Below are positions 1-64,000 of a stretch of DNA of 64,000 bases, piece after piece (position 1 is the stretch's first letter; each line of letters opens with the position of its first letter). The notes under the pieces are model-generated. The model made no database searches. It was not told where the DNA came from and saw only the letters and a list, made by a program, of their open reading frames with translations. Made by a program: the position numbers and the translations under genes. This DNA is from Opitutales bacterium (GTDB taxonomy: Bacteria; Verrucomicrobiota; Verrucomicrobiia; Opitutales; UBA2987). The DNA lies in NCBI GenBank assembly GCA_965226885.1, contig CBDDEL010000014.1, positions 430,590 through 494,589 on the forward strand. Reading direction: 5' to 3'.

Positions 1-528
1 GGTCACCGCCCTGGTTACCCATATGCTCGAGCAACGCGACAACCACGACCTGCAGCGCTTCATGAAGCAACTCGAAAGGCTCGACCTACTCATCCTCGAC
101 GAACTCGGTTACGTCCCTTTTTCCAAGACCGGTTCCGAACTGCTCTTCGACGTGGTCAGCCGCGCTTACGAGCGCACCAGTCTCATCGTCACCACCAACC
201 TGCCCTTTGAGAACTGGATCGAAGTGCTCGGTTCCGAACGGCTCACCGGAGCTCTGCTGGACCGACTCACCCATCGGGTGCATATCCTCGAAGCCAACGG
301 GCAAAGCTACCGCTTGCGCGATGCTCGACGCCGTCGCCGTGGCACAAAACAATAAACGCCTTGGGCCCGGCTCGTCGGCCTCCGGCCTCCTCACCGACCC
401 CAAGCCAATCCCCAAAACCAACTCCCAAACCCTAAACCTTGACGTACCTGCAATTACTAACCTAAACCTTATTCCAAGCGTACCGGTTTTACCCCGACCC
501 CCGTACCGGTTTCATCCCGGCGTTTACA
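1..528 (+). mobile_element. IS21-family element, copy 1; only the 3-prime part is present (runs off the window start)
   Basis: Near-identical to the complete copy at 27514-30003 in opposite orientation. Ends at 516-528 with terminal repeat cccggcgtttaca, preceded by reiterated gtaccggttt motifs as in IS21 multi-repeat ends. Confidence 0.85.
2..355 (+). CDS. istB: IstB-like ATP-binding transposition helper, C-terminal part (5-prime end outside window)
   Basis: Translation VTALVTHMLEQRDNHDLQRFMKQLERLDLLILDELGY... matches the C-terminal half of the 253-aa IstB at 27687-28448. It carries an extra in-frame 6-bp duplication (cgccgt x2, 329-340). Confidence 0.85.
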   Translation, partial: VTALVTHMLEQRDNHDLQRFMKQLERLDLLILDELGYVPFSKTGSELLFDVVSRAYERTSLIVTTNLPFENWIEVLGSERLTGALLDRLTHRVHILEANGQSYRLRDARRRRRGTKQ

Positions 529-622
529 CAGCAGAACCTCGAAAGTAATCATCTAGCACCTCCATATTGGTATGTCACCAGCGGCTGTGTACAGTTTTGG
601 GTAAAACCCCTTATAATTCCCC

Positions 623-710
623 AATTTTGGTCCTGAGCGAGGCGCCCTTGAAGGTGCCGGGACACATAAGTCCCTGCTCTTCAAGGGGAACGCTGCTCAG
701 GACCAAAATT
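623..710. repeat. 88-nt extended imperfect hairpin (nested inverted repeats)
   Basis: Outer arms aattttggtcctgagc (623-638) and gctcaggaccaaaatt (695-710) are perfect over 16 bp. Inner arms are cccttgaag (645-653) / cttcaaggg (679-687), and the apical stem is gggac/gtccc with loop acataa. Confidence 0.7.
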
Positions 711-929
711 GCCCCAGCCCTTCGGGTTGTGGCGGTTTGGGGCATCTGCGGCGTCCGATCGGCTCGGAGAACCCCATTTACGGGTTGATCCGAACCGATC
801 CGCCTTGCTTATGCCGCCAAAACGCTCACAACAGAGGGCATTCACCCTTTTCGAACAGGCTCATGCTAGATCGTAGCGGAAAGCGGAAGCTTCTCGTATT
901 CCAGGATGCCCGAAGTTTCACCGTGCCTT

Positions 930-2062
930 ATACCAAATCTCATTAGGTATGATAATAAGTTATTTGGCAGAAGCGTTTGCTTGAATGTGCTGCCAGCCTC
1001 CGCCAACTAAAGAGAGGACTTTTTCAGTGTCCTCCCACCAGTCTTTGAGATGGGTTGCGACGACTTCTTCGAGTCGCTCAATGCTCGGCCACAGTTTGTT
1101 GGCCGTTTGATCCTGTATCATATCCCAAAGTCTTTCAATCGGGTTGAGTTCAGGACTATACGGCGGCAAATTCACGATATGTATGCCCGGGGGGACGTTG
1201 GGGTGCTCCGAGTCGTGCGGATGGAAGCCTGCCCCGTCCCATACAACCACATGTTCCTCCTCAGGATATTGCTTTTTGATCTGTTGGAGGAAAGCCTCCG
1301 TCCACTGTAGATTCGTGCTAGGGGTTTGGATGCATACCATCTCGCCGTTGACCACGTCGAGGGCTCCGTAACAGTAGCTCCACTGGTATCTTGTCTGATA
1401 TTTTTTGTGCGGCCGAAGCCCTCTTTGCGTCCAGCACCGGCGGTACACCGGAAGCAAACCAAAACGGCTTTCATCGGCAAACCACACCCGAACCCGATTG
1501 CCTCGGGTGAGGGAAAGCTCCTGGAGGATCTTAGAAAAGTCTCGCTTGAACGCTTCCGCTTTTGCCGAGTCCCGTTTCTCATGCACGGGCCGAGGGACTC
1601 GAAGCACCCCGGCGCATTTTTTTAGCCATCGCCACACCGTCTTGTAGGCGAAGGAGCGCCCGAAATGTCGCTCCAGCTCTTGCCCCGCCTGAACGGCTGT
1701 GTTCCAGCGCGCGACCTTCAAACCATTGAGCAAGAAGGCCTCCACCTCTTTGTCGCAACGGCTTTTGATCCCGCCTTTGTAGGCGCGTGTAAGCACCGCC
1801 CCGAGCCCTGCAGCACGATATTTGTCAAACCAACGCTGGATCGTCGCTTTGCCTCGGCCCACGATGGCTCCAATTTCATCAATGCTGTGGTGCGGCTGGA
1901 AGCCCATTTTTAATGCCACCAAACGCTCTTTACGCCAGCCGACAGCCTCTTTGTTGAGCAATTTCTTGATACGTTCACGGTCTTCATCGGTTCCCATATA
2001 TCTTCTCATTCCGCCTTTATAGCTGCTTTTTAATCTTTATCAATCCTTTTGCGATTTGGTAT
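930..2062 (-). mobile_element. IS630-family element, type 1 (about 1.13 kb; boundaries approximate)
   Basis: Inverted termini taccaaatc (931-939) and gatttggta (2053-2061) bracket a single DDE_3-type transposase ORF. The size is typical of IS630. The TA flank assignment is ambiguous by 1 nt. Confidence 0.65.
960..2009 (-). CDS. IS630-family DDE transposase (349 aa)
   Basis: N-terminal HTH region plus DDE_3 motifs WFADESRFG, VVVWDGAGFH and LPPYSPELNPIERLW. Confidence 0.85.
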   Translation of the reverse strand: MRRYMGTDEDRERIKKLLNKEAVGWRKERLVALKMGFQPHHSIDEIGAIVGRGKATIQRWFDKYRAAGLGAVLTRAYKGGIKSRCDKEVEAFLLNGLKVARWNTAVQAGQELERHFGRSFAYKTVWRWLKKCAGVLRVPRPVHEKRDSAKAEAFKRDFSKILQELSLTRGNRVRVWFADESRFGLLPVYRRCWTQRGLRPHKKYQTRYQWSYCYGALDVVNGEMVCIQTPSTNLQWTEAFLQQIKKQYPEEEHVVVWDGAGFHPHDSEHPNVPPGIHIVNLPPYSPELNPIERLWDMIQDQTANKLWPSIERLEEVVATHLKDWWEDTEKVLSLVGGGWQHIQANASAK

Positions 2063-2160
2063 TAGTACCTGCCGTAGGGCAGATTATCCGGCTGCGCGTC
2101 CGGGGCCGCACTCGCCTGAAACTTCAATCCTTCCATCAACTTCGGCTGGTGGGCCGCTCT

Positions 2161-4462
2161 TTATTGCCCTACGCCGCTCGATTGACCACCGGTGAGGAAA
2201 TAGCTATCCACATCGCTCGCGAATGTGTCCGTGGCGGCATCGAGCCTACCGTCACCGAGGTCCGGTCGAAGGGAGGAGTCGCTGATTGATCGCTGACCGG
2301 ATGAAGCGGTAAAACTGAAAGGATAGACGCCATCATCCGTGTCGACCCGAAGTGACCCTACCGCTTCACGCAAGTCTCCTCCGGTAACGGAAATCTCCTG
2401 AATGGTCGATGATGGATCTATTATGATTCTCGGGGCAGCCCGCCCGACAGGAGTGAGGTCACCAATAAGCAGAAAATTCGCAACGATGACGTCGGGTGCA
2501 TTTATGCCGATGAATTGCAACACCCCCGGCAATCCCACGAAATTTGCATTGGCTGCGTTTATGCCGCCGATCATCGTTACTTGCCCATCGGCCGATTCCA
2601 CCGAGATTGATTTAATGTCGGCAATTCCATCGACATTACCCGAAAAAGTGCTGCCACTGATTATGGCCGTGTCGACGCGATCGGGATCATTGCCTAAAGT
2701 AAACACCGATAAATAGGTTCCCGCTGTGGAATTTGCGATGGTTATCGTCGCCAGACCCTGCACATAGGTCTTCCCGGTTTGGTTGTTATAAGGAGATGGT
2801 ACACTCGCGGCGAAGTCCTGTAGGCTGATCGTTAGGGTCGTATTCGGATCGTCGCTCCCGAATTCCACGAATACGAGATCACTGTCCAGATCGAGGAAAG
2901 CGACTCGAGTAATCTCGCCGGGAAAGGATGAGAACGTCGCTTCCGCCCCGTTTAATTCGAATCCGTCATAGATATTTGAATCCGTCATAGATATTTCCTT
3001 GAAACGAAGTGCCGTCGTTTACAAACAGGGCGGAGCCCTCCAGGAGCAGACTCGACGAAAGGGAAATGCGGGCCACCTGATATCCACCGGCTGTAAAGTC
3101 GGCATTCGGAAAAGCCGTTAATATCGCACCACCCGACGCGAACCCACTATGGAATTGCACCGTTCCATTTTCGTCTGGGCCCGTATTCGGCGCCGCCTGC
3201 TCGAGAAACGCCACGTTTGCCGGCACCTCGTCGTTCACTTCCGTACCGGCATCCCAAACCTGTGTTCCGAGGATTATGATCTCCGTCATGACGAAATTCC
3301 CTGATTCGTCAAAAACCTCATAGGCCATGGGATCCCCGTTACCTATGAACGCATCGTTACTCGGAATAATCATAGACGCGAAACTGAAATAGCGATTAAG
3401 CGGTGAACTGCTATCCAGGCTGAACTTGAACGCACTGGTGTTACCGGGAAAGAACACAGGGGGCGGACCCGGACCAGTGATGGTGGCGTCTTCAAAGCCC
3501 AACGCAGCGTTGGAAAATTCGGCCGAAAGCAAAGCGGTGGCGCCGTCCTCAGCTGTTGATTCCAGACCGGGAGAGGCTGCGGCACCCTCATCGAAGAGAT
3601 TGAAGCTGCCATCATGAAATCCCACCCAGAACGGCGCAAGATGAGTCCCTTCCGCCGGTGCCAGATTACTAATTGTCACAAGAACTTCGACGGGAGTGGC
3701 AGGTTTTTCGGTGATTGTTATTCGGACTATCTCGTAATCTTCCATCGTAAAGTCGGCATTCGGAAAAGCACCTAAGATCGCCCCTTCCTCGCTGAACCCC
3801 TCATGGAACTGGACGTTTCCGTCTTCACTCTCACCGGTGTTCGGCGCCGCCTGCTCGAGAAATGCCACGTTTGCAGGCACCTCGTCATTGACCTCGCTGC
3901 CGGCATCCCAAACCTGACTGCCCATTATGAGAATTTCCGTTTCGATGAAGTTTCCCTCCTCGTCGAATATCTCAAAGACGAGGGGATCATCATTGGCGAC
4001 AAAGGCATCGTTACTCGGAATTATCATGGAAGCGAAACTGAGGTAACGGCTCAGCGGCGAACCCGCGTCCAGGGTGAAGACAGTCGAATTCGAGTTACCC
4101 GGGAAAAAGACGGGAGGAGATCCCGGGCCGGTGATCGTCGCATCGCGCACGCCGCCTGCGCTCATTCCAAAATCGGCACTTACCGAACTCGTGTCTCCGT
4201 CCTCGGCGAGCGATTCGAGGGCTTCCGAAACGGTTTCTCCTTCATCAAACAGATCGAAACTCCCGTCGTGAAACCCGATCCATACCGGTGTCAAGTGCGT
4301 GCCTGCCTCGGGAGCAAGGTTTTCGATCGTCACCTTGATCGTTGTAGCATTCAAGCTGGAATTGAGCAACAGGCCAAACGCCATTATACCAACCGGCCAT
4401 CGCTTCCGAGGGCAGATTTTACAGCAGAGGGAGAAAAGGATGTTTTCGATTCGAATCTTCAT
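2161..4462 (-). pseudogene. Secreted protein with two tandem spondin_N-like domains and an uncharacterised C-terminal domain, split in two by a 19-bp tandem duplication
   Basis: ORFs 2966-4462 and 2161-2988 overlap at a duplicated NIYDGF coding unit. Removing one 19-bp copy restores a continuous frame (...SFQGNIYDGFELNGAE...). The internal roughly 240-aa repeat has motifs LAP(E/A)xGTHLxPxWxGFHDGSF, ASMIIPSNDAF and VPANVAFLEQAAPNTG. Confidence 0.7.
2959..2996. repeat. 19-bp perfect tandem duplication (gaatccgtcatagatattt x2)
   Basis: Read directly: 2959-2977 equals 2978-2996. Confidence 0.95.
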
Positions 4463-4530
4463 TGAGCGATTTTCTTTTTATTCAAAGCGTTAACCCGACT
4501 TTCGCACTTTGTGAGTTGAGTCCTTGATAA

Positions 4531-4866
4531 TCAACACCCGTTTTTCAAAGGCACTACAAAGTCGTTTCGACTTTTCTTTTTACCATACTCTTTTTTACGG
4601 GCAATTTCTTCCATTGGCTCCAGCAGAGGGCGTTCACCCTTTTCGAACAGGCTCATGCTAGGACGAGACAGTGTCTCAAAGTCGTTGACAGGTTCCGCTT
4701 TGGACGTAGGTTTCGTGTCGTTCCACATCCAGTCCACCTCGTTCGTGTCGTTCCACATCCAGTCCACCTCGTTTTGGTAACCAAAACTTTGAACCGGGAC
4801 CAGCAGAACCGTCAGGGTCAGGAGAATACACAGTGAGGAAGCGAAGCGTTTGATCGTCGATGCCAT
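4531..4866 (-). CDS. Small secreted protein with duplicated NEVDWMWNDT unit
   Basis: ATG at 4866 gives a signal-peptide-like N-terminus, MASTIKRFASSLCILLTLTVLLVPVQSFG. A 30-bp in-frame tandem repeat lies at 4712-4773. No recognisable family. Confidence 0.4.
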   Translation of the reverse strand: MASTIKRFASSLCILLTLTVLLVPVQSFGYQNEVDWMWNDTNEVDWMWNDTKPTSKAEPVNDFETLSRPSMSLFEKGERPLLEPMEEIARKKEYGKKKSRNDFVVPLKNGC

Positions 4867-4958
4867 CTCCCGACGAAACCTAGGAAAAATGTTCGGAGGT
4901 GTCAAGGCCCCACATTTGGCATATCCGTTACGGTTACAAGCGCAGCCAAGCGTCAGGG

Positions 4959-5909
4959 TCAAAAGGAGTACTTCAGCACGAAGCTGAGCGCCCAGTATTG
5001 GATGTCGCTGAACGTCAGCGTGCTGTCGAATGGAGTTTCCCCGTCAGCCCGGACCGGTCTGTGACTTCTGATGAGGTCCCACACGGTGTCGCCTTCAAGA
5101 TCCTGGAAAGAAGCCCAGCGTGCTTTCATGCCGATTGATACCTTTTCCGTCAGCGCGTAATCGAGGCCACCCAGGAATTGGAAGCCGAAGAGCGTGTCGG
5201 TGAACTCAGTATTCAGAAGGCTTAGCGTACCGGCGGCAGCCGGTGGTTTACCAGCCGGGTAGCCTTGAGCGATCGTCTTACGCAAAAAGCGGGCCTCGTA
5301 GTCCAGACTGGTGCGGGCCCAACCGACGCCCGCGCCCACATAAGGAGTCCAGCGCGAGTCGTTCAGAAAGTCGTAGTAGGCGTTCACGGAGAATTGATGA
5401 GCACTGAAGTCCGATATCCGTTCCGAGGGCGGGTCGAGCGTGCTCACCTCGTCATTCTTGTCTACCAGCGGAACGTTCTCACCATGGACCCTCCAAAGCG
5501 CGGAATCGCCTCCGTGAGACCGGTTCAAATATTCGAATTCAACGCGAAACCTGTCCAGCGCATACCCTACGCTGACGCCGCCCAAGAACCCGGCGCCCAG
5601 GTCAAATGAGTTGGTGGTGGTCGGTTGAGCCGTATTATTTGTGCAGTCCGGGTCGCTGAGTGGAACCACGTTGTGGTCTGGTCTGTCTTTAAGAAGCTGG
5701 TCGCATCTCGTCGGATGATTGACTGCGGTCAGCACGGACCCCATGTCTTCGGCATTTGCAAACCCCAACTCGATGCCGGCGTAGAATCCCTGCCGACTTG
5801 TTTTGGCGTTTGCCACGCCTGCCGAAGCGAGTATGCACAAACCCAGCACGAAGGCAAGACGTCTGGATGGGTTAAGGAGCATCATTTTCGTCATAGTCGC
5901 CTCTTCCAC
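4959..5909 (-). CDS. Outer-membrane beta-barrel protein, paralog 1 (316 aa)
   Basis: Signal peptide, alternating amphipathic strands, C-terminal LKYSF. Shares the motifs TPYVGAGVGWA and LFGFQ..GLDYAL.E..S.G.K.RW with ORFs 6579-7601 and 9034-10014. Confidence 0.7.
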   Translation of the reverse strand: MEEATMTKMMLLNPSRRLAFVLGLCILASAGVANAKTSRQGFYAGIELGFANAEDMGSVLTAVNHPTRCDQLLKDRPDHNVVPLSDPDCTNNTAQPTTTNSFDLGAGFLGGVSVGYALDRFRVEFEYLNRSHGGDSALWRVHGENVPLVDKNDEVSTLDPPSERISDFSAHQFSVNAYYDFLNDSRWTPYVGAGVGWARTSLDYEARFLRKTIAQGYPAGKPPAAAGTLSLLNTEFTDTLFGFQFLGGLDYALTEKVSIGMKARWASFQDLEGDTVWDLIRSHRPVRADGETPFDSTLTFSDIQYWALSFVLKYSF

Positions 5910-5962
5910 GGGGGGCTTTTGTAAGAACCTGTTATAAAACAGGTTATGCCAACAACAAGGTT

Positions 5963-6350
5963 ATGCCAACAAAAGCAGAAAGTCCACCGGTAAAAAATCG
6001 TGATGCAAAGGAACTCGAATTTCAAGGCTTAAACGGAAAAAAGGTTTCGATTGTTTTCGATGAACCGGAATTAACTTCGGATGCGGGGCTCCTGGCGATC
6101 GGGGAATTTGAAAAATCGCTTGGATGGATTGAGAAACTGGCCGGATGCATCAGCGACGGACGGGTTGATCCGACGCATGGTATGAAAGAATTGCTGACCC
6201 AACGGATCTATCAGATCATGGGCGGCTATCCGGATGCGAATGACTGCGACCGGATGCGTAGTGATGGGACCCTGCAGACGATCAGCGGGGTGGAGCAGCC
6301 ACTGGCGAGCCAGCCGACGATGTCGCGGCTGGAAAACACGGTGAAGGCCA
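5963..6350 (+). pseudogene. N-terminal fragment of a second, divergent IS1380-family transposase
   Basis: VSIVFDEPELTSDAGLLAIGEFEKSLGW...LLTQRIYQIMGGYPDANDCD...ASQPTMSRLEN parallels the IS-A N-terminus (VRVDFKGGEVTSDAGLLLIREVDRQLGL...). Similarity stops after about 130 aa, and the rest of the 211-aa ORF is unrelated. Confidence 0.55.
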
Positions 6351-6578
6351 TAGATCTAAACCCGGGTTCCGTACGAGCTTTGACTGGTGCTGCAATTGCA
6401 TTTTTAGAGAGTGGCAACCCGGAGGGTGCATTGTCGCCGTTAAATCAAAGCACTACTTTTCAACCAGAAATTTCGGTGATTTACTATCTGAGAGCAGCGG
6501 TGAATTCGGAACTAGGCGAACAATGGCGGTTTAAAGGCTCTTTTTGCGGAGGGCCGGCAACCCGGGCCACAGATCTCA

Positions 6579-7601
6579 CTAGAAGTGGTATTTTATGATT
6601 GCGCTGAACCCGAACATTTCGGTGTCCCCTGTCTTGATTGCACCCGATACGGGTTCGCTTAAGTCTTCGCGCAGATTGGGTTGGTGACTGCGCAGCGGAT
6701 CCCAGACGACGCCACCACCGCTGAAGGACTCGAAGTTAACCCAGCGGCCCTTGACCCCCAGAGTGATCGATTCGGTGAGTGCATAGTCCAATCCGAACAG
6801 TAACTGGTAGCCGAACAGCTTGTCGGAAAGCTTGTTTCGCGCACTGCTGGTGCTTCCGGCAAGATTCCTTCGGATCTCGTCCACGTTGGGCAAACCGGCT
6901 CCCGTTGTAATCGCGTTGGGGTCGGGATTCCGCGCCCACACACCGCCGTAGTCCATATCGGTAAACCCCACGCCAACGCCAATCCCCACGTAGGGCGTGA
7001 ACTGGCTGCTGTTCGGAAAGTCGAAGTATAGGTTACCAAACAGATTGTGCGAGGTGAGGCTGCCTATGCTGTCCGTGGCCGTTAAAATTTCCTGGACCAA
7101 CTTGTCGCCGCTGGCCCCGGAGGCGTCAAGAAGGGAGGAGGTCTGGTCGTATTCGGTGGCGCGGTAGAAGTATTCCAGTTCGGCGCGAAACCGGATCCAC
7201 GCACTGTCCTGATATTTATCCCATAGTCTATAGCCAAGCGCCACTCCGGCCAGGATACCCTTGGAACCGTCAATCTTGTTCATCCAGTTGTCACCCTGAC
7301 CCCGATTCGCACCCGTGCAGTTGTAGTTCTCATACCCCTCAGTTTGCGTGACCGTCGCGAATAACGGGTTGATGAATTCATCACACACACTGGCCCGGTC
7401 GTTGCTCGTGCCGGTTATATCCAGGTTCGGGGTGAAGTTGACTCCAAACTCGCTGCTCACATAGAGTCCCGAGCCGGCCTGTGCCAGGTGTGGTGTAAGC
7501 ATCCACATGGCTACGACAGAAAGCATGCGTGAAAGAACGAAACTCACTGAATCTTCGACTGTGGGTGGTATTCTCGATCTGTTCACGGTTAGACTGCGCA
7601 T
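6579..7601 (-). CDS. Outer-membrane beta-barrel protein, paralog 2 (340 aa)
   Basis: Signal peptide, C-terminal IIKYHF, shared family motifs (TPYVGIGVGVGF; LFGYQLLFGLDYALTESITLGVKGRW) and a Cys pair in an early loop. Confidence 0.7.
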   Translation of the reverse strand: MRSLTVNRSRIPPTVEDSVSFVLSRMLSVVAMWMLTPHLAQAGSGLYVSSEFGVNFTPNLDITGTSNDRASVCDEFINPLFATVTQTEGYENYNCTGANRGQGDNWMNKIDGSKGILAGVALGYRLWDKYQDSAWIRFRAELEYFYRATEYDQTSSLLDASGASGDKLVQEILTATDSIGSLTSHNLFGNLYFDFPNSSQFTPYVGIGVGVGFTDMDYGGVWARNPDPNAITTGAGLPNVDEIRRNLAGSTSSARNKLSDKLFGYQLLFGLDYALTESITLGVKGRWVNFESFSGGGVVWDPLRSHQPNLREDLSEPVSGAIKTGDTEMFGFSAIIKYHF

Positions 7602-7833
7602 GGATTCTTCCTTACGGGTTTAAGGAGGCGGTGAAAAATGTGGACTATACCAATTCTTAATGTCGGTGAAAAACTCGGGTAAGCAACACGATTTTCAGAA
7701 CATTTTCAAGCCTCGTCTGCAGAATCTGTGGGTCGACTTTCGACATTATCGACTTGATCGAATCGAACCGCTCAAAGCCCAAGAAGCGCGGACCCTACAA
7801 AAAACGGATTTCAAACTGAGGCACTACCCATAT

Positions 7834-7934
7834 TTCCTGTAAAAGTGAAAAAGGTGTAACCTCCTGAGAAAGAATAACGGGGTCAAAGAGGACCCCAAAA
7901 ACAGGAGACTATACCTTTTTCACTTTTACAGGAA
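7834..7934. repeat. 101-nt hairpin with 22-bp perfect inverted termini
   Basis: ttcctgtaaaagtgaaaaaggt (7834-7855) is the exact reverse complement of 7913-7934. The interior also pairs (ctcctg/caggag and ggggtc/gacccc). Confidence 0.8.
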
Positions 7935-8299
7935 GGATATGACATCACCACGGCGTGTCAGAACCGATTCAGAACGTCTCCCGTATTCTTTTCGAGAACT
8001 GCTTTCTCCGGATTTTTAAAGCGGCGCTTGTTATCGCCCTTCAGAATCGCCCCCACAACCTGTATCGTAAAATCTGGGTTATTGGCGTCTTCAGCTTCAC
8101 CGTTCACCGTAGTGCGATTCCCTAAGGAATAGGAGTCGGCACGGAAAGCCGAGGTCATTTGGGTGACCATAATTTCTGCCGATCCACGGCTTCCTCTTCG
8201 TCTCATCCCGTTTCCATGGTTATGTCCTTGACCGGCTTCCACCGGGCAGTCCGGTCTGAAAGTCTATTTCATGTCGGGTCTTGTCGCCATGGCCAACAT

Positions 8300-9030
8300 C
8301 CGTTCGCAGACCCGTAAGGACTGACCTATAAGACAATCGCACCTCAAGGCCGCCAAACTTCGCTTTCCACTTGTAGAACGTGGTCTCGGAAATCCCATGG
8401 CGACGGCACACTTCCGACGTCTTCAGGCCCCGCTCCTACCCGCGCGGGATGCCGATTATCTGCTCTTCACTGAAACGGGAACGTCTTCATGTCCATCTCC
8501 TCTCCAGGCGATAGACTCCACCTTAAGCGGAAGGAAATCCAGGGGCCCAGTCAGCCTGATGGGGCTTCAGGCGGTCTACCGCGCGCCGCGCATCAGCGAT
8601 CCTCACCCCGAGCACCGGGTCTACCCCTATCCGCTCAATGACTTGGCGATCGAGCTCTGGTGCGCCGACATCACCTACATCCCGGTGCGGCGCGGCTTTC
8701 TTTACCTGGTAGCGGTCATGAACTGGGCGAGTCGGCATGTGCTGGCTTGGCGTCTGTCGAACACCCTCGACGCGGGTTTCTGCACAGACGCTCTCGACGA
8801 GGCGCTGGCCCGCCACGGCACGCGCCGGAGATATTCAACACCGACCAGGGTAGCCAGTTCACCGGCTTCGCTTTCAGCGGCCGCCTGAGGGAAATTGGCG
8901 TCAAGATCTCGATGGACGGCAGGGGCCGGTGACTGGACAACATCCGCATCGAGCGGCTGTTGCGTTCGCTCAAATGCGAGGCCGTCTATCTGCGGGAGAT
9001 CGCGGACGGCTTCGAGGGCCGGCTCGTCGT
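8300..9030. mobile_element. IS3-family remnant, degenerate and internally inverted
   Basis: The minus strand encodes an orfA-like HTH (SEEQIIGI...CRRHGISETTFYKWKAKFGGLEV). The plus strand from about 8540 encodes frameshifted integrase-core pieces (ADITYIPVRRGFLYLVAVMNWASRHVLAWRLS, FNTDQGSQFTG, DNIRIERLLRSLKCEAVY). The two halves diverge head to head. Confidence 0.6.
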
Positions 9031-9033
9031 CGG

Positions 9034-10014
9034 TCAGAACTGATACTTTAGGTTGAGGCTGACGCCCCAGAATTGAATGTCCTCCGTCATCGCTGTGTAT
9101 CGCACCCGCGCACCGCCCGGTTTAACAGCGGACTCATGACTGCGGAGCTGATCCCACTCTTCCCCATCCTCGAATTCACCGAAATCCGCCCACCGGAACT
9201 TGAGCCCAATGGTGACCGGCTCACTGACCCGATAATCCACCCCGGCGATCGCCTGATACCCGAACAGGCTATTCGAGAGCTTGGCCCTGCCGATGGTAGT
9301 CGTCCCGGCGACCCGCTGGTTCAGAAGCTCGCGGTTCTCACGTTCTGCCTCCGAAATATCCTCAATGTCCTTGTCAATTGTGAATGTCGGTATGTCGCGA
9401 AAGTCATAATTCCTCGCCCATCGGTTAAAGTAGTCCAAGGAAATCTGCGCAAACCCGACTCCAAATCCCACGTACGGTGTAAACTTCGAGTCCGAGCGGA
9501 AGTCGTAGTACAGGTTGGCGAAGAAGTTGTGCGACAGCACGTCATCGACCCCGGCTTCTATGTAGCTGAGTTCATCTTGCTTACCACCCTGGAACGGTTC
9601 CCCCGCAGGTAGTAGCTGGATGTTATCGATCGATTCATCATAGGTCGTGCCGCGATAGAAATATTCCCCCTCGACCCTTAATCTCTCCAGGCGATACCCA
9701 AAGGCCACCCCGGCCAAAAGGCCAGTGCCCCCATCAAACTGCTGAATCCAGGAGAAAGCGTCTCTCGTAGACTGGGTACAATCCTTCCTCGGCGGCACCA
9801 GAAAATTCCCTGCCCCGTCATTATTAATGAACCCGTCGCATTGAGTTGCAACATCATTATCCCAGCTCTCCACGTCCATGCCCGGAGCCACCGCAATGCC
9901 CAAGTCCATTCCCATGTAAAATCCGTTCTTGGCCCATATTTGGCCGGAGGAGAACAGCAACGCTGGCACCATCAGCGCGAGTAACGGGTTTTTCATCATC
10001 TCACCCTTATTCAT
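9034..10014 (-). CDS. Outer-membrane beta-barrel protein, paralog 3 (326 aa)
   Basis: Signal peptide, C-terminal LNLKYQF, family motifs (TPYVGFGVGFA; LFGYQAIAGVDYRVSEPVTIGLKFRW) and a Cys pair loop. Confidence 0.7.
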   Translation of the reverse strand: MNKGEMMKNPLLALMVPALLFSSGQIWAKNGFYMGMDLGIAVAPGMDVESWDNDVATQCDGFINNDGAGNFLVPPRKDCTQSTRDAFSWIQQFDGGTGLLAGVAFGYRLERLRVEGEYFYRGTTYDESIDNIQLLPAGEPFQGGKQDELSYIEAGVDDVLSHNFFANLYYDFRSDSKFTPYVGFGVGFAQISLDYFNRWARNYDFRDIPTFTIDKDIEDISEAERENRELLNQRVAGTTTIGRAKLSNSLFGYQAIAGVDYRVSEPVTIGLKFRWADFGEFEDGEEWDQLRSHESAVKPGGARVRYTAMTEDIQFWGVSLNLKYQF

Positions 10015-10322
10015 TTCCTCATTGTTTTATAGCTTGATAGCAGACCCGAACACATCGCCGAAGTCTTCGATGGTGCGCTGAAGACCCTGTTTGTCAAGGG
10101 GAAAATGCTTGGGTTTGGAGGGAACTAACCGCTGCCTTGTTTGTGTGATCCCTGTCCTTTCAAACCTCGCCCCCGTTCGCCATCAGGACATATGTTAATC
10201 GAAGCCGTTCCAGTCGGTCGAAGCCGTTCCAGTCGGGCAACCCTCTCAACCAGACCTCCATGCGTCGGGTCCATACTCCAACAGGGATAGTCAGCTAACC
10301 GGTTCCCCGCACAGCTTTCTAG

Positions 10323-11890
10323 CCCGGATATTTCATGAAGGGTAAAGTTTGGCTCGTTATTGCTATTGGAGATGGATTTCTTTGTATTTTGAGCAGATCG
10401 TCTTGATTTTTAGGTGTTTTTCAGGGTGTAGAGACACTGCCCCCTTTCCCCCATTGGTTCGGTAGTGCCGGGGGCAGCACCAATGCACCCTTTAGGTTGG
10501 CACCAATCGGCGGGCCGCATGGTTGAAAAGACTGGCCCAAGGATAACTCTCACTTAGGTGAAAGTGAATCGTTCGGGTGTTGCGCACGATGACCGCTCCG
10601 ATCTTGATTAATTTGAGCCGCAGGGTGTGGCATTGGGCCCGCGCCCACTTCGTCCCTTTTAAGGCTAACCGGCGCATGGCTTCCATCAAGGTGTAGGCCA
10701 GCGCCGACAAGAGCAATCGCCACTGATTGGCCCACCATTGATGGGCGCTGGTGCGCTCGCTGAACAATTGCATCTGTTCCTTGATTCGGTTCTCCATTTC
10801 ACCGCGGCCACAGTATACCTTGTCGTAAAGCTCCTGGGGATCGCCCGGCAGGTTCGTCACCACGAAGCGCGGGTTGGACCCCTGTGCGGTGTGTTCGGCT
10901 TTATGGATGACCAACCGCAGCCATCGCCACGAATCGGCAGCATAGACGAAGTCCTGGAATAACCGTTGTTTTTTACCCCTTAGTTCGAACCATTCTTTGG
11001 CCTGCTTTTGCAACTGCTGGGCGTCTTGCTGCAAGCGTGCATTGCGAGCCATCCCCACGATGTAACTAACTTCGTTGCGGTCGCACCAAGAGAGTATCCG
11101 GTCTCGACAAAATCCACTGTCGGCGCGCCAAATAATCCGCGTACGGTGCCAGCTTTGGCGAATCCGTTTAACCAGCAATTTGAGGATGGCCCCGGCATGC
11201 TTGCTGGCATCGATCTTGCTCGGCCGCAGGTAGGCCACCAGCAGCTGATCACCGCAAAAAACATATAGCGGCAGAAAACAGTAATGATCATAATAACCGT
11301 GGAAAAAACGTCCCTCCTGGAGCCCGTGCACCGGATTGTCGGTGGCGTCAAAGTCCAGGATGATCTCTTCGGGTTCCTCGGCAAAGGAGCCCATGAACTG
11401 TTCGACCAACAGCTCGTTTACCGCAAAGGCCGCCCGCCGATCCTGCCCGTTTTCAAAACGACACAAAGTCGGCGCGCTGGCCAACGTTTCAATGCGCCCC
11501 GTTACCGTTTGCTAACAATGGATCGTGGCGCAGGGTATCAAAGTCGTTCAAATCCTCATAGCCCGCCACCAGCCCGTAAACGCGCTGCCGCAGCATCCCC
11601 AATACCTCATGGCGTACTTTGCCCTTCTGCCGTTTGTCCACTAACTGTCGGGCCGCTCGTTCGGTCAAGCCCAACTGCCGATCCACTTCCCGGATCAAAA
11701 GCAGTCCGGCATCCGAAGTAACCTCTCCGCCCTTGAAATCAACCCGCACACGGCGGCCTTTTACCCTTGTCAACTGTAGCTTTAATTGTTTACCTTTTGT
11801 CATCGCTGATATTGCTTTAATTATTGATCTATCCTGCTGTATATCAGCAGTTAAGCATATCAACGATACTTTTTTTACGAAATATCCGGG
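10323..11890 (-). mobile_element. IS-A copy 1 (IS1380 family), transposase frameshifted
   Basis: 12-bp IR cccggatatttc at both ends. Flanked by 4-bp direct repeat ctag (10319-10322 and 11891-11894). Confidence 0.9.
10492..11803 (-). pseudogene. IS1380-family transposase, disrupted by 1-nt insertion
   Basis: Split into ORFs 10492-11484 and 11489-11863. The sequence gtttgctaacaatgg replaces gtttgcaacaatgg of the other copies. Confidence 0.85.
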
Positions 11891-12228
11891 CTAGCCCGAC
11901 CCTTCGTGATTGAAAGGGACTTATGCTTCGCCTTGACACATAAGCGACCACGAGGAGGCATCACGGTTCCGCGGGAGCGGGAAGACTCGTCTCCGCCGGG
12001 ACGATGGCCATGATTCTCTTAAAGCTTTATGAAGCGATGAACATAAATGTCGTAGACGGATGTGCCCCCGCCGAAAATCCCTACTATCCAGGCATGCAAG
12101 ACATTAAAGAAGTTCTGGATGTAATAGTCGAATTGACTGAAAGGCTTAATCATGGCGGCTAAGTCCTCAATAATACGCTTCTCCCCTGACGACCGGGAAA
12201 CCAATCTAGGTATACAGACCTTATCCTA

Positions 12229-14051
12229 GAGGCTGTCCCAAAAGGGTGATTTTTGCGAGGGCTTTTGATAGGCGCTCATTTTAGAGGTATTTGCATTTGG
12301 GAGAGTATCAACTTTGCTCTCCTATGACGTTAGGATACTGGTTTTGGGGTCCGGTTGCCTGGTTTTCTTTGTATGAGCCGACAGTACGGCTGTGAAAAAG
12401 TATTGTCCTTGCTTTTCCGCTTTCTAGGCCGCCGCTTTGGTTTTTAGTTCGTCTTGCTGGGCCAGCATCTTGGCTACTTTCCATAGGTTGTGCGAGAGTA
12501 CCGACCAGGCTACGCTGATCGAGCGGTTGGCAAAGCCTTTGCTGCGCAACCCCCGGCCTGCCAGCGATTCTTCAATACCCCGATCCCCGATCCGCCCTTC
12601 GGTGCTGGCCCGGCGCTTTTGCAATTGCCTGAACAGTGGTTCCTCCATCCGTTTTTTCAACTGCTTCGGATCGCGTGGACAGAGCGCGTCGTAGATTCCC
12701 TCCTGGGCTAACTGCCGGCGGGCCCGCTGGGAGGCAAATCCCCGGTCCGCGCACATGGCCGCTATGGGTTCTTCCAGGTTGAAGCGGTTCTGTCTTTGCA
12801 AACTCTCTTGCATTTGTTCATTTTCGCTTGGAGTTCGGCTGCCGTAGAGTTTCCAGTCCAGCAGGTACCCTTCAACGCTTTCTCCCAAAAACAGGGTGTT
12901 GCCGAACTCGACCTCTTGGCCCGCTTTACCTCGCACAATCACCTGCCCATCGAGTTCGTAAACACTCAAGACTTTCTCTGCGTTTTTCACCTGGCGGCCG
13001 CCAATGATCCGCTCGGGCGCCTGTTTGATGACCACCGGGATTTGCTCGCTCATGCGCTCCATCCGGGCGAGGATCTGTTGGACCTGTTTTTCGCTGTAAT
13101 CGCTTTGCTCCCAGCAGGCTTGCAATAATTCCCGGTGACTGCGGGCATGCTCCCCGATCCGTTTGAGCAGCTTTTTCATCTGCCTCAAGATACCCTTGCG
13201 CTGTCGCGCGCTGTCCTTTCGCCGCCGGCTGTGGGTCATCTGTATGCACAGCCGATTCATCTGCCGAGCCAAGGGCTCCGGTTCGATCGGCATGCGATGG
13301 CGCAAACCGGCCTTCTCGCGGATCAGCCGGATCGCTTTGAGCAACGTGCCGGCTACATCCTTGAGTAATACCCAGTCCGTCGGCCAATGAATGTTAGCCT
13401 CCAAACAGGTGCCGTCGATCAGGCAAATGGTGGTGTCAATCGGCTTGTCCAATCCCACCTGCCGGGCCAGAAGGGCATCGCCCACCACCTCAGTCAAGGT
13501 CCGGTGCAAGGCCCTCAACTGCTCTTCGCTGAAAAACTTCGAGGCCCGCTCCAGGGTGCTTTTGGAGATGCCCCTGATGCCATCGATCTGCCGGACACGG
13601 CAAAAGTCGGCCAACAGATCGCTGCTGCCCAGAGCCCGCGACAAATGCCGAAACGAAATCCCTCCGAGCAGATGGCCCAGCGTATCCATGCGCAGTGCCT
13701 TGATGGCAAAACTGGCCCGCTGCCGCCGGGCCTTTAGACCCATTGGCTGCCACCCCTCCAAGGCCAGCTCAATGGCCTGCGATTCCACCTCCGAGTCGAT
13801 CAGCAGCCGATCGATTCGATCAATGGTGGCGCGGAAGTTATCGTAATCGAGGCACCGGTCGACCACAGTTAAAGCTGGACGCAGGAGGCATTGGATGGCT
13901 ATATTTTTCATAGAAAGGGCTATATTGATTTTCGCTAACTCAATTATAGAACCCTTTTTTGGCCGGATCGAGCAAAAACTTGCTCTTTCCGGCTCTTTTT
14001 ATCAACGTCATCCAGTTGACTATAAAATCTTTATATTTTTGGGACAGCCTC
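12229..14051 (-). mobile_element. IS-B copy 1 (IS4/IS5-superfamily element, about 1.82 kb)
   Basis: 15-bp IR gaggctgtcccaaaa / ttttgggacagcctc at both ends. Flanks do not match (tatccta vs taattag), so no intact target duplication. Confidence 0.85.
12424..13911 (-). CDS. IS-B DDE transposase (495 aa), variant with a locally shifted frame over the C-terminal R-E-K motif
   Basis: DDE-type features include DGTCLEANIHWPTDWVLLKD. Relative to the other copies there is a 1-nt deletion (about 12550) and a 7-bp duplication (12578-12591). These replace RIGVLKNRWQAGRLRSKG with RIGDRGIEESLAGRGLRSKG. Confidence 0.7.
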   Translation of the reverse strand: MKNIAIQCLLRPALTVVDRCLDYDNFRATIDRIDRLLIDSEVESQAIELALEGWQPMGLKARRQRASFAIKALRMDTLGHLLGGISFRHLSRALGSSDLLADFCRVRQIDGIRGISKSTLERASKFFSEEQLRALHRTLTEVVGDALLARQVGLDKPIDTTICLIDGTCLEANIHWPTDWVLLKDVAGTLLKAIRLIREKAGLRHRMPIEPEPLARQMNRLCIQMTHSRRRKDSARQRKGILRQMKKLLKRIGEHARSHRELLQACWEQSDYSEKQVQQILARMERMSEQIPVVIKQAPERIIGGRQVKNAEKVLSVYELDGQVIVRGKAGQEVEFGNTLFLGESVEGYLLDWKLYGSRTPSENEQMQESLQRQNRFNLEEPIAAMCADRGFASQRARRQLAQEGIYDALCPRDPKQLKKRMEEPLFRQLQKRRASTEGRIGDRGIEESLAGRGLRSKGFANRSISVAWSVLSHNLWKVAKMLAQQDELKTKAAA

Positions 14052-14098
14052 TAATTAGCGGTCAATAACTGTCAGACACAACATTCAAAAAAATTATT

Positions 14099-15196
14099 TT
14101 GAGCAGTATTTCAAAAGTCCTCGTTGTTGACGATCAACCGGTTAACGTAAAGTTGCTGCAGCGCAAGCTGGAGCAAAACGGGATGTTGGTTTGGCCCGCC
14201 TTCAGCGGACGGCAATGCCTCGACCAGGTAAAAAAGGAGACTCCGGACATCCTTCTGTTGGATATCATGATGCCCGAAATGGATGGATTCGAGGTCTGCA
14301 AAATACTCAAGGCAGACGAGGCAACCAAGGCCATCCCCATCATTTTCATTACCGCCAAATCCTCCAAAGAGGGAAAATTGCAAGGACTGGAAGCTGGAGC
14401 CGTCGATTATATTACGAAACCGATTGATCTTGATGAAACAATTGCCCGGGTAAAAACCCAGCTCCGTTTTCAACAAATCAACAGGGAAAACATTGATCTG
14501 CAAAAGCGCCTGAGCGACTCCCGGCAAACGGCAGCTATCGGGGCGATCACCCAAGGAATTTCCCACAACCTGAACAACCTGCTGGGAGTCGTGGTGGGAT
14601 ACCTGGACCTTCTCAAGGCAGCAAAAGAGGATCCGAAAATGACGGATCGCTGCATCAATTTGATGGACCAGTCCATACAAAGAATGGTCAATATTGTCCG
14701 GCAGTTGGGAACCATCGCCAATAATGAGAGATTTTCATTACAACCCCTTTCCCTGCAGCGGCTTTTAGACAACAGTGTTCGCCGGTTCCAGTTGGAAAAC
14801 AACCTCTCCAATTCCGTGGTTGTGAATAACAAGCTGGAAAACCTGCTGCTGCCAGCGAACGTGGAAGCCTTTGAAAGCATCCTTGGCAACCTCCTCATAA
14901 ATGCCCTCGAAAGTTATCCCGAAGGAGAAAATAACCGGAAAATCACCATCGAAACGGAATTGGTGGAATCCGATACTAATCGGCAGATTCGGATCCGGGT
15001 TCTGGATGAAGGAACCGGTATCGACCCAAATGTTAAAGATCATATCTTCGAACCTTTTATCAGTGGGAAAACCTCCGTTGGACATGGAATGGGTCTGACC
15101 ATTGCGCGTCACGGAATTCGCAATCTGGGTGGCGAACTTCTGCTCAAGCCAAGAATCGATGGGGGTATTTGCGCGGAGTTATCCCATCCCATTTGA
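14099..15196 (+). CDS. Hybrid response-regulator receiver / histidine kinase (REC-HisKA-HATPase_c), TTG start
   Basis: REC motifs VLVVDDQP, LLLDIMMPEMDG and ITAKS. H-box GISHNLNNLL. ATPase region DEGTGIDPNVKDHIFEPF and GHGMGLTIA. Confidence 0.8.
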   Translation: MSSISKVLVVDDQPVNVKLLQRKLEQNGMLVWPAFSGRQCLDQVKKETPDILLLDIMMPEMDGFEVCKILKADEATKAIPIIFITAKSSKEGKLQGLEAGAVDYITKPIDLDETIARVKTQLRFQQINRENIDLQKRLSDSRQTAAIGAITQGISHNLNNLLGVVVGYLDLLKAAKEDPKMTDRCINLMDQSIQRMVNIVRQLGTIANNERFSLQPLSLQRLLDNSVRRFQLENNLSNSVVVNNKLENLLLPANVEAFESILGNLLINALESYPEGENNRKITIETELVESDTNRQIRIRVLDEGTGIDPNVKDHIFEPFISGKTSVGHGMGLTIARHGIRNLGGELLLKPRIDGGICAELSHPI

Positions 15197-15285
15197 AAAA
15201 TCCTTATCCTTCTCTTCGGGATAATCCGTGCCCGGCCATAAATTCCGCCTCGACAGCGAGTTTCGAGCCCTCTTAACTCAAAAAG

Positions 15286-16092
15286 GTGAAGGTCAAAGTG
15301 TCATTTCTGGGCGCCGGGCGCATGGCCACTGCCATAGTTACAGGCATACTCCGCAAAAATCTTTATACAGCGGAGGAGTTGGGCTGCCTGGGCGCACCGG
15401 ACGGTTCCGCCGAGGCTCTCTCCACCCAAACCGGAATCCGCCACATCCCGAATCTCGAGGAATTATTATCCCAATGCGAAATAATTGTCCTCGCATTCAA
15501 ACCGCAGCAATTGTCCGAAATGGGGCCGGTCCACGCCAAGCTCTGTGCGGGCAAACTGGTGATTTCCATCTTGGCAGGCTCCACCCTGGCAAGACTGCAG
15601 GGAAAGTTTCCCGAAGCCGCAAACATCATCCGCGCCATGCCCAACACTCCCGGCCAGATCGGGGCGGGCATCACCTGCTATGCAGCGAAAAAAGAACTTG
15701 AGCCTGCCGACCGGGAAACAACGGAAAATATTCTCGCCTCCATGGGGCCGGTCATTCCCATTAAGGAAGAATACCTGGACGCCGTAACGGCCCTCAGCGG
15801 AAGCGGCCCGGCTTACGTTTTCGAATTCGTGGCGGCCTTGCGCGATGCCGGCATTGAGGCCGGCCTGGAGACGGCCGTGGCCGAGCAACTCTCCCTGGAA
15901 ACGGTTCTTGGGCCGGCCCGCCTGCTGGCCCGCAGCGGGGAGAAACCGGAAACCCTTCGAGACTGGGTCAGCTCCCCCGGCGGAACCACCCTGGCCGGCC
16001 TGGAGGTATTGAGCAAAGGAAATTTCCGGCAACTCATCGGAAACACCCTGCAAGCCGCCAAAAAAAGGTCTATCGAGCTCTCCCAAAGCTAA
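15286..16092 (+). CDS. proC: Pyrroline-5-carboxylate reductase
   Basis: FLGAGRMATAI Rossmann start, MPNTPGQIGAG, LSGSGPAYVFEF and SPGGTTLAGL motifs. GTG start. Confidence 0.85.
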   Translation: MKVKVSFLGAGRMATAIVTGILRKNLYTAEELGCLGAPDGSAEALSTQTGIRHIPNLEELLSQCEIIVLAFKPQQLSEMGPVHAKLCAGKLVISILAGSTLARLQGKFPEAANIIRAMPNTPGQIGAGITCYAAKKELEPADRETTENILASMGPVIPIKEEYLDAVTALSGSGPAYVFEFVAALRDAGIEAGLETAVAEQLSLETVLGPARLLARSGEKPETLRDWVSSPGGTTLAGLEVLSKGNFRQLIGNTLQAAKKRSIELSQS

Positions 16093-16100
16093 GAAAAAAA

Positions 16101-16177
16101 TGGTGGGAGATACTGGACTCGAACCAGCGACTTCTTGCGTGTGAAGCAAGCGCTCTAACCAACTGAGCTAATCCCCC
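16101..16177 (-). tRNA. tRNA-Val (anticodon CAC), CCA encoded
   Basis: Reverse complement folds as a cloverleaf: acceptor GGGGGAT/ATCTCCC, D arm GCTC/GAGC, anticodon stem CTTGC/GCAAG with loop TTCACAC, and T arm GCTGG-TTCGAGT-CCAGT. Confidence 0.9.
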
Positions 16178-16451
16178 AAAAACCGATCACCGATGTGGGC
16201 CGGGTGTCTGGTAGAAGGTCTACTTTGCCATCCCGGGCGTCTTCGTCAATTCCTGAAAATCAGTATTTCTCCCGCCGTTGACAGATTTCTGAATTTTTCC
16301 AGCCTACAGAGGCATTTTTTTGGCTTGGTTCGGACATGAAAATACCTGTGGATTGGCAAAGACATGCAGCCTTTTTTCTGGTATAAGATTGTTTTAAAAA
16401 TTATTCACCGAATTTATTCAGCGAGAGGAAGTAGGTCGCTACCTTGATTTT

Positions 16452-17468
16452 ATGAAACGAGCATTAATAACCGGAATCACCGGCCAAGATGGTTCTTATC
16501 TGGCCGAATTGCTACTCAAGAAGGGTTACGAGGTGCATGGAATTATTCGGCGCGCCTCTACTTTTAATACTTCACGCATCGATCATATTTATCAGGATCC
16601 CCATATTGACAGTAACCGTCTCTTTCTGCATTTCGGGGATCTTTCTGACGGAGGCCGCCTGGCCAAGCTTTTTTACGATGTCGAACCGGAGGAGATCTAC
16701 AACCTGGGAGCGCAGAGCCATGTGCGTGTCTCTTTCGACATCCCGGAATATACGGGGGATGTCACCGGTTTGGGCACGGTTCGCATGTTGGAGGGGTTGA
16801 GGGAGGCCGGCCTGGAAAAGAAAGTTCGGTTCTACCAGGCATCTTCTTCCGAGATGTTTGGGAAAGTGCAGGAAGTGCCCCAGACCGAGAGAACGCCCTT
16901 CTATCCTCGTTCCCCTTATGGGTGCGCCAAAGTATTTTCCTACTGGTTAACTGTTAACTACCGTGAGGCCTACGATCTGCACGCCAGCAACGGCATTCTT
17001 TTCAACCACGAGTCTCCTCGCCGGGGGGAAACTTTTGTCACTCGTAAAATTACGCGTGCCGCAACCCGTATCAAGGTGGGTTTGCAGAAGAATCTTTTTC
17101 TCGGGAACATGGATGCCCGGCGCGATTGGGGTTACGCGCCTGATTTTGTGGAGGCGATGTGGCTCATGCTGCAGCAGGACCAGCCAGGAGACTATGTTAT
17201 CGCCACCAACGAGAACCATAGCGTGCGGGATTTTTGCCAGGAAGCCTTCGGGCACCTCGATCTGGACTGGAAGGAATTTGTGAAAAGCGATTCACGCTAC
17301 GAACGCCCGGCGGAGGTCGATCTCCTCGTCGGCGATCCGGCCAAGGCCCGGCAAAATTTGAATTGGGAACCACGAGTGACATTCAAAAAACTTGTGCAAA
17401 TCATGGTCGAGGCGGACCTGAAATTGGCTGAAAATGAATTGGCCTACCAACAGGCTTCATCAGGCTAA
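16452..17468 (+). CDS. gmd: GDP-mannose 4,6-dehydratase
   Basis: [40 protein letters not shown] and YGCAKVF motifs. Confidence 0.9.
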
Positions 17469-17512
17469 TTAGTATCCCCGCAGACAAAAATAGCCCTTCT
17501 TCGTCGAGAGAA

Positions 17513-18475
17513 ATGGAAAGCAGTAAACTCGAACTCAACGACTCCATTTTCGTGGCCGGCCACCGAGGAATGGTCGGGTCCGCCATTATGAGGAGTTTAG
17601 AGGAGAAAGGTTTTCAAAATATTCTCACCGCCAACCGTGACGAGCTGGATTTGCGCCAGATGGCGGTAGTGCGGTCCTATTTCGAGAACAAAAAACCGGA
17701 CCATGTCATAGTGGCGGCCGCCAAGGTGGGCGGGATTCATGCCAACGCCACCTATCCGGCGGATTTCATCTACGACAACCTGGCCATCGCCCTCAATCTC
17801 ATCCATTCGGCCCACCAATCGGGAGTCTGCCGACTGCTTTTTCTGGGGAGCTCCTGCATCTACCCCCGCGAGGCGCCCCAACCCATGACGGAAGAGGCTC
17901 TCCTGACCGGTCCTCTGGAGGCGACCAACGAGGCTTATGCCCTGGCTAAAATCGCGGGCCTCAAGCTCTGCCAATTCTACCGGCGGCAGCATGGGGCGCT
18001 GTTTCACTCCGCCATGCCAACCAATCTCTATGGCCCGGGTGACAACTACCACCCGCAAAACAGCCATGTCATCCCCGCCCTCCTGCGGCGATTTCACGAA
18101 GCGGTGGAGGAAGGCCGCTGCGAAGTCACACTCTGGGGCAGCGGTAGTCCACGGCGGGAGTTCCTCCACGTGGACGATCTGGCGGAGGCCGTATATCATC
18201 TTTTGCAACTGGAGGATCCGCCCGACTGGGTAAACGTTGGAACCGGCACGGATATTTCCATTTTGGAACTGGCCCGCACCATCAGCCGGGTTGTGGGATT
18301 CGAGGGCGAAATTCTGCTCGATACGACCAAACCGGACGGCACCCCCCGCAAACTCCTCGACATTTCCCAAATCCGGCAGACCGGCTGGCAACCGCGTATT
18401 GCCCTTAAGGAAGGGCTCAAAACCACCTATCAAAATTTCCTCACCGAACAATCCTCGGGCATCCTGCGGTCCTGA
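17513..18475 (+). CDS. fcl: GDP-L-fucose synthase (GDP-4-keto-6-deoxymannose epimerase/reductase)
   Basis: [35 protein letters not shown] and YALAKIAG motifs, directly downstream of gmd. Confidence 0.9.
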
Positions 18476-18538
18476 ATATTGGCGAATAATATTCAGCTGG
18501 CAGTTCCGTGGGCAAAATGTCGAACCGCCTTTAAAAAA

Positions 18539-19192
18539 ATGAAAAAGCCAGCCATGGAAGAACGGCCGCAGACTCTGAGGGAGGAGATTGCCAATAGTGT
18601 CAGTCATGGCGTTGGGCTGGTGGGCGCCTTGGTCGCCACCCCCATGCTGATTGTCATGGCCGTCCGCAATGGTGGGACTGCGGGGGGGGTGGGGGCCAGC
18701 ATTTTCGGGGCCACCATGCTGCTGCTCTATTTTGTTTCGACCCTCTATCACGCGTTGGCCAGGAACCGGGCCAAAAAGGTTTTTCAGATTCTCGACCATT
18801 CCGCTATTTTCCTTCTGATCGCCGGAACCTATACGCCCTTCACTCTCGGTGTGCTTCGCGGTCCCTGGGGCTGGACGATTTTCGGGATCATTTGGGGTCT
18901 GGCTCTGGTAGGGGTGGTGCTCAAGGCTTTCGGGCCCATGCGCTACCCACGTTTTTCGACCTTCCTCTACCTCCTGATGGGCTGGCTGGCCGTCATCGCC
19001 ATCCAGCAGTTGTGGCTGCTTATTCCAGGCTGGGGACTATTCTGGCTGCTTGCGGGAGGGTTTTTCTACACTTTTGGAGTGGTTTTTTACTCGCTTGATA
19101 ACCGGGTTAAATACTGCCATTTCATCTGGCACCTGTTCGTCCTCGGGGGAACGACTTGCCATTGTATCGCGGTAGGAGGATACGCCGCCTGA
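18539..19192 (+). CDS. Hemolysin-III / PAQR family membrane protein
   Basis: Seven predicted TM segments with EEIANSVSHG, LDHSAIFLLIAGTYTPF and HFIWHLFVLGG motifs. ATG at 18539 chosen over the upstream TTG. Confidence 0.75.
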   Translation: MKKPAMEERPQTLREEIANSVSHGVGLVGALVATPMLIVMAVRNGGTAGGVGASIFGATMLLLYFVSTLYHALARNRAKKVFQILDHSAIFLLIAGTYTPFTLGVLRGPWGWTIFGIIWGLALVGVVLKAFGPMRYPRFSTFLYLLMGWLAVIAIQQLWLLIPGWGLFWLLAGGFFYTFGVVFYSLDNRVKYCHFIWHLFVLGGTTCHCIAVGGYAA

Positions 19193-19318
19193 TGGCGGAA
19201 AAAATGTAATTTCGGTTTGCATTTTCGCGCCTGGTGCAAAATCTCCTTTATTTTGATTGGCCCCTTTGGCCCCTCTTTGCATATTGGACCAAAATCATTA
19301 TACTACCTTAAATTACAA

Positions 19319-20293
19319 ATGGTTATTTTACTTACCACGACTTCTTTCCAGGACATTCCCGGGGAGCATCACAAAATGCTCCGCGAAACCGGTTATGAAA
19401 TCATTACCGCCCGGGGACCTCTCAACGAAGAGCAAACCCTCGAACTGGTCGGCGAAGTCGATGGCATCATTTGCGGAGATGACAAGATAACCCGGCGGGT
19501 TTTGGAAAAGGCCCTCCCCCGTTTGCGTGTTCTCAGCAAGTACGGCATCGGTTTGGACAAAATCGATCTCGATGCCGCCACAGAGCTTGGCATTCCCGTG
19601 CTCTTCACCCCCGGCGTCAACCACACCACGGTGGCGGAGCATTGTTTTGCCCTCCTTCTGGCGTTGGTTAAAAACCTCGTCGAAGAGGTGAATTTCACCC
19701 GCTCGGGCCAATGGAAACGACTCACCGGCCATGAGATCATGGGCAGGAAAATCGGGATTATCGGTCTTGGCCGCATCGGCAAGGAAATGGCCATCCGGGC
19801 CAAAGCTTTCGGCTTGGAAACACTGGCCTATGACATCTATTGGGACGGTGAATTTGCCGAGCGGCACGGAGTCGAGAGAGCTGAATCGATCAACGAAATA
19901 CTAAAAAATTCCGAAATCGTTTCCCTGCACACCAACCTTACTCCAGAGACCCGAAACATGCTCGATGCGGCAAGTATCGGCCGCATGAAAAAAGGCGTTC
20001 TGGTCATCAATTGCGCCCGCGGCGAACTGGTCGATACCGACGCCATGGTGGCCGCGCTCAAGAGCGGGCAAGTGGGCGGTTATGGCGCTGATGTGCTCGA
20101 CCTCGAGCCACCCCCGGCAGACCATCCACTGCTCAGCGCGCCAAATTGCCTGATAACGGCCCACATCGGTTCACGCACCTTTGAGAGCGTGGTTCGGCAG
20201 GCCACCAAGGCGACCAAAAACCTGATCCTGGCCTTGCGGGGAGAAAAGCCCCTGGCCCAATTCAACGATGTGCCCATTAAGCCGATCCAATAA
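19319..20293 (+). CDS. D-isomer-specific 2-hydroxyacid dehydrogenase (phosphoglycerate-dehydrogenase-like)
   Basis: GIIGLGRIGKEMA NAD fold, LINCARGELVD and ITAHIGSRT catalytic region. Internal ATG chosen as start. Confidence 0.8.
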   Translation: MVILLTTTSFQDIPGEHHKMLRETGYEIITARGPLNEEQTLELVGEVDGIICGDDKITRRVLEKALPRLRVLSKYGIGLDKIDLDAATELGIPVLFTPGVNHTTVAEHCFALLLALVKNLVEEVNFTRSGQWKRLTGHEIMGRKIGIIGLGRIGKEMAIRAKAFGLETLAYDIYWDGEFAERHGVERAESINEILKNSEIVSLHTNLTPETRNMLDAASIGRMKKGVLVINCARGELVDTDAMVAALKSGQVGGYGADVLDLEPPPADHPLLSAPNCLITAHIGSRTFESVVRQATKATKNLILALRGEKPLAQFNDVPIKPIQ

Positions 20294-20324
20294 TTTTTAT
20301 TAATATCCACAAACTTTTTTCGCC

Positions 20325-21422
20325 ATGAGCCTTGATATCAGACCCGCCGACTCCTGCCAATACGATTGCGTTTCCCTGGGAGAAATCATGCTTCGTCTCG
20401 ACCCTGGGGAGGGACGCATCCGCACGGCCCGCCAATTCACCGCCTGGGAGGGCGGCGGGGAGTATAATGTGACCAGGGGACTGCGCCGGTGTTTTGGCTT
20501 GAGGACGGCCGTGGTGGCCGCTTTTGCCGACAATGAAATCGGCCGCCTGATTGAGGACTTCATACTGCAAGGAGGCGTCGATACGCAATTTATTCAATGG
20601 CTACCCTACGACGGAATTGGCCGCACGGTGCGCAACGGGCTCAATTTCACGGAACGCGGTTTCGGCATTCGGGGGGCGGTGGGGGTTCCCGACCGCGGCC
20701 ATACCGCCTCAAGCCAGATGAAGCCGGGCGATGTCGATTGGGACCATATTTTTGGAACCTGCGGCGCACGGTGGCTGCATACCGGCGGCATCTTTGCCGC
20801 CCTCAGCGAGACAACGGCGGAAGTAATTCTGGAAGCCGTCCAGTCGGCCCAAAAATACGGAACCATCGTTTCCTACGATCTCAATTACCGGCCCTCACTG
20901 TGGAAATCCATTGGTGGCCAGGCCAAATGCCGGGAAGTCAATCGTGAGATCGCAAAATATGTCGATGTCATGATCGGAAACGAGGAAGATTTTACGGCCT
21001 GTCTCGGTTTCGAGGTGGAAGGGGTTGACGAGAATCTTCAGGAACTGCCCATTGAGGGTTTTAAAAAGATGATCGAGACTGCAGTGCGGGAGTTTCCCAA
21101 TTTCAAGGCCACGGCCACGACTTTGCGCGGTGTAAAAACGGCAACCATCAACGACTGGGGGGCTATCGCCTGGTTGCAGGGCGAATTTTACCAAAGCCGT
21201 TCCTATGCCGATCTCGAAATTATGGACCGGGTGGGCGGCGGAGACAGTTTTGCCAGCGGTTTTATCTATGGCTTGCTGACCATAAACGATCCGCAGGAGG
21301 CCGTCGAATATGGGGCGGCCCACGGAGCCCTGGCCATGACCACTCCGGGGGACACCTCCATGGTCACCGTCAATGAAGTGGAAAAAGTCAAGGCCGGCGC
21401 AGGAGCCCGCGTCGTGCGATAA
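20325..21422 (+). CDS. PfkB-family sugar kinase (2-keto-3-deoxygluconate-kinase-like)
   Basis: GGGEYNV near the N-terminus and DRVGGGDSFASGFIYG PfkB signature. Adjacent to eda. Confidence 0.75.
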   Translation: MSLDIRPADSCQYDCVSLGEIMLRLDPGEGRIRTARQFTAWEGGGEYNVTRGLRRCFGLRTAVVAAFADNEIGRLIEDFILQGGVDTQFIQWLPYDGIGRTVRNGLNFTERGFGIRGAVGVPDRGHTASSQMKPGDVDWDHIFGTCGARWLHTGGIFAALSETTAEVILEAVQSAQKYGTIVSYDLNYRPSLWKSIGGQAKCREVNREIAKYVDVMIGNEEDFTACLGFEVEGVDENLQELPIEGFKKMIETAVREFPNFKATATTLRGVKTATINDWGAIAWLQGEFYQSRSYADLEIMDRVGGGDSFASGFIYGLLTINDPQEAVEYGAAHGALAMTTPGDTSMVTVNEVEKVKAGAGARVVR

Positions 21423-21450
21423 AATTTATTTGACCTTTAATTGTATATTT

Positions 21451-22101
21451 ATGTTTTCGGATTCTTTAATTCGCCAAATCGAGTCTTCCGGTGTCGTCGC
21501 CGTCGTTGTGATCGACGATGTATTATCGGCCGTTCCGATGGCCAACGCTTTATTGGCCGGAGGCATATCGGCAATTGAGTTGACATTGCGAACACCCGTT
21601 GGGCTGGAAGCTCTAAAAGCCATTAAAGCCGAGCTTCCGGATGTGCTGGCCGGTGTCGGCACGATTTTGACTACAGAACAGGTGGAAAAAAGCCGGGCCG
21701 CGGGCGCTGCTTTCGCCGTAGCGCCCAACTGCGACCCGAGTATAATCGGCAAAGCCCAGGAGTTGGGCCTGCCCTTCGCGCCGGGTGTGATGACCCCGAG
21801 CGATATCGGCCAAGCCATTGCTTTGGAGTGCCGCATCCTGAAATATTTTCCGGCCGAAAGCGCCGGGGGCCTGACCCACCTGAAAAATATTTCCGCGCCC
21901 TACGCGCATTTGAAGCCGCGCTTCATTCCCACTGGTGGAATTAACCTGAACAATTTTACCGCTTATTTGAAAGTGCCCGATGTTCTGGCGGTCGGCGGTT
22001 CCTGGATCGCGCCGCAAAAATTGATTCGTGAAAAATCCTGGGAAGCCATCACCACTTTGGCCCGAGCGGCCACGAATCAGATCGCAAATTCAACTGAATG
22101 A
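21451..22101 (+). CDS. eda: KDPG / KHG aldolase
   Basis: [37 protein letters not shown] and PTGGI motifs. Confidence 0.8.
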
Positions 22102-22111
22102 ACAAATCCAA

Positions 22112-22894
22112 ATGACTTCCTATATCGAAAAATTATTCGGACTGCCGGGAAAAGTGGCCGTCATTATCGGTGGCACGGGAGAACTTTGCAGCCACATGGC
22201 CAATGGCCTGGCGGGAGCAGGCGCGGAGGTGGTCCTTGTCGGACGCGATGCCGCCAAAGCGGAAACACGCCTGGAAAAGATCCATGAGATTGGCGGCCAA
22301 GGCTATTTTCTGCCGGTCGATGTCGGGTCGAAAGAAGCATTGGAGGGCTTGTTGAGCGCGGTCCTGGAACGCTCCGGAAAGGTGGACATTTTGATCAATG
22401 GGGCGGGCATTAATTCAACCACCCCATTTGTGGAAATTTCCGATGACGAACTGGAAAAGCTTGTCCAAATTAATTTCAAGGCCGTTTTCAGGGCTTGCCA
22501 GATCTTTGGCCGTTACCTAGTTGAGAGAGGAGAGGGTGGGAGCATTATCAATGTAGGTTCCATGGCTGCGTTAATGCCCTTATCACGCGTCTTTACCTAT
22601 AGCGCGACCAAAGCGGCAGTGCACAATTTATCAAAAAACCTGGCCCGCGAATGGGCTCCTCACAATGTGAGGGTCAATACCTTGGTGCCCGGTTTTTTCC
22701 CCGCCGAACAGAACCGCAAAGTTCTAACCCCGGACCGAGTGGCCAGCATTAAGGGCCATACGCCCATGAACCGCTTCGGAGATGCCGACGAATTGATTGG
22801 CGCCACCCTCCTTCTGGCCTGCGACCGGGCGGGAAGTTTTATCACGGGGCACGAATTGGTGGTCGATGGCGGTTATTCCTCAATGACCATTTGA
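22112..22894 (+). CDS. SDR-family oxidoreductase (gluconate-5-dehydrogenase / KduD-like)
   Basis: [14 protein letters not shown] glycine-rich motif and [13 protein letters not shown] catalytic YxxxK. Confidence 0.8.
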
Positions 22895-22942
22895 TGCTTA
22901 CGGGCGTCCATTTTCACCGATTGACCGAAGGTTTTCTTGCTC

Positions 22943-24524
22943 ATGCATGACGCCGTCATCATCGGGGCGGGCCATAATGGCCTGGTGGCGGCCGCTTACC
23001 TGGCCAAAGCGGGTTTGCGGGTATTGGTGCTGGAGCGCCGGGATATGGTGGGAGGAAGCGCCATCACGGAGGAGATCGTTCCAGGGTTCAAGTTTTCCCG
23101 CCTTTCCTACGTCAACTCCCTCTTTCGGCCACAGATAATTAAAGACCTCCGCTTGAAAGAGTTCGGGCTGAAAATGCTGCCCCGCAACCCCTCCTCTTCC
23201 ACCCCGTTTCCCGACGGTCAGTTTCTTTTTATGGGACCGGAAATGGACGCCAACGTGCGGGAGATAAAGAAATTCAGCGCCCGCGATGCGGAAAATTTCC
23301 CGCGCTACGAAGCCATGCTGGAGCGGCTGGTCGAGGTTATCGAGCCAACCCTCGACCAAATACCGGTTGACCCATTGTCCCTCCATCCCCGCAACCTGGC
23401 CGATATGATCCGTCTCGGTTGGCGCGCTCGCGGCCTGGGCAAAGACCTCTACCAGGCTCCTTTCGATGCTCTCCGGCCCGGCCACCACTCTTTTGGACGA
23501 ATGGTTCGAGAGCGAACACCTCAAGGCGACCCTCGCCACCGATGCCGTTATTGGGGCCATGGCCAGCCCCTCCAGTCCGGGGACGGCCTACGTTTTGTTT
23601 CATCATGTCATGGGGGAAACCGACGGGGCGCGTGGAGTGTGGGCCTATGTCCGCGGCGGAATGGGCGCACTGAGCGAATCCCTGGCGACTTCCGCCCGTG
23701 CTTCCGGAGTGGAAATACGCACCGCATGTCCGGTTGCCGAAGTTTTACTCGAAAACGGAAAAGCGGTTGGTGTTTTAACAGGGGACGGTGAGGAAATCCG
23801 CGCCGGGGTTGTTCTGTCCAATGCCGACCCCAATATCAGCTTCCTCAAACTTCTCAATGGCGATTCCCTTCCTCCTGAATCTGTGCAGCAAATCGAGGCC
23901 ATCGATTTTTCCAGCGCGACCTTCAAATTAAACCTCGCCCTCAGCGAGTTGCCCAACTTCAAGGTTCTGCCAGGCAGCCAGCCCGGTCCCCAGCACCGGG
24001 GGACCATCCACATTAGCCCCACCGTGGACTGGATCGAGTCCGCCTACGACGACGCCCGGCAAGGTATCCCTTCCCGCAACCCGGTTCTGGAGTGCACCAT
24101 TCCCTCCGTTCTGGACGACAGCCTGGCGCCCGAATCGCAACACGTTATGAGCATGTTCGTGCAATACGCGCCCTACAAGCTGAAGGAAGGAACCTGGGAC
24201 GAGAAAAAGGAGGCTTTCGCCGACCGCTGCATCGACCTGATGGATGAATATGCTCCTGGATTCCGTGCCTCCGTAATCGCCCGGGACGCCATTTCGCCGC
24301 TCGATATGGAACGCGAATTTTCTCTCACCGGGGGCAACATTTTCCACGGCGCCATGACACCGAGTCAGCTTTATTTCCAGCGTCCCGTGGGCGGCTGGGC
24401 GCACTACCGGACACCCATTGAGGGCTATTACCTGTGCGGCGCAGGAGCGCATCCCGGAGGCGGAGTCATGGGCGCTTGCGGCCGCAACGCCGCCACCGCC
24501 GTCCTCAAGGACCGAGCCTGGTAA
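22943..24524 (+). pseudogene. FAD-dependent oxidoreductase of the phytoene-desaturase (CrtI-like) family, apparent frameshift near 23450-23470
   Basis: The N-terminal DAVIIGAGHNGLVAAAYLAKAG continues in another frame as RLLSMLSGPATTLLDEWFESEHLKATLATDA.... The two ORFs (22937-23791, 23466-24524) together make one family-length protein. Confidence 0.7.
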
Positions 24525-24540
24525 ATCCCCCACCCTGCCG

Positions 24541-25539
24541 TCATGTGCTGTTTTCTCGCCAGGATTTGCTGAAATGTTCGTAGCCTCCGGCCAGCCCGAT
24601 TGCCTGGCCGGTTTGCCCATCAATGATTTCACCTTCCGGTCCTTCAACCGCTTTCGCCATCAGCCTGCCGATTTTGGAAAGTGGCGTCTTAAACTGCTTT
24701 ACCCACTCGCCGATGAAATGATCGAGGCTGGTTTCCGACCCGACAGTAAAGAGCAATTCATAGTCCTCGCCGTCACCGAGGGCATGGTGTTGGGGCGTTT
24801 TCCCGCTGGTCAGGGCCATTTGATGTGCGGCTTCGCTGATGGGCAGGTTTTTCAAGTCGATCCCGGCCGCGCATCCCGGCGGTATCAACTCGGGTAGGTC
24901 TTTCAGCAAGCCGTCGGTCACATCGATCATGCTGCTGACTTCCTTTCTGCCGGCCAGCCATTGGCCTTCCCTGAGGCGGGGTTGAAAGGAGAGGTGTTTC
25001 CCAAGCCGGGAGCCACCAAGCTCGCCCGTTACGAGAATGAAATCGCCCTCTTTTCCTCCCTGGCGCAAAACAGCCCGTTCCGCACTGCCCAACAAAGTAA
25101 GGTGGCCTCCCAGGGTTGTTTTTGTTTCGCACAAATCGCCCCCCACCAGGGCGACATGCCATTTTACCGCCTCATCACGCAAACCGAAGGTGAATTCCCG
25201 CAGCCAATCGAGGCGCAGCGAGGCCGGTAACATTAATCCAAGGAGGGCGTAATCCGGCTGGCCACCCATGGCCGCGATATCGCTCAGGTTGCGTTTGAGC
25301 AGTTTGGCCCCGGCTTCTCCGGGGTGGGCCGAATCGTCGAAATGTTTCTTGTAAACGAGGGCATCGACGGTTGCCAGTTGGCAGCCGCCCTTGGATGCCG
25401 GGAGCACCGCGCAATCGTCGCCCATTCCGAGGGGCTGAGGCGGCGCTATTGGGCCCAGCCATTGCCTGATTTTTCGGAGTAATTTTTTCTCCCCCGCATG
25501 GCCGACCGAGTCAGCCAATATGTCAGTAAAAGGATGCAT
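24541..25539 (-). CDS. thiL: Thiamine-monophosphate kinase
   Basis: GMGDDCAVL, AIR-synthase-like fold motifs, GGDL.ET and GDGEDYELLFT. Confidence 0.8.
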   Translation of the reverse strand: MHPFTDILADSVGHAGEKKLLRKIRQWLGPIAPPQPLGMGDDCAVLPASKGGCQLATVDALVYKKHFDDSAHPGEAGAKLLKRNLSDIAAMGGQPDYALLGLMLPASLRLDWLREFTFGLRDEAVKWHVALVGGDLCETKTTLGGHLTLLGSAERAVLRQGGKEGDFILVTGELGGSRLGKHLSFQPRLREGQWLAGRKEVSSMIDVTDGLLKDLPELIPPGCAAGIDLKNLPISEAAHQMALTSGKTPQHHALGDGEDYELLFTVGSETSLDHFIGEWVKQFKTPLSKIGRLMAKAVEGPEGEIIDGQTGQAIGLAGGYEHFSKSWRENST

Positions 25540-25547
25540 CAGCGATT

Positions 25548-26474
25548 TCAGAAAAACAGAAGCGCCGTTGTTAAAACAGCGCTGTAATCGGTTTCCGGCG
25601 ATTCGCCGTAAAAAGATATCAAGACCAGTGAATTGGTGTTGAAAATAGCATGTAAAAAAATGGGGGCTTTCAGGTTGCCCGTCATTTCGTAGGCGATGCA
25701 GAGAAAAATACCCAAAACGATGAGGGAGGGAAAACTCACCAGGTTAAAATGGATGGAGGCAAAGAGGAATGCGCTGGCCAGGATGGCCGGGGCCGGGTTC
25801 ATCCGGCTCTTAAGAAACCGGTAGATGACGCCTCGAAAAATAACCTCCTCCACAATGGGAGCGGTTACGGTGGCCATGAGGATCAATGCCAGCCGGGCTA
25901 AATAGGAAATATTCTGGCTTAGATGGTAAACCAGTTCCTGCGGTTCCTGGGGAAGTTCCAGACCTAATTTAACAAGCTGGGCGAGAAGTCCCTGCCAGCC
26001 CAGTCCGACCAAAAAAATAACGGGAAAGGCGGACAGGAATAGAAGGAACCCAATGAGAAGAGCTTTTACCGCGGGCAGGCTGACAGCATTAATTTTTTGC
26101 CGAAAAAGTTCCGATTGGTATTTTAAATAATAGAGGAAAACCAGCATCATCCCCCCTTGCATGGAAATTCCGCCCAGCACAATTTCCCAAACTTCACCAT
26201 CGGTTGTATTCCCCTCCCGCCCTCCGCCTGAACTTATGGCGTCAAGGATTAAGCCTGTTAATAATACACTGATGAACATCAGCCAAAGAAACATTCCAAA
26301 ATTGAGCCAATTGATGGTCCAGGGATCGACTTTGCCATGGCGGGTTTCCCTTGTTTTGGAAAAAAAGCGGACAATCACAAAAATGAGACAGGCCAGACCC
26401 ACCCAAAGTAGGAAATTCACATAGGGGAAAATCCAGGTTTCACCTGCCGGAAACACCAACTCTTGTTCTTCCAT
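25548..26474 (-). CDS. CPBP-family intramembrane glutamic endopeptidase (CAAX protease-like)
   Basis: Polytopic membrane protein with EEVIFRG, FASIHF and HAIFN motifs. Confidence 0.75.
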   Translation of the reverse strand: MEEQELVFPAGETWIFPYVNFLLWVGLACLIFVIVRFFSKTRETRHGKVDPWTINWLNFGMFLWLMFISVLLTGLILDAISSGGGREGNTTDGEVWEIVLGGISMQGGMMLVFLYYLKYQSELFRQKINAVSLPAVKALLIGFLLFLSAFPVIFLVGLGWQGLLAQLVKLGLELPQEPQELVYHLSQNISYLARLALILMATVTAPIVEEVIFRGVIYRFLKSRMNPAPAILASAFLFASIHFNLVSFPSLIVLGIFLCIAYEMTGNLKAPIFLHAIFNTNSLVLISFYGESPETDYSAVLTTALLFF

Positions 26475-26823
26475 TACGGCTTCTATAGATTGTGCTCTAT
26501 TTTAATTTACCCAATTCCCGGCCAAGGACAGCGGGTTACATTTTCTTCCTCTGGTTGAGTTGAAAGAGCATAATCGCCACCTGCACAAGGACATTCCCCT
26601 GAAACCACCGTCCCCGTTTGAGGGTTTTACATAAAAAAAATAAATTTTTAGTGCCGGGAATAATCCCAATCAGCATGCATTCATACAGTGGTTACAAATC
26701 ATCCCTATGGCAATCCGGGAGAGAATTCATTGCGCACTGGGGTATTTGCTGCTATTTATTTATTAAAAATCGTAATTTGGTTAGGTGAATCCAGGGATCA
26801 CTGGATGGATGAGTTGAATTGAA

Positions 26824-27513
26824 ATGGACGAAAGCTTGCGGCGGTTTATTATTACTTACTCTGGGGTATTATTGCTTCTCTGCATTCTCTTGGTGGTATT
26901 AAGTGTCTGGCCTTTCCCCGAGCCCGACCTTCCCAAAAACCGTCCAGACAGGGTAATCCAACCTCAAAAACAATCTGAAATCCCGGATACTACTCAGCCC
27001 GGTGACGGTTTGGGCGGAAAACCGATTGATAGTGATATAGATAATGAACAACGAATTTCGGCCCTTGAAAAACGGGAGGCGCGGGATCGTTTCGTGGGAG
27101 CCGACGTTTTGGCGGAAAAAACCACACCGCTCGAAAATGGCAAGGAATCGAGGGTGCGATTGCTGCAAATTGACGATTTCGCCTTTCCAATTTTGGTTGA
27201 AGAAAAAATCCGCACCGATGCCGATGGCCGGGTATGGTTAAATAGCCAAAAAGCCATGGTGGCGAATCGCCTCCTCATTATGCCAAGCAATGAAGACACC
27301 GCCGGGGAATTAAAGGCCTTTGCCGAAAAGGAAGGTTATACGCTGGAGGCCAACGGCCCCCATTCATCGGTTTTGAAAATGAGCAGCCCGGAAGTTAGCC
27401 TAGATGCCATTTCCACCATGATGAAAAAGCTGGCGCCCCTGGAAGAACGCGGCTTGCTGGTGGCCGAGCCCGACTACCTGTATTTTCCCGATAAAGTCCC
27501 CACCGACCCGTTT
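26824..27513 (+). pseudogene. Secreted protein N-terminal region (possibly the pro-region of an S8 subtilase), 3-prime truncated by IS21
   Basis: Signal-anchor N-terminus. The last native residues, LVAEPDYLYFPDKVPTDPF, resemble the propeptide/catalytic-domain junction of subtilases. The ORF then reads into the IS21 terminal repeat at 27514. Confidence 0.4.
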
Positions 27514-27686
27514 TGTAAACGCCGGGATGAAACCGGTACGGGGGTCGGGGTAAAACCGGTACGCTTGGAATAAGGTTTAGGTTAGTAATTGCAGGTACGT
27601 CAAGGTTTAGGGTTTGGGAGTTGGTTTTGGGGATTGGCTTGGGGTCGGTGAGGAGGCCGGAGGCCGACGAGCCGGGCCCAAGGCGT

Positions 27687-28448
27687 TTATTGTTTTGTGC
27701 CACGGCGTCGAGCATCGCGCAAGCGGTAGCTTTGCCCGTTGGCTTCGAGGATATGCACCCGATGGGTGAGTCGGTCCAGCAGAGCTCCGGTGAGCCGTTC
27801 GGAACCGAGCACTTCGATCCAGTTCTCAAAGGGCAGGTTGGTGGTGACGATGAGACTGGTGCGCTCGTAAGCGCGGCTGACCACGTCGAAGAGCAGTTCG
27901 GAACCGGTCTTGGAAAAAGGGACGTAACCGAGTTCGTCGAGGATGAGTAGGTCGAGCCTTTCGAGTTGCTTCATGAAGCGCTGCAGGTCGTGGTTGTCGC
28001 GTTGCTCGAGCATATGGGTAACCAGGGCGGTGACCCCGAAGAAACGGATCCGCCGGCCCTGGGCACAGGCGGCAAAGCCCAGGGCGGTGGCCAGGTGCGT
28101 TTTACCGGTACCGGCGTTACCGAGGAGCAGCACGTTTTCGCGCTGGTCGACATACTCCCCGCGCATGAGCTCTCGGATGAGCGCTTCGTTGATCGAGGGC
28201 TGCGCTTCAAAGGCGAAGCTCTCGAGGGTCTTGAGCACGGGGAAACGGGCGTTTTTGATCCGCCGCTGGGCGGCCCGCTGTTCGCGTTCAATGAGCTCCC
28301 GTTCGACCAGATGCAACAAAAAGGCGGCGTAATCGAGCCGGTCCCGGGAACAAGCCGCGGCCACCGCCGGCCATTCGCGCAGGATGGTGGGCAACTTCAG
28401 TTTCTTGAGGTGATGGTGTAACAGCAGCTGGTTTTTTTCTTCCTTCAT
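27687..28448 (-). CDS. istB: IstB ATP-binding transposition helper (253 aa)
   Basis: Walker A GNAGTGKTHLA, Walker B LLILDELGY. Confidence 0.9.
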   Translation of the reverse strand: MKEEKNQLLLHHHLKKLKLPTILREWPAVAAACSRDRLDYAAFLLHLVERELIEREQRAAQRRIKNARFPVLKTLESFAFEAQPSINEALIRELMRGEYVDQRENVLLLGNAGTGKTHLATALGFAACAQGRRIRFFGVTALVTHMLEQRDNHDLQRFMKQLERLDLLILDELGYVPFSKTGSELLFDVVSRAYERTSLIVTTNLPFENWIEVLGSERLTGALLDRLTHRVHILEANGQSYRLRDARRRGTKQ

Positions 28449-29854
28449 AAAGCCCCTCCTGGAATCTTGAGCAGTTCGCTGTAGGCACCGAGGTCAGGGG
28501 CGGCCACACGGACGTGACGCAGGTGTGGATGGCCGTCCAGCCGGAAGGTTCTGCTCCCGTAGTCTTCCTGAGGATAGAGATACTGGGCGATGGCCTCACG
28601 AGTCAGTCCCCCCACCCGCAGGGCCGAGACGACGGCCTGCTGCAAGGCCGCCATGGGGTGTTTCTCCAACAGCCGCAGCACCCGGATATACTCCCGGGTG
28701 CCTTCGCCCCCGCATTGGCTTTCGAGCCGGCGTCTGAGGACCTGCAGGCACTGCGGCAACTGCCAGCCCGAGAGTGGGCGGGCGAAGTCCAAAGCGGCCG
28801 GTTTTTTCTCCAGCAAAGCCAGGTAGTGCACCGGCTCGAAAGAGACTTGCTCTTTATCCCAAATGCGGCGGTGCCGGGCCACCTCTTGGCCCCCACAGAA
28901 GATCACCACCTGCCGACAGGACCCTTCCACCACCACCGGATGGTGGGCGCAGCGCACCGGCACCGAATAGTCGTTGCACTCGAAGCGCACCAGCGAGAGG
29001 CTGCGGCTCGCTTCAAAGGGTATGGGCGGCAACGCCAGCATGACGGCGCGCTCCTCGGCCAGCAGTTCCTTTTTCACCGCCCTTTTCCCGCGTAATTTAC
29101 GCTCCATGTCCCGCTCACATGCCTCCAACAGCTTTGCGTTGAGTTCCTCCAGGTCCCGAACCTGCGGTACCGGTACCAGGAAGTTGGCCCGGGCATAACG
29201 CACGATCCCCTCGACCACGCCCTTCTCGTTGGGCCGGGCGGGCAGACAGAAGTGTTCCTCGAACAGGTAATGGCTCTGTAGCTGCAGAAACCCGTCGGTC
29301 AGCTTGCGTTCACGCGAACCGATAATCTTACCCACCGCCACCTTCGAGTTGTCATAGCTGATGCGCCGGGGCACCGCCCCGAAAAACTCAAAAGCTCGCA
29401 GGTGCCCCTCCCAGAAGCTCTCCGTGCACTCCCGTTCGAACACCTGCACGAAAAAGGCATCGCTGTAGGGCAGGCTCATGGCAAAAAATGGCCGCCTACG
29501 CAATTGCCCCGCCTCCTTCACCAGGGCATGACCGAAGTCCACCTGTCCCTCCCCGGGGCGGTGCTCCAGCGGCACGAACACTTCCCGCCGCCTCGCTCGC
29601 AGCTCGGCCACCACCTCCTTGACCGCCGTGTAGCCCCCTTGGTAGCCCTTCTCCCGACCCAAACGCTGGTAGATCCGTTTGGCCGTATGGCGCTGCTTCT
29701 TGGGCACGTTCCGGTCCGCTTTGAGCACCTCCTCGATCCAGCCCACATACGGATCGATCTTGCGCTCTCGCCTCTTCTTGCGCCGGTCTCCCGGCGGCTG
29801 GGAATAGGCCAGCATCTTTCCCAGGGTCTCCCAGTGCAGTCCCTCTTCTCGCAT
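28445..29854 (-). CDS. istA: IS21-family transposase IstA (469 aa)
   Basis: N-terminal HTH and an integrase-core DDE region (QVDFGHA..., YDNSK...). Overlaps the istB start. Confidence 0.85.
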   Translation of the reverse strand: MREEGLHWETLGKMLAYSQPPGDRRKKRRERKIDPYVGWIEEVLKADRNVPKKQRHTAKRIYQRLGREKGYQGGYTAVKEVVAELRARRREVFVPLEHRPGEGQVDFGHALVKEAGQLRRRPFFAMSLPYSDAFFVQVFERECTESFWEGHLRAFEFFGAVPRRISYDNSKVAVGKIIGSRERKLTDGFLQLQSHYLFEEHFCLPARPNEKGVVEGIVRYARANFLVPVPQVRDLEELNAKLLEACERDMERKLRGKRAVKKELLAEERAVMLALPPIPFEASRSLSLVRFECNDYSVPVRCAHHPVVVEGSCRQVVIFCGGQEVARHRRIWDKEQVSFEPVHYLALLEKKPAALDFARPLSGWQLPQCLQVLRRRLESQCGGEGTREYIRVLRLLEKHPMAALQQAVVSALRVGGLTREAIAQYLYPQEDYGSRTFRLDGHPHLRHVRVAAPDLGAYSELLKIPGGAL

Positions 29855-30003
29855 TACAGAGCGCTTGCTCTACTTGTCCCGCAGCACTTTGTGCCGCACT
29901 CTTGTCCATTGCTTCATATCTCGATACACTCCTCCTTTCTAGGATAAGCGTACCGGTTTTAAAGCGCCCTCTTTACCGTACCGGTTTTTCCCCGGCGTTT
30001 ACA

Positions 30004-30154
30004 CGGTGCCTCGATTACGATAACTTCCGCGCCACCATTGATCGAATCGATCGGCTGCTGATCGACTCGGAAGTGGAATCGCAGGCCATTGAGCTGGCCT
30101 TGGAGGGGTGGCCGCCAATGGGTCTAAAGGCCCGGCGGCAGCGGGCCAGTTTTG
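30004..30154 (+). mobile_element. 151-bp internal fragment of IS-B (codons for CLDYDNFRATIDRIDRLLIDSEVESQAIELALEGWPPMGLKARRQRASF)
   Basis: Matches the reverse complement of IS-B around 58760-58910. Bounded by the IS21 end on the left and by the chemoreceptor sequence on the right. Confidence 0.85.
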
Positions 30155-32288
30155 TCACGATACTCAGCCTCCGATCGCTGACCGATACCAGCGAGCAGGT
30201 GGAACATACTCACGAGGTGATTCAAACGGCAAAGGAAATTGAGGCGTCTGCCGTTGATATGGAAACCGGCATGAGAGGCTACCTACTGGCGGGCAAGGAA
30301 GAATTTCTCGGTCCCTACAATTCTGGTCGTGTGAAGTTCTCTCAATTGAGCAAGGAATTGAAAAAGACGGTCAATGACAACCCCGCACAGGTAGAGCTGC
30401 TTGAAGAAATTCAGGAAAATATTGGCGGCTGGCAATCCAATGTCACCGAATCGACTATCGAGTTACGCAGAGAAATCGGCGATGCAAAAACCATGGACGA
30501 TATTTCACGTCTCGTTGGGGAAAAAAGGGGGAAGGTATACTTCGACAAGTTTCGTGGACAGGTCAAAACCTTCATAGAGAGAGAAAGCAATCTTATGGCC
30601 GTACGGCAAAAGGAAGCCAAGGAAATGACGGCCAGAGGTTTAGAGAATGTTAACCTGCTGTATAAAACCACCGAATGGGTCGATCATACGCATGTGGTGA
30701 TTCAAGAGGCGATGAAAATAGAGGCTGCGGCCGTTGATATGGAGACCGGGATGCGAGGTTTCCTGCTCGCTGGTAAAGACGAGTTTCTTGGACCCTACAC
30801 CGAGGGAAAAGCGAAATTTTTCGATTTAGTTACAAGTTTATCAAAGACCGTGGATGACAACCCCGCACAGGTAGTCCTGCTGGAAGATATAAGAAAAAAC
30901 ATCGGTGAGTGGCAGCAAAACGTCACGGAGCCAGCCATCAAGTTGCGTCGATCCGTTGGTAGGGGAAAGACAATGGATGATGTAGCAGCGCTCATTGGGG
31001 AAGCCAGGGGCAAGACCTACTTTGATAAGTTTCGTGGACAGATAGCGCGCTTCATAGAGAGGGAAGCAAGCCTTATGGCTGAACGCCAAGAGACCGCCAA
31101 GGTAATTTTTGCCGATACTACAAGTAACCTGCACTCACTGGAAGAAAGCACCGATATGGTCGATCACACCCATGAAGTGATTCAAGAGGCGATGAAAGTG
31201 GTGGCGTCGGCAGTTGATATGGAGACCGGGATGAGAGGCTACCTGTTGGCCGGTAAAGAAGAGTTTCTTGCTCCGTATGAGACTGGCAAAAACAATTTTT
31301 ATGGGACACTCGAAAAACTGGCAAAGACCGTAAACGACAACCCCGCACAAGTGGCCCTGCTTAGTGAAATCAAAACAAATATCACAGGGTGGCAGGAAAA
31401 GGTCACGGAATCGTCCATTGCCCTTCGGACAGAAATTGGCGATGCAAAAACCATGAATGATATGGCAAAGCTGATTGGAGAGGCAAGGGGCAAAGTCTAT
31501 TTCGACAAATTTCGCGATCAGATAAAGACCTTCGTGGGAAGAGAGAACACCCTTATGGAATTGCGGAAAAAAGATGCCGATAAAACTTCGGCCAGTACGA
31601 TGCTGACTGTAATCTCGGGCACCATTATAACAATTTTAATAGCGGCCATCCTATCGTTTATCATCACCCGTGGCATCACCACCCCGTTGCGCCAGACGAT
31701 GAATGTCCTCGAAGCTGTGGCAGATGGGGATTTAAGCAAGCAGATCGATCTCGACCGTAAAGACGAGATTGGCCAGATGGGTGATAATCTAAATAAGGCG
31801 ACGGATTACATAAGGGAAATTGCCGACGCTGCTGAATCCCTCGGTCGGAAGGACTTGACGGTCAAGGTCGTCCCAAAGTCCGGGCAGGATTTGCTATCAC
31901 AGAACTTCATCAAAGCTGTGGATGGGATGAGCGGCGCCATTCAAGCCATCTCGGAGAACGCACATGTGCTGACCGGTTCATCGGCAGAGATGTTACAGGT
32001 AAGCCAGCAGCTGGCTGGCAATGCTGAGGAAACCTCCACGCAAGCCAATGTGGTATCGGCAGCCAGCGAACAGGTTACCAACAACGTTCAAACCGTAGCC
32101 ACCGGGGCCGAGGAGATGAGCGCCAGCATCAAAGAGATCGCCCGCAACGCCACGGAGGCCACCGTGGTGGCCGACAAGGCCGTCGGCGTAGCCAAAAAAA
32201 CCAACACCGTGATAGGCAAACTGGCCGAGAGCAGCTCGCAGATCGGGCAAGTCATCAAGGTGATTACTTCCATTGCCGAGCAGACTAA

Positions 32289-33861
32289 CCCGGATATTTC
32301 GTAAAAAAAGTATCGTTGATATGCTTAACTGCTGATATACAGCAGGATAGATCAATAATTAAAGCAATATCAGCGATGACAAAAGGTAAACAATTAAAGC
32401 TACAGTTGACAAGGGTAAAAGGCCGCCGTGTGCGGGTTGATTTCAAGGGCGGAGAGGTTACTTCGGATGCCGGACTGCTTTTGATCCGGGAAGTGGATCG
32501 GCAGTTGGGCTTGACCGAACGAGCGGCCCGACAGTTAGTGGACAAACGGCAGAAGGGCAAAGTACGCCATGAGGTATTGGGGATGCTGCGGCAGCGCGTT
32601 TACGGGCTGGTGGCGGGCTATGAGGATTTGAACGACTTTGATACCCTGCGCCACGATCCATTGTTGCAAACGGTAACGGGGCGCATTGAAACGTTGGCCA
32701 GCGCGCCGACTTTGTGTCGTTTTGAAAACGGGCAGGATCGGCGGGCGGCCTTTGCGGTAAACGAGCTGTTGGTCGAACAGTTCATGGGCTCCTTTGCCGA
32801 GGAACCCGAAGAGATCATCCTGGACTTTGACGCCACCGACAATCCGGTGCACGGGCTCCAGGAGGGACGTTTTTTCCACGGTTATTATGATCATTACTGT
32901 TTTCTGCCGCTATATGTTTTCTGCGGTGATCAGCTGCTGGTGGCCTACCTGCGGCCGAGCAAGATCGATGCCAGCAAGCATGCCGGGGCCATCCTCAAAT
33001 TGCTGGTTAAACGGATTCGCCAAAGCTGGCCCCGTACGCGGATTATTTGGCGCGCCGACAGTGGATTTTGTCGAGACCGGATACTCTCTTGGTGCGACCG
33101 CAACGAAGTTAGTTACATCGTGGGGATGGCTCGCAATGCACGCTTGCAGCAAGACGCCCAGCAGTTGCAAAAGCAGGCCAAAGAATGGTTCGAACTAAGG
33201 GGTAAAAAACAACGGTTATTCCAGGACTTCGTCTATGCTGCCGATTCGTGGCGATGGCTGCGGTTGGTCATCCATAAAGCCGAACACACCGCACAGGGGT
33301 CCAACCCGCGCTTCGTGGTGACGAACCTGCCGGGCGATCCCCAGGAGCTTTACGACAAGGTATACTGTGGCCGCGGTGAAATGGAGAACCGAATCAAGGA
33401 ACAGATGCAATTGTTCAGCGAGCGCACCAGCGCCCATCAATGGTGGGCCAATCAGTGGCGATTGCTCTTGTCGGCGCTGGCCTACACCTTGATGGAAGCC
33501 ATGCGCCGGTTAGCCTTAAAAGGGACGAAGTGGGCGCGGGCCCAATGCCACACCCTGCGGCTCAAATTAATCAAGATCGGAGCGGTCATCGTGCGCAACA
33601 CCCGAACGATTCACTTTCACCTAAGTGAGAGTTATCCTTGGGCCAGTCTTTTCAACCATGCGGCCCGCCGATTGGTGCCAACCTAAAGGGTGCATTGGTG
33701 CTGCCCCCGGCACTACCGAACCAATGGGGGAAAGGGGGCAGTGTCTCTACACCCTGAAAAACACCTAAAAATCAAGACGATCTGCTCAAAATACAAAGAA
33801 ATCCATCTCCAATAGCAATAACGAGCACGAGCCAAACTTTACCCTTCATGAAATATCCGGG
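32289..33861 (+). mobile_element. IS-A copy 2 (IS1380 family), intact ORF
   Basis: IR cccggatatttc at both ends and a 4-bp direct repeat ctaa (32285-32288, 33862-33865). Carries an extra 6-bp duplication at 33821-33832. Confidence 0.95.
32376..33686 (+). CDS. IS1380-family DDE transposase (436 aa from ATG MTKGKQ)
   Basis: N-terminal signature VDFKGGEVTSDAGLLLIREVDRQLGL, then DFDATDNPVHG, RADSGF and YCGRGEMENRIKEQ DDE-region motifs. Confidence 0.85.
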   Translation: MTKGKQLKLQLTRVKGRRVRVDFKGGEVTSDAGLLLIREVDRQLGLTERAARQLVDKRQKGKVRHEVLGMLRQRVYGLVAGYEDLNDFDTLRHDPLLQTVTGRIETLASAPTLCRFENGQDRRAAFAVNELLVEQFMGSFAEEPEEIILDFDATDNPVHGLQEGRFFHGYYDHYCFLPLYVFCGDQLLVAYLRPSKIDASKHAGAILKLLVKRIRQSWPRTRIIWRADSGFCRDRILSWCDRNEVSYIVGMARNARLQQDAQQLQKQAKEWFELRGKKQRLFQDFVYAADSWRWLRLVIHKAEHTAQGSNPRFVVTNLPGDPQELYDKVYCGRGEMENRIKEQMQLFSERTSAHQWWANQWRLLLSALAYTLMEAMRRLALKGTKWARAQCHTLRLKLIKIGAVIVRNTRTIHFHLSESYPWASLFNHAARRLVPT

Positions 33862-34526
33862 CTAATCTGCTCGCCCTTAACGCCACCATCGAAGCGGCCC
33901 GGGCCGGCGAGGCCGGCAAGGGATTCGCCGTAGTGGCTAGCGAGGTCAAGGAATTAGCCAAAGAGACGAGCAAGGCGACCGAGGACATCGGCAAGAAAAT
34001 TCAGGCCATTCAGAAAGATACTGATAGTTCAGTCAAAGCCATCCAAGAGATCAGCGATATCATCGGTCAGATTAGCGGCATCCAGAACACTATCGCCACG
34101 GCGGTGGAAGAGCAGAGCGCAACAACCAACGAAATCGTGAGGAATGTAAGCGAGGCGGCCAAGGGTAGCGCAGAGATTTCCCAGAACATCAACGGGGTGG
34201 CCACGGCAGCCCAGAGCACCACATCAGGTGTCTCTAATATTCAGCAGTCTGCCGAGGAACTTTCCCGCATGGCGGCGGACCTGCAAGGCCTGGTGCAGCA
34301 GTTTAAATATAATCAAATAGACAGTGCAACTAAACTGCCGGTTGGCAATGAAAATGGAAACGGTATCTCTGATCAGAGTGTTCATGTTCAATCCTCAGTG
34401 ATCCTCGACGCCGCTCAGGCGAATACGGATCAGCTTGAAGATATGGATGAGTCGGAGCTTCAACCAATCGGAGGAGAGTTCAGTCGTATCTAGAGCCTAA
34501 GGCTTTCTCTTACTCGGAGATGTGTA

Positions 34527-34564
34527 GGCTCAAAACCGTGCGTTCCTACGAACGGTTTTGAGCC
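34527..34564 (+). terminator. Stem-loop downstream of the chemoreceptor gene
   Basis: 13-bp perfect stem ggctcaaaaccgt / acggttttgagcc with a 12-nt loop, 34 nt after the stop codon. The trailing T-tract is weak (attctt). Confidence 0.5.
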
Positions 34565-34627
34565 ATTCTTCAAGGACTTATAACTACAAATTCAAGAGAA
34601 CGAGTTAATAAACATAAAGGATTAAAA

Positions 34628-35834
34628 ATGAAAACCACAAAGTCAGTAATAATAACTGTATTGGAGATAATGATATCAGTATCGGTTTGGGCATCAGAGC
34701 AGACTGCCAGTGAGGCCCAAGAGAGGCCATTGGGTCGTAACGGAATCATCACCGACCTAACCTACACGGGTGAAGTATGGAACAACCTGAGTGGCGGGGT
34801 TAACAGCGACGATGGGGCCCATTATACCGGGCGCTTCGACATGTATATTCGCGCGGATCTGGATAAAATGGACTTTGGTCCGGATGGTGTCGCAGTGCTT
34901 CACTTCCAGGACTTGCGCGGCCGGGGAATCACCGAAGGCATTACCGGGGCACACCAGAGAATCAGTAATATCGATGGCAACTCGGGGGCAGGCTTTGACC
35001 TCACCCAATTGAGCCAGTTTTGGTATGAGCGAAGCGCGATGGGCGGACGGCTTGCCGTCAGGTTGGGAAGGATCCTCGCCGATACCGAGTTCGCCGGGGC
35101 CACACTGGGGGGCGATTTCATCAACACCTCCTTGGGATGGACCCACACGATTCCCATGCCCGCCTACCCGGATCCCGCCTACGGGGCGGTGGCATTCTTT
35201 CAACTCAGTGATTTGATCGGGTTCAAGGCCGGTGTATGGGACGGCGCCCCCAATGGCCGCAATTATGGGTTTTCCGGTGCAGGCGATGTTTTCTCCATCT
35301 ATCAGTTCACGGCCAACTACACTCTGTTTGACAGTCAGTTATCCGGCAATTCGCATATCGGCACATGGTACCACAGCGGCCAGTTCGGAGACCAGGCCGG
35401 TGGCTCCGTCCACGACGGGAACTATGGCGTCTATTTGGGCCTTAGCCAATTTTTGACCAGAGAACAAACTGCGAATGAAGGCGAAGAGCAGGGTCTGGGC
35501 ATGTTTTTACAGTTCGGCTGGGCCCCCAAGGACCGTAATAAAGCTAAAATTTACTGGGGTGGCGGCCTGGTTTACAAAGGTTTATTACCAGGCAGAGACG
35601 TAGACAGCGTTGGGATTGGTATTGGAAACATGAGTTTCAGCGGTGAACTCCCGGGTAATCGGAGCGACGAAACGATGATCGAACTGTTCTACAAAGCCCG
35701 CCTCAACCAGCACATCCTGATTCAGCCTGATTTGCAGTATATTACCAACCCCAATGGAACAGAACCTTACCAACCCCAATGGAACAGAACCCAATGCTTT
35801 CGCCTTGGGATTGAGATTCCAATTCGCTTATTAA
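34628..35834 (+). pseudogene. OprB-family carbohydrate-selective porin, C-terminus frameshifted by a 25-bp tandem duplication
   Basis: LTYTGEVWNNLSGGVN and ELFYKARLN...IQPDLQYITNPNG match the OprB pattern. Deleting one 25-bp unit restores ...PNGTEPNAFALGLRFQFAY-stop (stop at 35832-35834), a typical aromatic beta-barrel terminus. Confidence 0.75.
35742..35791. repeat. 25-bp perfect tandem duplication (ttaccaaccccaatggaacagaacc x2)
   Basis: Read directly: 35742-35766 equals 35767-35791. Confidence 0.95.
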
Positions 35835-35979
35835 AAAAAGAAGCGCTCTCCATACCGTCATTGGGACAGGAATATCTTTCCGAAAAACTAACATGAAATT
35901 TACCTGTAATTCATAGACTATTGACCAACGCGCCGGGTAGATTCCGCCTTTTAACCCGGCGCGGAAAAATCGCCAAGAG

Positions 35980-36037
35980 ACGCCGGACACCTCCGCCAAC
36001 ATTAATTTGGAAACGGAGGGGTCCGGCGTTTCTTTGT
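35980..36037 (+). terminator. Rho-independent-type terminator between convergent porin and ogg genes
   Basis: Stem acgccggac...cctccg / cggagg...gtccggcgt followed by ttctttgtt. Confidence 0.55.
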
Positions 36038-36064
36038 TATCTTTTAAAATTATAAAATACAAAT

Positions 36065-36994
36065 TCAGGTTTTTTGGCGTTCTCCGGCAAATAAAAACTG
36101 TTGGGCCAGCCCAGCTTGGGGGCCGAAGTGGGTGCGACCGAAATGGGCGATCTGCTCCCGTTTCCAGCCATCCAGACGGTATTGCCGCCGCATGGCCTTT
36201 TCTATCCATACATCGACCGGAAACGACTCCAGCCTGCCCGCACCGAAGAGGAGCACGCAATCGGCGACTTTTTGCCCGACTCCCGGCAACCGCTGCAATT
36301 GCTTGTGGGCTTCCGGGTATGGGAGCGATTGCAAGCGGTTGAGAAAACCGGGATCATTGGCCAGCGCTTGGGCGGTTTGTTTTATGTATTTGGCCCGGTA
36401 GCCAGCCTTGCAGAGCCGCAACTCGACCTCCGGAATATCCAACAGTGTTTTCCAGTCGGGCAGCGAATAGTCATCTTCGGATATTCTTTGCCCCAATCGG
36501 CGGGCGGCAGTTTCGCAAATTTGTTTGATCTGCACAATTTGCTTGTTGGAGCTGCAGAGGAAACAGAAAAGAGTCTCGCCTAAGGGTTGACGCAGAATGC
36601 GCAATCCGCGCCATTCCAGCATGGCTGCATGTAGGATTGGGTCGCTTCGCCAGGGCAGCCTGTCGGTGAGTTCTTCATAATTGCGATCGGAACCGAAATA
36701 GCGCTTGATTTCCGGCCGCATTGGTTTTTCCAGGGCAAAGGGGCATTTCCATTGCAGATCGCCATTGGTTGCCAGCCTGACACTGGCCCGCGATCGTCCC
36801 CAGATGCCCGTCCATTCTCCTCTGCCCGATTGTTTCCAGCGAAAGGCCTGGCCGCCATCGAGGGTTTCAGCCAAGGAGCGCGGGGTGAAGGGCGTCGAAG
36901 ACTCCAGAATTTTCCACCGGGTCCAGCCATCCGATTTCTCAGGGCGATCTCCAGAGAAAACTTTCTTTTTCTGCGATGGTATTGCCTCGGGCAT
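36065..36994 (-). CDS. ogg: 8-oxoguanine DNA glycosylase (OGG1-type, HhH-GPD)
   Basis: N-terminal TLDGGQAFRW and HhH-GPD region LQRLPGVGQKVADCVLLFG...FPVDVW. Confidence 0.75.
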   Translation of the reverse strand: MPEAIPSQKKKVFSGDRPEKSDGWTRWKILESSTPFTPRSLAETLDGGQAFRWKQSGRGEWTGIWGRSRASVRLATNGDLQWKCPFALEKPMRPEIKRYFGSDRNYEELTDRLPWRSDPILHAAMLEWRGLRILRQPLGETLFCFLCSSNKQIVQIKQICETAARRLGQRISEDDYSLPDWKTLLDIPEVELRLCKAGYRAKYIKQTAQALANDPGFLNRLQSLPYPEAHKQLQRLPGVGQKVADCVLLFGAGRLESFPVDVWIEKAMRRQYRLDGWKREQIAHFGRTHFGPQAGLAQQFLFAGERQKT

Positions 36995-37478
36995 CTTGAA
37001 GGGTCAGGCGCCAGGCCAGAATTTTGGTTTCATTTTGCGCCCAGTCACTACCAGTAATGCCGGCAAAAATTTCACGGGTTTTCGGCATCCCGGAGGGCAG
37101 GTGAAGGAGAAACTGTTTTTCCTGTATTGACTCGCCCGTAATGATTTCGAGTTTGATCTGGGAATTTTCGGGCAGGTTGCGAACGTTTTGATTGAGGGTA
37201 ATGATAAAGTACTCACCGGCGCGGACATCCGCCTTGGTTCGGACAATCGCCCTCCGTCCCCGGTTTTCTTTTCCAGTGAAAAATTCACTTAGGCGCTGAA
37301 AATAATTTTCTTCCAGGAATTGATGGTGGACGGTCTTTATTACCACATCGGCTATGCCTGGTGAAGCCGGAATCTGGAATGCGAGGAGCACCGTGGCGAT
37401 GCCCCATCCGGTAAAATCCGGCCATTTAATCATGGCTTGAGGTTTTGTCGCAGAGAGGGCATTGTCAAAGTTAATCAT
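36939..37478 (-). CDS. Hypothetical membrane-anchored protein
   Basis: ORF with one hydrophobic N-terminal segment (WGIATVLLAFQIPASPG). Start set at the internal ATG to avoid overlap with the divergent SDR gene. No family recognised. Confidence 0.35.
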   Translation of the reverse strand: MINFDNALSATKPQAMIKWPDFTGWGIATVLLAFQIPASPGIADVVIKTVHHQFLEENYFQRLSEFFTGKENRGRRAIVRTKADVRAGEYFIITLNQNVRNLPENSQIKLEIITGESIQEKQFLLHLPSGMPKTREIFAGITGSDWAQNETKILAWRLTLQDARGNTIAEKESFLWRSP

Positions 37479-37554
37479 CGTCTGCAATGGGTTTGCCTGG
37501 ATAAATTTTATGCCGACAATGAGCCGATTTATGGTGAAAGATTCATTAAACTCG

Positions 37555-38358
37555 ATGTATAGCAAGGTGCTGGTGACGGGGGCAAGCGCCGGACTGGGGG
37601 AAGGTTTTGTGCGCATGCTGCTGGATGAAGGTCTGGAAGTTTGGGGGACTTCCCGCAGGCCCCGGCAATTGCCCGAAAGAGATAGATTTCATCCAGTGGA
37701 GCTGGATTTGCGCAATGCCGATTCCCTGAAAGATTTTCTGGACAACGTTCTTCGGCAGGGGCCTCCTTTCGATCTCGTCGTCAACAATGCCGGGTATGGC
37801 GCGTTTTACCCCTTTGATAAATTTCCCGAGAACGAAATAGGTGGCCAAATCGATGTTCTTTTGTCGGGTCCGATACAAATCTGCCGCCAGGCTTATTCCG
37901 GCATGCACCAGCGTGGACACGGTGTTCTGGTCAATGTCTCCTCCTTGGCGGCGGAATTTCCATTGCCCTACATGAGCCTTTACAATGCTTCCAAAAGCGG
38001 ATTATCGGGTTTTTCTCAAAGCTTGATTCTGGAATCCCGTGGTTCGGGAGTGACGGTGATCGATTTCCAACCCGGCGATTTCAGAACATCATTCAATGCA
38101 GTCATGAAACGCGATGCGGCCTTGGGGGAGGGAAATCCACAAGTTTCCGCCGCCTGGGATGCGATCGAAAAGAAGCTCAAGAGCGGCCCGCCGGTCGAAA
38201 TTGCCGTCCAGAAACTGCGCAAAGCCCTACTCAGACCGCGAAGCGGAACCGTTCGCACGGGCCGGTTTTTCCAGGCTGTCCTGTCCCCATTTATGACGCG
38301 ATTCCTGCCACGGAACGCCATTCTGTGGTTCATTCGCCGCTATTACGGCATGAGATAA
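37555..38358 (+). CDS. SDR-family oxidoreductase
   Basis: VLVTGASAGLGEG cofactor motif, NNAG, and YNASKSGLSGF catalytic YxxxK. Confidence 0.8.
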   Translation: MYSKVLVTGASAGLGEGFVRMLLDEGLEVWGTSRRPRQLPERDRFHPVELDLRNADSLKDFLDNVLRQGPPFDLVVNNAGYGAFYPFDKFPENEIGGQIDVLLSGPIQICRQAYSGMHQRGHGVLVNVSSLAAEFPLPYMSLYNASKSGLSGFSQSLILESRGSGVTVIDFQPGDFRTSFNAVMKRDAALGEGNPQVSAAWDAIEKKLKSGPPVEIAVQKLRKALLRPRSGTVRTGRFFQAVLSPFMTRFLPRNAILWFIRRYYGMR

Positions 38359-38464
38359 AACTCCATCCGCAAGTTCGATCAAAAAGGAGGTAAACGAGGA
38401 CAACTTTACCTGGCGGTAGGGGAGGTCGGATTATCTTGATAAATATGCAAAATATCTTATATTA

Positions 38465-39985
38465 GAGGCTGTCCCAAAAGGGTGATTTTTGCGAGGGCTT
38501 TTGATAGGCGCTCATTTTAGAGGTATTTGCATTTGGGAGAGTATCAACTTTGGGGAGAGTATCAACTTTGCTCTCCTATGACGTTAGGATACTGGTTTTG
38601 GGGTCCGGTTGCCTGGTTTTCTTTGTATGAGCCGACAGTAAGGCTGTGAAAAAGTATTGTCCTTGCTTTTCCGCTCTCTAGGCCGCCGCTTTGGTTTTTA
38701 GTTCGTCTTGCTGGGCCAGCATCTTGGCTACTTTCCATAGGTTGTGCGAGAGTACCGACCAGGCTACGCTGATCGAGCGGTTGGCAAAGCCTTTGCTGCG
38801 CAACCGCCCGGCCTGCCAGCGATTCTTCAATACCCCGATCCGCCCTTCGGTGCTGGCCCGGCGCTTTTGCAATTGTCTGAACAGTGGTTCCTCCATCCGT
38901 TTTTTCAACTGCTTCGGATCGCGTGGACAGAGCGCGTCGTAGATTCCCTCCTGGGCTAACTGCCGGCGGGCCCGCTGGGAGGCAAATCCCCGGTCCGCGC
39001 ACATGGCCGCTATGGGTTCTTCCAGGTTGAAGCGGTTCTGTCTTTGCAAACTCTCTTGCATTTGTTCATTTTCGCTTGGAGTTCGGCTGCCGTAGAGTTT
39101 CCAGTCCAGCAGGTACCCTTCAACGCTTTCTCCCAAAAACAGGGTGTTGCCGAACTCGACCTCTTGGCCCGCTTTACCTCGCACAATCACCTGCCCATCG
39201 AGTTCGTAAACACTCAAGACTTTCTCTGCGTTTTTCACCTGGCGGCCGCCAATGATCCGCTCGTGCGCCTGTTTGATGACCACCGGGATTTGCTCGCTCA
39301 TGCGCTCCATCCGGGCGAGGATCTGTTGGACCTGTTTTTCGCTGTAATCGCTTTGCTCCCAGCAGGCTTGCAATAATTCCCGGTGACTGCGGGCATGCTC
39401 CCCGATCCGTTTGAGCAGCTTTTTCATCTGCCTCAAGATACCCTTGCGCTGCCGCGCGCTGTCCTTTCGCCGCCGGCTGTGGGTCATCTGTATGCACAGC
39501 CGATTCATCTGCCGAGCCAAGGGCTCCGGTTCGATCGGCATGCGATGGAGCAAACCGGCCTTCTCGCGGATCAGCCGGATCGCTTTGAGCAACGTGCCGG
39601 CTACATCCTTGAGTAATACCCAGTCCGTCGGCCAATGAATGTTAGCCTCCAAACAGGTGCCGTCGATCAGGCAAATGGTGGTGTCAATCGGCTTGTCCAA
39701 TCCCACCTGCCGGGCCAGAAGGGCATCGCCCACCACCTCAGTCAAGGTCCGGTGCAAGGCCCTCAACTGCTCTTCGCTGAAAAACTTCGAGGCCCGCTCC
39801 AGGGTGCTTTTGGAGATGCCCCTGATGCCATCGATCTGCCGGACACGGCAAAAGTCGGCCAACAGATCGCTGCTGCCCAGAGCCCGCGACAAATGCCGAA
39901 ACGAAATCCCTCCGAGCAGACGGCCCAGCGTATCCATGCGCAGTGCCTTGATGGCAAAACTGGCCCGCTGCCGCCGGGCCTTTAG
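38465..39985 (-). mobile_element. IS-B copy 2, truncated at the transposase 5-prime side by IS-A copy 3
   Basis: Starts with IR gaggctgtcccaaaa. Contains an 18-bp tandem duplication (38535-38570). Transposase ORF fragment 38678-39937. Ends at cctttag, abutting the IS-A IR. Confidence 0.9.
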
Positions 39986-41210
39986 CCCGGATATTTCGTA
40001 AAAAAAGTATCGTTGATATGCTTAACTGCTGATATACAGCAGGATAGATCAATAATTAAAGCAATATCAGCGATGACAAAAGGTAAACAATTAAAGCTAC
40101 AGTTGACAAGGGTAAAAGGCCGCCGTGTGCGGGTTGATTTCAAGGGCGGAGAGGTTACTTCGGATGCCGGACTGCTTTTGATCCGGGAAGTGGATCGGCA
40201 GTTGGGCTTGACCGAACGAGCGGCCCGACAGTTAGTGGACAAACGGCAGAAGGGCAAAGTACGCCATGAGGTATTGGGGATGCTGCGGCAGCGCGTTTAC
40301 GGGCTGGTGGCGGGCTATGAGGATTTGAACGACTTTGATACCCTGCGCCACGATCCATTGTTGCAAACGGTAACGGGGCGCATTGAAACGTTGGCCAGCG
40401 CGCCGACTTTGTGTCGTTTTGAAAACGGGCAGGATCGGCGGGCGGCCTTTGCGGTAAACGAGCTGTTGGTCGAACAGTTCATGGGCTCCTTTGCCGAGGA
40501 ACCCGAAGAGATCATCCTGGACTTTGACGCCACCGACAATCCGGTGCACGGGCTCCAGGAGGGACGTTTTTTCCACGGTTATTATGATCATTACTGTTTT
40601 CTGCCGCTATATGTTTTTTGCGGTGATCAGCTGCTGGTGGCCTACCTGCGGCCGAGCAAGATCGATGCCAGCAAGCATGCCGGGGCCATCCTCAAATTGC
40701 TGGTTAAACGGATTCGCCAAAGCTGGCCCCGTACGCGGATTATTTGGCGCGCCGACAGTGGATTTTGTCGAGACCGGATACTCTCTTGGTGCGACCGCAA
40801 CGAAGTTAGTTACATCGTGGGGATGGCTCGCAATGCACGCTTGCAGCAAGACGCCCAGCAGTTGCAAAAGCAGGCCAAGGAATGGTTCGAACTAAGGGGT
40901 AAAAAACAACGGTTATTCCAGGACTTCGTCTATGCTGCCGATTCGTGGCGATGGCTGCGGTTGGTCATCCATAAAGCCGAACACACCGCACAGGGGTCCA
41001 ACCCGCGCTTCGTGGTGACGAACCTGCCGGGCGATCCCCAGGAGCTTTACGACAAGGTATACTGTGGCCGCGGTGAAATGGAGAACCGAATCAAGGAACA
41101 GATGCAATTGTTCAGCGAGCGCACCAGCGCCCATCAATGGTGGGCCAATCAGTGGCGATTGCTCTTGTCGGCGCTGGCCTACACCTTGATGGAAGCCATG
41201 CGCCGGTTAG
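39986..41210 (+). mobile_element. IS-A copy 3, left 1225 bp
   Basis: Begins with IR cccggatatttc. The transposase reading frame (from 40073) stops matching after ...EAMRRLA, where IS-A copy 4 begins. Confidence 0.9.
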
Positions 41211-42743
41211 CCCGGATATTTCATGAAGGGTAAAGTTTGGCTCGTTATTGCTATTAGAGATGGATTTCTTTGTATTTTGAGCAGATCGTCTTGATTTTTA
41301 GGTGTTTTTCAGGGTGTAGAGACACTGCCCCCTTTCCCCCCATTGGTTCGGTAGTGCCGGGGGCAGCACCAATGCACCCTTTAGGTTGGCACCAATCGGC
41401 GGGCCGCATGGTTGAAAAGACTGGCCCAAGGATAACTCTCACTTAGGTGAAAGTGAATCGTTCGGGTGTTGCGCACGATGACCGCTCCGATCTTGATTAA
41501 TTTGAGCCGCAGGGTGTGGCATTGGGCCCGCGCCCACTTCGTCCCTTTTAAGGCTAACCGGCGCATGGCTTCCATCAAGGTGTAGGCCAGCGCCGACAAG
41601 AGCAATCGCCACTGATTGGCCCACCATTGATGGGCGCTGGTGCGCTCGCTGAACAATTGCATCTGTTCCTTGATTTGGTTCTCCATTTCACCGCGGCCAC
41701 AGTATACCTTGTCGTAAAGCTCCTGGGGATCGCCCGGCAGGTTCGTCACCACGAAGCGCGGGTTGGACCCCTGTGCGGTGTGTTCGGCTTTATGGATGAC
41801 CAACCGCAGCCATCGCCACGAATCGGCAGCATAGACGAAGTCCTGGAATAACCGTTGTTTTTTACCCCTTAGTTCGAACCATTCTTTGGCCTGCTTTTGC
41901 AACTGCTGGGCGTCTTGCTGCAAGCGTGCATTGCGAGCCATCCCCACGATGTAACTAACTTCGTTGCGGTCGCACCAAGAGAGTATCCGGTCTCGACAAA
42001 ATCCACTGTCGGCGCGCCAAATAATCCGCGTACGGGGCCAGCTTTGGCGAATCCGTTTAACCAGCAATTTGAGGATGGCCCCGGCATGCTTGCTGGCATC
42101 GATCTTGCTCGGCCGCAGGTAGGCCACCAGCAGCTGATCACCGCAAAAAACATATAGCGGCAGAAAACAGTAATGATCATAATAACCGTGGAAAAAACGT
42201 CCCTCCTGGAGCCCGTGCACCGGATTGTCGGTGGCGTCAAAGTCCAGGATGATCTCTTCGGGTTCCTCGGCAAAGGAGCCCATGAACTGTTCGACCAACA
42301 GCTCGTTTACCGCAAAGGCCGCCCGCCGATCCTGCCCGTTTTCAAAACGACACAAAGTCGGCGCGCTGGCCAACGTTTCAATGCGCCCCGTTACCGTTTG
42401 CAACAATGGATCGTGGCGCAGGGTATCAAAGTCGTTCAAATCCTCATAGCCCGCCACCAGCCCGTAAACGCGCTGCCGCAGCATCCCCAAGACCTCATGG
42501 CGTACTTTGCCCTTCTGCCGTTTGTCCACTAACTGTCGGGCCGCTCGTTCGGTCAAGCCCAACTGCCGATCCACTTCCCGGATCAAAAGCAGTCCGGCAT
42601 CCGAAGTAACCTCTCCGCCCTTGAAATCAACCCGCACACGGCGGCCTTTTACCCTTGTCAACTGTAGCTTTAATTATTGATCTATCCTGCTGTATATCAG
42701 CAGTTAAGCATATCAACGATACTTTTTTTACGAAATATCCGGG
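41211..42743 (-). mobile_element. IS-A copy 4, inserted inside copy 3. It has a 35-bp deletion that removes the transposase start.
   Basis: Both IRs are present. The deletion lies between 9-bp direct repeats gctttaatt (junction 42667-42675), and there is one extra c in the 3-prime untranslated part. Flanked by ttag (41207-41210) and ctaa (42744-42747), not by a direct repeat. Confidence 0.9.
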
Positions 42744-42747
42744 CTAA

Positions 42748-42924
42748 AGGGTGCATTGGTGCTGCCCCCGGCACTACCGAACCAATGGGGGAAAGGGGGC
42801 AGTTTCTCTACACCCTGAAAAACACCTAAAAATCAAGACGATCTGCTCAAAATACAAAGAAATCCATCTCCATCTCCAATAGCAATAACACGAGCCAAAC
42901 TTTACCCTTCATGAAATATCCGGG
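42748..42924 (+). mobile_element. IS-A copy 3, right-end 177 bp
   Basis: Resumes right after the transposase stop codon and runs to the IR at 42913-42924. Carries a 6-bp duplication (42865-42876) and a 2-nt insertion. Confidence 0.9.
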
Positions 42925-43083
42925 CTAAATCTACGTAAATCTGCATGCCCTACATGCTAAACATGCTCTGTAAGGCATAATAGGGGAAAGGAGGATATGT
43001 TATAAGGACCCAAATAGCATTCAAAGCATGCAAGCATGCATTTCAGTATTGAGATGCAAACTCCCATCCTCGCACCTAAAAAA

Positions 43084-43460
43084 ATGAAGAAACGAAAATT
43101 TAAACCCGAAACAGTCGCCGAAGCCATCAATGATGCTGGCGGGATTCTCATAAACGCGGCTCGAACACTCCGATGTAATCGCCGCACAGTATACGATTAC
43201 TCGATTACTGCCTGAATTTTAAAGTTTGCGCAAAGGCACGTGAGGAAGCCGAGGCTTCCACGACAGATTTGGCCGAGTCGAAATTGATCGAGCAAATCAA
43301 AGAGGGAAATATGACTGCGATCATCTTCTACCTTAAAACAAAGGCAAAAGCCCGCGGCTATGTAGAGCGACTCGAACAGACGGGTGCCGGCGGCAGACCT
43401 TTGGACGTAGGAACGAAAGTTTTGGCTCTGCCCATAATCAATATAGGAGATACGGAGTGA
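43084..43460 (+). pseudogene. Phage terminase small-subunit-like HTH protein, frameshifted by an 8-bp tandem duplication
   Basis: MKKRKFKPETVAEAINDAGGILINAARTLRCNRRTVYDY then stops. Removing one copy of cgattact (43194-43201 equals 43202-43209) joins it in frame to ...AREEAEASTTDLAESKLIEQIKEGNMTAIIFYLKTKAKARGYVER. Its end overlaps the terL start. Confidence 0.55.
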
Positions 43461-44160
43461 TCGGTGTTGCTCAGAGCGAAGATCACTTTTGGGAGCCGAA
43501 TCCGGGACCGCAGACGGCGTTTTTGAGCGCTGGACAGAGGGAGGTCCTATACGGTGGAGCTAATGGTGGTGGTAAATCCGATGCACTCCTCGCTGCCGCC
43601 ACTCGATACGTCGGTGAACCGGATCATACAGCTATCATATTCCGGCGAACCTATCCGGAATTAGGGGAGTTAATAAAACGGAGCTGGGACCTCTATCCGC
43701 TGCTCGGAGGCCGCTACAATAAGACTGAGAAGAAATGGCAATTCCCTTCTAGAGCGATTGTCATGTTCGGGAATCTTTCCTCTTTCAGCGACGCTCTCAA
43801 ATATCATGGCTGGCAATTTATTAATCCGGCAAATAAATAGTGATATATCAATAACTTATGCTAAAGTAGGTTCATGAATAGGAATGATGCGCCTTCACTA
43901 AGCGAAGAGACTATATATGAGCTGAGGTGTCGGGCGGTGGATCTGAAAAGAGAGGGTTGCACTTATGAAGAGGTTTCCGTGGTTTTAAAGGTATCGATCA
44001 GCGCTGTGCGCAAATGGTGGGCCCTTTACCGAAATGGAGGGCCAAAAGCCCTGCGGCTTGGACAACGGGGCCGTCGGCAGGGCCAATGTCGAAGATTGAG
44101 CTCCCAACAAGAGCGCATGGTGTGCCGAATGATTACCGATAAGAGACCCGACCAGCTTAA

Positions 44161-45727
44161 CCCGGATATTTCATGAAGGGTAAAGTTTGGCTCGTTATTG
44201 CTATTGGAGATGGATTTCTTTGTATTTTGAGCAGATCGTCTTGATTTTTAGGTGTTTTTCAGGGTGTAGAGACACTGCCCCCTTTCCCCCATTGGTTCGG
44301 TAGTGCCGGGGGCAGCACCAATGCACCCTTTAGGTTGGCACCAATCGGCGGGCCGCATGGTTGAAAAGACTGGCCCAAGGATAACTCTCACTTAGGTGAA
44401 AGTGAATCGTTCGGGTGTTGCGCACGATGACCGCTCCGATCTTGATTAATTTGAGCCGCAGGGTGTGGCATTGGGCCCGCGCCCACTTCGTCCCTTTTAA
44501 GGCTAACCGGCGCATGGCTTCCATCAAGGTGTAGGCCAGCGCCGACAAGAGCAATCGCCACTGATTGGCCCACCATTGATGGGCGCTGGTGCGCTCGCTG
44601 AACAATTGCATCTGTTCCTTGATTCGGTTCTCCATTTCACCGCGGCCACAGTATACCTTGTCGTAAAGCTCCTGGGGATCACCCGGCAGGTTCGTCACCA
44701 CGAAGCGCGGGTTGGACCCCTGTGCGGTGTGTTCGGCTTTATGGATGACCAACCGCAGCCATCGCCACGAATCGGCAGCATAGACGAAGTCCTGGAATAA
44801 CCGTTGTTTTTTACCCCTTAGTTCGAACCATTCTTTGGCCTGCTTTTGCAACTGCTGGGCGTCTTGCTGCAAGCGTGCATTGCGAGCCATCCCCACGATG
44901 TAACTAACTTCGTTGCGGTCGCACCAAGAGAGTATCCGGTCTCGACAAAATCCACTGTCGGCGCGCCAAATAATCCGCGTACGGGGCCAGCTTTGGCGAA
45001 TCCGTTTAACCAGCAATTTGAGGATGGCCCCGGCATGCTTGCTGGCATCGATCTTGCTCGGCCGCAGGTAGGCCACCAGCAGCTGATCACCGCAAAAAAC
45101 ATATAGCGGCAGAAAACAGTAATGATCATAATAACCGTGGAAAAAACGTCCCTCCTGGAGCCCGTGCACCGGATTGTCGGTGGCGTCAAAGTCCAGGATG
45201 ATCTCTTCGGGTTCCTCGGCAAAGGAGCCCATGAACTGTTCGACCAACAGCTCGTTTACCGCAAAGGCCGCCCGCCGATCCTGCCCGTTTTCAAAACGAC
45301 ACAAAGTCGGCGCGCTGGCCAACGTTTCAATGCGCCCCGTTACCGTTTGCAACAATGGATCGTGGCGCAGGGTATCAAAGTCGTTCAAATCCTCATAGCC
45401 CGCCACCAGCCCGTAAACGCGCTGCCGCAGCATCCCCAATACCTCATGGCGTACTTTGCCCTTCTGCCGTTTGTCCACTAACTGTCGGGCCGCTCGTTCG
45501 GTCAAGCCCAACTGCCGATCCACTTCCCGGATCAAAAGCAGTCCGGCATCCGAAGTAACCTCTCCGCCCTTGAAATCAACCCGCACACGGCGGCCTTTTA
45601 CCCTTGTCAACTGTAGCTTTAATTGTTTACCTTTTGTCATCGCTGATATTGCTTTAATTATTGATCTATCCTGCTGTATATCAGCAGTTAAGCATATCAA
45701 CGATACTTTTTTTACGAAATATCCGGG
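44161..45727 (-). mobile_element. IS-A copy 5 (1567 bp, used here as consensus)
   Basis: Both IRs present. 4-bp direct repeat ttaa (44157-44160, 45728-45731). Confidence 0.95.
44330..45640 (-). CDS. IS1380-family DDE transposase
   Basis: Intact ORF identical in length to copies 2, 6 and 7. Confidence 0.85.
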   Translation of the reverse strand: MTKGKQLKLQLTRVKGRRVRVDFKGGEVTSDAGLLLIREVDRQLGLTERAARQLVDKRQKGKVRHEVLGMLRQRVYGLVAGYEDLNDFDTLRHDPLLQTVTGRIETLASAPTLCRFENGQDRRAAFAVNELLVEQFMGSFAEEPEEIILDFDATDNPVHGLQEGRFFHGYYDHYCFLPLYVFCGDQLLVAYLRPSKIDASKHAGAILKLLVKRIRQSWPRTRIIWRADSGFCRDRILSWCDRNEVSYIVGMARNARLQQDAQQLQKQAKEWFELRGKKQRLFQDFVYAADSWRWLRLVIHKAEHTAQGSNPRFVVTNLPGDPQELYDKVYCGRGEMENRIKEQMQLFSERTSAHQWWANQWRLLLSALAYTLMEAMRRLALKGTKWARAQCHTLRLKLIKIGAVIVRNTRTIHFHLSESYPWASLFNHAARRLVPT

Positions 45728-47602
45728 TTAAGATGCCCTTTGCCCTGTGGACGCGCCAAGCGGTGCAAGAGTTGATTGAAAGGCAGTTTGCTTTGAAGAT
45801 GCCGATCCGCACGGTGGGCGAGTATCTTCGCCGTTGGGGTTTCACTCCACAAAAACCTCGAAGACAAGCCTATGAGCAGCAGCCTGAGGCGATTAAGAAG
45901 TGGCTTGATCAAACTTACCCGGCCATCGAAGCCAGAGCCAAAGCGCAACAGGCCCAAATCCACTGGGGAGATGAAACCGGCATCAGTAGCGAAGATCATC
46001 GGGGAAGAGGTTATGCTCCGCGCGGTAAAACGCCAGTTGCCAAACGCAGTGCGCGTCGTTTTAGCACGAGCATGATCTCGACTATAACCAACCGTGGAAA
46101 GCTGCGTTTCATGGTTTACAAGGGAGCCTTGAATGTGGAACTGTTTATCAAATTTCTGCGCCAGTTAATCAAAGGAGCCAAACGGAAAATCTTTCTCATT
46201 GTGGACAATCTGAGAGTGCATCATGCTAAAAAAGTAACCGGTTGGATTGAAGCCCACCGCGATAGGATCGGGATTTTTTATCTACCATCTTACAGTCCCG
46301 AATTGAACCCCGATGAGTATTTGAATAACACGGTCAAAGCCAACTTGAAGAACCTGCCGGCCCCGCGCAGCCAAATTGAGTTGCAGGGAAGTCTGCGAAC
46401 CCACCTGCGCAGCAGGCAACGAAAACCAATTTTGATTAAAAAACTCTTCCATCATCGGGATGTTCAATACGCCGCTTAACTGTTACTATTCAATTGCCGG
46501 ATTAATAGTTTCCTCGGGTTTGATGAGCTTACTCACTGGCCGAGCGATGAGGAATATGTCTATTTGATGTCCCGATTGCGTCGAAAGGCAAATTCGAATA
46601 TCCGCCTGATGATTCGGGCAACCTGCAACCCTTCTGGTCCCGGCCACCATTGGGTAAAGACCCGATTCAATATCTCAAATGACGGCAAGGAAACCGTCGT
46701 AGAAGACCCGCAGACGGGCCTACACCGGGCGTTCCTCCCGGCTCGAATACAAGATAATCCCCATCTCGCCGGAACCGAGTATGAGCGCACCCTTGACGCC
46801 TTGCCTGAGCAACGACGCAAAGCCCTCAAAGATGGGCGCTGGGACGTCTTCGCCGGGGCCATGTTCCCGGAATGGGATCCCACGCGTCACATCATTGAAC
46901 CTTTTGAAATACCCGGCGATTGGAAAAGATGGCGCGGAGCCGATCAGGGCTTTGTGTCGCCCTCTGCCTGCTATTGGTTAGCAAAGAATCAGGATGGACA
47001 GGTAATCGTCTATCAGGAACTCTACCGCACCGGCATGACGGGTCGTGTGTTCGGTGGTGAGGTGTTGAAACGGGACAAAGAGCAAAATCCCTTTGAGAAG
47101 CGCCTATCGGGCTACCTTGATACCAATGCCTTCGCAGATTTAGGAATGGGAACACCGATCGGTCAACTCATGAACCAGATGGGTTGTAGGTGGAGACCCG
47201 TTACGAAAGGCCCCGGGAGTCGTGTAGCCCGTGTAAACATGCTTCACGAGTATCTCGCGCCCATGAAAGGCTTTCCGGACAAGCCGGGATTGCTCTTCTT
47301 TAATACCTGCACAAATCTGGTTCGAACACTGCCTGCACTGCCGAGGAGTCATCATAACCCGGAGGATGTCGACACCGAAGCAGAGGATCACGCGTTTGAC
47401 GGACTTACCTACGGTCTCTGTTACCGGCCTCGAACAGGAAAGGTGACTCATTTTCTTCTTTGAAACTGGTTGCTCCTGTGCGATCATCACAAACTCAGTG
47501 TCCGTAAAACAGTAGTTTTTCAGACATTTCTATTGACACCTGCAATCCCTTTGTTTATGCGGTGTCTCAGTCCACTAAAACAGGGGATGATTTATAGACA
47601 CC

Positions 47603-48190
47603 ATGAAATCGAAGAATATAGCCATTTATTTGAGGGTCTCGACCGGAGGCCAGAATACGGACAGTCAGGCAAAAGTCATTAAGGAATATTGCAAAAGGCG
47701 CGGTTGGAAGGACGTGCAATCCTATGAGGACAAGATCAGCGGTGCCAAACATACACGGCCAGCCCTTGACCGGATGCTTAAAGACGTGCGAAAGGGCGGG
47801 ATCGATGCTGTAGTGGTTTACAAATTGGATCGCTTGGGCCGGTCGCTCACACAGCTCGCCTTAATCATCGAGGAATTAACCAGTCGCGGGGTAGCCCTGA
47901 TTTGCACTTCCCAGGGGATCGATACGAGCGAGAGCAACCCGGCGGGAAAGCTTCAAATGAGCGTTCTCATGGCTGTGGCGGAGTTCGAGCGGGAAATCAT
48001 TCAGGAGCGCGTCAGGGATGGCCTGAGTGCAGCCAGAGCCAGGGGAGTCAAGCTCGGCAGGCCCGGTAAGCTCGCCAAACATCGCAAGAAAGTCATGGCT
48101 TTGCGTAAAAAGGGGAAAAGCATCCGCGCCATAGCCTCAGAGCTACGCTTGCCAGTCTCATCGGTCGGCGATCTGGCAAAGGCTGGATAA
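47603..48190 (+). CDS. Small serine recombinase (resolvase/invertase family, 195 aa)
   Basis: Catalytic N-terminus IAIYLRVSTGGQ, then VVYKLDRLGRS, with a C-terminal HTH (GKSIRAIASELRLPVSSV). Confidence 0.85.
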   Translation: MKSKNIAIYLRVSTGGQNTDSQAKVIKEYCKRRGWKDVQSYEDKISGAKHTRPALDRMLKDVRKGGIDAVVVYKLDRLGRSLTQLALIIEELTSRGVALICTSQGIDTSESNPAGKLQMSVLMAVAEFEREIIQERVRDGLSAARARGVKLGRPGKLAKHRKKVMALRKKGKSIRAIASELRLPVSSVGDLAKAG

Positions 48191-48209
48191 ACTAAGGATT
48201 TGATGAGCT

Positions 48210-48479
48210 ATGAGTAATCCAAAGTTATGGATGGCAATACAAAGCTGGGACGACGCTAGTGTTTATTTGTTAGCAATTGACAAAAAGGCTGACCTGATTG
48301 ATCGATATATTGCCGGAAGAGAGATAGAAAAGCGGCAAAAGAGTACTCTCTTATCGCAATCTCGGCGTCAAGAGTTGAAAGAATATACTCTACCGCAATT
48401 AGAATTTGATCTAAAATATATAGAGAATATCAGCCAAGAAGACCTGATCGGACCCCATTTTTGCTACCACTTTAAGTGA
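48210..48479 (+). CDS. Hypothetical protein (89 aa)
   Basis: ATG ORF 20 nt after the recombinase stop. No family recognised. Confidence 0.3.
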   Translation: MSNPKLWMAIQSWDDASVYLLAIDKKADLIDRYIAGREIEKRQKSTLLSQSRRQELKEYTLPQLEFDLKYIENISQEDLIGPHFCYHFK

Positions 48480-48680
48480 GAGTATTTCCGTAGGTTTGGT
48501 ATTATTGGTTTTGCAGGTTGAAAAGGTAAGTAACCGGAAACAGCACAACAGTCAATGAATTTTTGGGTTGGGGTTGAGTGGGTGATCGGACCCCTACGTC
48601 CAGATGCTGACCTGTATTAGATTTTTGTTGCCTGGCTTGGAAAATAATCTTATCCAGATATCTATCTAATAAATAATACC

Positions 48681-49391
48681 ATGCGCCCGAGCGGAGAGCC
48701 TTTATACCTGCAGATTGCGAAAATCCTGCGAGAGGAGATCGAGAATAACTACGAGCCTGGGGATCGACTTGAGCCCGAGGGTAAAATCGCAGAGCGATTC
48801 AGAGTTAACCGGCATACACTGCGTCGCTCTATCGATGAATTGGTTGAGCAGGGCAAGCTGGAGCGACGGGCGGGCGTGGGCGTTTTCGTATTCCTTCATC
48901 CTCTCAAGTATGAGCTGCATAAAGAAACTCGACTAACAAGAAACTTGAGGCGTATGGGAGTTAAAGGTGATCGCACTTTTATCAAACGACAGTTGAAGCC
49001 TGCCTCACAAATTGAGGCCAAGCACTTGCAGATTCCCAAAGGCAGATTAGTTACGCGGCTCGAATCACTGGTTTACGCTGATAAAATTCCTTTTTGCATC
49101 AGCACTCATTGCTTCACTCACAAATCGCACAAAGAGATTTATTCTCTTTTCAAAACCGGTTCCATGCACGAATTCATCAAGAATAAATACAATATCAGGC
49201 TAAGGCGGAAGAGCAGCATGATCAGCGCTTTATTGGCTACCAGTGAAGACGCAGCACTTCTGCGCATCCCATTGAATCGGCCCATTTTACTGGTACAGAC
49301 CGTCAACGTCGATGTGGAATCGAAAAAGCCGTTGGAATACGTGATCAGTCGTTATCGCGCGGATCGGGTAGATTTGATCGTTAATTTTTAG
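48681..49391 (+). CDS. GntR-family regulator of the HutC/PhnF type (winged HTH plus UTRA domain)
   Basis: PLYLQIAKILREEIENNYEPGDRLEPEGKIAERFRVNRHTLRRSIDELVEQGKLERRAGVGVFV, followed by a roughly 150-aa effector domain. Confidence 0.8.
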   Translation: MRPSGEPLYLQIAKILREEIENNYEPGDRLEPEGKIAERFRVNRHTLRRSIDELVEQGKLERRAGVGVFVFLHPLKYELHKETRLTRNLRRMGVKGDRTFIKRQLKPASQIEAKHLQIPKGRLVTRLESLVYADKIPFCISTHCFTHKSHKEIYSLFKTGSMHEFIKNKYNIRLRRKSSMISALLATSEDAALLRIPLNRPILLVQTVNVDVESKKPLEYVISRYRADRVDLIVNF

Positions 49392-50594
49392 ATGTGCGCA
49401 ATCATGGCGCAAAACTTTTTGATGGTGGGAGCAGACTTGGTGCTTCCCCATTCCCTGGTATCAGACTGTCCGCTGTTAATTAAGGGAGAGCGTATTGCGA
49501 GTATCGGCCCCGGCGCCACCCGAAATCCCCAATGCACAGAGATCCGATTGCCGGGAAAAATTATCCTGCCCGGTCTCATCGATTTGCACAGCGATGCGAT
49601 TGAAAAAATGGTTGAGCCACGACCCAAGATATTTTTTCCCATTCCATTTGCTATCAAAGAATGTGATCAGCGGCACCTGACTTGCGGGATTACCACGGTC
49701 TTCAATGCTATTGCGTTTGCCGGAAAAGAGTTCGGCGTTCGAGATCCAAACATTGCGGATCAAATTGTCAGATCGCTTGATAGGGAACCGGCTGTCCTCC
49801 ATCGTCGACTTCACCTGCGCTTTGAAATCACAGACGTCGAGTCTGTTCCCCTAGTGGAAGCCCTAATTCAGGAGGGGAAAGTTGATTTGATCTCCTTTAT
49901 GGATCATAGCCCGGGCCAGGGTCAATACGCCCAGGACGGCAGATATGCCAGTTACCTGATGCGAACTTATGCCATGACCGAACGTGAAGCCCTCAGGCTG
50001 ATTGCGTACAAGAAGGAGAGTCGGCAATCTCGTTCACAAGAAGTAAATGATCGACTGCTCAGAGCCGCAAAGGCCGCCAAAATTCCTATTTCCGGTCATG
50101 ATCTCGACTCACTCGAGAGTGCCAGTGAGTGGCATCAACTTGGAGCCACAATAAGCGAGTTTCCGCTCAATGAAATTTCCGCTCGTGCTTCGCGCGAATA
50201 TGATATGGTGATAGTCATGGGGGCGCCCAACGTCATTCGTGGAGCCAGCTCGGGTGGCGGCCTGCGAGCGAGCGACGGGATTCGCCAGAACCTAATCGAT
50301 GTTCTATGTTCGGATTACAAACCAAATAGCCTATTGCCAGCCCTTTTTAAAGTGTCCTCGGACATTGATATACCTCTTCCGGATGCAGTCTCGTTGGCAA
50401 CCTGGCGGGCAGCCGATGCTGTCGGCTTGACCCATGTCGGAAAACTTGCCGAAGGTTTTCAAGCGGATTTGATTATTGTGCAACCGACGCCACATGGTCC
50501 CCGTCTCGAAGCAGTAATGGTTTCCGGTCAATGGCGATATCTGTCCGGACAATTATCAGATGGGGGGGGGTATGAATCGCAACGAGTTCGATAA
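49392..50594 (+). CDS. PhnM-like amidohydrolase-superfamily protein
   Basis: LPGLIDLHSDAIEKMVEPRPKIFFP and SFMDHSPGQGQY resemble my recollection of the E. coli PhnM motifs (LHTDNLEK..PRP, MDH.PGQRQ). No other C-P lyase genes are visible. Confidence 0.65.
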   Translation: MCAIMAQNFLMVGADLVLPHSLVSDCPLLIKGERIASIGPGATRNPQCTEIRLPGKIILPGLIDLHSDAIEKMVEPRPKIFFPIPFAIKECDQRHLTCGITTVFNAIAFAGKEFGVRDPNIADQIVRSLDREPAVLHRRLHLRFEITDVESVPLVEALIQEGKVDLISFMDHSPGQGQYAQDGRYASYLMRTYAMTEREALRLIAYKKESRQSRSQEVNDRLLRAAKAAKIPISGHDLDSLESASEWHQLGATISEFPLNEISARASREYDMVIVMGAPNVIRGASSGGGLRASDGIRQNLIDVLCSDYKPNSLLPALFKVSSDIDIPLPDAVSLATWRAADAVGLTHVGKLAEGFQADLIIVQPTPHGPRLEAVMVSGQWRYLSGQLSDGGGYESQRVR

Positions 50595-51942
50595 GATTGA
50601 AAAATCCGAGGGAGATGTTAATCTATCTCCACAGCGCCATCAATGGCAGGACCGAAATGTGAATGACCAGACTCGCAACGTGCTGGATGAAGACGCTCGA
50701 TATTTTCTGCATCAATCCTTGTCCACACCCTGTTTGAATGTCTTAACCAAATGTAAGGGATCCTATATAGAAGATTTGCAGGGACGAAAGTACCTGGATT
50801 TTCACGGCAACAACGTGCACCAGGTGGGGTTTGGCAATCCCCATGTCATTGAGGCCATTACCCGGCAGATGGAAGAGCTTTCCTTCTGCACACGGAGATA
50901 TACCAATAAAAAGGCCGTTGAACTAGCCAGGAAATTGACTGAGCTTGCGCCCGGCGATCTAAACCGGGTATTATTTGCTCCGGGCGGCGCCGAAGCCATT
51001 GGCATGGCATTAAAACTGGCGAGGTCCTATACCGGCAGATTCAAAAGCATCTCCATGTGGGATTCGTTTCACGGCGCCTCTCTGGACGCTATCTCGGTCG
51101 GCGGAGAAGCGATTTTCCGCAAAAACATCGGCCCGTTGCTGCCGGGTGCCGAACATGCGCCACCGCCGGATCCTAAGCATTGTGTATTCGGATGTGAAGG
51201 AGAGTGCAATTTACGCTGTGCCCAATACGTAGAATACATGCTGGAAAAGGAAGGAGATGTCGCCGCGGTTATTGCCGAGACCGTCCGCAGCACGCCATAT
51301 ATACCGGATAAAAAATATTGGCAAATTATCCGCAAAGCTTGTCACAAACACGGTGCATTATTAATTTTGGATGAGATTCCCCATTGTCTGGGCCGAACCG
51401 GTACCTTTTTCACATTCGAGCATTTTGGGATTGTCCCGGATATGGTTGTCATCGGGAAAGGACTCGGTGGGGGTATTTTTCCGCTGGCGGCGTTAATCGC
51501 CAGAGAAGAACTCAACATTGCCGGTAAAAATGCCTTGGGTCATTATACTCATGAAAAAAATCCGGTCGCCAGCGCCGCCTCCCTGGCTGCCATCCAATAT
51601 ATCGAGGAGAACCGGTTGCTGGACCATGCCAAACAGATGGGCAACTATGCTCTTGAGCGCTTAAAGGCGCTCAAACTGAGGCATCGCATCATTGGCGATG
51701 TCCGTGGAATCGGATTATTGATGGGGATAGAAATTGTTAGAGATACCGGCCAACGGGGTGTGGAAGAGGCTGAGAAAATCATGTACCATGCCCTCGAAAT
51801 GGGTCTAAGTTTCAAAGTAACCATGGGCAATATCCTCACTTTGACTCCGGCATTGACAATTACCCGAGGTGAGATCGATCAAGCGATCGATATTCTGGAT
51901 GACTGTTTTGAACGAGTGGGGCATGGGCATGACATGAGCTAA
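50572..51942 (+). CDS. Class-III (fold type I) PLP-dependent aminotransferase-family enzyme
   Basis: FAPGGAEAIGMALKLAR, LILDEIPHCLGRTG and VVIGKGLGGG (putative Schiff-base Lys). Overlaps the preceding gene by 23 nt. Confidence 0.8.
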   Translation: MNRNEFDKIEKSEGDVNLSPQRHQWQDRNVNDQTRNVLDEDARYFLHQSLSTPCLNVLTKCKGSYIEDLQGRKYLDFHGNNVHQVGFGNPHVIEAITRQMEELSFCTRRYTNKKAVELARKLTELAPGDLNRVLFAPGGAEAIGMALKLARSYTGRFKSISMWDSFHGASLDAISVGGEAIFRKNIGPLLPGAEHAPPPDPKHCVFGCEGECNLRCAQYVEYMLEKEGDVAAVIAETVRSTPYIPDKKYWQIIRKACHKHGALLILDEIPHCLGRTGTFFTFEHFGIVPDMVVIGKGLGGGIFPLAALIAREELNIAGKNALGHYTHEKNPVASAASLAAIQYIEENRLLDHAKQMGNYALERLKALKLRHRIIGDVRGIGLLMGIEIVRDTGQRGVEEAEKIMYHALEMGLSFKVTMGNILTLTPALTITRGEIDQAIDILDDCFERVGHGHDMS

Positions 51943-52158
51943 AATTCGTCACCTAAATAGAGGCTGTCCCAAAAGGGTGATTTTTGCGAGGGCTTTTGAT
52001 AGGCGCTCATTTTAGAGGTATTTGCATTTGGGAGAGTATCAACTTTGCTCTCCTATGACGTTAGGATACTGGTTTTGGGGTCCGGTTGCCTGGTATTCTT
52101 TGTATGAGCCGACAGTAAGGCTGTGAAAAAGTATTGTCCTTGCTTTTCCGCTCTCTAG

Positions 52159-53736
52159 CCCGGATATTTCATGAAGGGTAAAGTTTGGCTCGTGTTTGGC
52201 TCGTTATTGCTATTGGAGATGGATTTCTTTGTATTTTGAGCAGATCGTCTTGATTTTTAGGTGTTTTTCAGGGTGTAGAGACACTGCCCCCTTTCCCCCA
52301 TTGGTTCGGTAGTGCCGGGGGCAGCACCAATGCACCCTTTAGGTTGGCACCAATCGGCGGGCCGCATGGTTGAAAAGACTGGCCCAAGGATAACTCTCAC
52401 TTAGGTGAAAGTGAATCGTTCGGGTGTTGCGCACGATGACCGCTCCGATCTTGATTAATTTGAGCCGCAGGGTGTGCCATTGGGCCCGCGCCCACTTCGT
52501 CCCTTTTAAGGCTAACCGGCGCATGGCTTCCATCAAGGTGTAGGCCAGCGCCGACAAGAGCAATCGCCACTGATTGGCCCACCATTGATGGGCGCTGGTG
52601 CGCTCGCTGAACAATTGCATCTGTTCCTTGATTCGGTTCTCCATTTCACCGCGGCCACAGTATACCTTGTCGTAAAGCTCCTGGGGATCGCCCGGCAGGT
52701 TCGTCACCACGAAGCGCGGGTTGGACCCCTGTGCGGTGTGTTCGGCTTTATGGATGACCAACCGCAGCCATCGCCACGAATCGGCAGCATAGACGAAGTC
52801 CTGGAATAACCGTTGTTTTTTACCCCTTAGTTCGAACCATTCTTTGGCCTGCTTTTGCAACTGCTGGGCGTCTTGCTGCAAGCGTGCATTGCGAGCCATC
52901 CCCACGATGTAACTAACTTCGTTGCGGTCGCACCAAGAGAGTATCCGGTCTCGACAAAATCCACTGTCGGCGCGCCAAATAATCCGCGTACGGGGCCAGC
53001 TTTGGCGAATCCGTTTAACCAGCAATTTGAGGATGGCCCCGGCATGCTTGCTGGCATCGATCTTGCTCGGCCGCAGGTAGGCCACCAGCAGCTGATCACC
53101 GCAAAAAACATATAGCGGCAGAAAACAGTAATGATCATAATAACCGTGGAAAAAACGTCCCTCCTGGAGCCCGTGCACCGGATTGTCGGTGGCGTCAAAG
53201 TCCAGGATGATCTCTTCGGGTTCCTCGGCAAAGGAGCCCATGAACTGTTCGACCAACAGCTCGTTTACCGCAAAGGCCGCCCGCCAATCCTGCCCGTTTT
53301 CAAAACGACACAAAGTCGGCGCGCTGGCCAACGTTTCAATGCGCCCCGTTACCGTTTGCAACAATGGATCGTGGCGCAGGGTATCAAAGTCGTTCAAATC
53401 CTCATAGCCCGCCACCAGCCCGTAAACGCGCTGCCGCAGCATCCCCAATACCTCATGGCGTACTTTGCCCTTCTGCCGTTTGTCCACTAACTGTCGGGCC
53501 GCTCGTTCGGTCAAGCCCAACTGCCGATCCACTTCCCGGATCAAAAGCAGTCCGGCATCCGAAGTAACCTCTCCGCCCTTGAAATCAACCCGCACACGGC
53601 GGCCTTTTACCCTTGTCAACTGTAGCTTTAATTGTTTACCTTTTGTCATCGCTGATATTGCTTTAATTATTGATCTATCCTGCTGTATATCAGCAGTTAA
53701 GCATATCAACGATACTTTTTTTACGAAATATCCGGG
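52159..53736 (-). mobile_element. IS-A copy 6, inserted at the stop codon of the IS-B transposase
   Basis: Both IRs present. Direct repeat ctag (52155-52158, 53737-53740). Carries an 11-bp tandem duplication (52183-52204). Confidence 0.95.
52339..53649 (-). CDS. IS1380-family DDE transposase (two substitutions vs consensus: R to W, C to W)
   Basis: Intact ORF. Confidence 0.8.
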   Translation of the reverse strand: MTKGKQLKLQLTRVKGRRVRVDFKGGEVTSDAGLLLIREVDRQLGLTERAARQLVDKRQKGKVRHEVLGMLRQRVYGLVAGYEDLNDFDTLRHDPLLQTVTGRIETLASAPTLCRFENGQDWRAAFAVNELLVEQFMGSFAEEPEEIILDFDATDNPVHGLQEGRFFHGYYDHYCFLPLYVFCGDQLLVAYLRPSKIDASKHAGAILKLLVKRIRQSWPRTRIIWRADSGFCRDRILSWCDRNEVSYIVGMARNARLQQDAQQLQKQAKEWFELRGKKQRLFQDFVYAADSWRWLRLVIHKAEHTAQGSNPRFVVTNLPGDPQELYDKVYCGRGEMENRIKEQMQLFSERTSAHQWWANQWRLLLSALAYTLMEAMRRLALKGTKWARAQWHTLRLKLIKIGAVIVRNTRTIHFHLSESYPWASLFNHAARRLVPT

Positions 53737-55220
53737 CTAGGCCGCCGCTTTGGTTTTTAGTTCGTCTTGCTGGGCCAGCATCTTGGCTACTTTCCATAGG
53801 TTGTGCGAGAGTACCGACCAGGCTACGCTGATCGAGCGGTTGGCAAAGCCTTTGCTGCGCAACCGCCCGGCCTGCCAGCGATTCTTCAATACCCCGATCC
53901 GCCCTTCGGTGCTGGCCCGGCGCTTTTGCAATTGTCTGAACAGTGGTTCCTCCATCCGTTTTTTCAACTGCTTCGGATCGCGTGGACAGAGCGCGTCGTA
54001 GATTCCCTCCTGGGCTAACTGCCGGCGGGCCCGCTGGGAGGCAAATCCCCGGTCCGCGCACATGGCCGCTATGGGTTCTTCCAGGTTGAAGCGGTTCTGT
54101 CTTTGCAAACTCTCTTGCATTTGTTCATTTTCGCTTGGAGTTCGGCTGCCGTAGAGTTTCCAGTCCAGCAGGTACCCTTCAACGCTTTCTCCCAAAAACA
54201 GGGTGTTGCCGAACTCGACCTCTTGGCCCGCTTTACCTCGCACAATCACCTGCCCATCGAGTTCGTAAACACTCAAGACTTTCTCTGCGTTTTTCACCTG
54301 GCGGCCGCCAATGATCCGCTCGTGCGCCTGTTTGATGACCACCGGGATTTGCTCGCTCATGCGCTCCATCCGGGCGAGGATCTGTTGGACCTGTTTTTCG
54401 CTGTAATCGCTTTGCTCCCAGCAGGCTTGCAATAATTCCCGGTGACTGCGGGCATGCTCCCCGATCCGTTTGAGCAGCTTTTTCATCTGCCTCAAGATAC
54501 CCTTGCGCTGCCGCGCGCTGTCCTTTCGCCGCCGGCTGTGGGTCATCTGTATGCACAGCCGATTCATCTGCCGAGCCAAGGGCTCCGGTTCGATCGGCAT
54601 GCGATGGCGCAAACCGGCCTTCTCGCGGATCAGCCGGATCGCTTTGAGCAACGTGCCGGCTACATCCTTGAGTAATACCCAGTCCGTCGGCCAATGAATG
54701 TTAGCCTCCAAACAGGTGCCGTCGATCAGGCAAATGGTGGTGTCAATCGGCTTGTCCAATCCCACCTGCCGGGCCAGAAGGGCATCGCCCACCACCTCAG
54801 TCAAGGTCCGGTGCAAGGCCCTCAACTGCTCTTCGCTGAAAAACTTCGAGGCCCGCTCCAGGGTGCTTTTGGAGATGCCCCTGATGCCATCGATCTGCCG
54901 GACACGGCAAAAGTCGGCCAACAGATCGCTGCTGCCCAGAGCCCGCGACAAATGCCGAAACGAGATCCCTCCGAGCAGACGGCCCAGCGTATCCATGCGC
55001 AGTGTGCCTTGATGGCAAAACTGGCCCGCTGCCGCCGGGCCTTTAGACCCATTGGCTGCCACCCCTCCAAGGCCAGCTCAATGGCCTGCGATTCCACCTC
55101 CGAGTCGATCAGCAGCCGATCGATTCGATCAATGGTGGCGCGGAAGTTATCGTAATCGAGGCACCGGTCAACCACAGTTAAAGCTGGACGCAGGAGGCAT
55201 TGGATGGCTATATTTTTCAT
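53737..55220 (-). pseudogene. IS-B transposase, frameshifted by a 2-nt (tg) duplication at 55003-55006
   Basis: Split into ORFs 53737-55062 and 54822-55220. The sequence gcagtgtgcctt replaces gcagtgcctt of the other copies. Confidence 0.85.
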
Positions 55221-55436
55221 AGAAAGGGCTATATTGATTTTCGCTAACTCAATTATAGAACCCTTTTTTGGCCGGATCGAGCAAAAACTTGCTCTTTCCG
55301 GCTCTTTTTATCAACGTCATCCAGTTGACTATAAAATCTTTATATTTTTGGGACAGCCTCTAAATAGGTGGCCCACGGCCCCATTGATCTCGCTACGGCG
55401 AAAAAGCGAATATTTAAAAAATTAACAAAACAAACT

Positions 55437-57134
55437 ATGAATTCTAGTTTAAGTATCCTGATCCACGTTTTAACCATAATTATGCTGGGAATATATTCTA
55501 TGCCCATTTATGGCGATCCGCTATTCGCTGATCTTGTAGTAACCAATGCGAATGTAATCACGGTTGATAAAGACCAATCGCAAGCGGAAGCATTTGCGAT
55601 TCGAGATGGAATATTTGTCGCTGTGGGTACGAATGGCGACGTTAGATCGCTGATTGGCAAGAATACTACGGTCATCGAGGCAGAAGGCAAAACGATTACA
55701 CCTGGTTTCATCGATGTCCACCTTCATCCCAGGTCGATATACTTATGGACGCACAGGTTAGGCAGTGTCGATTTGTCACCCGCCGCCGTCAAAACAATGG
55801 AGGGACTTGTTGCTGCCTTAAAAGCCAAAGCGGAAATAACGCCGAAGGGACAATGGATTCGGGGAAGTCGTTACCAGGGCACTAAATTGGGTCGAAGTCC
55901 CAACCGCTGGGATTTAGATCGGGCATCTACCGATCATCCCATCTGGATTGGCCATTCGAGCGGTCATTTAAGCGTCGTAAACTCGTACGCTTTGCGGGCG
56001 GCAAACATCACTCAGGATACACCGGATCCGCCTGGTGGAGCATTCGATCGCGATGATAGCGGGGAACCGAATGGAATCTGCCGCGAAGGCGCCGGAGGGC
56101 TTGTTCGAGATGGCGGCCCCCCCATGCCGGAAGCTTCCCGCAAAGAAGAACTGGAGGGTTATCAACGTTGTTTCCACGAGTTCATGCGAAAAGGAATTAC
56201 CAGCATTGGCGATGCCGGCGTTAATCCAGGTAAAATCCGTGTATATCAGGAATTGGTCGAAGCAGGAATGCCGCTTCGCATCAACATGATGATTCGTGAA
56301 AAATATTTTCCCGATTTGAAAAAGTTGAACATTCACACGAAGTTTGGAAACAGCCGGCTAAAAATCGGTCCGATTAAAGTGCGCCATGGAAATTCATTAT
56401 CCGGCCGCACATGTTGGTTGTACGAACCCTACGAGAGGATAAATCCGAGAACTGGCAAAAAGGATTACTATGGAATACCGCCTGCACGGTCGCAGGAAAA
56501 ACTAACTGAATTGTTCAGCGATATTCATGCAGCGGGTTTTCAAATCGCCGTTCATTCCAATGGCGACCGGGAAATCGATATGGTGCTTAATGCCATCGAA
56601 AAAGCCTTGCAGAAAACGCCGCGAGAAGATCATCGGCACAGGATCGAACACTGCAGCATAGTAAGCGACCGTATTCTCCAACGGATCAAGGATCTGGGGG
56701 TTGTATTAGCTCTTCATTCTTATATCTACGAACACGGGGACAAAATGGAAGAATACGGTGAAAGGCGTTGGAACATGATGCACGCCAACCGGTCGGCCCT
56801 GGATTTGGGCATCGTTGTGGCTGGCAACTCCGATTACGGCGTCAGCGCGGCCGATCCGATGCTGCGGATTCAGAGTTTAGTAACACGCAAATCAGCGGAA
56901 GGCAAAGTCTATGGAGCCAAACAAAAAATCTCTGTCCAGGAAGCGCTCTGGATTTGGACTATGGGAAGCGCGTTGGCCTCGTTTGACGAAAAGATCAAAG
57001 GCTCGATTACCAACGGAAAACTGGCCGATTTCGTGATGCTCACGGATGATCCAACTCATACCCCACTTGACTTTATAAAGGATATCAAGGTCGAAAAAAC
57101 TTTTATCGGAGGGAAGCTGGTTTTTGAACGTTAA
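55437..57134 (+). CDS. Amidohydrolase-3 (YtcJ-like) metal-dependent hydrolase with N-terminal signal/anchor
   Basis: ADLVVTNANVITVD...AFAIRDGIFVAVG...GKTITPGFIDVHLHP, HSNGD, and a C-terminal GSITNGKLADFV motif. Confidence 0.75.
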   Translation: MNSSLSILIHVLTIIMLGIYSMPIYGDPLFADLVVTNANVITVDKDQSQAEAFAIRDGIFVAVGTNGDVRSLIGKNTTVIEAEGKTITPGFIDVHLHPRSIYLWTHRLGSVDLSPAAVKTMEGLVAALKAKAEITPKGQWIRGSRYQGTKLGRSPNRWDLDRASTDHPIWIGHSSGHLSVVNSYALRAANITQDTPDPPGGAFDRDDSGEPNGICREGAGGLVRDGGPPMPEASRKEELEGYQRCFHEFMRKGITSIGDAGVNPGKIRVYQELVEAGMPLRINMMIREKYFPDLKKLNIHTKFGNSRLKIGPIKVRHGNSLSGRTCWLYEPYERINPRTGKKDYYGIPPARSQEKLTELFSDIHAAGFQIAVHSNGDREIDMVLNAIEKALQKTPREDHRHRIEHCSIVSDRILQRIKDLGVVLALHSYIYEHGDKMEEYGERRWNMMHANRSALDLGIVVAGNSDYGVSAADPMLRIQSLVTRKSAEGKVYGAKQKISVQEALWIWTMGSALASFDEKIKGSITNGKLADFVMLTDDPTHTPLDFIKDIKVEKTFIGGKLVFER

Positions 57135-57282
57135 TCCGGAATTCGCAGTTATGGATGGTGGCGATGTGAGGTTTGAGAGGCGGGATGAGGGCAAAGACTT
57201 CTTACCCGGCAATAACTTGTAGTTGCCGCTACTTGACCTATCGGACAGCGTCAGATAACCTGAAACCACTATTGTTATGTTA

Positions 57283-59116
57283 GAGGCTGTCAGGCTGTCC
57301 CAAAAGGGTGATTTTTGCGAGGGCTTTTGATAGGCGCTCATTTTAGAGGTATTTGCATTTGGGAGAGTATCAACTTTGCTCTCCTATGACGTTAGGATAC
57401 TGGTTTTGGGGTCCGGTTGCCTGGTTTTCTTTGTATGAGCCGACAGTACGGCTGTGAAAAAGTATTGTCCTTGCTTTTCCGCTCTCTAGGCCGCCGCTTT
57501 GGTTTTTAGTTCGTCTTGCTGGGCCAGCATCTTGGCTACTTTCCATAGGTTGTGCGAGAGTACCGACCAGGCTACGCTGATCGAGCGGTTGGCAAAGCCT
57601 TTGCTGCGCAACCGCCCGGCCTGCCAGCGATTCTTCAATACCCCGATCCGCCCTTCGGTGCTGGCCCGGCGCTTTTGCAATTGTCTGAACAGTGGTTCCT
57701 CCATCCGTTTTTTCAACTGCTTCGGATCGCGTGGACAGAGCGCGTCGTAGATTCCCTCCTGGGCTAACTGCCGGCGGGCCCGCTGGGAGGCAAATCCCCG
57801 GTCCGCGCACATGGCCGCTATGGGTTCTTCCAGGTTGAAGCGGTTCTGTCTTTGCAAACTCTCTTGCATTTGTTCATTTTCGCTTGGAGTTCGGCTGCCG
57901 TAGAGTTTCCAGTCCAGCAGGTACCCTTCAACGCTTTCTCCCAAAAACAGGGTGTTGCCGAACTCGACCTCTTGGCCCGCTTTACCTCGCACAATCACCT
58001 GCCCATCGAGTTCGTAAACACTCAAGACTTTCTCTGCGTTTTTCACCTGGCGGCCGCCAATGATCCGCTCGTGCGCCTGTTTGATGACCACCGGGATTTG
58101 CTCGCTCATGCGCTCCATCCGGGCGAGGATCTGTTGGACCTGTTTTTCGCTGTAATCGCTTTGCTCCCAGCAGGCTTGCAATAATTCCCGGTGACTGCGG
58201 GCATGCTCCCCGATCCGTTTGAGCAGCTTTTTCATCTGCCTCAAGATACCCTTGCGCTGCCGCGCGCTGTCCTTTCGCCGCCGGCTGTGGGTCATCTGTA
58301 TGCACAGCCGATTCATCTGCCGAGCCAAGGGCTCCGGTTCGATCGGCATGCGATGGCGCAAACCGGCCTTCTCGCGGATCAGCCGGATCGCTTTGAGCAA
58401 CGTGCCGGCTACATCCTTGAGTAATACCCAGTCCGTCGGCCAATGAATGTTAGCCTCCAAACAGGTGCCGTCGATCAGGCAAATGGTGGTGTCAATCGGC
58501 TTGTCCAATCCCACCTGCCGGGCCAGAAGGGCATCGCCCACCACCTCAGTCAAGGTCCGGTGCAAGGCCCTCAACTGCTCTTCGCTGAAAAACTTCGAGG
58601 CCCGCTCCAGGGTGCTTTTGGAGATGCCCCTGATGCCATCGATCTGCCGGACACGGCAAAAGTCGGCCAACAGATCGCTGCTGCCCAGAGCCCGCGACAA
58701 ATGCCGAAACGAAATCCCTCCGAGCAGACGGCCCAGCGTATCCATGCGCAGTGCCTTGATGGCAAAACTGGCCCGCTGCCGCCGGGCCTTTAGACCCATT
58801 GGCGGCCACCCCTCCAAGGCCAGCTCAATGGCCTGCGATTCCACCTCCGAGTCGATCAGCAGCCGATCGATTCGATCAATGGTGGCGCGGAAGTTATCGT
58901 AATCGAGGCACCGGTCGACCACAGTTAAAGCTGGACGCAGGAGGCATTGGATGGCTATATTTTTCATAGAAAGCATAGAAAGGGCTATATTGATTTTCGC
59001 TAACTCAATTATAGAACCCTTTTTTGGCCGGATCGAGCAAAAACTTGCTCTTTCCGGCTCTTTTTATCAACGTCATCCAGTTGACTATAAAATCTTTATA
59101 TTTTTGGGACAGCCTC
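57283..59116 (-). mobile_element. IS-B copy 4, with an intact ORF but duplications in one IR and at the start codon
   Basis: 7-bp direct repeat tatgtta (57276-57282, 59117-59123). 8-bp duplication aggctgtc x2 inside the IR (57284-57299). 9-bp duplication catagaaag x2 (58965-58982). Confidence 0.9.
57486..58967 (-). CDS. IS-B DDE transposase (IS4/IS5 superfamily, about 493 aa)
   Basis: DGTCLEANIHWPTDWVLLKD, CADRGF, and the C-terminal RRASTEGRIGVLK motif (R-x3-E-x6-K). The precise family (IS1634-like or IS1182-like) is not resolved. Confidence 0.8.
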   Translation of the reverse strand: MKNIAIQCLLRPALTVVDRCLDYDNFRATIDRIDRLLIDSEVESQAIELALEGWPPMGLKARRQRASFAIKALRMDTLGRLLGGISFRHLSRALGSSDLLADFCRVRQIDGIRGISKSTLERASKFFSEEQLRALHRTLTEVVGDALLARQVGLDKPIDTTICLIDGTCLEANIHWPTDWVLLKDVAGTLLKAIRLIREKAGLRHRMPIEPEPLARQMNRLCIQMTHSRRRKDSARQRKGILRQMKKLLKRIGEHARSHRELLQACWEQSDYSEKQVQQILARMERMSEQIPVVIKQAHERIIGGRQVKNAEKVLSVYELDGQVIVRGKAGQEVEFGNTLFLGESVEGYLLDWKLYGSRTPSENEQMQESLQRQNRFNLEEPIAAMCADRGFASQRARRQLAQEGIYDALCPRDPKQLKKRMEEPLFRQLQKRRASTEGRIGVLKNRWQAGRLRSKGFANRSISVAWSVLSHNLWKVAKMLAQQDELKTKAAA

Positions 59117-59184
59117 TATGTTAACGACCACTCCAACAAAGACAGACATTGGCTGTTGGGTCAGATCCTGACTTTTACAGGTTA

Positions 59185-59946
59185 ATGGCGATGGACTACG
59201 ATCAAACAACAATTCCTGAATCCTACAAGAAGGGACGCGAAATAGGGGACGCGGGACTAGCTCTGTGGATGGATGCGATTGAACGGCACATCGATCCTTC
59301 TGAGATTGAGTCGATTCTTGATTTGGGATGTGGAACAGGAAGGTTTTCTGAAGCTTTGTCAGAGCGGTTTGATGCACGACTGATCGGGATTGATCCGTCT
59401 ACCAGAATGCTGACGCAGGCAATCGAGTCTTTGGTGGGGGAAAGGTTCGTATTCAAAAAGGGATCGGCAGAAGATATTCCGATTGGTGACGGAACGGTGG
59501 ATTTGGTTTTCCTTTCAATGGTATGGCACCACATTGTGGATGTTGACCGCGCATTGCAGGAATTCCAAAGAGTGTTGAGAAATGGTGGTTACGCGTGTGT
59601 GCGCAACCCAACAGTGGAATTATTGAATCGGGCTGCATTTTTGGATTATTTCCCGGGAGCAGGGGTTGTCGATTTGGAAATGCTACCATCTGCATATAAT
59701 CTGAAGAGCGTCTTTTCAGACCAAGGATTTGATTTGATCGCCCACGATGTGATCGAAAGTGAATTTGCCGAGAATTTCCAAGCGATGTATGAGAAGGTTA
59801 AGCATCGAGCATTATCTGAGCTTGCGGCGATTTCGGATGATGAATTTTCGACTGGGTTGAAAAGCATGGCTGCGGATTTGAAAAAGGAATCGAATCTGGA
59901 GCCGATTATTGAGCCGATTGACCTGTTCGTCTATCGCATGGGGTGA
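59185..59946 (+). CDS. Class I SAM-dependent methyltransferase
   Basis: Motif I ILDLGCGTGRFS and post-I LIGIDPS, then DLVFLSMVWHH. Confidence 0.75.
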   Translation: MAMDYDQTTIPESYKKGREIGDAGLALWMDAIERHIDPSEIESILDLGCGTGRFSEALSERFDARLIGIDPSTRMLTQAIESLVGERFVFKKGSAEDIPIGDGTVDLVFLSMVWHHIVDVDRALQEFQRVLRNGGYACVRNPTVELLNRAAFLDYFPGAGVVDLEMLPSAYNLKSVFSDQGFDLIAHDVIESEFAENFQAMYEKVKHRALSELAAISDDEFSTGLKSMAADLKKESNLEPIIEPIDLFVYRMG

Positions 59947-60020
59947 TGGTCGGGCGTTTCAGTAGGGATTTTTCGATTTAAATCCCAACCAGAGAATATT
60001 CCATTATCTCTTCGGGTAGT

Positions 60021-60110
60021 GGCCGGATCGAGCAAAAACTTGCTCTTCAAGTCTATTCTTATAAACGTCATATAATTGAGTACAAAATCTTTATATTTTT
60101 TGACAGCCTC
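60021..60110 (-). mobile_element. Diverged solo right-end fragment of an IS-B-like element (about 90 bp)
   Basis: ggccggatcgagcaaaaacttgctc...atctttatattttttgacagcctc aligns at roughly 80 percent with the IS-B transposase-proximal end. Confidence 0.7.
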
Positions 60111-60593
60111 TAATTAGAGGCTGTCCCAAAAGGGTGATTTTTGCGAGGGCTTTTGATAGGCGCTCATTTTAGAGGTATTTGCATTTGGGAGAGTATCAAC
60201 TTTGCTCTCCTATGACGTTAGGATACTGGTTTTGGGGTCCGGTTGCCTGGTTTTCTTTGTATGAGCCGACAGTACGGCTGTGAAAAAGTATTGTCCTTGC
60301 TTTTCCGCTCTCTAGGCCGCCGCTTTGGTTTTTAGTTCGTCTTGCTGGGCCAGCATCTTGGCTACTTTCCATAGGTTGTGCGAGAGTACCGACCAGGCTA
60401 CGCTGATCGAGCGGTTGGCAAAGCCTTTGCTGCGCAACCGCCCGGCCTGCCAGCGATTCTTCAATACCCCGATCCGCCCTTCGGTGCTGGCCCGGCGCTT
60501 TTGCAATTGTCTAAACAGTGGTTCCTCCATCCGTTTTTTCAACTGCTTCGGATCGCGTGGACAGAGCGCGTCGTAGATTCCCTCCTGGGCTAA

Positions 60594-62160
60594 CCCGGAT
60601 ATTTCATGAAGGGTAAAGTTTGGCTCGTTATTGCTATTGGAGATGGATTTCTTTGTATTTTGAGCAGATCGTCTTGATTTTTAGGTGTTTTTCAGGGTGT
60701 AGAGACACTGCCCCCTTTCCCCCATTGGTTCGGTAGTGCCGGGGGCAGCACCAATGCACCCTTTAGGTTGGCACCAATCGGCGGGCCGCATGGTTGAAAA
60801 GACTGGCCCAAGGATAACTCTCACTTAGGTGAAAGTGAATCGTTCGGGTGTTGCGCACGATGACCGCTCCGATCTTGATTAATTTGAGCCGCAGGGTGTG
60901 GCATTGGGCCCGCGCCCACTTCGTCCCTTTTAAGGCTAACCGGCGCATGGCTTCCATCAAGGTGTAGGCCAGCGCCGACAAGAGCAATCGCCACTGATTG
61001 GCCCACCATTGATGGGCGCTGGTGCGCTCGCTGAACAATTGCATCTGTTCCTTGATTCGGTTCTCCATTTCACCGCGGCCACAGTATACCTTGTCGTAAA
61101 GCTCCTGGGGATCGCCCGGCAGGTTCGTCACCACGAAGCGCGGGTTGGACCCCTGTGCGGTGTGTTCGGCTTTATGGATGACCAACCGCAGCCATCGCCA
61201 CGAATCGGCAGCATAGACGAAGTCCTGGAATAACCGTTGTTTTTTACCCCTTAGTTCGAACCATTCTTTGGCCTGCTTTTGCAACTGCTGGGCGTCTTGC
61301 TGCAAGCGTGCATTGCGAGCCATCCCCACGATGTAACTAACTTCGTTGCGGTCGCACCAAGAGAGTATCCGGTCTCGACAAAATCCACTGTCGGCGCGCC
61401 AAATAATCCGCGTACGGGGCCAGCTTTGGCGCATCCGTTTAACCAGCAATTTGAGGATGGCCCCGGCATGCTTGCTGGCATCGATCTTGCTCGGCCGCAG
61501 GTAGGCCACCAGCAGCTGATCACCGCAAAAAACATATAGCGGCAGAAAACAGTAATGATCATAATAACCGTGGAAAAAACGTCCCTCCTGGAGCCCGTGC
61601 ACCGGATTGTCGGTGGCGTCAAAGTCCAGGATGATCTCTTCGGGTTCCTCGGCAAAGGAGCCCATGAACTGTTCGACCAACAGCTCGTTTACCGCAAAGG
61701 CCGCCCGCCGATCCTGCCCGTTTTCAAAACGACACAAAGTCGGCGCGCTGGCCAACGTTTCAATGCGCCCCGTTACCGTTTGCAACAATGGATCGTGGCG
61801 CAGGGTATCAAAGTCGTTCAAATCCTCATAGCCCGCCACCAGCCCGTAAACGCGCTGCCGCAGCATCCCCAATACCTCATGGCGTACTTTGCCCTTCTGC
61901 CGTTTGTCCACTAACTGTCGGGCCGCTCGTTCGGTCAAGCCCAACTGCCGATCCACTTCCCGGATCAAAAGCAGTCCGGCATCCGAAGTAACCTCTCCGC
62001 CCTTGAAATCAACCCGCACACGGCGGCCTTTTACCCTTGTCAACTGTAGCTTTAATTGTTTACCTTTTGTCATCGCTGATATTGCTTTAATTATTGATCT
62101 ATCCTGCTGTATATCAGCAGTTAAGCATATCAACGATACTTTTTTTACGAAATATCCGGG
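60594..62160 (-). mobile_element. IS-A copy 7
   Basis: Both IRs present. Direct repeat ctaa (60590-60593, 62161-62164). Confidence 0.95.
60763..62073 (-). CDS. IS1380-family DDE transposase (one substitution, I to M)
   Basis: Intact ORF. Confidence 0.8.
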   Translation of the reverse strand: MTKGKQLKLQLTRVKGRRVRVDFKGGEVTSDAGLLLIREVDRQLGLTERAARQLVDKRQKGKVRHEVLGMLRQRVYGLVAGYEDLNDFDTLRHDPLLQTVTGRIETLASAPTLCRFENGQDRRAAFAVNELLVEQFMGSFAEEPEEIILDFDATDNPVHGLQEGRFFHGYYDHYCFLPLYVFCGDQLLVAYLRPSKIDASKHAGAILKLLVKRMRQSWPRTRIIWRADSGFCRDRILSWCDRNEVSYIVGMARNARLQQDAQQLQKQAKEWFELRGKKQRLFQDFVYAADSWRWLRLVIHKAEHTAQGSNPRFVVTNLPGDPQELYDKVYCGRGEMENRIKEQMQLFSERTSAHQWWANQWRLLLSALAYTLMEAMRRLALKGTKWARAQCHTLRLKLIKIGAVIVRNTRTIHFHLSESYPWASLFNHAARRLVPT

Positions 62161-63597
62161 CTAACTCCCAGCGGGCCCGCTGGGAGGCAAATCCCCGGTC
62201 CGCGCACATGGCCGCTATGGGTTCTTCCAGGTTGAAGCGGTTCTGTCTTTGCAAACTCTCTTGCATTTGTTCATTTTCGCTTGGAGTTCGGCTGCCGTAG
62301 AGTTTCCAGTCCAGCAGGTACCCTTCAACGCTTTCTCCCAAAAACAGGGTGTTGCCGAACTCGACCTCTTGGCCCGCTTTACCTCGCACAATCACCTGCC
62401 CATCGAGTTCGTAAACACTCAAGACTTTCTCTGCGTTTTTCACCTGGCGGCCGCCAATGATCCGCTCGTGCGCCTGTTTGATGACCACCGGGATTTGCTC
62501 GCTCATGCGCTCCATCCGGGCGAGGATCTGTTGGACCTGTTTTTCGCTGTAATCGCTTTGCTCCCAGCAGGCTTGCAATAATTCCCGGTGACTGCGGGCA
62601 TGCTCCCCGATCCGTTTGAGCAGCTTTTTCATCTGCCTCAAGATACCCTTGCGCTGCCGCGCGCTGTCCTTTCGCCGCCGGCTGTGGGTCATCTGTATGC
62701 ACAGCCGATTCATCTGCCGAGCCAAGGGCTCCGGTTCGATCGGCATGCGATGGCGCAAACCGGCCTTCTCGCGGATCAGCCGGATCGCTTTGAGCAACGT
62801 GCCGGCTACATCCTCGAGTAATACCCAGTCCGTCGGCCAATGAATGTTAGCCTCCAAACAGGTGCCGTCGATCAGGCAAATGGTGGTGTCAATCGGCTTG
62901 TCCAATCCCACCTGCCGGGCCAGAAGGGCATCGCCCACCACCTCAGTCAAGGTCCGGTGCAAGGCCCTCAACTGCTCTTCGCTGAAAAACTTCGAGGCCC
63001 GCTCCAGGGTGCTTTTGGAGATGCCCCTGATGCCATCGATCTGCCGGACACGGCAAAAGTCGGCCAACAGATCGCTGCTGCCCAGAGCCCGCGACAAATG
63101 CCGAAACGAAATCCCTCCGAGCAGACGGCCCAGCGTATCCATGCGCAGTGCCTTGATGGCAAAACTGGCCCGCTGCCGCCGGGCCTTTAGACCCATTGGC
63201 GGCCACCCCTCCAAGGCCAGCTCAATGGCCTGCGATTCCACCTCCGAGTCGATCAGCAGCCGATCGATTCGATCAATGGTGGCGCGGAAGTTATCGTCAT
63301 CAAGGCACCGGTCGACCACAGTTAAAGCTGGACGCAGGAGGCATTGGATGGCTATATTTTTCATAGAAAGGGCTATATTGATTTTGATTTTCGCTAACTC
63401 AATTATAGAACCCTTTTTTGGCCGGATCGAGCAAAAACTTGCTCTTTCCGGCTCTTTTTATCAACGTCATCCAGTTGACTATAAAATCTTTATATTTTTG
63501 GGACAGCCTCTAATTACGGACTGCCGTTTCATCGCATCAGGATGAAGCGGTCCGGTAGGTGCAATTCCCCTCAACTCAAGCGATGAGAGAAATGCGA

Positions 63598-64000
63598 TTA
63601 GTTTTCCCGCAAGAAACCCACGACTATGAGACCTGCAGACATCAATGCACCGGCAGCATAAAATATTGCCAGCAGGCCGGAAGCGTCACCAATCAATCCA
63701 AAAAAATAGGGTGAGATGGCTGCCAAGAGAAAAGTAGGCGTGTAATAAATAGCATATCCTTCACTGCGAAAGTCTTCATGCAATGTAGGGACCAATCCGA
63801 TATAGAGCACGGACGAAGTTCCATTCAGGAAAAATCCGAAAACAGGAAGAAAACAGAGCATGGCCCACCCGGACGGAATTGAGGGGAGGGCAAAGCAGCT
63901 TCCCGAAGGCCCCGCCGAAAAAAGTCAGAGACACGAACCAGCCAATGGAATCCTCTCGAAGGCCGGATTGAATCAGGTAGAAGCCGAGAAAGGCCATAAC
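63598..64000 (-). pseudogene. MFS-type transporter, C-terminal part (continues beyond window), probable frameshift near 63860-63880
   Basis: Two overlapping hydrophobic ORFs in different frames (63598-63861, 63776-63997) with TM-like segments. Assignment is weak. Confidence 0.35.

What the first reader, a model, noticed from the sequence alone, without database searches (positions are those of the whole stretch)
329..63391. Short perfect tandem duplications (2-30 bp) recur throughout the window and account for several gene disruptions
I read the following head-to-tail duplications directly.

In unique genes or intergenic sequence:
- 19 bp at 2959-2996, splitting the spondin-like gene
- 30 bp at 4712-4773, in frame
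- a 15-nt unit with 17-nt period at 5941-5972
- 19 bp at 10199-10236
- 25 bp at 35742-35791, frameshifting the OprB-like porin
- 8 bp at 43194-43209, frameshifting the terS-like gene

In IS copies:
- 6 bp at 329-340 (IS21 copy 1 vs copy 2)
- 7 bp at 12578-12591
- 6 bp at 33821-33832
- 18 bp at 38535-38570
- 6 bp at 42865-42876
- 11 bp at 52183-52204
- 2 bp at 55003-55006
- 8 bp at 57284-57299
- 9 bp at 58965-58982
- 6 bp at 63380-63391

There is also a 35-bp deletion between 9-bp direct repeats, with its junction at 42667-42675.

For the events inside IS copies the ancestral state is known from the sibling copies, so these are recent derived changes. Among the IS-A copies I count about ten base substitutions against about seven length changes, by eye. 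That indel-to-substitution ratio is far higher than is usual for bacteria.

The pattern fits frequent replication slippage or template switching with relaxed selection, as in a lineage undergoing genome decay. Weakened ssDNA-exonuclease or mismatch-repair control is one possible cause.
Basis: partly seen in the sequence, partly recalled or inferred. Interest (0 to 1): 0.75.

Follow-up and report, generated by a model that had tools for sequence, protein, structure and literature searches.

The report
Burst of short tandem duplications
One strain cluster of an uncultured, transposon-laden Opitutales bacterium has recently gained many perfect 2-30 bp head-to-tail duplications that lack flanking microhomology and break genes, which looks like a natural duplication-type mutator if reads confirm it.

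Summary
All 16 listed duplications and the 35-bp deletion are in the sequence. I found six more tandem duplications (TDs) and two complex insertions.

- **Excess over chance:** perfect TDs with units of 8 bp or more number 11, against about 1.1 in shuffles. Units of 11 bp or more number 6, against 0.01. A 150-kb E. coli control has 3 and 0.
- **Derived state:** sibling IS copies, close strains that lack the TDs, and three reading frames restored by removing one copy all show the TDs are recent.
- **Spectrum:** window-lineage length changes are 22 insertions to 2 deletions. In IS-A plus IS-B there are 10 TDs against about 28 substitutions.
- **No microhomology:** 13 of 20 TDs have none and only 1 has 3 bp or more, unlike the microhomology-mediated TDs that dominate elsewhere.
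- **No mismatch-repair signature**, no hairpins and no polisher periodicity.
- **Distribution:** TDs occur in the window and its two closest relatives (0.15-0.26% divergence). They are absent from eight more distant relatives, two of them from the same assembly as one TD-positive contig.

Best reading: a real, recent, lineage-specific, microhomology-independent duplication bias. The closest match is the E. coli topA R168C mutator spectrum. The cause is untested, and an assembly artefact is not fully excluded.

The parts
329..340 (.). 6-bp TD (CGCCGT x2) in a terminal IS21 fragment
   Evidence: It is the only difference from the full IS21 copy at 27514-28035 (0 mismatches, one 6-bp gap).
2161..4462 (-). 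Spondin_N-domain gene split into 498-aa and 275-aa ORFs
   Evidence: Intact 759-aa orthologues occur on at least 6 other contigs.
2782..2787 (.). 3-bp in-frame TD (GTT x2) in the spondin-like gene
   Evidence: Absent from L009, L010 and L011.
2959..2996 (.). 19-bp perfect TD with no microhomology; frameshifts the spondin-like gene
   Evidence: Absent from L009, L010 and L011.
4575..4588 (.). 14-bp complex insertion, an imperfect partial copy of the next 10 nt plus 5 new nt
   Evidence: Absent from L010 and L011.
4712..4773 (.). 30-bp perfect TD with 2-bp microhomology, downstream of an outer-membrane-protein gene
   Evidence: Single copy in L010 and L015.
5931..5959 (.).
   Evidence: Absent from L005.
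8096..8110 (.).
   Evidence: Absent from L005, L010 and L015.
10199..10236 (.). 19-bp perfect TD, 84 bp from the left end of IS-A copy A1
   Evidence: L005 and L015 lack both the TD and this IS-A copy.
10320..11894 (-). IS-A copy A1 (IS1380 family, 4-bp YTAR target duplication); carries a 1-bp T insertion
12227..14058 (-). IS-B copy B1 (ISNCY/IS5-like, about 1.83 kb)
12578..12593 (.). 7-bp TD (CCCCGAT x2) in B1. A 1-bp deletion at 12551, present only in the window, restores the frame.
   Evidence: The TD is shared with the orthologous IS-B copy in L001, an independent assembly.
19257..19274 (.). 9-bp perfect TD, intergenic, polarity unknown
   Evidence: Identical in the Logan contig L003.
32285..33864 (+). 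IS-A copy A2 inserted in a CHASE3 chemoreceptor gene
33821..33832 (.). 6-bp TD in the non-coding end of A2
34628..35834 (+). OprB-family porin gene frameshifted near its 3' end
35742..35791 (.). 25-bp perfect TD with no microhomology
   Evidence: The L004 alignment stops at the end of the first copy.
38461..39988 (-). IS-B copy B2, truncated by IS-A
38535..38570 (.). 18-bp perfect TD in the non-coding end of B2
39983..42927 (.). Nested IS-A cluster: A3 (39983-41212), A4 (41208-42746) and fragment A8 (42744-42927)
42667..42675 (.). Junction of the 35-bp deletion between 9-bp direct repeats in A4
42863..42891 (.). 6-bp TD (42863-42878, 4-bp microhomology) and 2-bp TD (42888-42891) in fragment A8
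43024..43040 (.). 8-bp perfect TD (AAGCATGC x2), polarity unknown
43054..43460 (+). terS-like gene of a prophage remnant, followed by a terL fragment at 43457-43840
   Evidence: The terS match is weak (E 0.003); terL scores E 7e-25.
43194..43209 (.). 8-bp TD; removing one copy restores the 132-aa terS-like ORF
44158..45731 (-). IS-A copy A5 inserted in an IS630 element
51958..55367 (-). IS-B copy B3 interrupted by IS-A copy A6 (52156-53744)
52183..52204 (.). 11-bp TD in the non-coding end of A6, in the same 45-bp stretch as three other IS-A TDs
55003..55006 (.). 2-bp TD in the B3 coding region
57292..59118 (-). IS-B copy B4
57284..57299 (.). 8-bp TD inside the terminal inverted repeat of B4
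58965..58982 (.). 9-bp in-frame TD spanning the B4 start codon
60115..63519 (-). IS-B copy B5 interrupted by IS-A copy A7 (60591-62164)
62165..62186 (.). Perfect 22-bp palindrome. Two substitutions correct the imperfect palindrome found in the four sibling copies. It starts 1 nt from the A7 junction.
63378..63391 (.). 6-bp TD in the non-coding end of B5

Best explanation
These are real, very recent mutations. They reflect a strain-cluster-specific mutational bias towards de novo head-to-tail duplication of 2-30 bp that needs no pre-existing repeat or microhomology.

The organism is an uncultured Opitutales (Verrucomicrobiota) bacterium with ongoing IS1380-family and ISNCY/IS5-like expansion. 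The duplications persist where selection is weak (IS ends, intergenic DNA, dispensable surface and prophage genes) and create pseudogenes there.

Inferred mechanism, not shown: faulty handling of single-strand nicks or flaps. One route is strand-displacement synthesis from a nick followed by ligation of the uncut 5' flap. Another is fill-in and rejoining of two closely spaced nicks on opposite strands. A single enzyme change can produce this spectrum, as the E. coli topoisomerase I R168C mutator shows.

Classical repeat-mediated slippage and mismatch-repair loss are not the main cause.
For: Excess and derived state:
- Excess over shuffles and over the E. coli control.
- Derived state from sibling IS copies, from close strains lacking the TDs and from ORF restoration.

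Spectrum:
- 22 insertions to 2 deletions, 237 to 36 nt, P = 8e-7 against the Burkholderia pseudogene baseline of 0.76.
- 10 TDs of >=2 bp against about 28 substitutions in IS-A plus IS-B, a ratio of 0.36. The topA R168C lines give about 5e-4 insertions against 1-2e-3 point mutations per genome per generation.
- Microhomology is 0 in 13 of 20 TDs and >=3 bp in 1 of 20. P = 0.0013 and 2e-5 against the pan-bacterial pattern.
- Four independent TDs fall within 45 bp of the IS-A end, a hotspot as in the topA mutant.

Evidence against an artefact:
- The 7-bp TD is shared by the window and L001, which differ in sample and contig-naming style.
- L002 carries its own 20-bp and 16-bp TDs and L001 a 25-bp TD.
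- TD-positive contigs are the three closest relatives (0.15-0.26% divergence). L005, L015, L010, L011, L009, L012, L013 and L004 have none of >=11 bp in unique sequence. L004 and L012 come from the same assembly as L002.
- There are 0 TDs in about 21 kb of intact non-IS coding sequence.
- TD positions show no periodicity.

Boundary context is non-random: A/T at -4 and -3 in 16 of 20, A/T at +4 and +8 in 18 of 20, G/C at +5 in 16 of 20, local-null P about 0.005. This suggests an enzyme-defined step.
Against: - Every sequence comes from long-read metagenome assemblies, and no reads were inspected.
- All but one window TD are private to one contig.
- Look-ups of dup-bearing ORFs found no second contig, and P0121 sits on one contig only.
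- Low-coverage relatives (3x, 7x) carry 1-bp non-repeat indels that look like read errors, so these assemblies are imperfect.
- The sample is about 107 kb from the TD-positive cluster, and the window was chosen because it looked odd.
- The boundary motif was found post hoc with n = 20.
- There is no C at -4, the type IA topoisomerase cleavage preference (recalled from memory), at either boundary.
- No repair or replication gene of this genome could be examined.
- Enrichment in non-coding IS ends could reflect selection on transposase function rather than a hotspot.
Confidence: 0.5

Rival explanations
1. Classical replication slippage or template switching under relaxed selection in a decaying genome, possibly from weak ssDNA-exonuclease or mismatch-repair control.
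For: - Template switching does occur. A quasi-palindrome is corrected at 62165-62186.
- Repeat-mediated deletions occur: 35 bp in A4 and 20 bp in L010, each between 9-bp repeats.
- Two complex insertions are built from imperfect local copies.
- IS expansion and pseudogenes are present.
Against: - 65% of TDs have no microhomology and only 5% have >=3 bp.
- There is no hairpin tendency.
- Insertions outnumber deletions 11 to 1.
- Transitions to transversions are ordinary, and only one homopolymer indel was seen.
- Close strains under the same selective regime lack the TDs.
Confidence: 0.15
2. Assembly or consensus artefact of the long-read metagenome pipeline that built this contig.
For: - Nearly all TDs are private to the 634-kb source contig.
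- Five close strains covering the same loci lack them.
- Related low-coverage contigs carry obvious 1-bp errors.
- No independent contig carries the dup-bearing ORFs.
Against: - The 7-bp TD at 12578 occurs in the orthologous IS-B copy of an independent assembly and in no other copy.
- TD-positive contigs come from at least two assemblies (ERZ21829562 and ERZ28669063), and the window's own assembly is unknown.
- L004 and L012, from the same assembly as L002, have no TD of >=11 bp in 41.7 kb.
- There are no TDs in about 21 kb of intact coding sequence.
- TD positions show no periodicity.
- TD-positive contigs form the closest-related group.
- Logan contigs match the window exactly over 8.6 and 3.5 kb.
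Confidence: 0.15
3. By-product of IS activity. Either transposase-made nicks (abortive transposition) or error-prone host gap repair at new insertion junctions generates the duplications.
For: - 8 of 10 TDs in IS-A and IS-B lie in the non-coding terminal ~200 bp. Four are within 60 bp of the IS-A end and one is inside the IS-B inverted repeat.
- The palindrome correction starts 1 nt from an IS-A junction.
- The 19-bp TD at 10199 lies 84 bp from IS-A copy A1, and L005 and L015 lack both.
- TD flanks are A/T-rich, like the IS target sites.
- IS-A and IS-B occur in the same young clade that has TDs.
Against: - Both elements make 4-bp target duplications, not 2-30 bp.
- Several TDs are 0.9-2.3 kb from any IS end: 2959, 35742, the two in L002 and the one in L001.
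- L005 has IS-A but no TD in 8 kb.
- Enrichment in IS ends can be explained by selection against frameshifted, cis-acting transposases.
Confidence: 0.15

Closest known systems
E. coli topoisomerase I (topA) R168C mutator spectrum (Bachar et al., Nucleic Acids Res 2020, PMC6954433)
   Same: It produces de novo head-to-tail duplications of 2-19 bp that do not depend on existing repeats. They cluster in hotspots and point mutation is unchanged. The insertion to point-mutation ratio is about 0.25-0.5. Here the TDs are 2-30 bp with random-like microhomology, IS-A has a hotspot, and the ratio is about 0.36.
   Different: That mutator is a laboratory mutant with a known cause. Here the cause is unknown and topA could not be examined. 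The boundaries do not show C at -4.
Microhomology-mediated tandem duplication, the dominant TD class across life (bioRxiv 10.64898/2026.02.28.708716; PMC8639346)
   Same: Short head-to-tail duplications of single-copy DNA that are polymorphic between close strains.
   Different: In that class, variable TDs in bacteria lack microhomology in only 25-30% of cases and have >3 bp in about 50%. Here the figures are 65% and 5%.
Duplication mutator of yeast rad27/FEN1 and of E. coli polA 5'-nuclease mutants (Tishkoff et al. 1997; Nagata et al. 2002; recalled from memory)
   Same: Insertion-biased duplications of about 5-100 bp attributed to unprocessed Okazaki flaps.
   Different: Those duplications are flanked by 3-12 bp direct repeats, which are not seen here. 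No polA or xni sequence was available.
[quoted passage not shown] 2016, cited in PMC6954433; Vaughn and Bennetzen 2014, from memory)
   Same: Microhomology-independent TDs of a few to tens of bp. The duplicated segment equals the distance between two nicks.
   Different: That is a eukaryotic process that depends on end joining. Whether this bacterium has Ku/LigD is unknown.
IS target-site duplications and excision footprints
   Same: Perfect direct repeats made by fill-in of staggered cuts, in a genome dense with IS elements.
   Different: IS-A and IS-B both make 4-bp duplications. The TDs range from 2 to 30 bp, and most are not at IS junctions.
Indel spectra of pseudogenes in IS-rich symbionts (Danneels et al. 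2018, PMC6054270)
   Same: IS expansion, pseudogenes, and insertions that often form direct repeats (about 50% there).
   Different: There deletions dominate (insertion to deletion 0.76 by count, 0.18 by size) and few events exceed 15 nt. Here the tally is 22:2 by count and 237:36 nt, with six TDs of 18-30 bp.

Membership tests
Repeat- or microhomology-mediated slippage duplication | Microhomology arms (>=3-4 bp) at both ends of the duplicated unit | tested here: not met
   13 of 20 TDs have 0 bp and 1 of 20 has >=3 bp. P = 2e-5 against the ~50% reported.
Repeat- or microhomology-mediated slippage duplication | Expansion of a pre-existing tandem repeat | tested here: not met
   Sibling IS copies and close strains carry exactly one copy.
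topA R168C-like microhomology-independent TD mutator | Head-to-tail duplications of a few to ~20 bp, independent of existing repeats | tested here: met
   2-30 bp with random-like microhomology. The laboratory phenotype is described.
topA R168C-like microhomology-independent TD mutator | Clustering in hotspots | tested here: inconclusive
   Four independent TDs fall within 45 bp of the IS-A end. Selection on the transposase could produce the same pattern.
topA R168C-like microhomology-independent TD mutator | TD rate about a quarter to a half of the point-mutation rate, with an ordinary substitution spectrum | tested here: met
   10 TDs to about 28 substitutions in IS copies. Transitions to transversions are 6:5 and 13:6, to be compared.
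topA R168C-like microhomology-independent TD mutator | A causal substitution in topoisomerase I | not testable with these tools
   No topA from this genome could be retrieved. The single genome-contig scan returned one locus.
Mismatch-repair-deficient mutator | Transition-dominated substitutions and 1-bp indels in homopolymers | tested here: not met
   Transitions to transversions are 6:5 and 13:6. One homopolymer indel was found among 24 window-lineage length changes.
ssDNA-exonuclease-deficient template-switch mutator | Quasi-palindrome correction events | tested here: inconclusive
   One clear case at 62165-62186. There is no baseline, and TD sites are not hairpin-prone.
ssDNA-exonuclease-deficient template-switch mutator | Loss or damage of recJ, xseAB or sbcB/exoX | not testable with these tools
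IS target-site duplication or excision footprint | Repeat length equals the element's target-duplication length, at an IS junction or former junction | tested here: not met
   IS-A and IS-B duplicate 4 bp. The TDs are 2-30 bp. No relative has an IS at a TD site.
Assembly or polishing artefact | Not reproduced in independent assemblies | tested here: inconclusive
   The 7-bp TD at 12578 is reproduced in L001. The other TDs have no second contig.
Assembly or polishing artefact | Regular spacing, and equal incidence in all genomes of one assembly | tested here: not met
   No periodicity at 100 bp to 10 kb. L004 and L012 have no TD of >=11 bp, while L002 from the same assembly has two.
Reductive genome decay | IS proliferation and pseudogenes | tested here: met
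   About 26 kb of the 64 kb is IS DNA. The spondin-like, OprB-like, chemoreceptor and terS-like genes are disrupted.
Reductive genome decay | Deletional bias and a shrinking genome | tested here: not met
   Insertions to deletions are 22:2. A 96%-identical relative lies on a 7.0-Mb contig. The size of this genome itself is unknown.

The most novel reading that the evidence does not exclude
A naturally occurring, very young mutator sub-lineage of an uncultured Opitutales bacterium. Its dominant length mutation is microhomology-independent tandem duplication of 2-30 bp with a defined boundary context (A/T-rich 5' flank; A/T at +4 and +8, G/C at +5 on the 3' side). That context would imply an enzyme-defined nick, flap, topoisomerase or transposase step that has not been described in wild bacteria. 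The causal allele could be found by comparing TD-positive strains with TD-negative strains that differ by only 0.4-0.6%.
Probability: 0.3. Interest if true: 0.7.

Novelty: new member of a known kind. Interest (0 to 1): 0.5.

Why it matters
How tandem repeats arise de novo from non-repetitive DNA is an open question (stated in PMC6954433). The only bacterial system known to produce microhomology-free short duplications at high rate is a laboratory topA mutant.

A wild strain cluster with the same spectrum would offer three things:
- It would show that such mutators occur and persist in nature.
- TD-negative sister strains at under 1% divergence would allow a direct comparative search for the responsible allele.
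- It would document an insertion-biased route to pseudogenes, against the usual deletional bias of bacterial genomes.

If the duplications turn out to be artefacts, that is a useful quality warning for long-read metagenome-assembled genomes. In that case the pseudogene calls for this genome would be inflated.

Tried and rejected
- **Hairpin-driven duplication:** DNA folding of ancestral TD sites with 40-nt flanks, compared with local controls, gave mean z +0.54, so there is no excess structure.
- **Topoisomerase IA cleavage signature (C at -4):** absent at both boundaries on both strands.
- **Polisher or stitching artefact:** no periodicity at 100, 200, 250, 500, 1000, 2000 or 10000 bp. The 5000-bp period gave a nominal p of 0.05, uncorrected for eight tests.
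- **IS footprints:** both abundant IS types make 4-bp target duplications.
- **Genome-wide IS census:** The JGI metagenome scan found nothing. The plasmid collection has no IS-A.
- **Independent contigs for dup-bearing ORFs:** the spondin N-terminal half and the B1 and B4 transposases are not on record. The OprB-with-TD protein sits on one contig only.
- **Acetobacter hypothesis:** I first suspected Acetobacter because of IS1380 and 53% GC. I dropped this when the closest genome proved to be an Opitutales MAG.
- **Split genes in other strains:** splits of the spondin gene in L010 and L011 come from 1-bp non-repeat indels on 7x and 3x contigs. These are probably read errors, so I did not count them as biology.
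- **G-rich repeats in L015:** the period-10 and period-22 repeats at L015:4611-4774 and 12023 look like low-complexity coding repeats and were not counted.

Full report
**1. What is in the sequence**

All 16 listed duplications are at the stated coordinates, and 15 are perfect head-to-tail copies. The item at 5941-5972 is imperfect and belongs to a larger event (section 3). A systematic scan found further perfect tandem duplications (TDs) at 8096-8110 (7 bp), 19257-19274 (9 bp) and 43024-43040 (8 bp). Alignments added a 3-bp TD at 2782-2787 and a 2-bp TD at 42888-42891.

Perfect primitive TDs with units of 8 bp or more number 11, against 1.07 in local shuffles. Units of 11 bp or more number 6, against 0.01. 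Three 50-kb stretches of E. coli K-12 hold 3 and 0. The excess is real.

**2. Setting**

About 26 kb of the 64 kb is insertion-sequence DNA.
- IS-A is an IS1380-family element of about 1575 bp with 4-bp YTAR target duplications. It has eight copies or fragments.
- IS-B is an ISNCY/IS5-like element of about 1830 bp with 4-bp A/T-rich target duplications. It has five copies, two of them interrupted by IS-A.
- IS21 and IS630 elements and a terS/terL prophage remnant are also present.
- A block at 14-27 kb carries intact housekeeping genes.

The only genome hit is a MAG labelled Opitutales bacterium, CBDDCJ010000026.1. The window itself comes from a 634,247-bp contig held by NCBI and ENA. The frameshifted OprB product and both spondin halves are recorded on that contig.

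**3. The duplications are derived**

*Sibling IS copies.* Every IS event is private to one copy.
- IS-A has 11 substitutions and 7 length changes: +6, +11, +2, +6, +1, +1 and -35.
- IS-B has about 16-17 substitutions and 7 length changes: +18, +7, +2, +9, +6, +8 and -1.

*Close strains lack the TDs.*
- L005 (0.37% divergent) lacks the 19-bp TD at 10199, the 7-bp TD at 8096 and 29 bp at 5931.
- L010 and L011 (0.6%) lack the 19-bp and 3-bp TDs in the spondin gene and the 14-bp insertion at 4575. L010 also lacks the 7-bp TD and has a single copy of the 30-bp unit.
- L015 (0.42%) lacks the 19-, 7- and 30-bp TDs.
- L009 (96% identical) has an intact 759-aa spondin-like gene.

*Restored reading frames.* Removing one copy restores a 760-aa spondin-like ORF, a 393-aa OprB ORF whose C-terminus aligns with homologues, and a 132-aa terS-like ORF.

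**4. The spectrum is unusual**

*Direction.* Window-lineage length changes are 18 TDs, 2 complex templated insertions and 2 single-base insertions, against 2 deletions. That is 237 nt gained and 36 nt lost. Burkholderia pseudogenes show 0.76 insertions per deletion, a size ratio of about 0.2, and few events above 15 nt. The difference gives P = 8e-7.

*Rate.* In IS-A plus IS-B there are 10 TDs of 2 bp or more against about 28 substitutions.

*Microhomology.* Thirteen of 20 TDs have no microhomology and one has 3 bp or more, which is close to random expectation. Across bacteria only 25-30% of variable TDs lack microhomology and about half have more than 3 bp. The tests give P = 0.0013 and 2e-5.

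*Other tests.*
- Substitutions are ordinary: transitions to transversions are 6:5 and 13:6. Only one homopolymer indel was seen, so there is no mismatch-repair signature.
- TD sites are not structured (mean z +0.54).
- Boundaries are not random. A/T occurs at -4 and -3 in 16 of 20 TDs, and at +4 and +8 in 18 of 20. G/C occurs at +5 in 16 of 20. The local-null P is about 0.005. This was found post hoc and needs more events.

**5. Who has it**

- L002 (0.26% from the window) carries its own 20-bp and 16-bp TDs, which split a response-regulator/kinase gene. Its IS-B copy has further 8-bp and 2-bp duplications.
- L001 (0.15%) shares the 7-bp TD in the orthologous IS-B copy and has a private 25-bp TD.
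- No TD of 11 bp or more in unique sequence occurs in L005, L010, L011, L015, L009, L012, L013 or L004. L015's only long TD is a period-22 G-rich low-complexity repeat that was not counted.
- The nine indels between L009 and L012 include no multi-base TD; three are single-base homopolymer changes.

So the signature is confined to the three most closely related contigs. These come from at least two assemblies with different contig-naming styles. L004 and L012 come from the same assembly as L002 yet lack TDs.

**6. Artefact or biology**

*Against an artefact:*
- the shared 7-bp TD
- the phylogenetic coherence
- the contrast between genomes within one assembly
- zero TDs in about 21 kb of intact non-IS coding sequence, against 20 elsewhere (P = 4e-4; this test is partly circular)
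- no positional periodicity
- exact agreement of two Logan contigs with the window over 12 kb

*For an artefact:*
- no reads were seen
- most TDs are private to one contig
- look-ups found no second contig for dup-bearing ORFs
- low-coverage relatives carry obvious 1-bp errors

I put the artefact reading at about 15%.

**7. Mechanism**

The best-matching known phenotype is the E. coli topA R168C mutator. It produces:
- de novo head-to-tail duplications of 2-19 bp that are independent of repeats
- hotspots
- unchanged point mutation
- about 5e-4 insertions against 1-2e-3 point mutations per genome per generation

The ratio, size range, lack of microhomology and the IS-A hotspot all match. That paper and the plant work it cites point to mis-repair of single-strand breaks.

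I therefore favour a nick- or flap-processing defect. This is an inference. No topA, polA, ligase or exonuclease gene of this genome was accessible, and the boundaries lack the C at -4 that I recall for type IA cleavage.

Template switching does occur. The evidence is the palindrome correction at 62165-62186, 1 nt from an IS-A junction, and the two complex insertions. Repeat-mediated deletions occur as well. These are the minority.

A link to IS activity remains possible. Eight of 10 IS TDs lie in terminal non-coding DNA. The 10199 TD and the neighbouring IS-A copy are absent together from L005 and L015. However, several TDs lie 1-2 kb from any IS end, and both IS types duplicate only 4 bp.

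**8. Verdict**

The changes are recent, derived and gene-breaking, and the ratio is abnormal. Classical slippage, mismatch-repair loss and simple genome decay do not fit well.

It is a natural instance of a kind of mutational bias known from one laboratory mutant. It is of moderate interest pending read-level confirmation.

Noticed in passing
window 12551 and 12578-12593; L001:5750-7630: In IS-B copy B1, the 7-bp TD is shared with L001. A 1-bp deletion 27 bp away is present only in the window. It gives a net +6 and restores a 495-aa transposase ORF, which looks like a compensatory frameshift.
   Followed up: partly
window 62165-62186: Two substitutions turn an imperfect palindrome, present in four sibling IS-B copies, into a perfect 22-bp palindrome. 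It starts 1 nt from the IS-A A7 insertion junction. This is a template-switch signature, possibly made during gap repair after transposition.
   Followed up: partly
window IS-A left ends: 33821-33832, 42863-42891, 52183-52204: Four independent duplications (6, 6, 2 and 11 bp) fall in the same ~45-bp non-coding stretch downstream of the IS1380-family transposase stop codon. This may be a hotspot or the result of selection on the transposase.
   Followed up: partly
flanks of 20 TDs in the window, L001 and L002: The sequence context at TD boundaries is non-random. A/T occurs at -4 and -3 in 16 of 20, A/T at +4 and +8 in 18 of 20, and G/C at +5 in 16 of 20. 'TG' at +4/+5 is frequent. The pattern was found post hoc and is unexplained.
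   Followed up: partly
L002:11180-11195 (IS-B copy): An imperfect 8-bp duplication (CGGCTGTG AGGCTGTG) sits exactly where a C/A polymorphism separates IS-B copies. The two units carry the two alleles.
   Followed up: no
L012:9814-9912: A 99-bp insertion with palindromic ends, resembling a miniature inverted-repeat element, interrupts the spondin-like gene of the 96%-identical relative.
   Followed up: no
L010:11706 and L011:4094-4425: Contigs at 7x and 3x coverage carry 1-bp non-repeat insertions that split the spondin-like gene. These are probably read errors, so some pseudogene calls in these assemblies are unreliable.
   Followed up: partly
window 39983-42927, 44158-45731, 52156-53744, 60591-62164: IS-A has inserted into other mobile elements: twice into IS-B at different sites, once into an IS630 element, and into other IS-A copies. 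It has also inserted into a chemoreceptor gene at 32285-33864. IS positions differ between strains that are under 0.5% divergent.
   Followed up: partly
window 29902-32304 and 2966-4462: Two genes have old internal repeats. The chemoreceptor has three CHASE3 matches, with 30198-30790 and 30678-31270 about 72% identical. The spondin-like gene has two Spond_N domains, with 3093-3424 and 3747-4078 about 75% identical.
   Followed up: no
window 36065-36994 (-): An apparently intact OGG1-type 8-oxoguanine DNA glycosylase gene lies next to the broken OprB gene. It is the only DNA-repair gene in the window.
   Followed up: no
L004:10001-11120: The OprB orthologue of the 89%-identical sister species is independently broken by a 1-bp frameshift and an IS next to its 5' end. 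The gene is therefore dispensable across the clade.
   Followed up: partly

Follow-up and report, generated by a model that had tools for sequence, protein, structure and literature searches.

Introduction

PhnM is the alpha-D-ribose-1-methylphosphonate-5-triphosphate (RPnTP) diphosphatase of the C-P lyase pathway (phnCDEFGHIJKLMNOP in E. coli), where it converts RPnTP to PRPn and PPi. Second or orphan copies of phnM have been recorded in surveys (PMC9381506), and in the present analysis they also turned up in Burkholderiales loci and in phnCDE-phnM loci from metagenomes. A different set of systems is represented by the phnW-pbfA-phnX and phnW-pbfA-phnYA clusters, in which the lyase PbfA turns (R)-1-hydroxy-2-aminoethylphosphonate (R-HAEP) into phosphonoacetaldehyde (PAA) with loss of ammonia. 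This reaction has been demonstrated solely with PbfA from Vibrio splendidus (Zangelmi et al. 2021, PMC8154272). More recently, PbfG was described as a HEP dehydrogenase, encoded in pbfG-phnX clusters for 2-hydroxyethylphosphonate catabolism that were reported in Verrucomicrobiota and Planctomycetota (Piazza et al. 2026, PMC13576164).

Here we describe a locus in which genes for a PhnF-type regulator and a PhnM-like hydrolase adjoin pbfA, within a 64-kb stretch of DNA from an Opitutales-like genome (the window, analysed over its whole length). The reading we favour, with a probability of about 0.55, is that the locus serves hydrolytic phosphonate catabolism of the phosphonoacetaldehyde type, without C-P lyase, as an accessory cassette under PhnF control that insertion sequences (IS) have split in its spacers. 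An earlier note on this DNA had proposed an uncharacterised route built on the hydrolase and an aminotransferase-fold enzyme, an interpretation that as a whole is partly supported.

Gene order and insertion sequences

All five ORFs of the cassette (Table 1) were verified on the + strand, where the earlier note had put them. That note had taken the overlap of the phnM-like and class-III genes to suggest one operon. In a relative without the IS elements (L006), phnF, the phnM-like gene, pbfA and the genes for an exported YtcJ-type amidohydrolase (Amh3) and a SAM methyltransferase form one unbroken array, with the amidohydrolase gene 88 nt 3' of pbfA and the methyltransferase gene directly following it. 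Across this array, the IS insertions are the sole difference between the window and L006. Because the same genes adjoin in L006, the grouping is not by chance, and on this comparison we regard the five genes as one ancestral array. The left edge of the cassette can be set at ~48589, since homology between L006 and the window begins only there. The surroundings of the cassette are rich in mobile elements.

Table 1. Features of the cassette and its flanks, in window coordinates
Feature	Position	Strand	Basis
Serine recombinase (resolvase), left flank	47603..48190	+	Pfam Resolvase 156 bits
phnF-type GntR/HutC transcriptional regulator, 236 aa	48681..49391	+	Pfam GntR + UTRA; TIGR02325
PhnM-like amidohydrolase-superfamily metallohydrolase, 396 aa	49404..50594	+	NCBIfam PhnM models; motifs
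PbfA, class-III PLP fold	50572..51942 (alternative start 50560)	+	NF049939; Pfam Aminotran_3
IS-B copy 1, IS5/ISNCY-like DDE element	~51960..55360	-	blastn map; missing at L006 site
IS1380-family element nested in IS-B copy 1	~52159..53736, transposase 52339-53709	-	NCBIfam; junctions vs intact IS-B
YtcJ-type Amidohydro_3 metallohydrolase, 565 aa	55437..57134 (ORF open from 55368)	+	Pfam PF07969
IS-B copy 2, intact	57283..59116, transposase 57486-58976	-	blastn map; missing at L006 site
Class-I SAM-dependent methyltransferase, 253-265 aa	59185..59946 (ORF open from 59149)	+	Pfam Methyltransf_11/25/31
IS-B copy 3, cassette right flank	~60109..63510	-	nested IS1380 ~60595-62154

The DDE element IS-B has inverted repeats and is flanked by target site duplications (TSDs) of 6-7 bp; its transposase falls below both NCBIfam cutoffs (ISNCY_1, 207 bits against 325; IS5_1, 118 against 275). 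The first copy begins 17 nt past the pbfA stop, with terminal inverted repeats GAGGCTGTCCCAAAA and the TSD TAAATA; the IS1380 element nested in it has a 4-bp TSD, CTAG, the ends CCCGGATATTTC and a transposase that passes transpos_IS1380 (NF033539, 414 bits, cutoff 180). Copy 2, with the TSD TATGTTA, separates the amidohydrolase gene from the methyltransferase gene. The earlier note had placed two independent IS-B insertions before the amidohydrolase gene; they are independent, but only one, with its nested IS1380, precedes that gene, the other following it. In the third copy the IS1380 element occupies another site than in the first, and at least seven IS1380 copies were found in the window by blastn. 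All IS insertions in the cassette lie in intergenic spacers.

The regulator and the PhnM-like hydrolase

With matches to Pfam GntR (55 bits) and UTRA (92 bits), a score above the cutoff of NCBIfam TIGR02325 C_P_lyase_phnF (201 bits against 156.8) and 36% identity to E. coli PhnF, the regulator is assigned to the PhnF type. The gene behind it has in-frame ATGs at 49392, 49404 and 49422. The abutting stop and start described earlier hold for the first of these; because homologue N-termini favour 49404, we give the distance from the phnF stop as 0-12 nt.

The PhnM-like protein passes two NCBIfam PhnM models (NF011990, 349 bits, cutoff 233, subfamily; NF011984, 282 bits, cutoff 260, equivalog) and fails two others (TIGR02318, 333.5 bits, cutoff 390.55; NF011989, 371 bits, cutoff 565). 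Aligned along its whole length with E. coli PhnM it shows 35% identity, against 42-44% with operon-encoded PhnMs, and it retains H56, D58, E135, D161-H162, H226-D227, E246 and D298. The motifs LHSDAIEK..PRP and MDHSPGQGQY, from which its nature was first guessed, are present and are common to the PhnM family as a whole. The two models passed and the ligand motifs bear out the proposed membership, and we classify the protein as a true member of the PhnM family. An identity as dipeptidase or deacylase was ruled out, the runner-up amidohydrolase families reaching only E~1e-11. The AlphaFold model (pLDDT 94) is an amidohydrolase TIM-barrel, and the nearest solved folds are NagA deacetylases, a likeness at the level of the fold only (12-17% identity, TM ~0.65).

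The PhnM-like clade is monophyletic in a neighbour-joining tree. When 1.84 billion representatives were searched exhaustively, it came out as one 50%-identity cluster: a single cluster appeared at 60% identity, after which identity dropped to 44%. The clade is very rare and, by comparison, branched from C-P-lyase PhnM. When the 66 columns conserved at >=93% across 134 operon-encoded PhnMs are compared, 56 are identical in the clade. One departure concerns the (A)SHDD motif, whose invariant Asp (D231 in E. coli) gives way to Leu or Phe in each of the five clade sequences (HDD to HDL/F) and is Asp in 191 of 191 other PhnM homologues (134 from operons, 37 second copies, 20 other orphans); another is an Asn where PhnM has His after strand 2.

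These numbers bear on a rival explanation, namely that the protein is an ordinary RPnTP diphosphatase serving phnGHIJKL genes elsewhere in the genome, and that its proximity to pbfA reflects incidental clustering under a shared PhnF. Unchanged RPnTP diphosphatase activity is possible because the protein is 42-44% identical to bona fide PhnM and has nearly all of the conserved residues; the two models passed, the retained columns and the complete set of ligand motifs agree with this, as does a locus (L115) in which a C-P lyase cluster and a phnW-pbfA-phnX cluster adjoin. It is weakened by the score under the TIGR02318 cutoff and by the clade being monophyletic and the sole loser of an Asp that even second copies and other orphans keep. 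Moreover, each of the closest canonical operons has its own phnM, and no phnGHIJKL gene, as had been noted before, is visible in the 64-kb window, nor within 10 kb of the clade loci (L002, L004, L005, L006). An ordinary PhnM is for us an unlikely candidate.

PbfA, the exported amidohydrolase and the methyltransferase

The class-III gene had been suspected of encoding a lyase, and its product scores 700 bits on the PbfA model NF049939 (equivalog-domain, cutoff 525), the match covering positions 1-441 of the 442 in the profile. The Pfam Aminotran_3 match is likewise full length (8-402 of 403), the translation contains the PLP-lysine motif VIGKGLGGG, and the protein is 61% identical to PbfA of the canonical phnW-pbfA-phnX cluster in L115. 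A plain aminotransferase was rejected, as the equivalog score identifies the lyase PbfA. By family assignment, the window PbfA would convert R-HAEP to PAA. Its 23-nt overlap with the phnM-like gene, reported earlier, corresponds to the start at 50572 and recurs in L006. Since the supposed aminotransferase belongs to the characterised PbfA family, the proposed route is in part not new: the step from R-HAEP to phosphonoacetaldehyde had already been described (PMC8154272).

Neither the cassette nor the whole window contains a C-P-cleaving PhnX, PhnA or PhnZ or a transporter; tblastn found no homologues of PhnX or of phosphonate transporters in the window, and Pfam annotation of its remaining ORFs gave zero phosphonate genes. 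In the absence of a C-P-cleaving enzyme, the cassette by itself cannot free phosphate by known chemistry.

The amidohydrolase matches PF07969 with 313 bits (profile 2-472 of 472), and its hydrophobic N-terminus (MNSSLSILIHVLTIIMLGIYSMPIYG), seen earlier as a signal anchor, is a predicted signal peptide or anchor. Its closest PDB entries, 3icj and 3igh, are uncharacterised metal-dependent hydrolases, and its homologues carry the JGI name "predicted amidohydrolase YtcJ". In L002, L172 and L175, a homologue of 63-73% identity is encoded in linkage with pbfA or the phnM-like gene, the last two loci adding two lineages with the pbfA-amidohydrolase linkage; the family is large and occurs in unrelated contexts too (L173, L174). 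In L172, the two genes form a decayed fusion. The methyltransferase has no NCBIfam equivalog match, and, as no homologue was found beside the other clade loci, its membership in the cassette is a matter of adjacency in one lineage only.

Neighbourhoods of the clade

Genomic context could be read for three independent lineages of the clade: the window with its near-identical relatives, L002 and L004. At 37-44% identity, the 79 genome loci were C-P-lyase loci or fragments too short for context (L073), and P0006, P0009 and P0129 were also phnGHIJKLM operons. The earlier expectation of a conserved pair of PhnM-like and class-III enzymes failed: the pair with PbfA occurs in one lineage only, among relatives with 93-100% identical proteins (DNA ~93-100%), and PbfA is absent beside the PhnM-like gene in L002 and L004. 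In both of these loci, where the PhnM-like protein has diverged (identities of 60% and 48%), phnF and the phnM-like gene stand instead beside a PbfG-type alcohol dehydrogenase, PhnX (313 bits) or a PhnX-like protein, and PhoD, together with an AepP/GlpT-like MFS transporter or phnCDE. From this pairing across divergent relatives, the conserved unit is therefore phnF plus phnM-like beside phosphonoacetaldehyde-generating genes. By comparison, the clade has kept phnF next to it, has lost its phnGHIJKL neighbours and now resides inside PAA-generating clusters.

The same arrangement could be a mere leftover, phnF and phnM-like being the relic of a C-P lyase operon after deletion of phnGHIJKL, with the PhnM-like protein lacking a present role in a decaying, IS-ridden cassette. 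Operons of the PVC type have the order phnF-(G)HIJKL-M (L048, L058, L059, L066), so that deletion of G-L would be expected to yield exactly the F-M junction; the region is saturated with IS, the pbfA fusion of L172 has decayed, and dN/dS is highest in the cassette for the PhnM-like gene. Even there it is 0.18-0.38 and hence below 1, with 0.11-0.22 for the adjoining genes, and the cassette genes are under purifying selection. Decay is also hard to reconcile with intact ORFs and all catalytic residues in three lineages diverged to 48-60% identity, with IS elements striking only spacers, and with the conservation of both the F-M junction and the 23-nt pbfA overlap. We hold this origin without function to be very doubtful.

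The amidohydrolase NagA beside the HutC-type regulator NagR offers a model for another role, in which the PhnM-like protein and PhnF would be a signal-processing pair, the hydrolase making or destroying the small-molecule effector of the repressor and taking no catabolic step. It is the regulator that is strictly conserved, directly upstream at all clade loci with a gap of 0-30 nt, while the catabolic neighbours vary; in L004, the pair is a transcription unit of its own, convergent with the phoD-pbfG-phnX-phnDCE operon. The NagA deacetylases being the closest solved folds would fit, yet that likeness, as given above, does not go beyond the fold, and in the window and L002 the pair runs in the same direction as the catabolic genes and overlaps them. 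A purely signalling role thus seems to us rather improbable.

Proposed function and comparison with known systems

Under the accessory-cassette reading, the PhnM-like protein would keep its metal centre and still hydrolyse a bond at phosphorus, in a pocket presumably altered by Leu or Phe beside the His-Asp ligand pair and by Asn after strand 2. Most likely it would release or pre-process, in the cytoplasm, a phosphonate that is conjugated as an anhydride or ester, while the exported YtcJ-type amidohydrolase may work on a precursor outside the cytoplasm. PbfA would turn R-HAEP into PAA, then to be cut by PhnX or PhnY/PhnA from genes elsewhere. Being a very rare PhnM offshoot in another kind of phosphonate cluster, the PhnM-like protein offers a testable lead towards a new enzyme activity.

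Compared with the C-P-lyase PhnM, the window protein shares the family, the fold, the HxD, MDHSPGQGQ, HD and SDY motifs and the PhnF partner upstream; it differs in belonging to a monophyletic, very rare clade that has no phnGHIJKL neighbours, carries Leu/Phe for the HDD Asp and Asn for the His after strand 2, and is surrounded by phosphonoacetaldehyde-pathway genes. Second and orphan phnM copies resemble it in not being positioned after phnL, whereas they retain HDD, fall outside the clade, share 30-40% identity with the window protein and stand among other neighbours. The L002 and L004 loci are of the pbfG-phnX type (TDH-like Zn-ADH, PhnX or PhnX-like, transporter, no phnW), unlike the window, which has PbfA in place of PbfG and no PhnX; the description of these clusters makes no mention of a PhnM-like or amidohydrolase component (PMC13576164). 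Nor did the literature searched on PbfA, PbfB-D, PbfF and PbfG mention PhnF, the PhnM-like protein, the YtcJ-type amidohydrolase or the methyltransferase, which the window has while lacking the phnW, phnX, phnY and phnA of the phnW-pbfA clusters. With those clusters it nevertheless shares a PbfA that exceeds the equivalog cutoff and has 61% identity to that of one cluster, and the principle that an accessory enzyme channels an AEP-related phosphonate into phosphonoacetaldehyde.

The cassette and its mobile surroundings

An earlier note, made from the sequence alone, had read five forward-strand genes here, and all five open reading frames were found, with each family confirmed by Pfam and NCBIfam searches; the 23-nt overlap that it had described between the phnM-like gene and the class-III PLP gene is obtained when the latter is started at 50572. 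The regulator scores above the NCBIfam PhnF equivalog cutoff (201 bits vs 156.8) and shares 36% identity with the PhnF of E. coli, and a search for an informative family match to the methyltransferase found none. L006 is a metagenome contig from ENA, and its proteins match those encoded in the window at 93-99% identity. There the phnF, phnM-like, pbfA and amidohydrolase genes and the start of the methyltransferase gene are contiguous and free of insertion sequences. Since the sole difference between the two arrangements is a pair of insertions of the element IS-B in the window, both of them intergenic, the five genes constitute one ancestral array whose coding sequences are unbroken. Homology between the window and L006 starts at window position 48589, upstream of which the window carries a resolvase with IS630-type and IS1380-type transposases and L006 an IS3 element, so that the cassette sits among mobile elements. 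The closest named genome is an Opitutales bacterium MAG (L007), at 94% protein identity. Scans for promoter-like sites (15 vs 12.1 expected) gave about what shuffled sequence gives, and those for terminator-like sites (7 vs 15.1) did no better than it; no common inverted-repeat operator was found upstream of phnF among the window, L006 and the two more distant loci L002 and L004.

The pattern of insertion sequences was resolved by comparing the window with itself and with its relative. IS-B is an IS5/ISNCY-like element of 1834 bp with inverted repeats GAGGCTGTCCCAAAA. The window is saturated by two types, the IS1380 family with at least seven copies and the IS5/ISNCY-like type with at least five, which nest repeatedly in each other: IS1380 has entered IS-B at two distinct points, and has cut short one IS-B copy. 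An 800-aa open reading frame, in which three CHASE3 domains and one HAMP domain were recognised, runs up to the start of an IS1380 copy (32285-33864), and is probably a sensor protein cut off by that insertion. The stretch that runs from an IS630-type transposase fragment to the resolvase, shortly before the cassette, holds a 299-aa open reading frame with no Pfam match, which also occurs upstream in the related locus L005.

Coordinates of the features discussed, in the window or in other fetched loci
Feature	Locus	Position	Strand	Remarks
GntR/UTRA regulator (phnF)	window	48681-49391	+	Pfam/NCBIfam
PhnM-like amidohydrolase	window	in-frame ATGs 49392, 49404, 49422; end 50594	+	homologue N-termini favour 49404
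Class-III PLP gene (pbfA)	window	start 50560 or 50572; end 51942	+	Pfam/NCBIfam
Amidohydro_3 protein	window	likely start 55437; end 57134	+	hydrophobic N-terminus
SAM methyltransferase	window	likely start 59185; end 59946	+	Pfam
IS-B, first copy	window	~51960-55360		TSD TAAATA; nested IS1380-family element inside
IS1380-family element in first IS-B	window	~52159-53736		TSD CTAG
IS-B, second copy	window	57283-59116		intact; TSD TATGTTA
IS-B, third copy	window	60109-63510		right flank of methyltransferase; IS1380 nested at different position
IS sites	window	10314-11898, 12230-14035, 32285-33864, 38466-42746, 44185-45742, 51960-55360, 57283-59116, 60109-63510
D-2-hydroxyacid dehydrogenase (PF02826)	window	19217-20293
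800-aa CHASE3/HAMP ORF	window	29902-32304
299-aa ORF	window	46564-47463
phnW-pbfA-phnX cluster	L115	14653-18217
PbfA-amidohydrolase fusion remnant	L172	9911-12091
pbfA and amidohydrolase cluster	L175	1-11995
Separate orphan PhnM group	L129	6702-13287
Separate orphan PhnM group	L147	6813-13259
Separate orphan PhnM group	L108; L097; L120/L124
Burkholderiales second PhnM	L009, L011-L013, L017, L024-L025, L029 and ~25 further loci	near position 3000	minus

The PhnM-like protein

Profile searches place the protein, which the earlier note had called PhnM-like, in the PhnM family. PhnM models match with E values of 1e-99 to 1e-111 vs about 1e-11 for other amidohydrolase families, which led us to reject a dipeptidase or deacylase identity, and the presumed metal and catalytic residues are kept. 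The protein lies above the cutoff in two NCBIfam PhnM models and below it in TIGR02318, shares 35% identity with the E. coli enzyme along its whole length, and reads as a real member of the family. Its predicted structure is an amidohydrolase TIM barrel (pLDDT 94). A sequence search of the PDB found no solved PhnM structure, and a fold search with the model returned generic amidohydrolases such as NagA and dihydroorotase (TM about 0.65, 12-17% identity), which confirms the modelled amidohydrolase fold and gives no substrate clue.

For the comparison of residues, 196 PhnM homologues from the fetched loci were labelled by context, 134 of them being operon-encoded. Among the 66 columns at least 93% conserved in the operon-encoded proteins, the window protein and its close relatives keep 56 unchanged, including all presumed metal and catalytic positions. 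The clade carries private substitutions, of which the most striking falls on the Asp of the (A)SHDD motif (D231 in E. coli, residue 228 in the window protein): this residue is Asp in 191 of 191 other homologues, second copies and other orphans included, and the five clade sequences all have Leu or Phe instead. The clade also has Asn in place of the His that follows strand 2 in 131 of the 134 canonical PhnMs. Active sites of amidohydrolases sit at the C-terminal ends of the barrel strands, and the secondary structure of the model would place both substituted positions there. The key alternative, that we are dealing with an ordinary PhnM working for a C-P lyase encoded far away, would be in keeping with the 56 retained columns, and the private substitutions point away from it.

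The dN/dS ratios, taken between the window and L006 or L007, are 0.38 and 0.18 for phnM-like, 0.22 and 0.11 for phnF, 0.12 for pbfA and 0.17 for the amidohydrolase gene, so that the compared cassette genes are all under purifying selection, most relaxed in phnM-like. A second rival explanation, that the phnM-like gene is a relic of a deleted operon, could draw on this relaxation, and the purifying selection itself speaks for a gene still in use.

Rarity and genomic context of the clade

The clade, monophyletic in a neighbour-joining tree, has its nearest canonical relatives in Planctomycetota and Chloroflexota, and falls into one cluster at 50% identity, which holds the roughly eleven sequences so far known, about eleven in 15 billion. 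When 1.84 billion cluster representatives were searched exhaustively with HMMER, one came out at 60% identity and the next at no more than 44%. A scan of one genome per species yielded 80 loci, 79 of which, at 37-44% identity, are C-P-lyase loci or, in the case of one fragment (L073), too short for the context to be seen; the best database matches at 42-44% (P0006, P0009, P0129) belong to phnGHIJKLM operons too. No new clade member appeared among the matches listed in a metagenome scan with the clade alignment, which were relatives at no more than 44% identity, and a plasmid search found nothing above 39%.

Only three independent lineages have readable context. In that of the window, the order is phnF, phnM-like, pbfA, amidohydrolase and methyltransferase. 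In L002 (60% identity), phnF and phnM-like are followed by a TDH-like Zn alcohol dehydrogenase, a GlpT/AepP-like MFS transporter, a PhnX-like HAD hydrolase and further genes, with a 63%-identical copy of the exported amidohydrolase 8 kb downstream. In L004 (48% identity), phnF-phnM-like is convergent with phoD, a Zn alcohol dehydrogenase gene, phnX and phnDCE, the phnX being bona fide (313 bits vs a cutoff of 220). The dehydrogenases of these two loci match TIGR03366 just below its cutoff, a type that corresponds to PbfG, recently found to oxidise 2-hydroxyethylphosphonate (HEP) to phosphonoacetaldehyde and reported from pbfG-phnX clusters of Verrucomicrobiota and Planctomycetota (PMC13576164). 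The absence of phnGHIJKL that the earlier note had remarked upon holds for the whole 64-kb window and for 10 kb around every clade locus; the conserved unit is therefore phnF plus phnM-like, and the variable partners all have predicted functions that generate or consume phosphonoacetaldehyde. The constancy of phnF would also suit a third rival, that the PhnM-like protein processes the effector of PhnF.

Two further arrangements of PhnM were observed. A separate orphan group in metagenomes has the order phnC-phnD-(E)-phnM followed by an unannotated protein of 670-694 aa, with no phnGHIJKL within 10 kb; it retains the canonical HDD and falls outside the window clade. C-P lyase loci of Cupriavidus, Bordetella and Achromobacter carry a second, divergent PhnM copy with the motif HDDP, 30-35% identical to the window protein, which adjoins phnN and phnF and is divergent from phnGHIJKLM.

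PbfA and the exported amidohydrolase

The class-III PLP protein exceeds the cutoff of the PbfA equivalog NF049939 (700 bits vs 525), its best NCBIfam match, so that a true transaminase was rejected and the earlier caveat that this fold might be a lyase proved apt. Its identity to the PbfA encoded in L115, within a canonical phnW-pbfA-phnX cluster, is 61%. PbfA converts R-1-hydroxy-2-aminoethylphosphonate (R-HAEP) to phosphonoacetaldehyde and ammonia, and has been reported from phnWX and phnWYA clusters (PMC8154272). On the L115 metagenome contig, a complete C-P lyase operon directly precedes the phnW-pbfA-phnX cluster. The window also encodes, amid genes for a GDP-mannose dehydratase, an epimerase and a PfkB kinase, a D-2-hydroxyacid dehydrogenase of PF02826, the Pfam family to which the HAEP racemase PbfF belongs; it lies 29 kb away from the cassette and probably has no connection with it.

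The downstream amidohydrolase is one of the many YtcJ-like proteins of family PF07969, its nearest solved structures are uncharacterised hydrolases, and homologues 60-73% identical are abundant across Planctomycetota, Poribacteria and Acidobacteria. Its linkage with pbfA recurs twice more. L172 holds, between IS91-type transposases, a 696-aa open reading frame in which remnants of PbfA (residues 29-233, 75% identity) and of the amidohydrolase (residues 79-587, 73%) are fused in frame, a decayed copy of the pair in another lineage. In L175, PbfA (69%) and a YtcJ-type amidohydrolase (65%) are 6 kb apart, PbfA being followed by a GSA-aminomutase-like aminotransferase, a citryl-CoA-lyase-like protein, a SauS-like acylating aldehyde dehydrogenase (481 bits vs a cutoff of 600), a malonyl-CoA-decarboxylase-like protein, the amidohydrolase and a TonB-dependent receptor, which possibly reflects a CoA-dependent fate of phosphonoacetaldehyde. 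Because other members of the family stand in unrelated contexts (L173, L174), the link to pbfA is suggestive rather than defining, and a dedicated phosphonate enzyme was rejected on account of this heterogeneity.

Discussion

The best-supported interpretation is that the cassette is a PhnF-controlled accessory unit of hydrolytic phosphonate pathways. PbfA would supply phosphonoacetaldehyde from R-HAEP, the PhnM-like protein would be a neofunctionalised offshoot of the C-P-lyase PhnM, probably still hydrolysing a bond at phosphorus in a different substrate, and the exported amidohydrolase would probably take a precursor outside the cell or in the periplasm as its substrate. Neither a C-P-cleaving enzyme nor a transporter was found in the cassette or the 64-kb window, which argues against the cassette being complete. 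Going further, we give a little better than one chance in three to the proposal that the clade is a new phosphonate-catabolic hydrolase outside the C-P lyase pathway, which keeps the binuclear-metal chemistry, acts on another phosphorus substrate and, with the exported amidohydrolase, makes up an undescribed upstream branch of the hydrolytic pathways. Such a substrate might be a phosphonate-phosphate anhydride, or else a phosphonate ester derived from HAEP, HEP or AEP. In its boldest version, this proposal would make phosphonoacetaldehyde itself the substrate of the PhnM-like protein, and would thereby account for the lack of phnX from a cassette that has pbfA.

The phosphonate breakdown factors PbfA-D, PbfF and PbfG are recent finds, made through unexplained genes recurring in phosphonate clusters. 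The papers on PbfA, PbfB-D, PbfF and PbfG make no mention of PhnM, PhnF, PhnM-like or an amidohydrolase, and our literature search turned up no account of a PhnM-family clade linked with PhnF and with phosphonoacetaldehyde-type clusters, nor of the HD(L/F) signature. If the substrate is new, the hydrolytic routes would gain an enzyme and a C-P-lyase component would be seen to be re-used; automatic annotation as 'RPnTP diphosphatase' (RPnTP being ribose-1-methylphosphonate-5-triphosphate), and the use of phnM as a metagenome marker for C-P lyase, could then mislead. As an enzyme lead the PhnM-like protein is concrete and testable, and its sequence marker is clear, but it is very rare, which limits its practical weight, its support comes from three lineages, and the key alternative of an ordinary PhnM retains some probability; the linkage of pbfA with an exported amidohydrolase and the CoA-type pbfA cluster of L175 are further leads. 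To our knowledge, the sole known role of PhnM is within the multi-protein C-P lyase pathway. Compared with the PhnM of that pathway, the clade gene differs in being fused to a phnF regulator, in lying in clusters predicted to make phosphonoacetaldehyde, and in its diagnostic active-site substitution.
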